Source: Methanobacteriota archaeon
GTDB lineage: Archaea; Thermoplasmatota; Thermoplasmata; RBG-16-68-12; EA-27
DNA length: 34,043 nucleotides
Reading direction: 5' to 3'
Assembly (NCBI GenBank): GCA_005878375.1
Contig: VBMQ01000001.1
Location: 1 to 34,043 of the forward strand
Below are positions 1 to 34,043 of this stretch, in pieces. The notes beneath the pieces were generated by a model. That model saw only the letters and a list, made by a program, of their open reading frames with translations. It was not told where the DNA came from and searched no databases. A program made the translations under genes and the position numbers. Positions within the stretch are counted from its first letter, which is position 1; the number at the start of each line of letters is the position of its first letter.

Positions 1-839
1 GGTCCGTCCACCCGTACAAGAAATGGCAAGGTGCATTTTGGCGGCTCATCTCCCTCCTGGAGCTCGGGGCGGACGGAGGCTCGCGAACGGACGAGATGTT
101 GGACCGGGTTCTCGATTGGCTCACGTCGGATGGCCGACGGGCCCGGGCGCGGCGCGTGGCGATCAACGGCCGCGTTCGGTGGTGCGCGACGCAGGAGGGG
201 CTCGGGCTGTGGGCGGCCGCGCGTCTCGGGCGCGCGACGGATCCCCGCGCGGCGTACATCGCCGAACGGTTGGTCGCGTGGCAATGGCCCGATGGCGGTT
301 GGAACTGCGATGTCCGCCCGGAGGCGGACCATTCCTCGTTCAACGAGACGCACGGGCCGATCCGGGGGTTGGCGGCATACGATGCGGAGGTCGGCGCGCC
401 GGCCGCCCGTCATGCGGCGGAACGGGCCGCGGACTTCTTCCTCGCCCACCATCTCTATCGCTCTCATCGGGACGGGCGGATCGTTCATCCCGAGATTGTT
501 CAGCTCCACTGGCCGCCGTACTGGCACTACGATGTCCTCCTCGGCCTCCGGACCGTCGCGGCCGTCCGGGACCTTCGGAGCGCCGCGGCCGCCGACGCGA
601 TCGAGCGCGTGCGACACGCGCAGACCGCAGACGGGACGTGGAGACCGACCGGCCATCGCTACTGGCGACCGCCGGGGCGCCGGGGCAGCAACGTCGAGGT
701 CGTCGACATGTCGGGCGCGGCCGCTCGCGTGATCACGGAGCAGGCCCGAGCCATCCTGCGCGCGGCCGGTGCACCTAGGAGCGCTTCTTTGGCGCCAACG
801 CCGACGCGAACGCGACGCCCCGCCCGACCCAGGTCTTGA
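1..839 (+). CDS. prenyltransferase/squalene-oxidase-repeat (terpenoid-cyclase-like) protein; 5' end lies outside the window
   Basis: Frame 3 is open from base 3 (..KWQGAFWRLISLLELG.. precedes the first Met at 96). There are two QxxDGxW repeats (QWPDGGWN, QTADGTWR). The last ~25 aa are low-complexity and overlap the convergent TfoX-like gene by 65 nt. Confidence 0.55.
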   Translation, partial: SVHPYKKWQGAFWRLISLLELGADGGSRTDEMLDRVLDWLTSDGRRARARRVAINGRVRWCATQEGLGLWAAARLGRATDPRAAYIAERLVAWQWPDGGWNCDVRPEADHSSFNETHGPIRGLAAYDAEVGAPAARHAAERAADFFLAHHLYRSHRDGRIVHPEIVQLHWPPYWHYDVLLGLRTVAAVRDLRSAAAADAIERVRHAQTADGTWRPTGHRYWRPPGRRGSNVEVVDMSGAAARVITEQARAILRAAGAPRSASLAPTPTRTRRPARPRS

Positions 840-1116
840 GCGCGGCCTCGCCCTTGTATCCGGACGGACCCACGAGTAGCCATCCGGGGCTCCCGCCCCG
901 ACCTGCCAGCGTGAACGGTCGCGCGCCGGGCTCGCGGAGCAACTGATCCGTTTCCTTCGGCTCGACGCGCACGATCAGGTCCTCGTCCCGCACGCCGACG
1001 CACATGTTCCCGTTGAGGAGGAAGGCGATGCCGCCAAACATCTCCTTCTCCGTGAGCCCGGGTCGCTTCCCGAGGCGCTTCCGGACCCGCGCGGCCTGCT
1101 CCGCCGAATACGTCAT
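775..1116 (-). CDS. TfoX N-terminal domain family protein
   Basis: 113-aa ORF. EKEMFGGIAFLLNGNMCVGV..DLIVRV matches the TfoX_N pattern (MFGG..f..nG.m). Confidence 0.65.
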   Translation of the reverse strand: MTYSAEQAARVRKRLGKRPGLTEKEMFGGIAFLLNGNMCVGVRDEDLIVRVEPKETDQLLREPGARPFTLAGRGGSPGWLLVGPSGYKGEAALKTWVGRGVAFASALAPKKRS

Positions 1117-1162
1117 CAGGACCGGAAGGGTGGCATCCGCAAGAACGTTTGGCGCGCCGTCG

Positions 1163-1939
1163 TTAGGGGACGCCGAGGTCCGCCGAGATCTCGTGGAACC
1201 ATTTCAGGGCCTCCGGATACTTTTCGAGGAGGTCCTGCCCATCCTTCACGAAAACGAGGCGCTGGTACCGCGCGACAACGTCCGGCGGGAGTTCGTAGTG
1301 CACGTACCGTGAGCGGAACGTGTGGTGGAGCGGCCCGTACTTCATCCGGAGGAGTTCGAGCAGCGGACCCGCCACGTACGCGCGATAGTTGTCCATCGCC
1401 TCGATCCAGTTCCGCCGGTTCGCCTCCTTCTCGACGAAGACGTGGAACATCTCGGTCACACCGCGGAGCCGCACGAGCCGCTCCTTCATCTTTCGATCGA
1501 ATTCCGCGCGGTTGAGCGGCGTGGCGTTTGTGACTCCGGTCTTGTCGAAGTACACGACATTCTCTCCGTGGAGTTCCGGTTCGAGGAACTTCTCCGTCGC
1601 GGTGCTCGGGATGACCGCCAAATCGACTTGGAGGAACGGCCCCGCGTCCTTCAGCCGATAGAACTTCTGCTGCATCCCGCCCTCGCCGGGATTGGCGGGA
1701 CCGTGGGCGACGAACGCGTGGTCGATCGGCGAGAGCCGAGGCAGCTCGTCTTCGACCGCGCGGAACGTCTCCTCGAACTTGCCCGGTTCGATGAAGACGT
1801 TGAGGTCGATGTCGGACCACGCGTCGATGCGGTGCCAGGCGGCGGCCCCGCCCTCCACGAGGGCCTCGACGTACGGCAGCGGCTCTAGCGCGGTCCTTAG
1901 CGCATGCACGATGGTGTCGCGGTCGAGAGTCCCCGCCAT
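1163..1939 (-). CDS. Pol-beta-superfamily nucleotidyltransferase with C-terminal helical domain
   Basis: The ATG at 1939 (MAGTLDR) lies 27 nt from the A/T box CCATAAGTCAATT. The NTase signature is GGAAAWHRIDAWSDIDLNVF (G-x-D-x-D). The upstream 161 codons of the listed ORF are Arg/Pro-rich antisense of the GST-like gene and are not counted. Confidence 0.6.
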   Translation of the reverse strand: MAGTLDRDTIVHALRTALEPLPYVEALVEGGAAAWHRIDAWSDIDLNVFIEPGKFEETFRAVEDELPRLSPIDHAFVAHGPANPGEGGMQQKFYRLKDAGPFLQVDLAVIPSTATEKFLEPELHGENVVYFDKTGVTNATPLNRAEFDRKMKERLVRLRGVTEMFHVFVEKEANRRNWIEAMDNYRAYVAGPLLELLRMKYGPLHHTFRSRYVHYELPPDVVARYQRLVFVKDGQDLLEKYPEALKWFHEISADLGVP

Positions 1940-2014
1940 CGGCGCGGGAAGCCTGTCTCGTCCATAAGTCAATTGGCGGGAGAATCGTTTTAGCGCGTCC
2001 CGCGTTGCCGACGC

Positions 2015-2647
2015 ATGGCCCGACCCGTCCTCTATTCGATGGGGATCTCCCACTGGTGCATCGCCGCGGACCGGATGCTCGCGTTCAAGGACGTCGCGTT
2101 CGACACGAAGCCGGTGCCGTACCACGACAAGACCGAACTGATCGCCGCCACCGGGCAGGACTACGTGCCCACGCTCATGTGGGACGGGAAGCCTGTGATG
2201 TGGTACGACATCCCCGACTTCCTCGAAGCGAAGGCCCCGAAGCCGTCGTTGTACCCATGGGGGAACAAGGGGTTGGCGGTGGAGCTCGAGCAATGGGCCC
2301 ACGCCGTCGTGGAGGAGAAGGTGTGGCGGTACGTCGTGACGAAGGTCCCTCCCGTCCTCTCCGACGACCGCGAGCGGTGGGTGTTCGAGGAGATGCAGAC
2401 GCGCGCACGCGGGCCGTGGCACGTCCTCGAGGCGCGTCGCCAGGAGTTCCGTCAGGACATGATGAAGGAGTTCGGGCGGATGGACGCGATGTTCGAGGGA
2501 CGCGATTGGATCCTCGGCGAGCCGAGCTTGGCGGACTTCGGCGCGTATGGCTCGGTGTCGCCGCTCTTCACGATCGGCGAGCGGATCCCGAACGAGTTCC
2601 CGAAATTGGCGGCGTGGGCGCAGCGGATTCAGAAGATCGGGACGTGA
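2015..2647 (+). CDS. glutathione S-transferase-like protein
   Basis: 210 aa. Thioredoxin-like N-terminal half (..YVPTLMWDGKPVMWYDIPDFL..) plus a helical C-terminal half ending FPKLAAWAQRI. The TTTTAG box lies ~25 nt upstream of the ATG. Confidence 0.55.
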   Translation: MARPVLYSMGISHWCIAADRMLAFKDVAFDTKPVPYHDKTELIAATGQDYVPTLMWDGKPVMWYDIPDFLEAKAPKPSLYPWGNKGLAVELEQWAHAVVEEKVWRYVVTKVPPVLSDDRERWVFEEMQTRARGPWHVLEARRQEFRQDMMKEFGRMDAMFEGRDWILGEPSLADFGAYGSVSPLFTIGERIPNEFPKLAAWAQRIQKIGT

Positions 2648-3074
2648 TCGACGCCTCGAGCGCTCGGTTCACGGCCTCCAGGTCGGCCTGAAAGAGGCGA
2701 GCGAGCCCGGGTCGCAGGACCGCGGCCATCCAGGTCCACGGCCACCGCAACTCGAGCTCAAGGTCCATCGTCACGCGGGTGCCGCCTTCTACCGGCTCCA
2801 GGCGCACGCGGTCTTTGGCGGTGCCGCCGCGAAGGCGCGAGGTGACCTCCCATCCGTTTGGCGGCTTCGGCCGCAAGACCGCCTGCGTGCGCATCGGGAT
2901 CCCGAAGATCGACCATCGGTCGTCGGTCTCGATCTCCTCGGCGTTGCGCCGCACGATTTGGCGGCGTCGCAGGGGCGGCATCACCGCGCCGGCGTCGTCC
3001 TCGCGGAGGTCCGTCCACCAGGCCAACGTCTCCTGCGGAGATGCACGGACGACGCCCGAGGCGTGGAACCGCAT
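2568..3074 (-). CDS. SRPBCC (START/polyketide-cyclase-like) domain protein
   Basis: ATG at 3074 (MRFHASGVVRASPQETLAWW). The length and beta-rich pattern are typical of SRPBCC proteins. The 38-aa Ser/Pro tail overlaps the GST-like gene by 80 nt. Confidence 0.45.
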   Translation of the reverse strand: MRFHASGVVRASPQETLAWWTDLREDDAGAVMPPLRRRQIVRRNAEEIETDDRWSIFGIPMRTQAVLRPKPPNGWEVTSRLRGGTAKDRVRLEPVEGGTRVTMDLELELRWPWTWMAAVLRPGLARLFQADLEAVNRALEASITSRSSESAAPTPPISGTRSGSARRS

Positions 3075-3114
3075 CGCCCATCGGATGCACGCCGCCCCTT
3101 GAGCCTTTCGCGGA

Positions 3115-3528
3115 TCAGGCGAACGCGCCGAGGAGCGCCCCATAGGCGAGGTGGCTCACGAGGCTGATCGGCACCCCCGCGCCGCGGGCCGGGTCCCCGG
3201 TAACGGGCTCGTGGATGATGAGCGTGATGACCCACATCAGCGAGCCGAACGCGGCCCCGAGGACGGCGGTCGGCGTTGCGGCGAGCAGGGCGAGACCGAG
3301 AGCGAAGACGATCCCCGCCACGCCGCCCGCGAGGAGGTTGAGAACCAGGGCGGCCCGAAAGGACTTGTGGCCGAGCAACCGCACCGTGCCCGCCTCCGCC
3401 TCCGTCCACTCGAAGACCGCGCGGTGGCCCCACCGCGTCCACGCGAGCGCCTGAATCCCCATCATCGCCGCGGCCGCCGCCAACCCCGCGCCGAACCCGC
3501 GGATCACGGCGGCGGGGTCCAAGCTCAC
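3115..3528 (-). CDS. small multi-pass membrane protein
   Basis: The GTG at 3528 overlaps the upstream TGA (GTGA at 3525-3528), a translational-coupling arrangement. There are 3-4 hydrophobic helices. Confidence 0.45.
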   Translation of the reverse strand: MSLDPAAVIRGFGAGLAAAAAMMGIQALAWTRWGHRAVFEWTEAEAGTVRLLGHKSFRAALVLNLLAGGVAGIVFALGLALLAATPTAVLGAAFGSLMWVITLIIHEPVTGDPARGAGVPISLVSHLAYGALLGAFA

Positions 3529-4400
3529 GGCACCTCTTCGACCTGCGCATCGAACGGTTCCGTGAATCCCGACTCGCCCGCCTCGACGACGTTCTTCAGC
3601 GCGACGAGCCGGTCGGACCACCGACATCGCAACGGGAGAAGGGGCGGGTCCTCCTCTGGCGGGAAGCCCTCATGCGCGAAATGGAGGGCGCACCGGTCGC
3701 CGCTCTTCTCCTCGAAGGCAAAGGAGACGGTCGTCATCTCGTCCGCGTGCGGCCACGCGACCGCCAATCGCGCGGGCGGTTCGAAGGCGGTGATCTTGGC
3801 GGGCTTGGCGAATCCCCAACCGACGTCGAAGACCCCGCCGACTCGCGCGTCGATCGCGGGCTCTCGCCCCGGCTCCGGCTCCACCCACTTCCGCACCTCG
3901 GCGGGGGTCGTCACCGCGGCGAACGCCTTTTGGCGGGGGACGTCGAGCACGGTGTCGAGCTTGATCGCGAGCGCTCGCGGGGGAGAATGGTCCGGGCGGA
4001 ACGAGTCGCCTCTCCCCTCCGCGACCGCCTTCAGGTTCCCGAGGCACATCCGCCACGCATCTTGGAGCAAGCCGCATGTGCTCCGCAACGTCGTGAGGCC
4101 GGCGTGGGTTGCCCGAAGGATGGAGCCCTCCGCTGTGTCCTCGACCTCCCACGTCACGCTCGTCTCCGCTCCGAAGAGGGGCCACGCGAACGTCACGGAC
4201 TTGCGGACGACGCCCCCCGTGAACTTGCACGTCCACGCGTGTCCCTCGGGTTGCGCGATTGCATAGTCCCCGCCAAATACGAACTTCCCGCCCGGTTTCG
4301 GCTCGACCTGTGCGAAGTTGCACCACCACTGGGCGAGGTGATGGGGCGTGAGGAGCCGTTCGAACACCGCCTCCCGCGGTGCGCGGATCCGGAGCCCCAT
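3525..4400 (-). CDS. tandem SRPBCC / AHSA1-like (activator of Hsp90 ATPase homologue) domain protein
   Basis: ATG at 4400 (MGLRIRAPREAVFERLLTPHHLAQWW). A second copy of the same pattern follows (LDVPRQKAFAAVTTPAEVRKWV). Confidence 0.6.
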   Translation of the reverse strand: MGLRIRAPREAVFERLLTPHHLAQWWCNFAQVEPKPGGKFVFGGDYAIAQPEGHAWTCKFTGGVVRKSVTFAWPLFGAETSVTWEVEDTAEGSILRATHAGLTTLRSTCGLLQDAWRMCLGNLKAVAEGRGDSFRPDHSPPRALAIKLDTVLDVPRQKAFAAVTTPAEVRKWVEPEPGREPAIDARVGGVFDVGWGFAKPAKITAFEPPARLAVAWPHADEMTTVSFAFEEKSGDRCALHFAHEGFPPEEDPPLLPLRCRWSDRLVALKNVVEAGESGFTEPFDAQVEEVP

Positions 4401-4422
4401 CCGTAACGTGTACGGCCTGGTC

Positions 4423-5190
4423 TCACCCGCCCGCCGCGCCGACGAGGTACGCGATGCCGAAGCCGGCAATCGCGGACGCGATGCCGATGATGAGCATCTG
4501 CGCCCCGCTCCGGCCCGGGTGGCCGATCGTCGCCTTCGCCTTGTACCACCCGATGATGAACAGCGTGACGGCGCTCACGATCATCGACGCGAGGATTCCG
4601 CCGGACATCGTCCAGCCCGTGAGCGGGAGGAGGACGAACGGCGCGAGCGGCACGAGGGAGCCGACGATCGCGGCCATCCCGACAAGGACCGCGCTTCGCC
4701 GCGCCTGCGTCTTGTCGACCGGGGCGAGGTTCAACTCGTGCGCCATCATGAACTCGAGCCACGCGGTCGGGTTCGCGACGATCTTGTTCGTGAGCTCCTC
4801 GAGGTTCGCCCCGCGGAACCCCCATTTCTCAAACACTTTGCGGACCTCGTCCCGCTCCAGGTCGGGCAGTTCGACCATCTCCCGCTTCTCCCTCTCCATC
4901 TCGCTCAGGTAGTGGTCCCGCCGCGCGAGCGTGCTCGTGTACGCGACCGCGCCCATCGAGATCGACTCCGCGAACGTCGCCGCCAAACCTCCGGCGAGGA
5001 CGATCCGGAGGGCGTTCGTCCCGGGCTGGGCCGCCGCGGCGACCGCGACGCCGAGGATCACCCCGAGGACGTTCACGAGGCCGTCCTGGCTGCCGAGGAT
5101 GAAGTCGGACAGGAGGCCGGGCTTCGGGTGCTGCTCGATGCTCTGCGCGTCTGCCTCCTCCCGCCGCCAGAACGCAAGCCGAAGCGCCAT
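4423..5190 (-). CDS. VIT1/CCC1-family iron/manganese transporter
   Basis: 255 aa. FILGSQDGLVNVLGVILGV, a cytoplasmic E-rich helix bundle (EMEREKREMVELPDLERDEV) and C-terminal TM helices match the VIT family layout. Confidence 0.8.
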   Translation of the reverse strand: MALRLAFWRREEADAQSIEQHPKPGLLSDFILGSQDGLVNVLGVILGVAVAAAAQPGTNALRIVLAGGLAATFAESISMGAVAYTSTLARRDHYLSEMEREKREMVELPDLERDEVRKVFEKWGFRGANLEELTNKIVANPTAWLEFMMAHELNLAPVDKTQARRSAVLVGMAAIVGSLVPLAPFVLLPLTGWTMSGGILASMIVSAVTLFIIGWYKAKATIGHPGRSGAQMLIIGIASAIAGFGIAYLVGAAGG

Positions 5191-5245
5191 CGTCGACTGC
5201 GAGACCTCGGGCGGGGATTTGACGGTTGCGGCCCGGCGGCCTCCC

Positions 5246-5650
5246 TCACCGAGAGGACTCTTCGAGCCCGATCACGTTCCCCTCGGGGTCGACGAAGCTC
5301 GAGATCCGGCCGAACGGCTCCTCCCGGACCCGTTCGCAGGTGACGCCTCGCGCGCGCAACATCCGGATCGTCGCGTCGAGATCGCGGACGACGAACTCGA
5401 GGAACCAGTGCGGTTTGGAACGCCCGACCGCCTTCCGGCCGGAGTGGAGCGCGATCGGGACCCCGCCGGTCCGCAGCTCCACGAACCGTTCGTTCTCGTA
5501 CGCGATGGGCAGGCCCAGCGTCTCGTGGTAGAACGCCCGCATCTTCCGGAGGTTCTTGACCCAGACGAAGACCTCGCTGAACTTCGCGCTTGCGAGCAGC
5601 CCCTCCGGCGGCGCCATCGCTCCGGGTCCTCCATAGGCCGCGTCCCGCAT
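5246..5650 (-). CDS. glyoxalase/bleomycin-resistance (VOC) family protein
   Basis: 134 aa with a beta-alpha-beta-beta-beta VOC pattern (..FYHETLGLPIAYENERFVELR..FVDPEGNVIGLEE). The ATG at 5650 lies 23 nt from the shared ATATCC box. An alternative ATG is at 5617. Confidence 0.7.
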   Translation of the reverse strand: MRDAAYGGPGAMAPPEGLLASAKFSEVFVWVKNLRKMRAFYHETLGLPIAYENERFVELRTGGVPIALHSGRKAVGRSKPHWFLEFVVRDLDATIRMLRARGVTCERVREEPFGRISSFVDPEGNVIGLEESSR

Positions 5651-5704
5651 AAGGGGAACGCGGAAGGCTCATATCCGGGCGGGCCTTCCGCGGCGGGGGA
5701 GTCC

Positions 5705-6337
5705 ATGGAGATCGCGAAGGGCGTGCACCTCATCGAGACGTTCGCGAACTGCGCCATCTTCTCGGACGGCCGGCTCGTGCTCGTGGACACGAGCGTGGAC
5801 GACGGGGCAAAGGACATCTTCTCATGGCTCCGGAAGAACGGCCACGCGCCCGGCGACATCTCATCCGTGATCGTCACGCACACGCATCCCGACCACGTCC
5901 TCGGATTGGCGGCCGTGAAAGCGCGCGCGCCGGGAGCCAAGGTCGCGGCCGGGAAGGACGACGCGGACTACGTCGCGCGCACGAAGGTCTACCCCGGCCC
6001 GCCCGGGCCGCAGAAGCACGACGCGGTCCCCGTCGACGTGCGTCTCGAGGACGGGCAGACGTACGAGGGCTTCCTCGTGATTCACACGCCCGGGCACACG
6101 CCGGGCCACACGTCGCTCCTGGACAAGGAACGAAAGATCCTCGTGGCGGGGGACGCATTGAACACGGAGAAGGGGCTCGGGCCGATGCCGGACCAGTATA
6201 ACATCGACCCGAAGCAGCACCGCCAATCGATCAAGAAGCTCGCGAACTTCGAGTTCGAGACCGTGATCGTGGGCCATGGGAAACCGATCCTTAAGGGCGG
6301 CGGGGCCCAGGTGAAGGCGGTCGCGGCGAAGCTGTAG
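5705..6337 (+). CDS. MBL-fold metallo-hydrolase
   Basis: ATG at 5705. HxHxDH motif (THTHPDH), later HTPGHTPGH and GHG. Confidence 0.85.
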   Translation: MEIAKGVHLIETFANCAIFSDGRLVLVDTSVDDGAKDIFSWLRKNGHAPGDISSVIVTHTHPDHVLGLAAVKARAPGAKVAAGKDDADYVARTKVYPGPPGPQKHDAVPVDVRLEDGQTYEGFLVIHTPGHTPGHTSLLDKERKILVAGDALNTEKGLGPMPDQYNIDPKQHRQSIKKLANFEFETVIVGHGKPILKGGGAQVKAVAAKL

Positions 6338-6339
6338 GC

Positions 6340-6957
6340 TTACGGGCCCGAGTACGCGAACTCGCTGAACTCCGCATATTTCCCGGAATTGTCGTACGAC
6401 AGGCCGGGCGTGTTGACGCGCATCCGGATTGACATCCCGAGCTCCGACCGTTTGGCGGTGAACCCCGTGGGCTTGTCGAGGTACACTTCCTCCTCATCTC
6501 CTGAGACGGGGTTCTTGATTCGCGAGATCGTGAGCTCGAAGAGCTTCCCGCCACCGACCTTGAGGGACGATCGGATGCCTTTGAGCGAGACCTGGAACGG
6601 CGCATAGATCGTCGGGAGCCGGGTCTCTGTGACCTTCGCGAAGATGTCGAACGGGAGGCCGACGCCGTCCCCGTTCCGGAGGGTCGCGATTGCCTCACGC
6701 TGCGCGGGGCTCGCCCGTTCGTCGACCAACGTGACCCACGTGCCGTGCCCCAAATGGATCGCCCCGGGATGGAAGCCCGCGCCCACGAACGCGACGCCAT
6801 CGAGCTTCACATCGCCATAGTGTCCCTTCTTCACGATCCACGCGTACGCACCTTGACAGGCGCCGTTCGTCGGCGGCGCATCGAAGCTACAGGGACAACC
6901 CCAATCGCAATTGCATCCACCGAGAATCGAGCCCGCCAAGCTCCACTTCTTGACCAC
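6340..6957 (-). CDS. DUF1326-family protein
   Basis: GTG at 6957 is preceded by GGGAGG 7 nt upstream. The N-terminus is VVKKWSLAGSILGGCNCDWGCPCSF, the hallmark CNCxxxCPC motif. The upstream 304 codons of the listed ORF are antisense of the topoisomerase gene. Confidence 0.65.
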   Translation of the reverse strand: MVKKWSLAGSILGGCNCDWGCPCSFDAPPTNGACQGAYAWIVKKGHYGDVKLDGVAFVGAGFHPGAIHLGHGTWVTLVDERASPAQREAIATLRNGDGVGLPFDIFAKVTETRLPTIYAPFQVSLKGIRSSLKVGGGKLFELTISRIKNPVSGDEEEVYLDKPTGFTAKRSELGMSIRMRVNTPGLSYDNSGKYAEFSEFAYSGP

Positions 6958-7046
6958 TGGACGACCTCCCGACGGGGAACGCGCGGTCGCCGTTAAGCCG
7001 GTTCCGCATCTCACGCACTCAGACGCCGAGGATCCGGGCGAGGTCT

Positions 7047-9014
7047 TCATCCGAGCACGACGGCGTCGCGCACCAGACGTGGGCGATCCCACGATGGACT
7101 CGGGCGAGCTTGTGGGCTCCGCACTGTGCACACACTTCTTCCGTCGGCGCGACGAGGCCCGACGTGGGCAAGGGGTGGGAGTTCCGGCACGTCGCCGTTC
7201 CGTGCGCGTCGCAGGACCATCGTACCCGCGCACTTTTCGCAGGGGCCGACCTCGACCTCGTCCGCCATCGCAGTCCGGACCCATCGGGCGATGCCCGCCT
7301 CGTGTCCTCGCATCTCCGTGAGGACCGCCGCCAAAAGCGTTCGACTCTCTTTCAGGACATCGGCCGCCGATCGCTCTCCCGACGCAATCCGGTCCATCGC
7401 GCTCTCGAGGGTCGCCGTCATCTCCGCTCCCGCCACGGCGCCCCCATACGCCTCGAGGGCCTCGGCGACCGCGCGCCCAGCCGCCGTTACACGCATCCGG
7501 CGTCCTTCGGCGTACCCCCGGTCGTACACCTTCTGCACGATCTCGTGGCGGGTGGACTTCGTCCCGAGGCCCTTCGCCTCCATCGCTTCGATAAGCTCGC
7601 CCTGGGAGTACCGCGACGGCGGTTCCGTCTCCCGCCGTTCGTTCGTGATTTCGGCCGGTCGGAGTTGATCCCCCACTGCGAGCGTCGGTACGCTCGTGCG
7701 CCCGGGCGCCGCCCCGTAGTATTTTCGCCAACCCGGGTCGACGAGGTCCCGCCAGCGCGCGAAGAACGATTCGCCGCCGATGTCGAACTCCGCGACCGCG
7801 TCCCGTTCCTGCGCAAGCGGCGCGACCGTCGCGAAGAACCGTCGGACGACGAGCTCGTACACCCGCCACGCGTCTCCCTTGAGCGCCTCGTGTCTCGCTC
7901 CGGCCGTCGGATAGATTGGCGGATGGTCCGTGGCCTGGATTGGGCCGCGGGACGGATGGAAGGACTCGAGGGCGAGAAGCTCAGCGACCTCCGCCGCCAA
8001 ATCGGATTCCCGCAATCGCTCGAGCGCGGATCGCACGTTGAGGCTTGGCGGATACACGGTGTTGTCCGTCCGCGGGTACGAGATCAAGCCTCGGCGGTAC
8101 AGGTCCTCCGCGATCTGCATCGCGCGCGCCGCCGCGAGCCCGAGACGCGTCGCCTCCGCGAGGAACATCGTCGTGTTGAACGGCGGGGGCCGATGTCCCT
8201 CGACACTTCGCGCGGCAAATTCGGTCACGTACGCGGTCTCCGCGAGTTCCGCGCGACCCTGCGCCGCGTCCGCCTCGTCACGCCGCCAAAACCGGTCCGT
8301 CCCGTGCGTCGCGGTGATTGTCGTTTCCCCCTCCAATCTGGCGGTGACGACCCAGTAGGGGACAGGGACGAAGGCCTCGATCTCCCGCTCCCGCTCCACG
8401 AGCAACGCGAGCGTCGGCGTCTGCACCCGGCCGACGGAGAGGAAGTCGCGCCCGCGACGGCCGCATGCAAGGGAGAGGAACCGCGTAAGGACCGCGCCCC
8501 ACGCGAGGTCGATCTCCTCCCGGGCCCGCGCGGAGGCCGCGAGCGCCTCATCGACCGGGGCGGGATGTGAGAACGCGTCCTCGATGTCCGCTCGGGCGAG
8601 CGCGCTGAACCGTGCGCGTTTGGCGGTGATGCCCGACCGCACTTGTCCCAGGAGGCGGAGGGCCTCTACCCCGATGAGCTCGCCCTCGCGGTCGAAGTCC
8701 GTGCACACCCACGCCTCGTCCGTGTCCGCCGCCAACGCGCGGAGTGCGTCGCCGATCAACGGCTCGCTCACTTTTTCGAGGGGTTCGGCGCCAACCAACG
8801 CATCGAGGTTCGCAAGTTCCCACCCCCGGAACGCCTCCGGATAGTCGAGCTCGACAATGTGGCCCCGGAGTCCGATGACCGAGTGATCGATCCCATCGCG
8901 GGAGAATTCGAAGACCGTGACGCCGATCCGGCGACGCTTGAACGTCCCTCCGGACAGCACGACGGCCAAGCGGAGGGCTGCGGAACCCTTCTCCGCTATG
9001 ACAAGGCGTCGCAC
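7047..9014 (-). CDS. type IA DNA topoisomerase, short paralogue; C-terminal zinc-ribbon region is out of frame
   Basis: GTG start. TOPRIM motifs ([17 protein letters not shown]) and the catalytic-Tyr motif ([13 protein letters not shown]) are present. After CEKC (7241-7230) the homologous continuation WSCDAHGTATCRNSHPLP..CAQCG..CATPSC.. is readable only in another frame (7219 down to the TGA at 7019-7021). Confidence 0.85.
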   Translation of the reverse strand: MRRLVIAEKGSAALRLAVVLSGGTFKRRRIGVTVFEFSRDGIDHSVIGLRGHIVELDYPEAFRGWELANLDALVGAEPLEKVSEPLIGDALRALAADTDEAWVCTDFDREGELIGVEALRLLGQVRSGITAKRARFSALARADIEDAFSHPAPVDEALAASARAREEIDLAWGAVLTRFLSLACGRRGRDFLSVGRVQTPTLALLVEREREIEAFVPVPYWVVTARLEGETTITATHGTDRFWRRDEADAAQGRAELAETAYVTEFAARSVEGHRPPPFNTTMFLAEATRLGLAAARAMQIAEDLYRRGLISYPRTDNTVYPPSLNVRSALERLRESDLAAEVAELLALESFHPSRGPIQATDHPPIYPTAGARHEALKGDAWRVYELVVRRFFATVAPLAQERDAVAEFDIGGESFFARWRDLVDPGWRKYYGAAPGRTSVPTLAVGDQLRPAEITNERRETEPPSRYSQGELIEAMEAKGLGTKSTRHEIVQKVYDRGYAEGRRMRVTAAGRAVAEALEAYGGAVAGAEMTATLESAMDRIASGERSAADVLKESRTLLAAVLTEMRGHEAGIARWVRTAMADEVEVGPCEKCAGTMVLRRARNGDVPELPPLAHVGPRRADGRSVCTVRSPQARPSPSWDRPRLVRDAVVLG

Positions 9015-9046
9015 GGATACATATGCGGATTGGCACCTTAAAGCCG

Positions 9047-9436
9047 CTACGCGGAGACGACGGCCTCCGCCTCGATCTCGACCAGGATCTCGGGGGCGAT
9101 GAGGCGGCGGACCTCGACCATCGTCGTGGCGGGCCGGACGTCCGCGAAGAACTCGGCGTGTGCCTTCCCGATCTTCTCCCAGTCCTCGATGTTCGTCACG
9201 TACACGCGCGTGCGGACGACGTCCTTCATCGTCGCCCCCGCCGCCGTGAGCGCACGGTCGATGTTGCGTAGCGCCTGCACGGCCTGCGCGTACGGATCCC
9301 CGAGCCCGACCACGTTCCCCTGTTCATCGGTGGCGGTGGTGCCCGACACCCAAACGGTTCGGCCGATGCGGACGGCGCGAGAGTAGCCCACGAGGGGCTC
9401 CCATCGCGTGCCCGAGGAGACGTTCTTCCGTTCCAT
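9047..9436 (-). CDS. ridA: RidA/YjgF-family reactive-intermediate deaminase
   Basis: ATG at 9436. 129 aa, ..[55 protein letters not shown]. Confidence 0.8.
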
Positions 9437-9450
9437 CCGTGGGCGGAACG

Positions 9451-11883
9451 TCAATGAGGCTTGAGAACTTTGACCTCGGCGATCGGAGGGGTCGGGGTCG
9501 GTGCCGCGACGGCCACGGCCGCCATCTTGGCCGCGGCCTTCTTGGCCCGCAACGTCGCCGCCCGCTTCTTCTTCCGCGCGAGCGCCTTCGCCTTCTTCTC
9601 CCGCTCCGCCTTCGCCGCCGCCTTCGCGAGCTTCTTCGGGCACTGCATGTTCACGCAGAACTCCCATGGGCGCCCGTGGATCGTCGCGCGCATGATCGGG
9701 TTTCCGCACGCCTCGCACCGCTGCATCGTCGGGTCGAGGGGGCCGCGTTGCGGGAGCGGATGCGTATTGTCGCACTCCGGGTACCGGGTGCACCCGAGGT
9801 ACCGGCGGTTCCGGCCGGAGTGGCGGATGATCATCTCGCCCTGCTTGCACTTCTCGCATCGACCGACGATGTTCTTGTCCCGGAGGCTCGGGCACTCGGC
9901 GTCGATGCAGAACGTCTCCGGCCGCCCGCCGCCCACGCGTTTCACCCGGGGGAAGCCGCACGTCGGGCACGTCTCCTGCGTCGGCTCGATGAGCCCCGGC
10001 GGGAGCCGGTGGAACACCTTGCACGTCGGATAGTTCGAGCAGCTCACGGTCCGGCCGCCGCGCGGGTCCTGGCGCATGAACAGATTGCCGCCGCACTCCT
10101 TGCACGGGCCGAGGAAGTTCTGGACCTGGAGGGCGCTCGTGATCTCCGCGCCGATCGCGTCCTGGTTCTCGACGAGCACCGCGAGCGCATCCTCAAGGAG
10201 GGACTGCGACTCCCGGATGACCTCCGCCTGCGTCCGCACGCCCCGGGCGATCTCGTCCATGTCCTGCTCGAGGTGCGCGGTCATCTCCGGCTCCGTGATC
10301 TTCCGCGCATGGTCCTCCAGAGCGCTGACGAGGGCGCGGCCGGGCAGCGTTGGCTTGAGTTGTCGCCCTTCCACGTACTTTCGATCGTACAGCTTCTGGA
10401 GGATTTCGTGGCGGGTCGACTTCGTGCCTAGGCTGAGGCGCTCCATCTCCTGAATCAGAGCGCCTTGTGTGTACCGGGCGGGCGGCTTCGTGCGGTCCTC
10501 TCGCATCTCCACCGCCAACAGCGGCACGGTCTCGCCCGTGACGAGCGCGGGCAGGTCCGACTCCCGCGTGTCCCAGTATGGGTAATAGGACCGCCATCCC
10601 GGGTCTGTGAGCCGGTACCCGGAGGCGAGGAACGCTTCCCCGTTGACGGTCAGGCGGGCCTCGCTCGCGATCCCGACCGCGGGCGGAGCGACCGTGGCGA
10701 AGAATCGGCGGACGACGAGCTCGTACACCTTCCACGCGTCGGGGCGCAGCTTGTTCTTGAGCGCGGCCTGCGTCGGGTAGATCGGCGGGTGGTCCGTCGC
10801 CTCCGTGCGGCCTCGGGTCGCGCGAATCGACGGCTGCGCGAGGAGCGCTTCTGCCTCGGCCGTGAACGCGGACCCCCGCAACTTCTCGAGCACGCCCTTC
10901 AGGGACAGCGTCGGCGGGTACACCGTGTTGTCCGTCCGCGGGTACGAGATGTACCCCGACGTGTACAGGTCCTCCGCGATCCGCATCGCGTAGGCGGCCC
11001 CGAGCCCGAGCCGGTTTGCCTCCGCCACGAACATCGTCGTGTTGAACGGCGGCGGTCCCCGCTCCGTCTTCTCGTTCGTCAGGTATTCCTCGACGAGGCC
11101 GCCCTTCCCGCGCTTGGCGGCGGCGAGGACCTTCTCGGCGCCTTTCTTCTCCCAGAACTGACCGGTCTCATGGTTCGCGGTGAACGGGGCGCCCTTCTCG
11201 AACCTCGCGTGGACGGTCCAGTACGGCTTCGGGGTGAACCGCTCGATCTCCCGCTCTCGGTCGACGATGAGGGCGAGGGCGGGCGTCTGCACGCGGCCGA
11301 CGGAGAGGAAGTCCTTGCCGACCTGGTTCGCAGCCATCGAGACGAAGCGGGTGAGGACCGCGCCCCACGCGAGGTCGACGACCTGGCGGGACTCCGCGGC
11401 CTGCGCGAGGGGAAGGTCCACTTCCGCGAGATTCCGGAACGCGTCCTCGATCTCCCACTTCGTGAGCGACGAGTACCGGGCCCGCCGGGCGCGGATGCGC
11501 GGGTTGACGTCCTTCACGATCGTGAGCGCCTCGACCCCGATCAGCTCCCCCTCTCGGTCGAAGTCCGTGGCGATGACGACCTCGTCCTGTCCGGGGGCGA
11601 CCTCGCGGAGCGCCTGCTCCACGTTCGCCGCGGTGACGACCTTCACGGGCTCCGCCCACACGAGGCGCTTCAGGTCGACCTTCTCCCAGGCGTTCAGCTC
11701 CTCGGGGTAGTCGAGGTTCTGGATGTGCCCCCGGAGTCCGATGACCGTGATGTCCTCGCCTCCGGCGGAGAACGTGAACACCGGGACCTTGTGGGGGTAC
11801 GCGCGCTTCATCGTTCCGCCGGACAGGATCGCGGCGATCCGGGCGGCGGTGTTGTTCTTCTCCGTTACAATGAGTTTTCGCAT
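9451..11883 (-). CDS. topA: type IA DNA topoisomerase, long form with four zinc ribbons and a Lys/Ala-rich tail
   Basis: ATG at 11883 (MRKLIVTEK) lies 32 nt from the TTATTTAAT box. It carries [19 protein letters not shown], four CxxC..CxxC modules and a C-terminal [37 protein letters not shown] tail. Confidence 0.9.
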
Positions 11884-11910
11884 CGGGTGAGCCGGCACAC
11901 ACGGGCCGGC

Positions 11911-11920
11911 CTTATTTAAT
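11911..11920 (-). promoter_or_regulatory. TATA-like box (CTTATTTAAT) for topA
   Basis: An A/T island in GC-rich DNA, ~32 nt upstream of ATG 11883. Confidence 0.35.
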
Positions 11921-12063
11921 GGTTTGGCGGTGGATGGTGGGCCAACGCGCGCGGGCGCGGGCGCGCGCGAGGCGAGACGATTTTGGCGGGAGAAAACGTT
12001 GCGCGTCCGGCGCCCGGGACGCGACGTTGCGGTCGTATCAAGCCCGCGACGGGACCCGACACA

Positions 12064-12071
12064 CTTTTAAG
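12064..12071 (+). promoter_or_regulatory. TATA-like box (CTTTTAAG) for the zinc-ribbon gene
   Basis: It lies 26 nt upstream of ATG 12094, which implies a leaderless mRNA. Confidence 0.35.
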
Positions 12072-12093
12072 CGGCACGTAAATCGCCCCCGGG

Positions 12094-13209
12094 ATGAGCG
12101 CCCCACCGCCCCCGCCCGCAACCGCCTCCGCGCGCGCGTCCTCAGGTCCGATGCAGTTCCCGTGCAAGAACTGCGGCGCGAAGGTCGACTACGCGCCGGG
12201 CACGTCCTCCCTCAAGTGCCCGTACTGCGGGACCGAGAACGAGATCGCGGTCGAGCAGAAGCCGATCCTCGAGCACAAGATCGAGGAGCTCTCGTCCGTC
12301 GCCTCATCGCAGCAGGCAACCGGGTACGGGACCGCGACGCGCTCGTTCAAGTGCAAGAACTGCACGGCGACCTCGACGGTCCCCGGGAACACGCAAGCGA
12401 CGCGATGCCCCTTCTGCGGATCCACGGTCGTCTTCGAGCAGAACGCGAACCCGAACGTCGTCCGTCCGGAGAGCCTTCTCCCGTTCTCACTCAACGCGGA
12501 CGCCGCAGCGCAGAAGTTCCGCGCATGGCTCAAGTCCCGGTGGCTTGCGCCCGGCGCGCTCAAGAAGATGGCGCAGCTCGCGAAGATCGATGGCGTGTAC
12601 GAACCGTTCTTCACCTACGACGCCCAGGCGGACTCGGACTGGTGGGGGGAGGCGGGCCACTACTACTACGAGACCGTGCGTCGGGGGAAGGAGTCCGTCC
12701 AGGAGCGCCGCGTGCGATGGGAGAACCGGTCCGGACACCACGCGCAATTCTACGATGACATCCTGATCTGCGCGTCCACCGGTCTCCCGGAGCGCATCGT
12801 GACGAAGGCATACCCCTTCCACCTCAACGCCCTCGTCTCCTACAACCCCGCGTTCCTCGCGGGGTTCCTCGCGGAGGAGTACTCGCTCGACCCCCGCCAA
12901 GGATGGGAGAAGGCGAAGGTTCAGATCACGCAGAACGAGCAACGCGAGTGCTCCAAGGCGCTCGACGGCGACACGCAACGCGCTCTTCGCGTGAACACGT
13001 CCTTGAGCCGGACCACCTGGAAACACATGCTCCTTCCCTTGTACGTCGCGGCCTACATGTTCGGAGCGAAGACGTACCGGTTCGTCGTGAACGGGCAGAC
13101 GGGCGAGGTCCAAGGCGAGGCGCCGATCTCGTGGGTCAAGGTCGCCGCGATCGCCGGCGTCGCGATTGCCGTGATCGTGGCCGTGCTCAAGCTCACTGGG
13201 CGGATCTGA
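12094..13209 (+). CDS. double zinc-ribbon protein with C-terminal membrane anchor, function unknown
   Basis: ATG at 12094 lies 26 nt from the TTTTAA box. Two ribbons (CKNCGAKVDY..CPYCGTEN and CKNCTATSTV..CPFCGST) precede a ~200-aa domain and a terminal TM helix (VAAIAGVAIAVIVAVLKL). Confidence 0.6.
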   Translation: MSAPPPPPATASARASSGPMQFPCKNCGAKVDYAPGTSSLKCPYCGTENEIAVEQKPILEHKIEELSSVASSQQATGYGTATRSFKCKNCTATSTVPGNTQATRCPFCGSTVVFEQNANPNVVRPESLLPFSLNADAAAQKFRAWLKSRWLAPGALKKMAQLAKIDGVYEPFFTYDAQADSDWWGEAGHYYYETVRRGKESVQERRVRWENRSGHHAQFYDDILICASTGLPERIVTKAYPFHLNALVSYNPAFLAGFLAEEYSLDPRQGWEKAKVQITQNEQRECSKALDGDTQRALRVNTSLSRTTWKHMLLPLYVAAYMFGAKTYRFVVNGQTGEVQGEAPISWVKVAAIAGVAIAVIVAVLKLTGRI

Positions 13210-13247
13210 CATCCGCGTGAGCATTTCGGCCGCTGGGGCTGCGAGGC

Positions 13248-14108
13248 CTATCCGGCAGCGAGGAGGGTCGCGATTCCCGCCGGGAATTCCGCGACCGGCA
13301 CGCCGGCCGCCGCGAAGGCCTTGACCTTGCTTTCCGCCGTCCCCATTCCCGCCGAGATGATCGCCCCCGCATGGCCCATTCGTTTGCCGGGCGGGGCAGT
13401 GCGGCCCGCGATGTATGCGTAGACGGGCTTCCGTATCCGCCGCGCGCGTTTGGCGGTCTCCTCCTCTGTCGTCCCCCCAATCTCTCCGACGACGACGATG
13501 CGCTTCGTCTGGCGGTCTTTCGACAGGAGTTCGAGCGCCTCCGGCATGCTCGTCCCGATGACGGGATCGCCGCCAATCCCGAGGCACGTCGATTGACCGA
13601 AGCCCGCTTGCGTGATCGCGTTTACGATCTCGTACGTGAGCGTTCCGCTCCGCGAGATCACCCCGACGTCCCCCTCCCGGAAGATGTGGCTCGGCATGAT
13701 CCCCGCCTTCGCCTTCCCGGGCGAGATGAGGCCAGGGCAGTTCGGGCCGATCACCCGGCAGCCCTTTGCGCGCGCGTACGTCATCACGTCCAAGCAATCG
13801 TGGAACGGGATGCGCTCCGTGATCATGACGAGGAGCTCGACCCCCGCCTCAATCGCTTCAATCGCCGCATCCTTCGCGAACGGAGCGGGGACGAACAGGA
13901 TCGACGCGGTCGCGTCCGTCCGGTCCACGGCCTCGAAGCACGAATCGAACACCGGCACACCTTCGACGGTCGTCCCGCCCTTGCCCGGCGTCACACCGGC
14001 GACGACCTTCGTGTCGTAGTCGAGCATCGCGCGGGTGTGGAACTGTCCCTGGTGGCCCGTGATCCCCTGCACCAGGAGCTTCGTCTTCCCATCGAGAAGG
14101 ACAGACAC
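13248..14108 (-). CDS. sucD: succinyl-CoA synthetase alpha subunit
   Basis: [21 protein letters not shown].. is a typical SucD N-terminus, and the phospho-His loop is GHAGAII. The GTG at 14108 lies 1 nt after the TGA (14110-14112) that ends the restored sucC frame. The listed ORF starts at GTG 14126. Confidence 0.9.
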
Positions 14109-15151
14109 GTCACGCGCCCCCCGCACGGACCTTCACCGCCAATTCGGCGGCGTCCTCCAACGTGTCCGCGGGATGGCCGATGCCCCGCAGGATCTTCGAG
14201 CGCCTGCTTGACGCCGACCGCGACCGTGTCCGCCTTCGTGATCCCGCCGAAGATGTTCAGGAGGATGACGGACGGCTTCGCCTTGAGGAGGATCTCGAAC
14301 GCTTGCTTCACCTTCTCGGGGTCGTCCGTGCCGCCGAGGTCGAGGAAGGTCCCGCCGCGGCCGCCTTTCAGGTTGAGGACGTCGAGCGTCGCCATCGTCA
14401 GGCCCGCGCCGTTCGCGATGACGCCGATGTCCCCGTCGAGCTGGATGAACGTGATCCCCTTCTCGTGTGCCTCCTCCTCGAGTGGGGTCCGATCCTGCGG
14501 GAGGTCCGCGTATTCCTTGTGGCGGTACTCCGCGTTGTCGTCGACGACGAGCTTCGCGTCCCCGGCGACGACGCGGCCGTCCTTCAGCACCGCAAGTGGG
14601 TTGATCTCTACGAGCTCCGCATCCTCGCCTTCGAACAGCGCGTACATCTTGGCGGCGATGTCGGAGACCTGGGACGCGACCTCCTTCGGAAGGGCCAATG
14701 CCTTCGCGAGGGCCCGCAGGACGTACGGCTCGATGCCGACGAGCGGTGGGATGTGGACGCGGAGAATCTTCTTGGCGGGGACGGACTCAATCTCGATGCC
14801 GCCGGTCGCGCTCGCGATGAGAAGCGGTGCGCGTGCGGACCGATCAATCGTGATCGAAAGGTACAACTCCTGCGCGATGTCGAGCATCTCCTGCGCATAC
14901 ACCTGCTTGACCGTGTACGGGCCAATCGACATGCTCAGGATCTGGCGGGCGGCCTCCTGCGCTTCCGACGCCGTCTTCGCGAACTTGATTCCCCCCGCTT
15001 TGCCGCGCCCGCCAATCAGTACTTGGGCCTTCACCGCGCACGGGAGCGGTGCATCAACGAGGTCCTCAGGTTTGGCGGCCAGGAGGCCCCGAGGGACCGG
15101 GATGCCGTATTTCCGGAAGATCTCGTGGGCCTTGTACTCGTAGAACTTCAT
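13991..15151 (-). CDS. sucC: succinyl-CoA synthetase beta subunit with a 3'-proximal deletion and frameshift
   Basis: ATG at 15151 (MKFYEYKAHEIFRKYGIPVP). The ATP-grasp and ligase-CoA domains are intact to ..NIFGGITKADTVAVGVKQA. The open frame then reads Arg/Gly-rich sequence into sucD. The expected C-terminus (SKILRGIGHPADTLEDAAELAVKV..) is in another frame at 14199-14110. Confidence 0.85.
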   Translation of the reverse strand: MKFYEYKAHEIFRKYGIPVPRGLLAAKPEDLVDAPLPCAVKAQVLIGGRGKAGGIKFAKTASEAQEAARQILSMSIGPYTVKQVYAQEMLDIAQELYLSITIDRSARAPLLIASATGGIEIESVPAKKILRVHIPPLVGIEPYVLRALAKALALPKEVASQVSDIAAKMYALFEGEDAELVEINPLAVLKDGRVVAGDAKLVVDDNAEYRHKEYADLPQDRTPLEEEAHEKGITFIQLDGDIGVIANGAGLTMATLDVLNLKGGRGGTFLDLGGTDDPEKVKQAFEILLKAKPSVILLNIFGGITKADTVAVGVKQALEDPAGHRPSRGHVGGRRRIGGEGPCGGRVTCLSFSMGRRSSWCRGSRATRDSSTPARCSTTTRRSSPV

Positions 15152-15185
15152 CGACGGGAAGGCGATGCCTATTCCGCATTTAGCC

Positions 15186-15422
15186 TTATTCGGAGGCGGT
15201 GAGCATTCGCGGGAATGCGCTTCCGCCAACCACAATCACGACGATACCGGTTACGAACAGACAAAAGCCGACGAAACCCCAGAACGCCCAGATTCCCGCG
15301 ATGTAGGCATGGGAGCAATAGGTCGTGCCCCCAGTCGGACAGGTCCATCCGATCGCAAACACGATTCGGATGAGGAGGCCACCGGTGACGGAGAGGAGGA
15401 CGCCCCAAAGCTTGGAGATCAT
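15186..15422 (-). CDS. small two-TM membrane protein
   Basis: ATG at 15422 is preceded by GAGGTGGG (Shine-Dalgarno-like). 78 aa with a CPTGGTTYC loop between hydrophobic helices. Confidence 0.4.
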   Translation of the reverse strand: MISKLWGVLLSVTGGLLIRIVFAIGWTCPTGGTTYCSHAYIAGIWAFWGFVGFCLFVTGIVVIVVGGSAFPRMLTASE

Positions 15423-15516
15423 CGTCCCACCTCGGATGCGTTCGACCCTCTTCAACTCGCTGGGAGATGGGCCGCCGTTCTGCCCTACGGCTCGTCGCCA
15501 TTCGATGCGAGCGTAA

Positions 15517-16329
15517 TCAGGATCGGCGCATCGTCGCGCGGAGTCGTTCCACTCGTCCAGGGAATTTCGCCACGAGCCGGCTCTTCTTCGAATTCTCCTT
15601 GAGCATCCAGAGGACGTCCTCGTCCTCGCTCTCAGCGAGCTTCATCATCCACCGGAAGCCTTCCTCCGGGGCGGCTGCGACGACCACGCTGACGGAATAC
15701 CCCAGGCATTGCCGGAGACTCCGAAACTCCGGGGAGTCGCGATCTTTGCCCGCCTTGAAGCGTTTCACGATCGCGTTGTGCATGTCCACGCCCGCGAGCG
15801 CAACCTTGCGATTCTTGAGGATGCGAGGCTCCGCGAGCCCGGCCGCCACCGCGCGCATCTCGAGCCACGCCCCGGCGGCAATCCAGTCATCGAGGGCCCG
15901 CAGGCCGATGATCGGTTCCGCTTCGAGGATGTCCTGAATAGCCATCGCGACCGCTTCCCGCGCCCGCCAACGGGGATCGCGTGCCAGGCTCCGGATGTGC
16001 GCAAGGACCTCGCGCGCACGTCCCGATGATCCAGCCCCGAGCGCGCCCAGGCCGCGGATGCCACAGAATACAGCGAACTCAAGCGGATCGTCCGCGGGCG
16101 CCTGGTCCGGCGAGATCGACGTCCACCGCGTGCACAGGGACCACATCATCTTCCAATCGCGATCGGGATTGGAAACCGCACCCGCGAATTCCTTGGCCAG
16201 TTCGAGGTTCGCGCGTGGGCTCGGGATTCTGCCCCGTGCCACCAGATAGGAACGCAGGTCGTCGTCCACGAATCGGGTCAGGTAGTCGTCGAGGAGGCCA
16301 TCGAGTTCCTCCTCGTACCCCTGCGACAC
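15517..16329 (-). CDS. HEAT-like repeat protein (DNA-alkylation-repair-enzyme-like)
   Basis: 270 aa, all-helical and repeat-like with conserved W/R positions. The assignment is by overall resemblance only. Confidence 0.4.
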   Translation of the reverse strand: MSQGYEEELDGLLDDYLTRFVDDDLRSYLVARGRIPSPRANLELAKEFAGAVSNPDRDWKMMWSLCTRWTSISPDQAPADDPLEFAVFCGIRGLGALGAGSSGRAREVLAHIRSLARDPRWRAREAVAMAIQDILEAEPIIGLRALDDWIAAGAWLEMRAVAAGLAEPRILKNRKVALAGVDMHNAIVKRFKAGKDRDSPEFRSLRQCLGYSVSVVVAAAPEEGFRWMMKLAESEDEDVLWMLKENSKKSRLVAKFPGRVERLRATMRRS

Positions 16330-16338
16330 GGGAGCGCC

Positions 16339-17256
16339 TCAGTAGATCGGCGTGCCCGTCGTCGTGACGAGCTCGCGGAACGCCTTCATGAGCTGCTTCG
16401 TGACCTTCCCCGGGACGCCGTCCCCGATCTTTCGACCATCGACCTCGACGACGGGTCCGATCTCCGCCGCGGTCCCGGTGATGAACGCTTCGTCCGAGGC
16501 CCACACGTCATACAGGGTGAAGGGCCGCTCGCGCCCCTCGACGCCGACCGTCGCCGCGAGCTCGAGCACGGTCTCCCTCGTCACCCCCGGCAAGTTCGTC
16601 GACGTCGGCGGCGTCATGAGCGCGTGGTTCTGCACGACGAAGAAGTTGTCCGCGCTCGCCTCGGACACGTACCCCGCGATGTCGAGCAGGAGGGCTTCGT
16701 CCGCTCCGTACTGGTTCGCCTCGATCCGGGCCATGATCTGGTTGAGGTAGTTCAAGGACTTGATGCTCGGGCTCAGGGACTGCGGCGGGACGCGCCGGTA
16801 GGACGACGTGACCAGGCGGAGCCCCTTGTCATACTTTTCCTTCGGGTACAGCGCGATCTTCGGTTGGGCGATGATGATGACGCTCGGTCCGCGCGTCGCC
16901 TTCCGCGGGTCGAGCCCGAGGTCCCCCGGCCCCCGCGTGACGATCGGGCGGATGTACCCGTCCACGACGTTGTTCCGCCGGCACGTCTCCAGGATCAGGT
17001 CCGTGAGCTCCTCGCGCGTATGTGGAATCGCGAGGTCAATCGCCTTCGCGGAGTGGTACATGCGCTCGACGTGGCGCTCGAGCTTGAACACCCGCTTATT
17101 GTACGCGCGGATCCCTTCGAAGACGCCGTCGCCGTACAGGAGGCCGTGGTCGAAGACCGTGATCTTGGCCTCGGACTGGGGGACGAACGTCCCGTCGACG
17201 TAGACGACTTGCTCCATGTCCGTCCGCCCCAACGTCCTCGTATCCGGAGGACTCAT
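16339..17256 (-). CDS. ilvE: branched-chain amino-acid aminotransferase (class IV)
   Basis: VFDHGLLYGDGVFEGIRAY..ERHVERMYHSAK..GYIRP..LNYLNQIMARIEA..EALLLD..GYVSEASADNFF. An alternative ATG is at 17217. Confidence 0.9.
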   Translation of the reverse strand: MSPPDTRTLGRTDMEQVVYVDGTFVPQSEAKITVFDHGLLYGDGVFEGIRAYNKRVFKLERHVERMYHSAKAIDLAIPHTREELTDLILETCRRNNVVDGYIRPIVTRGPGDLGLDPRKATRGPSVIIIAQPKIALYPKEKYDKGLRLVTSSYRRVPPQSLSPSIKSLNYLNQIMARIEANQYGADEALLLDIAGYVSEASADNFFVVQNHALMTPPTSTNLPGVTRETVLELAATVGVEGRERPFTLYDVWASDEAFITGTAAEIGPVVEVDGRKIGDGVPGKVTKQLMKAFRELVTTTGTPIY

Positions 17257-17271
17257 TATAGCCTTTCGTAT

Positions 17272-18195
17272 TCATCGTGCGGCGCGGGCGTCGTCGAACC
17301 GTTCTCCCGTGAGCCGCTCGAAGAGGGAGACGTAGAGAGCGCTGACCTCGCGCACGACCGCGTCCGGCAGCGGCGGAATCGGGGGCTCGGGCAACCCCTT
17401 CTCGCGCGCCGCCATCAGTGCCTCATGGTACCCCGTTTGGCGGTAGTGTTGCCGCACGAACTCCTTGCTCAGCTCGACCTGTTTCCCCCCTTCGTACGAC
17501 GCGAGGTCCCAGAACCGGTCCTCGTCCGCGGTCCCGAACGTGTCCACGAGCATCAGCTGCCGATCCGCGTCGAACCCGAACTCTTTCTTCCCGTCCACGT
17601 GGAGGAGCCCGCGGGACCGAACGTCCGCGTTCAATCGGGCATCGAGTTTCCCCACGTATTCCCGCAGGTCATCCCACTCCTCGCGCGAGAGGCTGGAGAT
17701 CCGGAGCGCCTCCTCCATCGTCAACTCCCGGTCCACCTTCTCGAGCTTCGTGGTGACTTCGAAGAACGGCTCCGGCAACGGCTCCCCGTAGTTCGGGACA
17801 CGACCCTTCTTGAATCCTAGGTCCTCCGGCCGAATGCGTCCTTTCTTCAAGCGGTCATCCAGGGAACCCGCGACGTAGTATCGCGCAATCACCTCGAGCG
17901 GGATGAGGAAGTTCCGCGTCTTGGCGGTGATCTTCGCGTAGTCCGCGATGACCTCGACGCGCCGCACCCGCATCCGGTCCGCGCCCTCGAGCCGCAGGAA
18001 GTGCGTCCTGAGCCCGAGGTCGGCGGCGACACGGAACCAGTGCGCGCTCGTGCGGCACAGCGTCGCGCCCTTATGGGGCACCAGGGTCGGGATGACCTTG
18101 TCGAAGACGCTAATGTGATCGGTGAACCGGAACTCGAGCTCCGTCGCGGAGACCTCGTAGACCTCCTTCACCTTCCCCTTGCGGAGGAACTTCAC
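17272..18195 (-). CDS. purC: SAICAR synthetase (long form)
   Basis: GTG start. KGKVKEVYEV..LEFRFTDHISVFD..LIPLEVIARYYVAGS. Confidence 0.88.
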   Translation of the reverse strand: MKFLRKGKVKEVYEVSATELEFRFTDHISVFDKVIPTLVPHKGATLCRTSAHWFRVAADLGLRTHFLRLEGADRMRVRRVEVIADYAKITAKTRNFLIPLEVIARYYVAGSLDDRLKKGRIRPEDLGFKKGRVPNYGEPLPEPFFEVTTKLEKVDRELTMEEALRISSLSREEWDDLREYVGKLDARLNADVRSRGLLHVDGKKEFGFDADRQLMLVDTFGTADEDRFWDLASYEGGKQVELSKEFVRQHYRQTGYHEALMAAREKGLPEPPIPPLPDAVVREVSALYVSLFERLTGERFDDARAAR

Positions 18196-18340
18196 GCGCG
18201 CGGGAACGGCCGCCCGCTCTTAGGCCTTCGCCCGACCCCGCCCTTTATCCCGCGGCAACGGATTCCGGGGCGGATAGCGGGGCGCCGAGCATGGGCGCGT
18301 GACAAGTACCCGACGTATCCGGCGGGGGAGCGGGTGACGA

Positions 18341-18847
18341 ATGAAGCGAAGCATCGCCATGGGATTGGCGGCGCTCACCGTGGTCGGCCTGATGTTGACC
18401 CTCACGGTGCGCGCGCCGATCGGAGGGCGCGTCGATCCGTACCGGAACTTCAACTTCCGCGTCGAGATCGACGGCATCACGGTGGCGTCGTTCTCGGAGG
18501 TGTCCGGCATCTCGAGCGACACGGAGGTCATCGAGTACCGGAACGGCGACACCGGTGAGGTGCAGCTCCTCCCCGGCCAGACCCACTTCGGGCCGGTGAC
18601 CCTGTCGCGCGGGGTGACGAACAACATGGAGCTCTGGAACTGGCGGCAGGACATCGTCGACGGCAAGCTCGATCGGAAGAACCTCTCGATCATCTTGCTC
18701 GACACGAAGCACACGGAGGTCGCCCGGTGGAACCTCATGAACGCATGGCCCTCGAAGATCAGCCTCGGGGACCTGAACGCCGGCTCGAACGAGGTCCTCC
18801 TGGAGTCGCTGGTCCTCGTGCACGAAGGCATGGTCCGGGTGGTGTGA
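18341..18847 (+). CDS. contractile-injection-system / phage tail tube protein homologue (T4 gp19 / Afp1-like) with an N-terminal hydrophobic segment
   Basis: FNFRVEIDG..FSEVSGISSDTEVIEYRNG..LPGQTHFGPVTLSRG..LWNW..RKNLSIILLD..ARWNLMNAWPSK..NEVLLESLVLVHEGM is a near-textbook match to the conserved phage tail region protein family. A GTATCC box lies ~25 nt upstream of ATG 18341. An alternative ATG at 18392 would remove the hydrophobic N-terminus. Confidence 0.75.
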   Translation: MKRSIAMGLAALTVVGLMLTLTVRAPIGGRVDPYRNFNFRVEIDGITVASFSEVSGISSDTEVIEYRNGDTGEVQLLPGQTHFGPVTLSRGVTNNMELWNWRQDIVDGKLDRKNLSIILLDTKHTEVARWNLMNAWPSKISLGDLNAGSNEVLLESLVLVHEGMVRVV

Positions 18848-18864
18848 TTCCCACCCGTTCCCTC

Positions 18865-18869
18865 TTTTT
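18865..18869 (+). terminator. oligo-T run between convergent genes
   Basis: CTCTTTTTC lies between the tube-protein stop (18847) and the KaiC-like stop (18870). Archaeal terminators are typically oligo-T tracts. Confidence 0.3.
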
Positions 18870-19565
18870 CTATGCGAAGACCTCGGCCTCCGTGTGGACG
18901 ACGGCGCCGACTTCCGTGAGGCTGTAGGGCTTGATGTGGCGGGAATGCTTGAGCCGCCGCATCTTCACGACTTGCACCGCCGGCTGGACCTCCCCGTTCG
19001 TCCGCTCGACGAGGCGCAAGCTGATGACGCCGTCGCTCACGTACTCAACGAGACCGTCGCGCGACGATCCCGGGTTCTCGTCCTTCACTTCGGCCGTCAC
19101 GATGCACGTCGCGCCCGTCTTGCGGATCTGGTCGCACAGCGCGAACAGGCGGGTGCGACGCTCGACGTCGTCGGGGAACATCATGTTGAGCAACGAGATC
19201 GAGTCGATCGCGATCCGTTGGGCCTCGAACTGCTTGATGAACGGCGGGAGTTCCGACTTCACGCGCGTCGCGGTCGCCTTCGCGTCCGCGGGCTCGAGCT
19301 TCACGAGCGCGGCCGTCTTGCCCTCCACGTGCGACCGCAGGTCCCATCCGTAGCCCTCCGCGGTCCGGAGGATCGACTCGACGTCCTCCTCGAGGGTGAT
19401 GAAGATCCCCTTCTCCCCGTTGATGAGTCCCTGCATCAGGAACTGGAGCGCGAAGGTCGTCTTCCCGGTCCCGAACGACCCGAGGATCGCGACGACGTGT
19501 CCCCGCGGCAGCCCTCCGCTCAGCATCTCGTCCAGCCCTTCCACGCCCGTCGGCACGAGGTCCAT
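18870..19565 (-). CDS. KaiC-like / RecA-superfamily ATPase (single domain)
   Basis: ATG at 19565. TGVEGLDEMLSGGLPRGHVVAILGSFGTGKTTFALQF (Walker A) and RIAIDSIS (Walker B). Confidence 0.8.
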   Translation of the reverse strand: MDLVPTGVEGLDEMLSGGLPRGHVVAILGSFGTGKTTFALQFLMQGLINGEKGIFITLEEDVESILRTAEGYGWDLRSHVEGKTAALVKLEPADAKATATRVKSELPPFIKQFEAQRIAIDSISLLNMMFPDDVERRTRLFALCDQIRKTGATCIVTAEVKDENPGSSRDGLVEYVSDGVISLRLVERTNGEVQPAVQVVKMRRLKHSRHIKPYSLTEVGAVVHTEAEVFA

Positions 19566-19570
19566 GTGGC

Positions 19571-20464
19571 TCACCCGATCCGTTCCATGTAGACGACGAC
19601 GAGGCCCTGCCGCGTCGTGATCATGATCGGAAAGCGCGCGATCTTCTCCATCGGGAGGTGGGGCAGCACGCTCGTGAATTTCTCCACGTACAGGTACCGC
19701 TGGCGCTTGCTGCTCCGGAGGTACCGCGACCACTCGAAGACGAGGCACCCGTCAACGGAGTCCACGATCATGCGTTCCACGCGCGGCTCCAGGATGTCGC
19801 GGGTGAGGAGGAGGTACACGATTCCGTCCCACCGCTTCGCGGCCCGTTGCAACCCCTTGATCGTGCTTACGAGATCCCGCGCGTCAACGGTCTCGGCGTC
19901 CACGAAATCGGAGAGGGAGTCGAGGACGACCATCGCGTGCGGGCCGTTCTCCTCGAGGAAGGCCACGAGTCCCTCGAGCAGATTCTCTGAGGGCGCTCCG
20001 AGGGGCGTCACCGGCGGCTCCGTCCATGTTGCAGGGACCACGGTGCGCCGGAAGTAGGGCGCGCTGAAGTCCTTGAATACGGTCGCCCGACGGAACGCCC
20101 GATAGTAGTCTTCGTTCAAACTGGCGGCGAATTCTCGGAGGACGACGTCGCGGGACCGAGCGAACGTCGCGTAGCACACCCGCTCCGGCAACACGGAATC
20201 GTCGCAGCCCGGGCCGAGGTAGAACGAGCGGAGGCGTGGATCCTCGCGGACGATCGTCAGCTTCGCGGCGCTCGTGTACACGTACTCCCGCATCCCCGCG
20301 CCCTCCTCGCCCATGAGCAGGACGACGGAGCCTTCCGGGAAGCCGCCCTCGACGATCGCGTCGAGGTCCGCGATCGCGGTCGGGATGCGCCGGATCGTGG
20401 GAGGGGCTGCGTCGGCCGGGAAGGAGTCCTCTGGCTGAGCTACGGCTTCTCCCGTTAGAGCCAT
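19571..20464 (-). CDS. KaiC/RecA-like protein with a degenerate Walker A motif
   Basis: IADLDAIVEGGFPEGSVVLLMGEEGAGMREYV aligns with the downstream paralogue but lacks the GK[TS]. It retains VVLDSLS (Walker-B-like). The gene is 5 nt upstream of the intact ATPase. Confidence 0.6.
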   Translation of the reverse strand: MALTGEAVAQPEDSFPADAAPPTIRRIPTAIADLDAIVEGGFPEGSVVLLMGEEGAGMREYVYTSAAKLTIVREDPRLRSFYLGPGCDDSVLPERVCYATFARSRDVVLREFAASLNEDYYRAFRRATVFKDFSAPYFRRTVVPATWTEPPVTPLGAPSENLLEGLVAFLEENGPHAMVVLDSLSDFVDAETVDARDLVSTIKGLQRAAKRWDGIVYLLLTRDILEPRVERMIVDSVDGCLVFEWSRYLRSSKRQRYLYVEKFTSVLPHLPMEKIARFPIMITTRQGLVVVYMERIG

Positions 20465-20487
20465 CCCGCCGGACGCATCCGGGTGCG

Positions 20488-20498
20488 GAGATAAAGAA
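20488..20498. promoter_or_regulatory. bidirectional TATA-like box (GAGATAAAGAA)
   Basis: It is centred 29 nt from ATG 20464 (minus strand) and 31 nt from ATG 20525 (plus strand). Confidence 0.35.
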
Positions 20499-20524
20499 CT
20501 TCCGCACGGCGACCGCGCGCGCGG

Positions 20525-21412
20525 ATGTGCGGCAAACGTTCATGCTCGCCGCGCGCATCGGGGGACGTCGAGGGGCGCACTCTGGCGGCTTCGTATCCGG
20601 AACTCGTCGCGCTGACCTTGCAGCGGGACGAGGACATTGACCTCGGGCGCGCGGCCCTCCTTCTGGCCCGTTCCGCGTATCCGGGATTGGCGGTCGAACC
20701 GTACCTCGCGAAGCTCGATGCGATCGCCGCGACGGTCTCGGAGCGTCTGGGCACCGATCACGACGCCCGCACGGTCGCGGCGGATATCTCCCGCCAACTG
20801 TACGAGGTCGAGGGCTTCCACGGGAACGAGCGGGACTACTACGACCCGCGGAACAGCTACCTCAACGAGGTGATCGACCGGAAGCTCGGGATCCCGATCA
20901 CCCTCTCCGTCATCCACCTCGAGGTCGCGCGCCGCGTGGCGCTCCCCGCCTTCGGCGTCGGCCTCCCCGGCCACTTCCTGGTGAAGGTCCCCGCCCCCGG
21001 GGGCGAGCTCCTCATCGACCCGTTCGAGGGCGGTCGTGTGATCACGCCCGCGGATTGTCAGGAGCGCCTCGATCGGGTGTACGGCGGCCTCGTCCGCCTC
21101 GACGCACGGATGCTCCTCCCCGTCTCCAAAAAGATGATCCTCGTCCGGATCCTGAACAACCTGAAGACGACGTACATGACACGCTCGGACTTCGATCGCG
21201 CGCTCGACGTCGTGTCGAGCATCCTCGTCCTCGACCCGTCGTCCCTCCCCGACCTCCGGGACCGCGGCCTCCTGCTCTACCGCCAAAACCGATTCGCCGA
21301 GGCGTTGCCGGACCTGCGGAAATATCTGATGCTCGCGCACGAGGCAGAGGACCGCGAGCCGATCAAGCAGACGATCCGCGGGATCGAAGCGATCCAGGCC
21401 CTCCTCGGATAG
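20525..21412 (+). CDS. SirB1-like protein (transglutaminase-like N-domain plus TPR-like C-domain)
   Basis: NSYLNEVIDRKLGIPITLSVIHLEVARRV..GLPGHFLVK..IDPFEGG together with the C-terminal TPR-like RALDVVSSILVLDPSS..RDRGLLLY. Confidence 0.7.
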   Translation: MCGKRSCSPRASGDVEGRTLAASYPELVALTLQRDEDIDLGRAALLLARSAYPGLAVEPYLAKLDAIAATVSERLGTDHDARTVAADISRQLYEVEGFHGNERDYYDPRNSYLNEVIDRKLGIPITLSVIHLEVARRVALPAFGVGLPGHFLVKVPAPGGELLIDPFEGGRVITPADCQERLDRVYGGLVRLDARMLLPVSKKMILVRILNNLKTTYMTRSDFDRALDVVSSILVLDPSSLPDLRDRGLLLYRQNRFAEALPDLRKYLMLAHEAEDREPIKQTIRGIEAIQALLG

Positions 21413-21483
21413 CCCCCTACCTGAGAATCAGAACCGCGAACGGACCGGTCACCTTTATCCCGGCCTCCGCTGTTTCGCCCGGG

Positions 21484-21951
21484 ATGGCGGTCCGCAACCC
21501 GCTCCTCGCCGTCTTCGGGACCCTCGCCTGGGCGGCGATCCTCGCGCCCCTGCTGTGCCTCCCGCTCCTCCTGTTTCGCTTCCTCGGGCTCCCGCAGGAG
21601 CTCGCGATCTTCTACGGCATCGCCGTGTTCGCGGTCGCCGGCTTCGTTGCCGGCCGCGCGGGCACGTTCGCGTTCGCGGCGTTCCCCGTCGGCTTCCTCG
21701 GCGGATTCGTCGGCTACGCCGTGTTCTTCTCCCTCGCGTTCCCGCCCATGAGCCTCCTCTTCGCGGCGATCCACGCGACCGTCGAGGCGTTGGCGGCATG
21801 GGCCGCGGCCCTGCGTGTGATGGCGAAGGTTACGCCGGAGGTCCGGTTGGAGAACGAGGAGAAGCGGCGGTGTCGGCTGTGCGGCGCCCGCGTCGGCCCC
21901 AAGGCCAGGCGCTGCTGGAGCTGCCATGGCTCCCTAAACCGGATCACCTGA
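21484..21951 (+). CDS. four-TM membrane protein with C-terminal zinc ribbon
   Basis: ATG at 21484 lies 27 nt from the TTTATCC box (21454-21460). Hydrophobic helices are followed by CRLCGARVGPKARRCWSCHG. Confidence 0.5.
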   Translation: MAVRNPLLAVFGTLAWAAILAPLLCLPLLLFRFLGLPQELAIFYGIAVFAVAGFVAGRAGTFAFAAFPVGFLGGFVGYAVFFSLAFPPMSLLFAAIHATVEALAAWAAALRVMAKVTPEVRLENEEKRRCRLCGARVGPKARRCWSCHGSLNRIT

Positions 21952-22839
21952 TCAGATCTTTCGCATCCGCCCGAGCACGGGCTCGTACACGAGGCCCTTG
22001 TCGAGCAACTCGTTCACGGCCTCTTCGAGCGCCTCCTTCCTGATCCCCCGCTTGCCCGCCGCCTCGAGGATCGCGTCCCATGGCGCCCCTTTCCCGTCCT
22101 TGTCGAGCTCCCCGATGAGGGCGAGGACCGCGTCTTCCGAGTCCTCCGCGACGGTCCGCTTTGGCGGCTCCGCCTTCGCGGGCGCCTTCGCCGTGGGCGG
22201 CGGCTCCGCCGCGAACCCGCGGAATTCCGGCAGGAGGTACCGCAAGGATTCCGCGAGGAGCGACGTGTACCGCGCGAGGTCCACCTTCCCGTAATGCTCC
22301 ACCGCCGCCAAGACGCCGTCCGCGACGTCCTCCGGGTACCCGAGGGCGACGAACGCGTCCTTCGTGAGCGGGTCCATCCGAATCGCCTCCCGCATCGCGT
22401 CGAGCCGCGTCTTCAGGGACCGACACGCCTCGAGGATCCAGTAGTCCCGCACGTTCTCATCGACGACCTTGATCATCTCGGGCCGCACGCTCGTGTAGAC
22501 GGTCCCGGCCTCGGGCGAATACGTGCGCGACTTCCCCATGACCGCCGCGAACGCGGGCGGCTTGACCTTCGCGAGCTTCGCCGCCGCCTCCGGCTGGTAC
22601 TGGCCCGCATAGACGTGGAACGTGCCCGTCGGGTCCGAGATGCGCGCCCGCCACATCGGCTGCCCGTCCGTGCCGACGTTCTCGACGTCCGTGAGCACGC
22701 CGACGACGAAGAGGCGGTTCACCCGCGCCCCCAGGGGCGTCACGACGTACGTCGGGGCTCGGTCGGCGCCGCCCCCGACCTCGAAATTGCTCTCGTTGTA
22801 TTCCCCCGCGAACAGCCGCCACGCGACCTCTCGGATCAT
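21952..22839 (-). CDS. RPA-associated OB-fold protein (COG3390-like / RPA32-like) with C-terminal winged helix
   Basis: ATG at 22839. MIREVAWRLFAGEYNES..YVVTPLGARVNRLFVVGVLT..RARISDPTGTFHVYAGQYQPEAA. It is the last gene of the rpa operon. Confidence 0.65.
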   Translation of the reverse strand: MIREVAWRLFAGEYNESNFEVGGGADRAPTYVVTPLGARVNRLFVVGVLTDVENVGTDGQPMWRARISDPTGTFHVYAGQYQPEAAAKLAKVKPPAFAAVMGKSRTYSPEAGTVYTSVRPEMIKVVDENVRDYWILEACRSLKTRLDAMREAIRMDPLTKDAFVALGYPEDVADGVLAAVEHYGKVDLARYTSLLAESLRYLLPEFRGFAAEPPPTAKAPAKAEPPKRTVAEDSEDAVLALIGELDKDGKGAPWDAILEAAGKRGIRKEALEEAVNELLDKGLVYEPVLGRMRKI

Positions 22840-22847
22840 CGGACCAC

Positions 22848-23171
22848 CTACATCTTCTCCACGAGCGCCCGCCCCCGCCGCCACTCCGCCTCGATCTTCG
22901 TCCGCGCCCCCGGTGTCGCCCACAGATCGTCGAGGTCCGGGCGCGCCTGTCGGCATGCGGTCAGCACCTCGTCCGGCGTGATCGCGTCGAGGGTCTCGAG
23001 CACGATCGGCTTCCACGCGCGGATTTCGCGCCCTCGGTCCCGGGCGAGCGTGTCGACGATCCAGAGGTCCCCCGCGATCCACCGCGTGACGTAGGCGCGG
23101 TCGAGCTTCTTCACCCGCTCCGTCACCCGCCGGAGCGCCGCCTCTCTCGCGATCTCCTGGAGGAGACCCAC
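22848..23171 (-). CDS. hypothetical 107-aa protein embedded in the rpa operon
   Basis: The ORF is tightly packed between rpa (stop 23173) and the RPA-associated gene (start 22839). No motif was recognised. Confidence 0.5.
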   Translation of the reverse strand: MGLLQEIAREAALRRVTERVKKLDRAYVTRWIAGDLWIVDTLARDRGREIRAWKPIVLETLDAITPDEVLTACRQARPDLDDLWATPGARTKIEAEWRRGRALVEKM

Positions 23172-23172
23172 T

Positions 23173-24507
23173 TCAGCCCTCCAGCTCCTCGAGCATCGCG
23201 CGGGCTTCCTCTTGCACGTCGACCTTCAGCACGCGCGCGCTGTCCACGATCATCATGAGCCCGTAGTCGTCGCTCGTCACGTTCCCGCGCACCTCGACGG
23301 GCTGCGCGATCAGGAGGTCCGCGAGCTCGTCCCGGACGACCTCCTGGTCCATCGCCTCCTTCGCCTGCGCGATGCACTCCTCGACCGTCTTCTCGAGCAG
23401 GAGCTCCGTGAGCTCCTTCCCGAACACTGCGGTGATTGCTCCGGACCCGTCGTCGACGACCGCCTTCACGCGCAGGTCCGCATTCCCCTGGACCTCGCCG
23501 TGGATGCGGCACACGTTCTTGCGGAGGACGCGGCGGCACTCCGGGCATCGGTACACGAGGCCGCTCCCGTCCTTGATGTCGATCAGGATGCCCCGCACGG
23601 TCGCGTCGACGGCCCCGCCCCGCTCCGCGAGGTCCTCGATCCACATCCGCGGGGACGCGGAGACGGCCTCCGCGGCCGGCAGGGCCTCCGCCGCCAACTT
23701 CGCGACCGAGGCGCGGTCGTCGAACGAGAGCTGCGGGATGCCCCGCCACGACTTCACGTAGCCGCCTTCGATGTGGATGGCGTCGCCCGCCGCGAGACCG
23801 AAGTCCTTCCACGCGGAGAACTGGACCTTCCCCGTCTCGTCCGCGAGGACGCCGCTGTGCACGGTCTTCGGCTCCCCGCTGACCTTGACCTCGCGGGCCT
23901 CGACGGACAGGACGCGTGCGCGGAGCGAGACGTTGCTGACCCCTTCACGCAAGTCGACGACCTTGGCGGGGGTCGCCGGGCCCGATGGGGCGGACGGTCG
24001 GCCCCCCTCGACCGCAGGCAAGAGGGCGTCGTCCTCCTTCGTCACGACCGCCCGGTTCCCGAGGTGGACCTCGACCCGGCCCTTGAACTCCTTCGTGTAC
24101 GCGTTCTGGATCCGCACGACGTCCCCCTTCGCGAGCTCTAGCCCCTCGGGGTTCCACGCCGTGTAGGGCGCTGTCCCCGTCGCGTCGCCGAGGAAGCCGT
24201 ACACGATCCCCTTCGAACCGCCCTCCGTCGCGATCTCCTTCTCGTTCACGGAGACGATCCGCGCGAGGAGGCTCACGCTCGGGTCGCCGGGCACGAGCTC
24301 ACGCACGGTCTTCGTGACGCCCAAGGAGAGATCCGCTGGATTCCCCCCATGCTTCTTCACGATCGACCGCTTAGCGGTGTCGAGCGACACGCGGTACACG
24401 TTGAGGTAGTTCCCCAACTCTCGTTCGATTTCGTCCTCACTGACCTTTCCGCCGAGCGCCCGCGAAATGTCGCGGACGTGGGGTCCCATCTCGTCCTTCA
24501 TTTCCAT
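23173..24507 (-). CDS. rpa: replication protein A (multi-OB-fold ssDNA-binding protein with zinc finger)
   Basis: 444 aa with repeated OB-fold patterns and CPECRRVLRKNVCRIHG. Confidence 0.8.
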   Translation of the reverse strand: MEMKDEMGPHVRDISRALGGKVSEDEIERELGNYLNVYRVSLDTAKRSIVKKHGGNPADLSLGVTKTVRELVPGDPSVSLLARIVSVNEKEIATEGGSKGIVYGFLGDATGTAPYTAWNPEGLELAKGDVVRIQNAYTKEFKGRVEVHLGNRAVVTKEDDALLPAVEGGRPSAPSGPATPAKVVDLREGVSNVSLRARVLSVEAREVKVSGEPKTVHSGVLADETGKVQFSAWKDFGLAAGDAIHIEGGYVKSWRGIPQLSFDDRASVAKLAAEALPAAEAVSASPRMWIEDLAERGGAVDATVRGILIDIKDGSGLVYRCPECRRVLRKNVCRIHGEVQGNADLRVKAVVDDGSGAITAVFGKELTELLLEKTVEECIAQAKEAMDQEVVRDELADLLIAQPVEVRGNVTSDDYGLMMIVDSARVLKVDVQEEARAMLEELEG

Positions 24508-24919
24508 CGTCCTGAGGCGGGTTCGATACCGACTGCCTCGTGCTGCCCTGAGGAAGGCACGTTTCCTAAATAACGACTACTGCAGGTACACGAAAACTAC
24601 CGACCGTCGTTTCGCGTGGACGGACATGTGGGGTCCCCTTTCCGCAGACGAGTCGGACGCGTTCAAGAGGTTGTCCTGACGAGCCGCGGAAGCGCTCCAG
24701 TTCTATCACGAAGACATCGTAGAACGGTTCAGCGCCCCCGGTCGACCGATCAATCGACTGAGGGGGATGGGAGGACTGTAAGGGTGGGTCCGCCCGTCTT
24801 CCGCAGACCTCTCGCCCGTCCGCCCGGAGGAATTGATAACCGGGGCATCACCCTTAAGCCGAGGCCCTCCCATCGCATCACCTCGAGAGGGGGCCCGTAC
24901 GGACCTCGAACTTGTGAAG

Positions 24920-25525
24920 ATGAAAGTCTGCATGGTCGGCGAGGCCGCCGTCGGCAAGACGAGCCTCGTCCGCCGCTTCGTCCTCGACCTGTTCAACGAG
25001 GCGTATGCGGCGACTCTCGGCGCCCGCGTCACGAAGCGGGAGTTGCATTTCAAGGGACTCGAGGTCGACAAGCACGTCCGCGTGGACATGACCCTGTGGG
25101 ACATCATGGGCGAGCGGTTCGTGCGGGACGAGCTGCGGGAGTCGTACCTCCTCGGCGCGCAGGCCGTCATCGCGGTCGCGGACATCGCCCGGCCGTCCAC
25201 GCTCGATGCCCTCGAGACGTGGATCGAATGGGTGCGGAACGCGGTCGGGGAAGTCCCCGTCGTCTACGCCGTGAACAAGATCGATTTGCTCCCCGAGCTC
25301 ATGAAGCGACCGAACGACGAGGAGATCGAGCAGCTGTTCGGGATGAAGGACGTCTTCTGGTTCTATACGAGCGCGAAGTCGGGCCAAGGCGTCGAGCCCG
25401 TGTTCTCCGCCGTCGCGAAGCAGGTGCTCGCCGAGGTGCTCGACTACCAGGTCGAACCGCTCCCGAAGGGGACCCGCCCGAGCGCGGACGCTCTAGATCT
25501 CGCCCGCGGCCCGTTGGGCCCGTGA
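24920..25525 (+). CDS. Ras/Rab-like small GTPase
   Basis: ATG at 24920 (MKVCMVGEAAVGKTS). G1 is GEAAVGKT, G3 is WDIMGE, G4 is NKID and G5 is SAK. Confidence 0.8.
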   Translation: MKVCMVGEAAVGKTSLVRRFVLDLFNEAYAATLGARVTKRELHFKGLEVDKHVRVDMTLWDIMGERFVRDELRESYLLGAQAVIAVADIARPSTLDALETWIEWVRNAVGEVPVVYAVNKIDLLPELMKRPNDEEIEQLFGMKDVFWFYTSAKSGQGVEPVFSAVAKQVLAEVLDYQVEPLPKGTRPSADALDLARGPLGP

Positions 25526-25570
25526 GCCCTCTGCGACCGTTCGGATTCTGGGAATTCAACGCCTTGCTCG

Positions 25571-26356
25571 CTAGCAGACGCAACACCGTGGGCTGTCCCA
25601 GTACTCGAGCCCGAGGCGCACGAGCGTTTCGTCCGCCGACGTGATGCCGTACGCGGAACCGTCGCCCAGGCGCGTGATGGTGAGGACCTGCTGCCCATCC
25701 GCGACGAGGACGAGGCAGTTGCACACGATCGCGCGGACCTCTGCGGCCTTTTCGAGCTCCCGTTCGAGCCGGATGTCCGGGACCGCAAGTTTTACTTTGA
25801 CTCTCCTCCGGGAGGCGTTCACGAGGTCATGCTCGATCTTTCGGAGGAATGCCTCGTCCGAGGCGAGCACGACGAGCTCCCTTCGCGCCGACGCGACCAT
25901 CGCCTGCGCCCGCGCGATGACGTTCGAGAGTCCTTTGACAACGTACGCGAGGTCGGTCGTGGACGTCGTTGCGGAGGACCGCAGCGGCTCAAGGAGCGCG
26001 GCGACGCGTGTGACCGAAGCCCGTTCGCGTTCGTGGCGCTCGTCGAGCATGCGCTGCAACCGCGACGCTGCGTCCTTGGGCGGCACGGCCCGATACCGTT
26101 TCGGCTTGCCCGTCTGCACCGCCACGAGCCCGCGCTCGGCAAGCTCATCCATCGCGTAGTAGATCTTCGAGTCGGGGATGCCCGTCCGTGCGATGAGGTC
26201 CCCCGCCGTCGCGTGCGGGAGGCGGACGAGGGCGGCGAACGCCTGCGAGGCGTATCCGGAAAGGCCGAGGTCCCGGAGGGTGCCTTCAATCTCCTGGCGG
26301 GAACCGTGCGCGGCTTCCTCCAACAGGACGTTCGCGCGCTTCTTGACTTCCGACAT
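25571..26356 (-). CDS. TrmB-family transcriptional regulator with a Cys-rich C-terminus
   Basis: ATG at 26356 lies ~30 nt from the TTGATAAAG box. The wHTH is LGLSGYASQAFAALVRLPHATAGDLIARTGIPDSKIYYAMDELAERGLV. The protein contains CNC and ends ..SPRCCVC. Confidence 0.8.
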   Translation of the reverse strand: MSEVKKRANVLLEEAAHGSRQEIEGTLRDLGLSGYASQAFAALVRLPHATAGDLIARTGIPDSKIYYAMDELAERGLVAVQTGKPKRYRAVPPKDAASRLQRMLDERHERERASVTRVAALLEPLRSSATTSTTDLAYVVKGLSNVIARAQAMVASARRELVVLASDEAFLRKIEHDLVNASRRRVKVKLAVPDIRLERELEKAAEVRAIVCNCLVLVADGQQVLTITRLGDGSAYGITSADETLVRLGLEYWDSPRCCVC

Positions 26357-26380
26357 CTGCGGAGTCGATGGGAGAGAGGG

Positions 26381-26414
26381 TTGATAAAGTTGCCTACTAC
26401 TACACAGAAGTAGG
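26381..26414. promoter_or_regulatory. bidirectional TATA-like box (TTGATAAAG, 26381-26389) plus TACT-N10-AGTA palindrome (26393-26414)
   Basis: This is the only A/T-rich element between trmB and the smORF. Both ATGs lie 30-34 nt from it. The arms CCTACT and AGTAGG are exact reverse complements and overlap the expected plus-strand transcription start. Confidence 0.45.
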
Positions 26415-26419
26415 TAACC

Positions 26420-26521
26420 ATGAGTCCCAAGGAACCGACGGACGAGGGTCGGAACGCGGACGCGTGTTGCGGGCCGGGATGCTGCGGGGGCGCACCCTGC
26501 TGCTCCGCCTGCTGCTGCTGA
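26420..26521 (+). CDS. candidate 33-aa cysteine-rich peptide (MSPKEPTDEGRNADACCGPGCCGGAPCCSACCC)
   Basis: It is not in the supplied ORF track because it is too short. The ATG at 26420 lies 33 nt from the shared TATA-like box, mirroring the trmB ATG on the other side. An in-frame TAG lies 9 nt upstream. The stop is at 26519-26521 and a T5 run follows at 26549-26553. Confidence 0.35.
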   Translation: MSPKEPTDEGRNADACCGPGCCGGAPCCSACCC

Positions 26522-26548
26522 ACCGACCCCGGGACGGCCACCCGCACC

Positions 26549-26553
26549 TTTTT
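26549..26553 (+). terminator. oligo-T run downstream of the Cys-rich smORF (may double as the A/T box for the next gene)
   Basis: The T5 run starts 28 nt after the smORF stop and lies about 28 nt upstream of ATG 26579. Confidence 0.25.
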
Positions 26554-26578
26554 GGCGGGACCGGCCTTCCCGCCCGCC

Positions 26579-27109
26579 ATGGCGAAGAAGTTCGACCCGC
26601 GCCGGATCGGGGTCTCCGTCCCTCGCAAGGCGCCGATCCAGCTCCACCCGTTCACGAAGTTCTTCAAGGGGTTCGAGCGCGTCGAGGCGGTCCGTCGGAC
26701 GTTCGGCCCCAACACGAGGCGCGTACTTGACACGGTGAAGGTCGAGTTCTTCTCGTCCCGCTTCGGGTACATGGGCGTCTCCGACGAGGACGGCCACCTG
26801 ATCGTGTCCGAATACTACCTCCGGACCGGGAACCCGCGGGACATCTACCTCGACGTCGTGCACGAGCTCGTCCATGTCAAGCAGCACCGGGACGGGCGAC
26901 CGCTGTTCCACTCGCGGTGGGAATATCAGGACCGCCCGACGGAGGTCGAGGCGTACAAGGTGTGCACGGACGAGGGTCGGCGCCTCGGGATGACGGACCG
27001 GGAGCTGATCAAGTACCTCAAGGTCCCGTGGCTCGACGACGGGGAGTTCCGACGGTTGGCGAAGAACCTCGGGATCGTCGTCCCCAAGCCGCGGAAGAAG
27101 AAGCGGTGA
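26579..27109 (+). CDS. soluble HExxH zinc-metallopeptidase-like protein (HELVHVKQ motif, DUF4157-like)
   Basis: ATG at 26579 (the listed ORF starts at TTG 26552). HELVH is at 26861-26875, EVEAY lies downstream, and the tail KPRKKKR is basic. Confidence 0.6.
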   Translation: MAKKFDPRRIGVSVPRKAPIQLHPFTKFFKGFERVEAVRRTFGPNTRRVLDTVKVEFFSSRFGYMGVSDEDGHLIVSEYYLRTGNPRDIYLDVVHELVHVKQHRDGRPLFHSRWEYQDRPTEVEAYKVCTDEGRRLGMTDRELIKYLKVPWLDDGEFRRLAKNLGIVVPKPRKKKR

Positions 27110-27148
27110 GGCCAACAAGGCCATAAGCCCGGCTCCCATCGTCGCGGC

Positions 27149-28609
27149 GTGAAGGCGCTCCGCGATCCTCGGGAGCCGGCGGCGTTCTCCCTCGTCGTCC
27201 TCATCGGGTTCGTCGTCGCGAAGTTCATCGCCGTGGCCGTGCACGAGGTGATGGGCCACGGGGTGTTCACGGACGCCCTTGGGGGCGTGTTCTACGGCGT
27301 CTACATCTCGCCTGGGTCCGGGTTCACGCTCCTGTTCCTCCCGGCCACGACCCCGCCCATCGCGTCCGTCCTCGTCGACTTGGCGGGGATCACCGTCGAC
27401 CTCCTGCTCGGCGTCGCGGTCTTCGTGGCGTACCCGCGCGTCCGGTCGTTCGTCGGTCGCCTGTTCGCCCTCTTGCTCCTTCAATCGTTGTTCGTGTACT
27501 CCCTGGCCTACCTCGCGCTGGGCACGATCGAGAGCACGGGCGGCGACTCGTATCAGGCGGTCCAGGACCTCGGGGCGCCGTTCCTCACCTACGCGTTTCT
27601 CGCGGTCGGGATCCTGTGGGCCCTCGGGTCTGCGTACGTGATCAGCCGCGAGCTCGTCGTGCTAACTTCCGCTGATGCGCGGTTCGCCCGCCAACTCACC
27701 TACCTCGGGCTCTTCTGGTTCGTCCCGCTCGCGTCCGGCTACGTCCCCGCCATAGCCTTCGGCCCGGGTTCCGCGATCCTGTACTTCCTCCTCTTCGCTG
27801 CGGTCGGTGCGATCGCTTTCGCGGCGGGTTGGCTCCTCGCCCCGCGCATTCCCGACGCGGGTGCGTCGCCAAAAGCCCGCGCATTGGGTCGCGTGATCCC
27901 CCTCGCCGTGGCGTTCGCTGTTGTGCTTCCGATTTGGCTTGGGGGGTTCGGGCTGTCAGATTCGGCGGCTCACGGGATTCTCGTCCGAGAGGCGCCGCTT
28001 GAAGCGGAAGGAACCCTCTCCGATTCCCAGGTCATCAACGTCGAGGTGGACCTCGCGGCCGACGGAAACGTCACGCTTGAGTTCCGGATGCGTGGCGTGC
28101 CACCCGCGACGTCGCCCCTCGAGGACGCGGTGTGGAATTCCTTCAACGATCGCGCGGACTTCCCGTCCTGGATTGCCCAGTCGCGCTGCTATGCACGATG
28201 GATGTTCAACGTGACAGCGTGGGACGCACGGTCGGCGTCGATTGACGCGAACGGCACGATTTGGTCCGGCGCTGCGACGGTCGGTCAGCCGCGCGTCGTT
28301 CGAATGGGCGTGTCGAACCCCGTGGACGAGGCGAACTTGACGACGGTAAGCGTCAACGGGACTCGGGCGTTCCTCACGATCGCCCCAATCGACTCCTTGC
28401 GGTACTACCCGACCGCGCCGTGCGGCCTCGGGTTCTTCGACGAGATGAACCTGACGTGGGCTTCGTCCCGGTTTCGATTATCGTCCCTGCAGACGCAAGG
28501 CGGGGCGCCGGCATCCCCTCTCATCGGAGGAAACTTCGTTCGGTTCCGGAACCCAGGTCCGGCCGAAGATGCGCCGACGAAGTACCGCCTCGTGCTCGAA
28601 GTCTTCTGA
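27149..28609 (+). CDS. membrane protein: N-terminal M50B-like intramembrane metallopeptidase domain plus large extracytoplasmic domain
   Basis: GTG at 27149 lies 25 nt from the CCATAAGCC box. HEVMGH (27242-27259) sits inside TM1 and is followed by GG..Y.VYISPGSGFT. There are ~7 TM helices, then a ~210-aa domain with five N-x-S/T sequons. Confidence 0.6.
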   Translation: MKALRDPREPAAFSLVVLIGFVVAKFIAVAVHEVMGHGVFTDALGGVFYGVYISPGSGFTLLFLPATTPPIASVLVDLAGITVDLLLGVAVFVAYPRVRSFVGRLFALLLLQSLFVYSLAYLALGTIESTGGDSYQAVQDLGAPFLTYAFLAVGILWALGSAYVISRELVVLTSADARFARQLTYLGLFWFVPLASGYVPAIAFGPGSAILYFLLFAAVGAIAFAAGWLLAPRIPDAGASPKARALGRVIPLAVAFAVVLPIWLGGFGLSDSAAHGILVREAPLEAEGTLSDSQVINVEVDLAADGNVTLEFRMRGVPPATSPLEDAVWNSFNDRADFPSWIAQSRCYARWMFNVTAWDARSASIDANGTIWSGAATVGQPRVVRMGVSNPVDEANLTTVSVNGTRAFLTIAPIDSLRYYPTAPCGLGFFDEMNLTWASSRFRLSSLQTQGGAPASPLIGGNFVRFRNPGPAEDAPTKYRLVLEVF

Positions 28610-29239
28610 TCACTGGTTGTACGTCTCGACGCGCTCGTAGTTCTTCTTGAGGTGCTTGATGAGGAGGTCGCGGTTCCGTCGGAGGTGGCTCTCGTACCAC
28701 GCCTTCACGACGTCGCCGAGAACCTTGTGCACCTCGTTCACGTCGAGCCGGTCCGCGGACGAGTCGAGGAGGGTGTGGATCGACCAGATGCGCTTCCAGC
28801 CCGAATACTTGTAGTAGTGCTCGCCCTCGCAATATTCGAACGAGATCTTGACGCGGGGGCGGCGGTCCGTGTCGTAATACGCGATCTTGAGCGCGTCGCC
28901 GATCCGATTCTGCTCCTGGGTCCGGTCGGTGAGCGTTACCGATTGCACGGACGCGGGGTTGAACCCCTCCCGCCACCGCCAGTCCCCGTCCGGGAACGTG
29001 TCCGGGAACACGGCCCACCGCTCGTAGCTCGGCTCCATCGCGAGGTGGACGTTCATCGCGTTGAACCGCTTCCAGATCTTCCATGCGTCTTCGATGAGCG
29101 TCTTGTTGAGGTCCGTCCGCTTGGACGCTTGTTGCCCGACATCCGATAGGATCTCGGCCGTCTTCCGCTGGAGCTCCGCGTCGAGCGTGTCGAACCAATC
29201 GGCCCCTTTGTCGGCTTTGGCCTTTGCCATGGCGACCAC
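28610..29239 (-). CDS. hypothetical W/Y/K-rich protein, no recognised family
   Basis: GTG at 29239 lies 26 nt from the TTAAATA box (29262-29268); an ATG alternative is at 29230. Its stop abuts the convergent stop, giving TGATCA at 28607-28612. Confidence 0.55.
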   Translation of the reverse strand: MVAMAKAKADKGADWFDTLDAELQRKTAEILSDVGQQASKRTDLNKTLIEDAWKIWKRFNAMNVHLAMEPSYERWAVFPDTFPDGDWRWREGFNPASVQSVTLTDRTQEQNRIGDALKIAYYDTDRRPRVKISFEYCEGEHYYKYSGWKRIWSIHTLLDSSADRLDVNEVHKVLGDVVKAWYESHLRRNRDLLIKHLKKNYERVETYNQ

Positions 29240-29305
29240 GGGCGCCGAATGGGATGTCCCGTTAAATAGGTTCCGAGACTCCGCCCCTATGGAGTGGCGG
29301 ACGGC

Positions 29306-31153
29306 TCATCGCGCCGCCAAACGCTTGCGCAATTTCTCGTTGAGGACGCGTCCATCGACCTTCCCGCGCAGGCGCTCCATCGCGACGCCCATGAGCGGAC
29401 CGAGCGCCGCCTCGCCCCGCTCCCGGATCATCGCCTCGTGCGCCGCGACGATCTCGTCGAGCACGGCATCGACGTCCGCGTCGCGCATCGTGCCCAGGCC
29501 CAGGGCGGTCACCGCCGCGGACGCATCCGTCGACTCCCGAACCATGTGGCGGAGGACCTGAGGGATCGCCTCCTTCGCGAAGGCGCCCCGGTGGTAGAGG
29601 CGGAAGAGCTCACGAAGTCGCTCGAGGGGGAGCGCATCGACGTCCAACCCTTCGCGCCGGATCTCCGAGAACTGGTACGTCAGCGCGTTGGCGGTGACTT
29701 GCGCTTCGCCGGTCTCCTTGACGATCGATTCGAATTCTCCGTCGAGCCCGTCCTCCAAGAGCTGCGTGGCCTGTTGACGGGGAATCGTGTACGCGGTGAC
29801 GATCCGCTTGAGGCGGGTCTCCGGCATCTCCGGAAGGATCGCCCGGAGCCGGTCGAGTCGTTCGCGGGTGACGCGAATCGGCGGCACGTCCGTCTCCGGA
29901 TACATGCGGGCCCGCCCGGGGAGCGGCCGCGAGTAGACCGTCGTCCCGTCTGGCCTCGGGTCGCGAGTCTCGGCGGTCACACCGGCCAAGGCGGCTCTCG
30001 CTCGTTCGACGACCTCTTCGAGCGCCTCTCGTCCGCGTGTCTCCGCGTCCGCGACGAGCGCAAACCCGTCGTGGCCCTCCACCGCCATCCGTTGCGCGAT
30101 CCTCTGCACTTCCTCCTCGGTGATGCCGTGGCCTGGCAGCTCATCGGAGTGAAGGATGCCGCCAACCCCGGCGACGCGCGCGTGCGCCGCGAGTTCGGGG
30201 CCGAGCTTGCCCCGGAGCAGGCCGCGGAACCCGGGGAGACGCACTCCTAAGACCGTCCCGCCCGCCGCGATCGCGTTGCGCAGGACGGAGGACTTCGCTT
30301 CGCGGACCAAGTCCGTCAAATCCACGATTCCGTCGTCGATGGCGGTGATCCCCCGCTTCCGTAACTCGTCCGTGCAGTCCGCGAGCGCGGTTTGGCGGCT
30401 CGCTTCCTTCTCGACGAACGTCGCCATCATCCGGAGGTCCTGCACGCCCTTCGTCTCCGTCCGCGCCCCCCGGGCGACACTCACGTTCACATCCTCGCGG
30501 ATTGTGCCGATGCCCCGCTTCACGCGGCGCGTCGCTCGGAGGAGGGAGCCGATGCGCAGCGCGACTTTGGCGGCATCGTCCGGCGATGTGATGTCCGGGG
30601 TCGTCGCGACCTCGATGAGGGGGACGCCCAGGCGGTCGAGGCGGTAGACGATGTCTCCGTCCCGTTCTTCGATCTTCCGCGCGGCATCTTCCTCGAGTAG
30701 GATCGTGGGGACTCCATATCGCTTGCCGTCGAGCTCGAACGATCCGTCGACCGCAACCAGGGCAGACCGTTGGAAGCCCGTCGTGTTCGACCCATCGATG
30801 ACGATCTTTCGCATGAAGTGGATTTCCTCCACGATCGTCGCGTTCAGCATCATCGCCGCCAAAAGCACTGTGTCGAGCGCGTCTTCATTGCAGGGATGCG
30901 GGGGTTCCTCGTCCGCCTCGACGAGGCACGCGTTCCCCGTCGCCTGATAGACGAAGGCGAGCTTTCGTTTCGCTTCTTCCATGACCGCAGCGTCGACCTC
31001 CCCGAGTTCGGATTGCGTCGGTCGGAGGCGTCGCCGAAATTCCGCGACCACGCCCTCCGAACGATCGGACGGGTCCTCGCAGAACAGCTTGTGGGTGTCG
31101 AGCTGCTGATGGATCTCGAGGCCGCACTTCAGGCCGAGGCTCGCGGGGTCCAT
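29306..31153 (-). CDS. gatE: Glu-tRNA(Gln) amidotransferase subunit E
   Basis: 615 aa, LKCGLEIHQQLDT.KLFC.., with GatB/E core and tail domains. Confidence 0.92.
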   Translation of the reverse strand: MDPASLGLKCGLEIHQQLDTHKLFCEDPSDRSEGVVAEFRRRLRPTQSELGEVDAAVMEEAKRKLAFVYQATGNACLVEADEEPPHPCNEDALDTVLLAAMMLNATIVEEIHFMRKIVIDGSNTTGFQRSALVAVDGSFELDGKRYGVPTILLEEDAARKIEERDGDIVYRLDRLGVPLIEVATTPDITSPDDAAKVALRIGSLLRATRRVKRGIGTIREDVNVSVARGARTETKGVQDLRMMATFVEKEASRQTALADCTDELRKRGITAIDDGIVDLTDLVREAKSSVLRNAIAAGGTVLGVRLPGFRGLLRGKLGPELAAHARVAGVGGILHSDELPGHGITEEEVQRIAQRMAVEGHDGFALVADAETRGREALEEVVERARAALAGVTAETRDPRPDGTTVYSRPLPGRARMYPETDVPPIRVTRERLDRLRAILPEMPETRLKRIVTAYTIPRQQATQLLEDGLDGEFESIVKETGEAQVTANALTYQFSEIRREGLDVDALPLERLRELFRLYHRGAFAKEAIPQVLRHMVRESTDASAAVTALGLGTMRDADVDAVLDEIVAAHEAMIRERGEAALGPLMGVAMERLRGKVDGRVLNEKLRKRLAAR

Positions 31154-31192
31154 CGCGCCGCCAGAACGTCCCCCGCCGGAAAAGGATGGCGC

Positions 31193-31657
31193 TCACTTCG
31201 GCGGGTGTCGGTACCACTTCTCCTTCGCGTATGGGGATTCGACGTCGCCCTCCTCGAACTTCACCCGGACGCCCTTCTCTTTGAGGAGCCACGAAAAGAG
31301 GCGCGCAGCCGCTCCGTACGGCACGTAGGCAATCGTGTACTTTCCGTCCTCCGTCTTGATGTCGACCCACACCTTGAGCCGCTTGTGGCGGACCCACGTG
31401 GTCTCCGCGAACGGCACGTCCTGGTACGTCTTCCATTGGGTCCCGTCCTTCGTGGCCCAGCCGTCGTCGAGCATCAGGATTCGTTTCGTCGTCAGGTACA
31501 CCCATCCGGTCGTCGCCGGGAGGACGACCTTTCGCATGAGGCCCCCGCGATAGACGGTGTACTCGAGCTGACGGAAACCGATGATCTTCTCTGTGGTGAT
31601 CGGGACGCTGCCCTCGTTGCAGATTTCGCCGAGCTTCCCCTCCGCGCGGAGCTTCAT
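31193..31657 (-). CDS. hypothetical protein, possibly PH/GRAM-like fold
   Basis: ATG at 31657 lies 26 nt from the TTTAAG box (31681-31686). GWVYLTTKRILMLDDG resembles bacterial PH/GRAM motifs. Confidence 0.5.
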   Translation of the reverse strand: MKLRAEGKLGEICNEGSVPITTEKIIGFRQLEYTVYRGGLMRKVVLPATTGWVYLTTKRILMLDDGWATKDGTQWKTYQDVPFAETTWVRHKRLKVWVDIKTEDGKYTIAYVPYGAAARLFSWLLKEKGVRVKFEEGDVESPYAKEKWYRHPPK

Positions 31658-31716
31658 TCGCCCCGCCAACGGAGTCGCGGTTTAAGCCTTCCCGCATCTC
31701 CACGGCCGGTCCATCC

Positions 31717-33021
31717 CTAGAAGACGTACTCGTCGAGCGTGATCGCCGGATTGATCTCCCCCGCCAAATTCGTGGCGAGGAGCTCCCGGATCTCGACCGG
31801 GTCCTTCGTCCGCGCGAGGACCCACATGAGCTTCACGAGCGCCACCTCCGGGAGCATGTCTTCCCCGGGAACCACGCCCGCCGCGAGCAGATCCCGACCC
31901 TTGTCATAGACCCGGAGGCCGACGCGGCCGTTGAGGCACTGCGTCGTCATGAGGACCGTGACGCCGTCGGCCGCCGTTTTCCGAATCACGGGCATGAGGT
32001 CGTCGCTCACGTGTCCCAATCCGGTCCCCGCGATCACGACCCCGTGACACCCGTGCGTGATCCCTTCGAACCGTTTCGGCGTGAGCCCCGGATGGAAGTA
32101 CACGAGGGCGACATCCGGGTCGAGGCCTTCTTCGACGCGGACCGGGCCTTTCGACCTCGGGGTCGCCGATTCTTCCCATGTGACGCGGCCATCCGCGTGA
32201 ACGGTTCCCAGGCGCTTTGCGTTGATCGGCTTGAACGCGTCTCGGCGGGAGGAGTGCATCTTCCGCACCTTCGTCGCGCGGAGGACGTCGCACGCGGTGT
32301 CGCCGGTCTCGTGGTGCATGCAGCTTACGACCTCACCGAGATTCTCGCCCGCCAATCGCGCGGCGCAAATCAGGTTGAACGCAGCGTCGCTGCTCGGCCG
32401 GTCGCTCGACCGTTGGCTCCCGACGAGGATCACAGGACCCGTGAGGTCGCGGAGCATGAACGCGAGCGCCGCGCTCGTGTAGTGGAGCGTATCGGTCCCG
32501 TGGGGGATGATCACCGCCTCCGCGCCGGCCTGCAGTTCCTTCGCGGCCTCCGCCGCCAGCACCTCCCAGTTCTTCGGTGCGAGGTTCTCGCTGTACACGC
32601 TGTAGATCATGCGCGCCCGGACGTTCGCGACGTCGAGCAGCTCCGGGACGGAGAACACGAGTTCCTCCGCGGTCGCCGCAGGGTGGACCGCCCCCGTCCG
32701 ATAGTCGACGAAGCTCGCGATCGTCCCGCCGGTGCCGAGGACCCCGATCGTCGGCTTTCCCGGGGTTGGCGGGGGGAGGCCGCGGGCTATGGCGGCCGCT
32801 CGTTTCTTCTCGCGCAATTCGATGGCGGTGATTTGCGCCACGGGGATCCCGACGTTGTACCCGTTGTCCAGCTTCACCACGAGGATGTCCGCGCCGCTGA
32901 ACTCCGTGTGCGGCATGACGACACCCTCGTACGCACGGGCTCCCGCGACTCGGACGCGGTCGCCCACGGACGCGCCGGCCGCCGCCAACGCGTCTTTGAC
33001 GCGCGCCGGATACTCGGCCAC
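31717..33021 (-). CDS. gatD: Glu-tRNA(Gln) amidotransferase subunit D (asparaginase-like)
   Basis: GTG start. GTGGTIASFVDYRTGAV and HGTDTLHYTSAAL. Confidence 0.92.
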   Translation of the reverse strand: MAEYPARVKDALAAAGASVGDRVRVAGARAYEGVVMPHTEFSGADILVVKLDNGYNVGIPVAQITAIELREKKRAAAIARGLPPPTPGKPTIGVLGTGGTIASFVDYRTGAVHPAATAEELVFSVPELLDVANVRARMIYSVYSENLAPKNWEVLAAEAAKELQAGAEAVIIPHGTDTLHYTSAALAFMLRDLTGPVILVGSQRSSDRPSSDAAFNLICAARLAGENLGEVVSCMHHETGDTACDVLRATKVRKMHSSRRDAFKPINAKRLGTVHADGRVTWEESATPRSKGPVRVEEGLDPDVALVYFHPGLTPKRFEGITHGCHGVVIAGTGLGHVSDDLMPVIRKTAADGVTVLMTTQCLNGRVGLRVYDKGRDLLAAGVVPGEDMLPEVALVKLMWVLARTKDPVEIRELLATNLAGEINPAITLDEYVF

Positions 33022-33029
33022 GCCGCCGG

Positions 33030-33332
33030 ATGGGCGAGAGGGACTTGACCCTTTCTCCGCGGCGAGCCATACTTATCTCCGCGTGCTTTGGCGGGGATGT
33101 GCGGACCGCGCGCGACGTCCTCAACGAACTCAAATGGCGGGAGGGGCAGGGACTCGCGGAGGCGCAGATTTGGGTCCGCGGTCGGACCGCCGACGACGTG
33201 AAGTCGATTCGTGGCGAGGAAGTCACCGACCTCGGTCGGCGATACTTCTCCACCGCCAGGGCGACGATTCCCTACTACAAGATCGTCCGGATTGAACATG
33301 CCGGCGTGCTCGTCTTCGAGCGCGCGGATTGA
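33030..33332 (+). CDS. DUF504 / MJ1316-like small protein
   Basis: ARDVLNELKW..IPYYKIVRIEHAGVLVFER. ATG 33030 is only 8 nt from the gatD start. The in-frame GTG at 33099 lies 24 nt from the CTTATCT box and is a more likely start. Confidence 0.6.
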   Translation: MGERDLTLSPRRAILISACFGGDVRTARDVLNELKWREGQGLAEAQIWVRGRTADDVKSIRGEEVTDLGRRYFSTARATIPYYKIVRIEHAGVLVFERAD

Positions 33333-33533
33333 AGCGCCGTCATTCCCGCCAACGAGAATGAACACAACGTAGTGCGGGCCGCGACGCAAGGTTCAAACCG
33401 TCCCCGGTCAGATGCGGGCGAACGGGGGCAGGTCACGTTCGAATGCTCGGGATGCGGCGGCCACTTCGGCCCCACGGAGCTGTGCGAGGACTGCGGCGTC
33501 TGCACCTCGTGCTGCGAACCGGGGGCGGACCGA

Positions 33534-34043
33534 CTAGGGCGTGGCGAGCTCGTAGACGATCCGGTCCGTCTCCTTTCCCTTGTTCCGTCGTTCCGTGATG
33601 TGGACGCGGCCGATTTCTGATGTGTTCTTCAGGTGCGTCCCGCCGCACGGACAGTAGTCGCGGTCCCCGGCGCGCACCGCGCGAAGGCGCATGATGTGCT
33701 TCGGGATGAGGTCGACGAGGGAACGGTCCCCGGTCTCGTTCTCGATCTTTACTCGGTCCTCCTCCGTGATTCGGACGGGAAGCGCCTCCGCCACCGCGCG
33801 ATTGCACTCGTCCTCGATCCGTTTCAGATCCGCAGGCGTGAAGCTCACAGGCTGGAAGTCGACCCGTGCGCGGTCCGCGTACAACTGGTTCCCAACCGTC
33901 CTGGCTCCATAGATGGACCACACGACGCCGGACATGAGGTGTTGGGACGTGTGGTACCGCATGTGGGCGTACCGCCGGTCCCAGTCGATGATCCCGTGAA
34001 CCGCGTCGTCCCCGGGCATGCGGTCCACGAAATGTCGGATGAC
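33534..34043 (-). CDS. alaX: alanyl-tRNA editing protein AlaX-type; 5' end lies outside the window
   Basis: HTSQH and CPCGGTH zinc/editing motifs. The frame is open to the window edge. Confidence 0.85.
   Translation of the reverse strand, partial: VIRHFVDRMPGDDAVHGIIDWDRRYAHMRYHTSQHLMSGVVWSIYGARTVGNQLYADRARVDFQPVSFTPADLKRIEDECNRAVAEALPVRITEEDRVKIENETGDRSLVDLIPKHIMRLRAVRAGDRDYCPCGGTHLKNTSEIGRVHITERRNKGKETDRIVYELATP

Follow-up and report, generated by a model that had tools for sequence, protein, structure and literature searches.

In bacteria, a word as overabundant as the one described here typifies 'self-DNA' tags, of which uptake sequences are an example; we know of no uptake sequence in archaea. 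Our literature search for an archaeal uptake sequence found none, and it returned no description of TTGGCGG as a genomic element. Findlay & Redfield reported that USS and DUS lie at poorly conserved amino acids, often with replacements (PMC2817400). Known USS favour the reading frames that use preferred codons (PMC2817400), and DUS occur as dialects (PMC3630211).

Here, we analyzed TTGGCGG in a 34,043-base stretch of DNA, taken as a whole and called the window. Its copies resemble USS and DUS in that they also lie at poorly conserved, often replaced amino acids (PMC2817400), and the flanks of its TGGCGG core differ among lineages much as DUS dialects do (PMC3630211). In contrast to known USS, which sit in preferred-codon frames (PMC2817400), TTGGCGG uses rare codons. 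At 7–8 bp and 2 copies per kb it is also a shorter and more densely spaced word than known USS and DUS, and lacks both an extended flanking consensus and inverted-repeat pairs.

Results

The plus strand of the window carries 38 TTGGCGG and 32 CCGCCAA, or one copy per 486 bp. These are exactly the counts of a preliminary description made from the sequence, and every coordinate listed there holds a copy. The G+C content is 66.9% (previously guessed at about 65%), and a mononucleotide model predicts 3.95 and 3.79 copies, matching the earlier estimate of about 4 per orientation. With an order-2 Markov model, 5.6 copies are expected for both orientations summed versus 70 observed, and the enrichment in the window is about 12-fold. 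In the flanks of the copies, the edges of the core are sharp at 7 bp and no extended consensus was found. Position -1 is weakly informative: T precedes 28 of the 70 copies, including 17 of the 38 plus-strand TTGGCGG; the 17 had been counted correctly, out of 37. The examined DNA of the source genome comprises the window and about 5 kb of one strain contig.

The genes were then shuffled synonymously, keeping the protein and the per-gene codon usage. This gave 11.6 copies versus 62 observed (z 14.8); with an earlier gene set the same shuffle gave 9–11 versus 56, and keeping dinucleotides as well gave 21–24 versus 56 (z 9–11). TTGGCGG was the strongest outlier among all 7-mers under the protein and codon-usage shuffle, the other top words all overlapping it, and TTTGGCGG was observed 24 times versus 1.7. 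Every word that departs from the core by one mismatch shows mild depletion (0.6–0.9-fold), as expected if near-matches turn into matches.

Within genes, the word is read in six frame and orientation classes, each separately enriched (4.5–6.6-fold, P ≤ 0.01 each, synonymous shuffle); the preliminary description had already reported all frames in both orientations. Three classes have the copy on the same strand as the gene. The largest, TTG-GCG-G (24 copies, about 25 Leu-Ala cases having been claimed), is found on the plus strand at 369–375 (CDS 3–839), 2273–2279, 2528–2534 and 2606–2612 (2015–2647), 5906–5912 (5705–6337), 18365–18371 (18341–18847), 20687–20693 (20618–21412), 21790–21796 (21484–21951) and 27380–27386 (27149–28609). 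On the minus strand it is found at 1615–1621 (1163–1939), 3477–3483 (3115–3528), 3761–3767 (3525–4400), 4980–4986 (4423–5190), 7328–7334, 7994–8000 (LAA versus FAx in relatives) and 8729–8735 (7047–8969), 10512–10518 (9451–11883), 22305–22311 (21952–22839; LAA versus VAA/VQA in relatives), 23691–23697 (23173–24507), 29314–29320 and 30856–30862 (29306–31153), and 31761–31767, 32349–32355 and 32982–32988 (31717–33021). The xTT-GGC-GG class (6 copies) is entirely on the minus strand, at 1031–1037 (CCGCCAA on the plus strand; CDS 775–1116), 4270–4276 (3525–4400), 13570–13576 (13248–14108; TCGGCGG in relatives), 14136–14142 and 15009–15015 (13991–15151) and 30159–30165 (29306–31153). The three xxT-TGG-CGG copies are at 38–44 on the plus strand (3–839) and, on the minus strand, at 8283–8289 (7047–8969; FWR in the window alone) and 15964–15970 (15517–16329).

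The other three classes have the copy on the strand opposite to the gene. All 14 xCC-GCC-AA copies are on the plus strand, at 1692–1698 (1163–1939), 2815–2821 (2568–3074), 3796–3802 (3525–4400), 6452–6458 (6340–6834), 8620–8626 (7047–8969; TAK versus RVR in relatives), 11114–11120 (9451–11883), 13450–13456 (13248–14108; TAK versus AAR/AAE in relatives), 14649–14655, 14772–14778 and 15072–15078 (13991–15151), 17921–17927 (17272–18195), 23963–23969 (23173–24507), and 29688–29694 and 30567–30573 (29306–31153). The xxC-CGC-CAA class (9 copies, the number of Arg-Gln cases given before) lies on the plus strand at 2958–2964 (2568–3074), 3930–3936 (3525–4400), 17437–17443 (17272–18195; CTGGCGG in relatives) and 30392–30398 (29306–31153), and on the minus strand at 6220–6226 (5705–6337), 12894–12900 (12151–13209), 20791–20797 (CTGGCGG in relatives) and 21280–21286 (20618–21412), and 27688–27694 (27149–28609). 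The CCG-CCA-A class (5–6 copies) is seen on the plus strand at 2858–2864 (2568–3074), 7916–7922 (TCGGCGG in relatives) and 8045–8051 (PPS versus PST in relatives; both in 7047–8969), 22161–22167 (21952–22839) and 32766–32772 (31717–33021).

As previously noted, the codons used at the copies are rare, namely TTG (10% of Leu), CAA (23% of Gln), CCA (6% of Pro), TTT (4% of Phe) and ATT (10% of Ile). Despite these codons, the word is present at 62 of the 175 positions (35%) allowed by the present protein sequence. Synonymous codons are not the whole cost: in the comparison with relatives, motif tripeptides were identical at 0.226 versus 0.424 for control tripeptides (P=0.003), the copies favour poorly conserved amino acids and many involve amino-acid replacements.

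Nine copies fall outside the 38 gene calls on which the coding/non-coding split rests. They include the five that had been called intergenic, at 1973–1979 (+, divergent intergenic region 1940–2014), 11924–11930 (+, upstream of topA), 11983–11989 (+), 26552–26558 (+, 27 nt upstream of the start at 26579) and 33346–33352 (-, convergent intergenic). The others are at 6933–6939 (-, probably within a DUF1326 gene that extends beyond the call and has 205 aa in L164), 15223–15229 (-, 72 nt upstream of the sucC start), 31663–31669 (-, 6 nt upstream of the start at 31657) and 33088–33094 (+, divergent intergenic, 4 nt before the start at 33099). Coding DNA holds 1.97 copies per kb and non-coding DNA 2.99 per kb; enrichment is at least as high in the latter. 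The orientation is unbiased, as claimed, both on the plus strand (38:32) and relative to gene sense (33:28); spacing is Poisson and the window copies form no inverted-repeat pairs.

In 62 related loci, which are orthologous regions of related soil Thermoplasmata of similar G+C, TTGGCGG occurs at 0.18 per kb versus 2.06 per kb in the window, and relatives at 67–70% G+C carry 0.05–0.27 per kb. The hyperabundance is lineage-specific. The preliminary description had proposed shuffles and a comparison with other genomes as checks, and the enrichment persists in the former and is confined to the lineage in the latter. Together, these results show that TTGGCGG is a DNA-level signal, and they bear out the earlier view of a process whose target is the DNA word rather than protein. 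The evolutionary unit is larger than the 7-mer. A sub-clade at 69–81% nucleotide identity shows enrichment of the hexamer core, TGGCGG, 2.4–3.2-fold over orthologous control loci versus just 1.2–1.4-fold for A/C/G-GGCGG. The clade members with the strongest enrichment have synonymous-shuffle z scores of 9.0, 6.5, 6.4, 4.7 and 3.6; members L153, L091 and L092 have 2.3, 2.6 and 1.0 respectively, and controls -1.3 to 0.1. Flank preferences around TGGCGG differ among lineages (Fisher 3e-6). At common TGGCGG sites the window has T versus C in a relative in 19 cases (about 9 distinct sites) and the reverse in 0, showing that the 5' flank moved directionally from C to T in the source lineage.

The copies had been described as held in place, which is misleading. 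In most relatives 7–20% of the window 7-mer copies are kept at orthologous positions versus 22–30% for the average 7-mer, and 0 of 8 are conserved in L086. For the hexamers, the frequency of conservation is close to the average. The sole copy conserved even among non-enriched relatives is that at 11924. The TTGGCGG copies are young and turn over rapidly, and the lack of site-specific conservation points to replenishment or turnover rather than site-specific function.

Three soil metagenome assemblies, independent of one another, contain the source species at 99.4–99.8% identity. In the adjoining surface-protein cluster on strain contig L002 the density is 0.6 copies per kb, which fits accumulation with residence time. 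Only one SNP cluster, at the end of a contig, speaks for inter-strain recombination. A neighbouring TfoX_N gene was examined for specificity to the enriched lineages and none was found.

Discussion

Our leading explanation, tentative and less than an even bet, is that TTGGCGG is an uptake-sequence-like tag spreading by biased DNA exchange. The word would mark 'self-DNA' in this lineage specifically, and a sequence-specific protein, presumably a specific receptor for TTGGCGG, would read it on double-stranded DNA. Fragments bearing it would be preferentially bound, imported or recombined in exchange among cells of the same species, and matching alleles would replace non-matching ones wherever the protein tolerates the change. 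Its genome-wide spread would thus reflect DNA-level drive, not selection on single sites. Receptor specificity may have drifted inside the clade around the common core TGGCGG, the source lineage gaining a 5' T and, more weakly, a further T to give (t)TTGGCGG.

This reading is supported by the independence of frame and orientation, the 12-fold enrichment, the clade restriction, the flank differences, the C to T shift and the turnover, and also by the 35% occupancy, the placement at poorly conserved residues, the near-match depletion, the uneven density and the spread over three assemblies. Against it stand a TfoX_N gene that is not specific to the enriched lineages, the rare codons, a short and dense word with neither extended flanking consensus nor inverted-repeat pairs, the lack of any archaeal uptake sequence in our literature search and little evidence of recombination.

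We infer that the driver may be DNA exchange and neither repair nor direct selection. Biased repair could also drive the spread of TTGGCGG, or the word could be a protein-binding site selected at high density. The strain comparison does not separate drive, selection and mutation bias, as 0 polymorphisms were observed inside copies with about 1 expected. TTGGCGG may also be a repair or methylation target, one of the earlier candidates. The Chi-like role also listed there is disfavoured in its replication-polar (Chi- or KOPS-like) form by the 38:32 orientation (P=1.3e-4 under a 75% skew, the window being apparently one replichore).

The density of the word bends codon choice, and even amino-acid choice, in the genes of an uncultured soil archaeon. 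If the proposed explanation is true, TTGGCGG would be a self-DNA tag of uptake-sequence type in archaea, where we know of none.

TTGGCGG is over-represented in every reading frame

The plus strand of the window carries 38 copies of TTGGCGG and 32 of CCGCCAA in 34,043 bases, exactly the counts and coordinates of the preliminary description, which had also correctly recorded a preceding T in 17 of the plus-strand copies (17/38). The window has a G+C content of 66.9%. Base composition predicts 3.95 and 3.79 copies per orientation, and with both orientations pooled 70 copies were observed against 5.6 expected under an order-2 Markov model. The final G of the word is fixed (70 TTGGCGG against 4 TTGGCGA, 4 TTGGCGC and no TTGGCGT). 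Neither CTGGCGG (15 vs 6 expected) nor TCGGCGG (27 vs 24) is under-represented. The only informative flanking positions are -1, where T is found in 28/70 copies, and +1, where A is found in just 4/70. Since flank information does not exceed 0.26 bits at any position, TTGGCGG is not part of a longer repeat, and the unit consists of a 7-bp core with one weak further position.

Genes were defined by 38 calls obtained with a self-trained codon model and checked against gene calls on strain contigs. They include GatD/GatE, two type IA topoisomerases, RPA-like OB-fold proteins, KaiC/RadA-like ATPases, TrmB and PurC; tRNA and Rfam scans of the window gave no matches. Sixty-one copies of the word lie within genes and nine outside, giving densities per kb of 1.97 for coding DNA and 2.99 for the remainder. 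When synonymous codons were shuffled gene by gene, so that both protein sequence and codon usage were kept, 11.6 copies were obtained as compared with 62 observed (z 14.8). A stricter shuffle, in which every dinucleotide was also preserved, gave 21-24 copies vs 56 observed (z 9-11). Under the synonymous shuffle TTGGCGG is the strongest 7-mer outlier, the remaining top words all overlap it, and the top 8-mer is TTTGGCGG (24 vs 1.7). TCGGGAT/ATCCCGA was considered as a second word of the window and dropped, being only 1.6-fold above the control loci.

There are six ways in which codons can read the word (TTG-GCG-G, xTT-GGC-GG, xxT-TGG-CGG, CCG-CCA-A, xCC-GCC-AA and xxC-CGC-CAA), and each of these frame classes is enriched 4.5-6.6-fold (P≤0.01 apiece). 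Because six unrelated codon pairs are inflated by the same factor, codon-pair bias cannot be the cause. The codons used by the word are rare ones (TTG, 10% of Leu; CAA, 23% of Gln; CCA, 6% of Pro). The word is present at 62 of the 175 positions permitted by the present protein sequence, an occupancy of 35%, and the tripeptides LAA, TAK, AAK and xRQ dominate the sites that bear it. The DNA-level excess proposed in the preliminary description persists in the shuffles and is not found in related genomes of similar G+C content. These data show that the force acts on the double-stranded DNA word itself, independently of frame, gene sense and strand, and that it overrides codon preference and some amino-acid conservation.

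The core is shared by one clade and its flanks differ between lineages

The species of the window was also assembled independently from three other soil metagenomes (contigs L001-L003 and L164, 99.4-99.8% nucleotide identity). These strain contigs bear the same copies of the word, which excludes an assembly artefact. The closest species representatives are the uncultured soil or sediment Thermoplasmata RBG_16_67_27, RBG_19FT_COMBO_69_17, EA_12 and SMAG_U3968, whose GatE proteins are about 60% identical. A comparison set was built from a PurC metagenome scan, which led to 80 syntenic loci from related soil Thermoplasmata. The heptamer has a density of 0.18 per kb across 62 of these, taken as control loci (569 kb, 64.8% G+C), and of 2.06 per kb in the window; TTTGGCGG is 31-fold rarer in the control loci than in the window. 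Relatives at 67-70% G+C have 0.05-0.27 copies of the heptamer per kb.

The hexamer core, TGGCGG, behaves differently in one group of relatives, here called clade A (loci L087-L093, L100, L105, L153, L156 and L159; 69-81% nucleotide identity to the window). Compared with Markov expectation, TGGCGG/CCGCCA is 3-5-fold up in most clade-A loci and 2.5-2.6-fold up in L153 and L156. Relative to orthologous control loci, TGGCGG is increased 2.4-3.2-fold and AGGCGG, CGGCGG and GGGCGG only 1.2-1.4-fold. In the synonymous shuffle, z-scores for TGGCGG in clade A were 9.0 (window), 6.5, 6.4, 4.7, 3.6, 2.6, 2.3 and 1.0, as compared with -1.3 to 0.1 in six control loci.

The bases that flank this core are not the same from one lineage to another. 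A 5' T precedes 70 of 127 hexamers in the window, 11 of 58 in L087 and 18 of 69 in L089, and a 3' G follows 44/127 in the window and 4/69 in L089 (Fisher P ~3e-6 for the 5' T between window and L087 and for the 3' G between window and L089; 9e-5 for the 5' T between window and L089). Other variants are favoured elsewhere, namely TGGCGGT in L091 and L092 and GGCGGTG in L153 (39 vs 8.2). At orthologous TGGCGG sites shared with relatives, a 5' T in the window faced a C in the relative 19 times, corresponding to about nine distinct sites, and the reverse was never seen. This asymmetry indicates a directional shift of specificity in the lineage of the window. Summed over both pyrimidines, YTGGCGG has a similar density in L089 and the window (2.06 and 2.5 per kb, respectively). 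Other short GC-rich words also distinguish clade A from the controls: GGCC is 0.75-0.83-fold, TGGCCA about 3-fold lower (24 vs 73) and GCGC 1.5-fold higher. This suggests different DNA-modification repertoires, and the differences may reflect a different restriction-modification repertoire in clade A. Together, these results show that the force is confined to one clade and that its specificity drifts between lineages. The over-representation first described in the window is thus real and robust, and its extent had been underestimated, the phenomenon being larger, with a clade-wide core and lineage-specific flanks.

Copies are young and alter the proteins that carry them

Window 7-mers are kept at only 7-20% of aligned positions in clade-A relatives, vs 22-30% for the average 7-mer, and at the related locus L086 none of eight was conserved. 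The hexamer core is conserved about like the average (82/255 vs about 30%). The orthologous words found in relatives are mostly CTGGCGG (19), TTGGCGG (18), TCGGCGG (11) and CTCGCGG (6), and orthologous positions differ by point substitutions, not by insertions. Many copies coincide with amino-acid replacements: the window has TAK where relatives have RVR or AAR/AAE, LAA for FAx or VQA, PAK for PAD/PRD and FWR for FWE/FWA. Tripeptides that bear a copy are identical in relatives in 22.6% of cases, vs 42.4% for other tripeptides of the same genes (P=0.003). The low conservation of the 7-mer, the low tripeptide identity and the replacements show that the copies are recent, that they lie in change-tolerant sites and that the proteins have been partly rewritten. 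The same pattern of poorly conserved residues has been reported for uptake sequences by Findlay & Redfield (PMC2817400).

Single-base variants of the core are all mildly depleted relative to controls (0.6-0.9-fold, transversions included) and none stands out. In the window TTGGTGG, TTGGCAG and TTGGCGT are each absent vs 1.2-3.9 expected, these being small counts. In a polymorphism comparison aimed at drive, between the window and the 99.5%-identical strain contigs, no SNP falls in motif bases vs about 1 expected.

Orientation is unbiased and density is uneven

Gaps between copies correspond to random placement (Poisson-like, CV 1.04), with an excess of neither short nor long gaps, and are neither even nor periodic at the scale of the window. 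The two orientations stand at 38:32 on the plus strand and at 33:28 with respect to gene sense, even though the minus strand carries three quarters of the coding DNA, and the order of orientations is random (38 runs vs 35.7 expected). No close inverted pair or hairpin of the word and no orientation switch was detected along the window. Cumulative GC skew declines monotonically across it, so that the window probably lies on one replichore. A Chi-like strand skew of 75% is rejected (P=1.3e-4), and one of 65% gives P=0.04. Polarity of the word with respect to replication or transcription was looked for and rejected on these orientation counts and the runs test.

Occupancy of permissive positions varies between genes, being 2/17 in topA and 7/18 in its paralogue. 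The two type IA topoisomerase genes stand in tandem, at 7047-8969 (minus strand) and 9451-11883 (minus strand), with only a RidA/L-PSP gene (9047-9349) between them, and the shorter paralogue has a GC3 of 0.81 vs 0.92 together with the far higher occupancy. The copy at 11924-11930, upstream of topA, is the sole one kept as TTGGCGG in non-enriched relatives (L147), and reads TTGGCGC in L122. This copy may simply belong to an ordinary promoter or leader, with no relation to the abundance of the word elsewhere in the genome. Past the right end of the window, a surface-protein cluster on a strain contig (L002:1-5100) has only 3 copies in 5.1 kb, or 0.6 per kb vs 2.06, and its fn3/Big-domain surface-protein genes (L002, 664-2828) are essentially devoid of them. 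This low density suggests that density depends on the history or type of the gene. The longest copy-free gap of the window (2.6 kb, 23963-26552) holds an Arf/Ras/Roc-family small GTPase gene (24914-25525, plus strand) beside a TrmB-family regulator (25571-26356, minus strand). At the other extreme, the gene at 2568-3074 (minus strand) has 4 copies in 507 bases. This gene is intact (~168 aa) in the window and is called as a 98-aa protein in a 99.5%-identical strain contig (L164:8838-9134), a difference in length which suggests a frameshift or indel between strains.

Neighbouring genes

The gene at 775-1116 (minus strand) encodes a 113-aa protein that consists solely of a TfoX_N domain. In bacteria (Haemophilus, Vibrio) TfoX/Sxy regulates competence, and this neighbour was considered as a link to competence. 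Soil Thermoplasmata very commonly have homologues of the TfoX_N protein (538 matches; 65-77% identity). Seven contigs were retrieved for four of these homologues, and six of the seven show no enrichment. The remaining one, L165, has a 2.2-fold excess of the TGGCGG core and no excess of TTGGCGG. Because the homologues are widespread and occur also on contigs without clear enrichment, this neighbour is not evidence for a link with the motif and the competence link was rejected.

L165 also contains AGGGCCT 22 times vs 3.7 expected (9700-12100). As a second dialect or DNA-level word it was discarded, being strand-biased (19:3) and clustered in repeat-protein genes. The cluster corresponds to two unannotated genes beside a TPR-repeat gene, and AGGGCCT probably encodes a repeated Glu-Ala-Leu peptide.

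Two further features of the window were recorded. A gene for a T4 gp19-like tail-tube protein (18341-18847, plus strand; Pfam E 1e-44) stands alone between housekeeping genes for PurC and a KaiC-like protein, and no other phage or contractile-injection genes are found near it. At 33670-34005, the window differs from the strain contig L001 by 25 SNPs in 340 bases (~7%), as compared with ~0.15% over the remaining 14 kb; this cluster marks either a tract imported by recombination or a contig end that is chimeric.

Discussion

TTGGCGG belongs to a known kind of element, the hyperabundant genomic word, here extended to a new domain of life; its core is asymmetric and its dialects evolve. To our knowledge, such short words are mechanistically understood in a few bacterial groups only, namely USS/DUS, Chi and, in part, HIP1. 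No description of such a word in archaea was present in the literature searched, and searches for TTGGCGG itself returned only incidental primer and construct matches.

The uptake sequences of bacteria, USS of Pasteurellaceae (e.g. AAGTGCGGT) and DUS of Neisseriaceae (e.g. GCCGTCTGAA), are served by competence machinery with a sequence-specific receptor, such as the ComP pilin; we know of no archaeal uptake sequence or receptor. Like these sequences, TTGGCGG is short and non-palindromic, has a density of roughly one to a few copies per kb in about equal orientations and lies within genes in every frame. It also raises particular tripeptides and sits at poorly conserved residues, as they do (PMC2817400), and, again like them, it is confined to one clade whose lineages use dialects of a common core (PMC3630211). 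It differs from them in its host, an archaeon without known competence. TTGGCGG uses rare rather than preferred codons and has no inverted terminator pairs. What speaks against the analogy is that the word is shorter (7-8 bp vs 9-12 bp), about twice as dense and devoid of flanking AT-tracts and of an extended flank consensus, and that no uptake sequence or receptor is known from archaea.

We tentatively regard an uptake-sequence-like self tag, which would spread by biased exchange of conspecific DNA, as the best explanation of these results. Such a tag would account for a word that is non-palindromic, equally oriented and found in all frames at poorly conserved residues, for its dialects and turnover and for the depletion of near-matches. 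It is favoured because uptake-like exchange is the only established mechanism that gives this whole combination. Dialects of uptake sequences are known from bacteria (PMC3630211). This reading draws on 34 kb of the genome. In its wider form, it is possible, if rather doubtful, that this clade of high-G+C soil Thermoplasmata has a sequence-specific self-recognition system with a TGGCGG core and diverging flank dialects, driven by biased exchange.

It is somewhat unlikely that the word is instead a binding or recognition site of an abundant chromosome-associated protein, kept at high density by selection on overall density. The protein could organise the nucleoid or the chromosome, or it could be an enzyme of recombination or repair for which the word is a Chi-like 'self' mark. 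Such a site would fit an effect that is DNA-level, independent of frame and orientation and comparable in coding and non-coding DNA, a sharp G-rich core that is Chi-like in length and composition, and a specificity that evolves within the clade. Chi words (E. coli GCTGGTGG, S. aureus GAAGCGG, B. subtilis AGCGG) can mark self DNA for a translocating nuclease and, like TTGGCGG, are over-represented within genes, short, G-rich and species-specific. However, Chi is co-oriented with replication, with about 65-80% of sites on one strand of a replichore, and enriched few-fold, whereas TTGGCGG is without skew in an apparent single replichore, is enriched about 12-fold and fills 35% of permissive sites; with the amino-acid replacements, this occupancy would be a heavy cost for bulk binding. 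The Chi readers RecBCD and AddAB are bacterial, we know of no readers of this type in archaea, and Pfam scans of the window detected no such helicase-nuclease. Polar chromosome words (KOPS GGGNAGGG, architecture-imparting sequences or AIMS, and archaeal short polarised sequences or ASPS) are defined by a strong strand skew that switches at origin and terminus. TTGGCGG resembles them in being short, G-rich, over-represented and tolerated in genes, but its orientation is random. Since orientation is unbiased, runs are random and GC skew is monotonic, a polar signal of the Chi, KOPS or AIMS type is unlikely.

A parallel for a binding site is HIP1 (GCGATCGC), one of the highly iterated palindromes of cyanobacteria and the best-studied hyperabundant word, which is 15- to 300-fold over expectation with up to more than one copy per gene and has been argued to be selected and tied to nucleoid structure (PMC5861425). 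TTGGCGG is similarly hyperabundant, present in all frames and subject to lineage-specific variants. HIP1 is, however, a palindrome with cognate orphan methyltransferases, whereas TTGGCGG/CCGCCAA is not self-complementary. HIP1 sites are also positionally conserved and periodic (PMC5861425), whereas the positional conservation of TTGGCGG copies is not in excess and their spacing is Poisson-like, two features that argue against a binding site. The function of HIP1 was long obscure and has recently been tied to transformation efficiency (bioRxiv 10.1101/2024.09.10.611283), so that the boundary between classes of words may not be sharp.

Less probable is biased repair or gene conversion, in which a sequence-specific enzyme would resolve mismatches or heteroduplexes toward the word and copies would accumulate without function. 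The enzyme might be a nickase, or else a non-palindromic methyltransferase might act together with a very-short-patch-type endonuclease. A process of this kind was once proposed for HIP1 and has been shown for CCWGG in E. coli. It would agree with young copies that are not positionally conserved, as continual replenishment would give, with the directional C-to-T change of the flank, with the depletion of one-off variants, with a clade restriction such as a mobile methyltransferase or repair gene would give, and with the clade-A shifts in GGCC, TGGCCA and GCGC, which suggest different DNA-modification repertoires. The Dcm/Vsr footprint of E. coli consists of a CCWGG excess and a CTAG/CTWGG deficit, and TTGGCGG is like it in that frequencies are shifted at the DNA level whatever the reading frame. 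Under classic T:G-to-C:G patch repair, one or two particular words should be lost, but the mild depletion extends to transversions, no transition neighbour or T-containing neighbour is strongly depleted, and a single depleted 'donor' word was sought under this model and not found among these small counts. Moreover, the flank change creates a T, opposite to T:G-to-C:G repair, the 12-fold enrichment is an order of magnitude larger than the CCWGG effect, and the word is not palindromic. Pfam scans of the window detected no methyltransferase or Vsr-like gene.

Improbable, in our opinion, is a mutational hotspot at which a deaminase or an error-prone polymerase converts C to T directly 5' of (T)GGCGG, atop an older quirk of composition in the clade. 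The commonest words at orthologous positions of relatives (CTGGCGG, TCGGCGG and CTCGCGG) imply that most window copies differ by C>T transitions at positions 1-2, and the one-way flank asymmetry and the matching YTGGCGG totals of the window and L089 point the same way. Such a hotspot leaves unexplained the enrichment of the TGGCGG core across the clade and the fixed position 7. Many copies moreover arose via transversions and replacements (e.g. RVR to TAK, FAx to LAA), and the window shows no deficit of the putative precursors CTGGCGG and TCGGCGG.

A by-product of composition (amino acids, codon or codon-pair usage, dinucleotide bias or GGCC avoidance), in which no process would act on the word itself, is essentially refuted and effectively excluded. 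The rise of the expectation to 21-24 copies when dinucleotides are kept means that local dinucleotide context carries part of the excess, and the mild GGCC depletion of the clade could favour GCG over GCC after G-ending codons. The observed copies still lie far above that shuffle, all six frame classes are up by the same factor (about 5-6), non-coding DNA is likewise enriched, and the word is lacking from orthologous genes of relatives whose G+C is similar. An artefact of codons, amino acids or dinucleotides is ruled out by four shuffle schemes together with the per-frame test. Avoidance of GGCC was likewise rejected, as it predicts equal gains of all four NGGCGG words, in contrast to the preferential gain of TGGCGG. 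Finally, remnants or cores of a dispersed MITE- or REP-like element, suggested by high copy number in both orientations, can be dismissed given flanks of at most 0.26 bits outside the 7-8 bp core, 61/70 copies in intact ordinary housekeeping genes with the reading frame kept, and point substitutions rather than insertions at orthologous positions.

The hyperabundant words understood in mechanism have each revealed a DNA-handling machine that recognises self, and in this archaeon the word fills a third of permissive positions and alters proteins. It is a sensitive marker for binning and for the detection of foreign DNA in MAGs of the clade, where codon-usage and dN/dS analyses are distorted by a DNA-level force. 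If it is the footprint of repair or binding, a novel chromatin protein or sequence-specific enzyme is to be expected. If it belongs to a self-recognition system, archaea would have their first uptake or self-tag sequence. As an exchange tag, it would mean that uncultured soil Thermoplasmata exchange DNA often and in a species-gated manner, and comparative genomics could exploit its dialects in the search for the receptor.

Follow-up and report, generated by a model that had tools for sequence, protein, structure and literature searches.

A probable cysteine-rich chimera of an ArsM-like gene, and two separately promoted neighbours, in an archaeal genome

The stretch of archaeal DNA analysed here (34,043 nucleotides, hereafter the window) holds three genes that lie on one strand beside a divergently transcribed TrmB-family regulator. 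In the explanation we favour, to which we assign a probability of roughly 0.6 as a whole, these are three separately promoted genes and no single peptide-processing system. The first would be a genuine, conserved and selected mini-gene for a thiol-rich peptide, a chimera derived from an arsenite methyltransferase (ArsM)-like gene. The second (p176) would belong to an unclassified archaeal zincin-like family with HExxH plus a glutamate, remotely similar to M78/IrrE, and the third (p486) would be a membrane protein confined to one clade, its core weakly M50-like and presumptively catalytic and its ectodomain probably glycosylated. The features of the interval are as follows.

25571-26356, minus strand: TrmB-family transcription regulator, 261 aa (Pfam match)
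26381-26389, no strand assigned: shared A/T box TTGATAAAG (sequence reading)
26389-26418, no strand assigned: inverted repeat GTTGCCTACTACT / AGAAGTAGGTAAC (repeat search)
26420-26521, plus strand: Cys-rich mini-gene, 33 aa, MSPKEPTDEGRNADACCGPGCCGGAPCCSACCC (ORF call, seven orthologous versions)
26547-26555, plus strand: p176 A/T box CCTTTTTGG (conserved in aligned loci)
26579-27109, plus strand: p176, soluble zincin-like protein, 176 aa (homologues, AF2 model)
27121-27128, plus strand: p486 A/T box CCATAAGC (conserved in loci)
27149-28609, plus strand: p486, membrane protein, 486 aa (13-homologue alignment, AF2 model)

As the first-pass annotation had proposed, every gene has an A/T box of its own, about 24-33 nt 5' of the start and kept in relatives, and it is because a conserved box precedes each gene that we regard the three as separately promoted. 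The box TTGATAAAG occupies the middle of the 63 nt that part the two divergent genes, each ATG being ~28-33 nt away, and may serve as a common TATA element for trmB-like and mini-gene transcripts that would both be near-leaderless; all relatives have an equivalent box (TACTTAAAC, TATTTAAGA, TAGATAAAC) at the same position in a 62-nt spacer, before either a mini-ORF or an arsM-like gene. The p176 box, ~28 nt before the ATG and kept in 12 aligned loci (ACCTTGATTTG, AACTTTAAAG, ACCTTAAAGT), may likewise be the gene's own promoter for a leaderless mRNA, while p486 starts at GTG with its box ~24 nt upstream and GCCATAAG at the same distance in 8 loci. Between the shared box and the mini-gene ATG lies the inverted repeat (13-nt arms, 85% complementary), and an equivalent repeat, TCTACTAC-N6-GTAGTAGA, precedes the arsM-like gene in L009, L010, L118, L121 and L199, making it a candidate operator for the TrmB-like regulator. 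The regulator itself, whose start (MSEVKK) agrees with that of its relatives, matches Pfam TrmB PF01978 at 63.4 bits (cut-off 25.6) and Regulator_TrmB at 47.2 bits. It carries an internal CxC motif (IVCNC) and ends in ...EYWDSPRCCVC, the C-terminal CC being present in all 14 of the 14 recovered C-termini, and is likely a thiol-based sensor that controls the divergent promoter. Literature searches on TrmB with arsenite returned no description.

Mini-gene, p176 and p486 keep the same strand and order in 12 loci. The p486 gene lies directly 3' of p176 in 12 of the 12 loci that hold it, and a Cys-rich ORF or an arsM-like gene precedes p176 in 16 of the 16 TrmB-clade loci, so a functional link among the three is possible. 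In the close clade, however, synteny extends over everything between the GTPase and gatE, and adjacency therefore weighs little. The arrangement is indeed undescribed, as had been remarked, and the order is kept within the close clade, yet co-location is absent outside it. The suggestion of one module for maturation and export of the peptide is not supported, on three counts: p176 stands elsewhere mostly behind the peroxiredoxin PrxQ with no Cys-rich peptide, p486 is confined to a narrow clade, and the peptide gene derives from an ArsM-like gene, whose regulator and operator it keeps. In its most specific form, the module would make the Cys-rich peptide a RiPP-like precursor under TrmB control, trimmed by p176 and processed or exported by p486. 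Besides the collinearity in the 12 loci, such a scheme could draw on the order found in some relatives (ArsM-like methyltransferase, Cys-rich small ORF, p176, p486), which resembles a modification enzyme followed by a peptide and proteases, and on the conserved helical N-terminus (ALVREKAR) shared by the peptides of that small ORF (smORF2), which could serve as a leader. We nevertheless consider it unlikely. About 155 other p176-family loci, mostly behind PrxQ, lack an upstream Cys-rich ORF; a recognised leader would be constrained, which the N-terminus of the window-type peptide is not; a clade with arsM, smORF2 and p176 (L005, L009, L010, L119, L121) is without p486; and a radical-SAM enzyme or other maturase is absent. 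The conserved box of each gene and the regional synteny also count against it.

The peptide encoded by the mini-gene has 9 Cys among its 33 residues (27%), arranged in four vicinal runs, and contains no F, W, Y or H, a composition that fits the generic pattern of a metallothionein-like peptide, which is short, free of aromatics and made up to about 25% or more of Cys grouped in CC/CxC clusters. Across all six frames of the 34-kb window no other ORF packs 6 or more Cys into 15 residues, and scans of the peptide against Pfam, NCBIfam and PADLOC gave nothing above threshold. Its ancestry is evident from sister genomes, in which an ArsM-like methyltransferase gene has the corresponding ATG, A/T box and inverted-repeat operator; in every locus the trmB-like ATG is separated from the next ATG by 62-63 nt, whether a mini-ORF or an ArsM-like gene follows. 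DNA alignment pairs the window's ...TGTTGCGGGCCGGGATGCTGC with the arsM N-terminus of L009, and its ...GGGGGCGCACCCTGCTGC... plus the downstream spacer with smORF2 of L118 and L120. The mini-gene is a chimera of the arsM 5' end (CCGPGCC) and the 3' end of smORF2, the CC-rich small ORF located behind arsM in the sisters. The best family for the relatives' gene is NF008823 (arsenite methyltransferase, 239-263 bits), with scores of 262.9 bits in L005, 248.9 in L199 and 239.4 in L198 against a curated cut-off of 263 bits, and these ArsM-like genes read GSGNP where canonical ArsM has a Cys. Because of these scores, at or just under the cut-off, and of the GSGNP reading, arsenic is only a presumptive ligand. 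A search of the window's own genome (84.6% complete) for ArsM, ACR3 and ArsA found none. In a tree of TrmB, p176 and p486, the arsM-bearing loci are nested within both mini-ORF clades, and an AU test rejects the grouping of all mini-ORF loci into one clade (delta lnL 246.7, p 1.7e-52), so that a mini-gene has replaced arsM at least twice.

An intact reading frame is by itself no proof of function, since a deletion between Cys-codon repeats gives an open chimera automatically. The mini-ORF could thus be a functionless scar of the arsM deletion, open through in-phase TGC-TGC recombination and too young to have decayed; the chimera and its repeated independent origin fit a mechanically favoured deletion, and promoter and operator could persist solely for autoregulation of the trmB-like gene. 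The way in which the sequences have changed makes this quite improbable. Relatives carry an ORF of the same kind at the same place, in seven distinct orthologous versions of 30-35 codons whose length changes are always multiples of three. Within the Cys block (codons 16-24; four sequences, nine codons), every one of the 7 sites that vary is a third position at which the change leaves the residue as it was, and the Gly and Pro between the Cys pairs are also kept through synonymous change. The N-terminal codons of clade B are strongly diverged, the residue being altered in 11 of the 13 that vary, and the number of Cys has been maintained or increased (7-9, versus 2-4 in the parental arsM N-terminus). 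With the frame conserved in seven versions and the Cys-block changes all synonymous, the mini-gene is real and under selection, which bears out the initial reading of this small ORF as a gene. At the level of compared sequences, we count its reality as a gene, its origin, recurrence and selection, and the promoter architecture that it shares with the arsM-like gene, as established.

The second gene encodes, as described before, a soluble 176-residue protein with HELVHVKQ at 26861-26884 (residues 95-102, H95-E96-x-x-H99-x-x-Q102), and its zincin-like character is indicated by the HExxH and a downstream Glu. H95, E96, H99 and Q102 are nearly invariant among 47 p176 relatives, and the protein further carries PTE122-x-E124-AY and a basic C-terminal tail. 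The family is large, with 1375 homologues left after clustering at 90% and 295 clusters when the identity threshold is 50%, and occurs in Thermoplasmata, Bathyarchaeia and Nitrososphaeria. In the AF2 model (pLDDT 86.9), strands 54-59, 65-69 and 74-76 are accompanied by a helix (86-104) that holds HExxH and another (120-135) that holds E122/E124. Curated libraries (Pfam, NCBIfam, PADLOC) gave nothing above threshold for p176, and no entry of PDB or BFVD reached E <= 0.001 with Foldseek, the top TM-score, 0.41 to BepA (M48), being not significant; nor is the proabylysin match (E 0.66) of a PDB profile search with the family. The relatives show sub-threshold matches to M78, SprT and YgjP, with PF06114 (M78) reached in 10 of the 47 (best E 2.2e-4; cut-off 22 bits) whereas the window protein itself matches no Pfam profile, and hhalign of the family against 10 archaeal M78 domains gave a probability of 39.9% (E 3e-4, 106 columns). 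p176, like p486, is metallopeptidase-like by motif, predicted fold order and sub-threshold profile matches only. The assignment to DUF4157 in the first-pass annotation, and with it a link to injection systems, is not supported: hmmscan at E up to 1 yields no match to PF13699 (DUF4157/eCIS_core; curated cut-off 22 bits), a six-frame scan of the window's genome with PF13699, run at E up to 10, left 26579-27109 without a match, and only 2 of the 47 diverse relatives touch this profile (best E 0.31). The orphan tube gene that had been pointed out, the sole injection-system context, is a lone gp19-type gene at 18341-18847 (Pfam 1.3e-44), 8 kb away.

About 50 of 171 loci have p176 directly behind PrxQ, and ATGA overlaps between the two genes occur. 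Because this peroxiredoxin is the usual operon partner, p176 is most likely a thiol- or oxidative-stress-linked metallohydrolase, its catalysis presumptive, that is present here by synteny. M78 proteases typically adjoin the HTH repressor that they cleave (ImmA/ImmR, IrrE/DdrO), and p176 lies ~0.25-0.95 kb from the TrmB-like gene in 16 loci; given the remote M78 similarity, p176 might instead be an ImmA/IrrE-style, stress-activated protease that cleaves the adjacent TrmB-like repressor, proteolysis opening the promoter. We judge this very unlikely, as most p176 genes are coupled to PrxQ and have no adjoining regulator, the regulator's conserved cysteines already allow direct sensing, and the M78 similarity stays under every curated threshold.

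To our knowledge, leader-peptide attenuation has not been shown in archaea. Attenuation by polycysteine leaderless sORFs is documented in mycobacteria (bioRxiv 10.1101/834739), and the mini-ORF, which has little or no leader, contains runs of Cys codons and lies 57 nt upstream of the next same-strand gene, could be a sensory leader on which scarce Cys-tRNA stalls ribosomes and alters expression of p176 and p486; this seems barely credible here, however, as the RNA of 26466-26600 folds no better than shuffles (MFE z -0.94), p176 is preceded by an A/T box of its own at the distance expected of a leaderless gene and so has no ribosome-binding site to sequester, the inter-Cys Gly/Pro kept through synonymous change point to selection on the peptide beyond its Cys codons, and the downstream genes are outside cysteine metabolism.

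In p486, HEVMGHG (H32-E33-x-x-G36-H37-G38) falls in TM1 and is followed by GG..YGVYISPGSGFT, all residues invariant in 13 homologues. The comparison with the M50B-like pattern HExGH...GG holds as far as a weakly M50-like membrane core is concerned, but the motif is a six-residue HExxxH and not the HExxH/HExGH of M50, and a search of the window's genome with PF13398 (M50B), run at E up to 10, gave no match; neither p176 nor p486 reaches the Pfam threshold of the family first suggested for it. Against Pfam M50 (PF02163) p486 scores E 0.35 and 10.6 bits, with a cut-off of 27.2. With hhalign, the archaeal M50 set gave 34.8% over TM1-hairpin-TM2 and the archaeal M50B-like set a probability of 0.1%; no NxxPxxxxDG, which holds the Asp ligand of M50, was aligned, the sole candidate being the invariant G132-D133 (in TxGDS). 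A Foldseek match to SpoIVFB (8vjl_A) has probability 0.97, E 0.21 and a target-normalised TM of 0.36 over 219 columns. The AF2 model (pLDDT 81.8 overall) shows ~7 TM helices, a beta-hairpin after the TM1 motif and a ~210-aa beta-rich C-terminal domain, in agreement with the ectodomain first described, although its N-x-S/T sequons number six (307, 354, 368, 396, 403 and 434) and not five. A PDB profile search with the family found no significant relative, and Pfam, NCBIfam and PADLOC scans gave nothing above threshold. The same three scans were also without a match above threshold for a 209-aa neighbour. The p486 family comprises 14 clusters only, confined to a narrow clade with region-wide synteny.

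The mini-gene arose through a deletion that ran from the N-terminal CCGPGCC codons of an ArsM-like gene to the CCGGxPCC codons of the small ORF behind it. The in-frame chimera thus formed retained the start codon of arsM together with its A/T box, its inverted-repeat operator and the divergent TrmB-like regulator. For ligand and regulation we infer the following course. Through its conserved CxC and C-terminal CC, the regulator would keep the promoter closed, and the promoter would open once these cysteines bind a thiol-reactive agent, a soft metal or As(III). The peptide then made, putatively a sponge or chaperone that is produced under regulation and takes up As(III) or soft metals with its thiolates, would hold the toxicant in its vicinal Cys pairs in place of enzymatic methylation. 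That an archaeal metallothionein or arsenic sponge of a new kind has here emerged at least twice from the remains of an arsenite-methyltransferase-like gene and is wired to a hitherto unrecognised thiol-sensing branch of TrmB, we advance tentatively, at slightly less than even odds.

If true, sequestration by poly-CC peptides of 30-35 residues would repeatedly have replaced methylation in the response of soil Thermoplasmata to As(III) or soft metals, and a metal(loid)- or thiol-sensing type would be added to the TrmB regulators, with a bearing on arsenic handling by uncultured soil archaea and on the reading of arsM surveys. The mini-gene is a candidate archaeal metallothionein, a subject on which literature searches found no description. 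It is also a case of gene birth in which deletion assembled, more than once, a small protein gene from the 5' end of an enzyme gene and an adjacent small ORF, and the survival of the ancestral state in sister genomes means that this origin can be dated and dissected. Two families without names come with it, a PrxQ-coupled zincin-like family in three archaeal lineages and a small family of HExxxH membrane proteins.

In its predicted fold order, p176 shares with M78 (PF06114) a beta-strand, an HExxH helix, a Glu ~25 residues on in the next helix and helical C-terminal elements, but it falls under the Pfam threshold, has PrxQ as its usual partner and no constant partner repressor, and bears both a basic tail and a Q three residues (+3) behind the second His. 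With DUF4157/eCIS_core (PF13699) it has HExxHxxQ in common, whereas the p176 family belongs to archaeal chromosomes, and the lone gp19 gene 8 kb away is all that there is by way of injection-system context. Like M50 proteases (S2P, SpoIVFB), p486 is predicted to have His-Glu...His in TM1, a beta-hairpin and a TM helix with an AG motif; it differs in its HExxxH, with one extra residue as in the HExxGH of M49, in having no aligned NxxPxxxxDG, and in a large C-terminal ectodomain where M50 proteins have PDZ or CBS domains. The mini-gene resembles the mycobacterial polycysteine sORFs (bioRxiv 10.1101/834739) in being a leaderless short polycysteine ORF upstream of same-strand genes, but its host is archaeal, its RNA shows no significant structure, the downstream gene has its own promoter box and the inter-Cys residues are under peptide-level selection. 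As with the bacterial metallothionein SmtA and its thiol-based metalloregulator SmtB, a gene for a small Cys-rich peptide diverges from that of a regulator with metal-binding cysteines (here putative), with the operator (here a candidate) in a short common spacer; the regulator, however, is of the TrmB family and not ArsR/SmtB, and the peptide, of ArsM-like derivation and only putatively metal-binding, consists of vicinal CC pairs with no similarity to the zinc-finger-like fold of SmtA. The arsenic metallochaperone ArsD has vicinal Cys12-Cys13 plus Cys18. The vicinal pairs of the mini-gene peptide would similarly suit three-coordinate As(III), and the relatives' operon is arsenic-linked, although the peptide has no sequence or fold relation to ArsD, is about four times shorter and has no ArsA partner found. 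ArsM/AS3MT (NF008823), finally, has no orthologue found in the window's genome (84.6% complete), and the mini-ORF lacks the whole methyltransferase domain, with a 33-aa, 9-Cys product in its stead, but it begins at the arsM ATG and retains CCGPGCC, the promoter, the operator and the regulator of that gene.

The region lies in a window of ~67% G+C that is archaeal, with gatE and gatD just downstream and nearest homologues in Thermoplasmata MAGs. Direct reading of the sequence recovered each of the motifs cited in the first-pass annotation where it had placed them. The features are arranged as follows:

24833-25525, forward strand: small Ras/Roc-like GTPase
25571-26356, reverse strand: TrmB-family regulator
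26389-26418: inverted repeat GTTGCCTACTACT / AGAAGTAGGTAAC
26420-26521, forward strand: 33-codon Cys-rich ORF (mini-ORF)
26579-27109, forward strand: p176
27149-28609, forward strand: p486
28610-29239, reverse strand: 209-aa gene without family, followed by gatE

The 209-aa gene is convergent with p486 and abuts its stop codon; its product, rich in W/Y/K, has no family match, and members of the close clade keep it beside p486 and gatE (68-77% identity). Elsewhere in the window, a gp19/tail-tube family protein with ~34 additional N-terminal residues is encoded at 18341-18847 (Pfam PF06841, 1.3e-44); no link to the Cys-rich mini-gene was seen.

Sequence comparison across loci indicates that the mini-ORF is a real gene. 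When all six frames of the window were scanned for at least six Cys per 15 residues, only this ORF qualified, and across 86 related loci ORFs of such Cys density sit almost solely at the homologous site. Seven distinct versions of 30-35 codons were found (the window and the related loci L001, L007, L008, L122, L196 and L197), and every length difference among them is divisible by three. Four sequences of clade B, one of the two mini-ORF clades, can be aligned without gaps and were compared codon by codon. In codons 16-24 (CCGPGCCGG) all seven variable sites are third-position and synonymous, and across the 14 codons of the N-terminus 13 vary, 11 of them with a change of residue; for these four sequences, this pattern thus shows selection acting on the Cys/Gly/Pro block that the ORF is predicted to encode. 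Selection on the RNA, or on Cys codons alone, does not fit the codon pattern.

In sister genomes, a 238-243-aa methyltransferase starts divergently from the same regulator (loci L005, L009, L010, L118-L121, L198 and L199). Its top family is the arsenite methyltransferase NF008823, and since the scores (239-263 bits) fall at or slightly below the family cut-off of 263 bits we term the gene ArsM-like (arsM). The divergent ATG-to-ATG spacer measures 62-63 nt at every locus and always contains a common A/T box (TTGATAAAG in the window, TACTTAAAC and TATTTAAGA in relatives) and a common inverted repeat, TCTACTAC-N6-GTAGTAGA; the mini-ORF ATG therefore occupies exactly the position of the arsM ATG. 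The motif CCGPGCC is present in the N-terminus of the ArsM-like protein. In most arsM-bearing genomes arsM is followed by a second small ORF, smORF2 (e.g., MAEALVREKARARCCGGPCCEEWCRLECRDC or MMSPNLVQALAAAKAREPCCGGAPCCAEWRRAEFRGK), which was found in L005, L010, L118-L121, L198 and L199 (e.g., L198:2848-2958) and is absent from L009. This conserved family of 31-37 aa combines an ALVREKAR-like helix with CCGGxPCC or GCGPC..C..C; the ArsM-like stop and the smORF2 start overlap (ATGA/GTGA), and p176 begins 35-52 nt downstream. DNA alignment shows that the window ORF consists of the 5' part of arsM, through the TGC TGC of CCGPGCC, joined to the 3' part of smORF2 (GGxPCC to the stop), and that the junction is followed by the p176 upstream spacer shared with relatives. 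Recombination between in-phase TGC-TGC repeats would have deleted arsM and left an open frame.

The L010 copy of the ArsM-like gene (L010:3225-3842) starts MEPELARIP..., without the N-terminal helix and CC segment of the other copies, and there a CCGGPCC segment is provided by the downstream smORF2. A different SAM methyltransferase, of 403-423 aa and with a Cys-rich N-terminus, separates the GTPase from the TrmB-like gene in L001, L196, L197 and L198, in L001 together with a called 53-aa ORF; the corresponding gap in the window is only 45 nt (25525-25571), so this methyltransferase too is absent there.

In a maximum-likelihood tree of TrmB+p176+p486, the arsM-bearing loci fall within both mini-ORF clades: L008/L122 are joined by L199 and L118/L120, and the clade of the window by L198. 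Forcing the mini-ORF loci into one group lowers the log-likelihood by 246.7 units (AU p 1.7e-52), a constraint that was defined after the tree was seen, the effect being nonetheless very large. The minimum number of changes between arsM and mini-ORF is four. On this tree, the replacement must have occurred independently at least twice, unless lineages recombined.

The divergent regulator is clearly a member of the TrmB family (63.4 bits). Every C-terminus recovered reads ...EYW[DE]SPRCC..., and an internal C-x-C occurs as IVCNC, IVCSC or IVCTC. Some ArsR proteins coordinate As(III) through similar cysteine clusters. From its cysteines, its operator and its ArsM-like partner, we infer that the regulator may sense As(III) or soft metals.

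The p176 family is large, archaeal and strongly conserved (1375 clusters at 90% identity, 295 at 50%), ranging over Thermoplasmata, Bathyarchaeia and Nitrososphaeria. Two p176-bearing contigs, L018 and L035, come from MAGs labelled bacterial (Acidiferrales and Methylomirabilota), labels likely due to mis-binning. Residues Y90, L91, D92, H95, E96, H99, Q102, T121, E122, E124, A125 and Y126 are nearly invariant, and the AF2 model (pLDDT 86.9) follows the zincin order of three strands, the HExxH helix and a Glu-bearing helix. Scans of Pfam, NCBIfam and PADLOC matched p176 to no curated family, and Foldseek gave no significant match. Among 47 diverse members, all family matches were sub-threshold and zincin (M78, 10; SprT-like, 10; DUF6782, 9; YgjP-like, 4; eCIS_core, 2), and hhalign against archaeal M78 domains gave 39.9%. 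The earlier assignment to DUF4157 thus falls away, eCIS_core appearing below threshold in only 2/47 relatives; a fair label, on sequence and model, would be unclassified zincin-like, nearest M78. A Cys-rich ORF or ArsM-like gene precedes p176 only in the TrmB clade, the 16 loci with a TrmB-like regulator nearby. Directly upstream of p176 in about 50/171 loci is a PrxQ/Bcp peroxiredoxin gene, commonly with an ATGA overlap, and several family members (P0140, P0148, P0149 and others) are fused to GNAT acetyltransferases. The genome itself holds a 36% identical paralogue (HELVHIKQ...PTEIEAY; G000:C125:5700-6149, reverse strand, locus L201), which adjoins genes for a 148-aa GNAT acetyltransferase and a CsaA-like tRNA-binding-domain protein.

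Among 5.8 billion proteins p486 forms only 14 clusters, all of the close clade, and in each of the 12 loci where it occurs it lies 36-56 nt downstream of p176. It had been read as HExxH metallopeptidase-like, with a pattern resembling that of M50B. The invariant motif is instead HExxxH (H32-E33-x-x-G36-H37-G38), after which the alignment and AF2 model show GG, then a beta-hairpin, a helix containing AG, and invariant G132-D133. Neither an own-genome profile search nor hhalign against an archaeal M50B-like set matched M50B. Weak but consistent signals suggest an M50-like core: Pfam M50 (E 0.35), SpoIVFB in Foldseek (probability 0.97, but E 0.21) and archaeal S2P across TM1-hairpin-TM2 (hhalign, 34.8%). 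The ectodomain does bear sequons, six rather than five; N354 is invariant, with S/T at +2 in 13/13 aligned sequences, and most of the 13 also have the sequons around N403 and N434. Nearly every relative has an ectodomain CxxC (PCDTCF, PCAGCF); its second Cys is lost in the window protein, which reads PCGLGF (28421-28432, residues 425-428).

As the first-pass annotation had proposed, each gene appears to have its own promoter box: a conserved A/T box precedes the p176 ATG by ~28 nt, and another precedes the p486 GTG by ~24 nt. Folding of the smORF-p176 spacer gave no significant RNA structure. Together with the phyletic patterns, these results speak against the dedicated peptide-maturation module suggested earlier, and also against the mini-ORF as a Cys-sensing leader. 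The entire GTPase-to-gatE region is syntenic in the close clade, and within it the genes may still be functionally linked.

We found no published description of this arrangement in the literature on TrmB with arsenite or on archaeal metallothionein. The nearest described logic is that of the SmtA/SmtB type, in which a metallothionein gene is divergent from a thiol-based metalloregulator; the present locus differs in its regulator family, its peptide and its documented origin from an ArsM-like gene.
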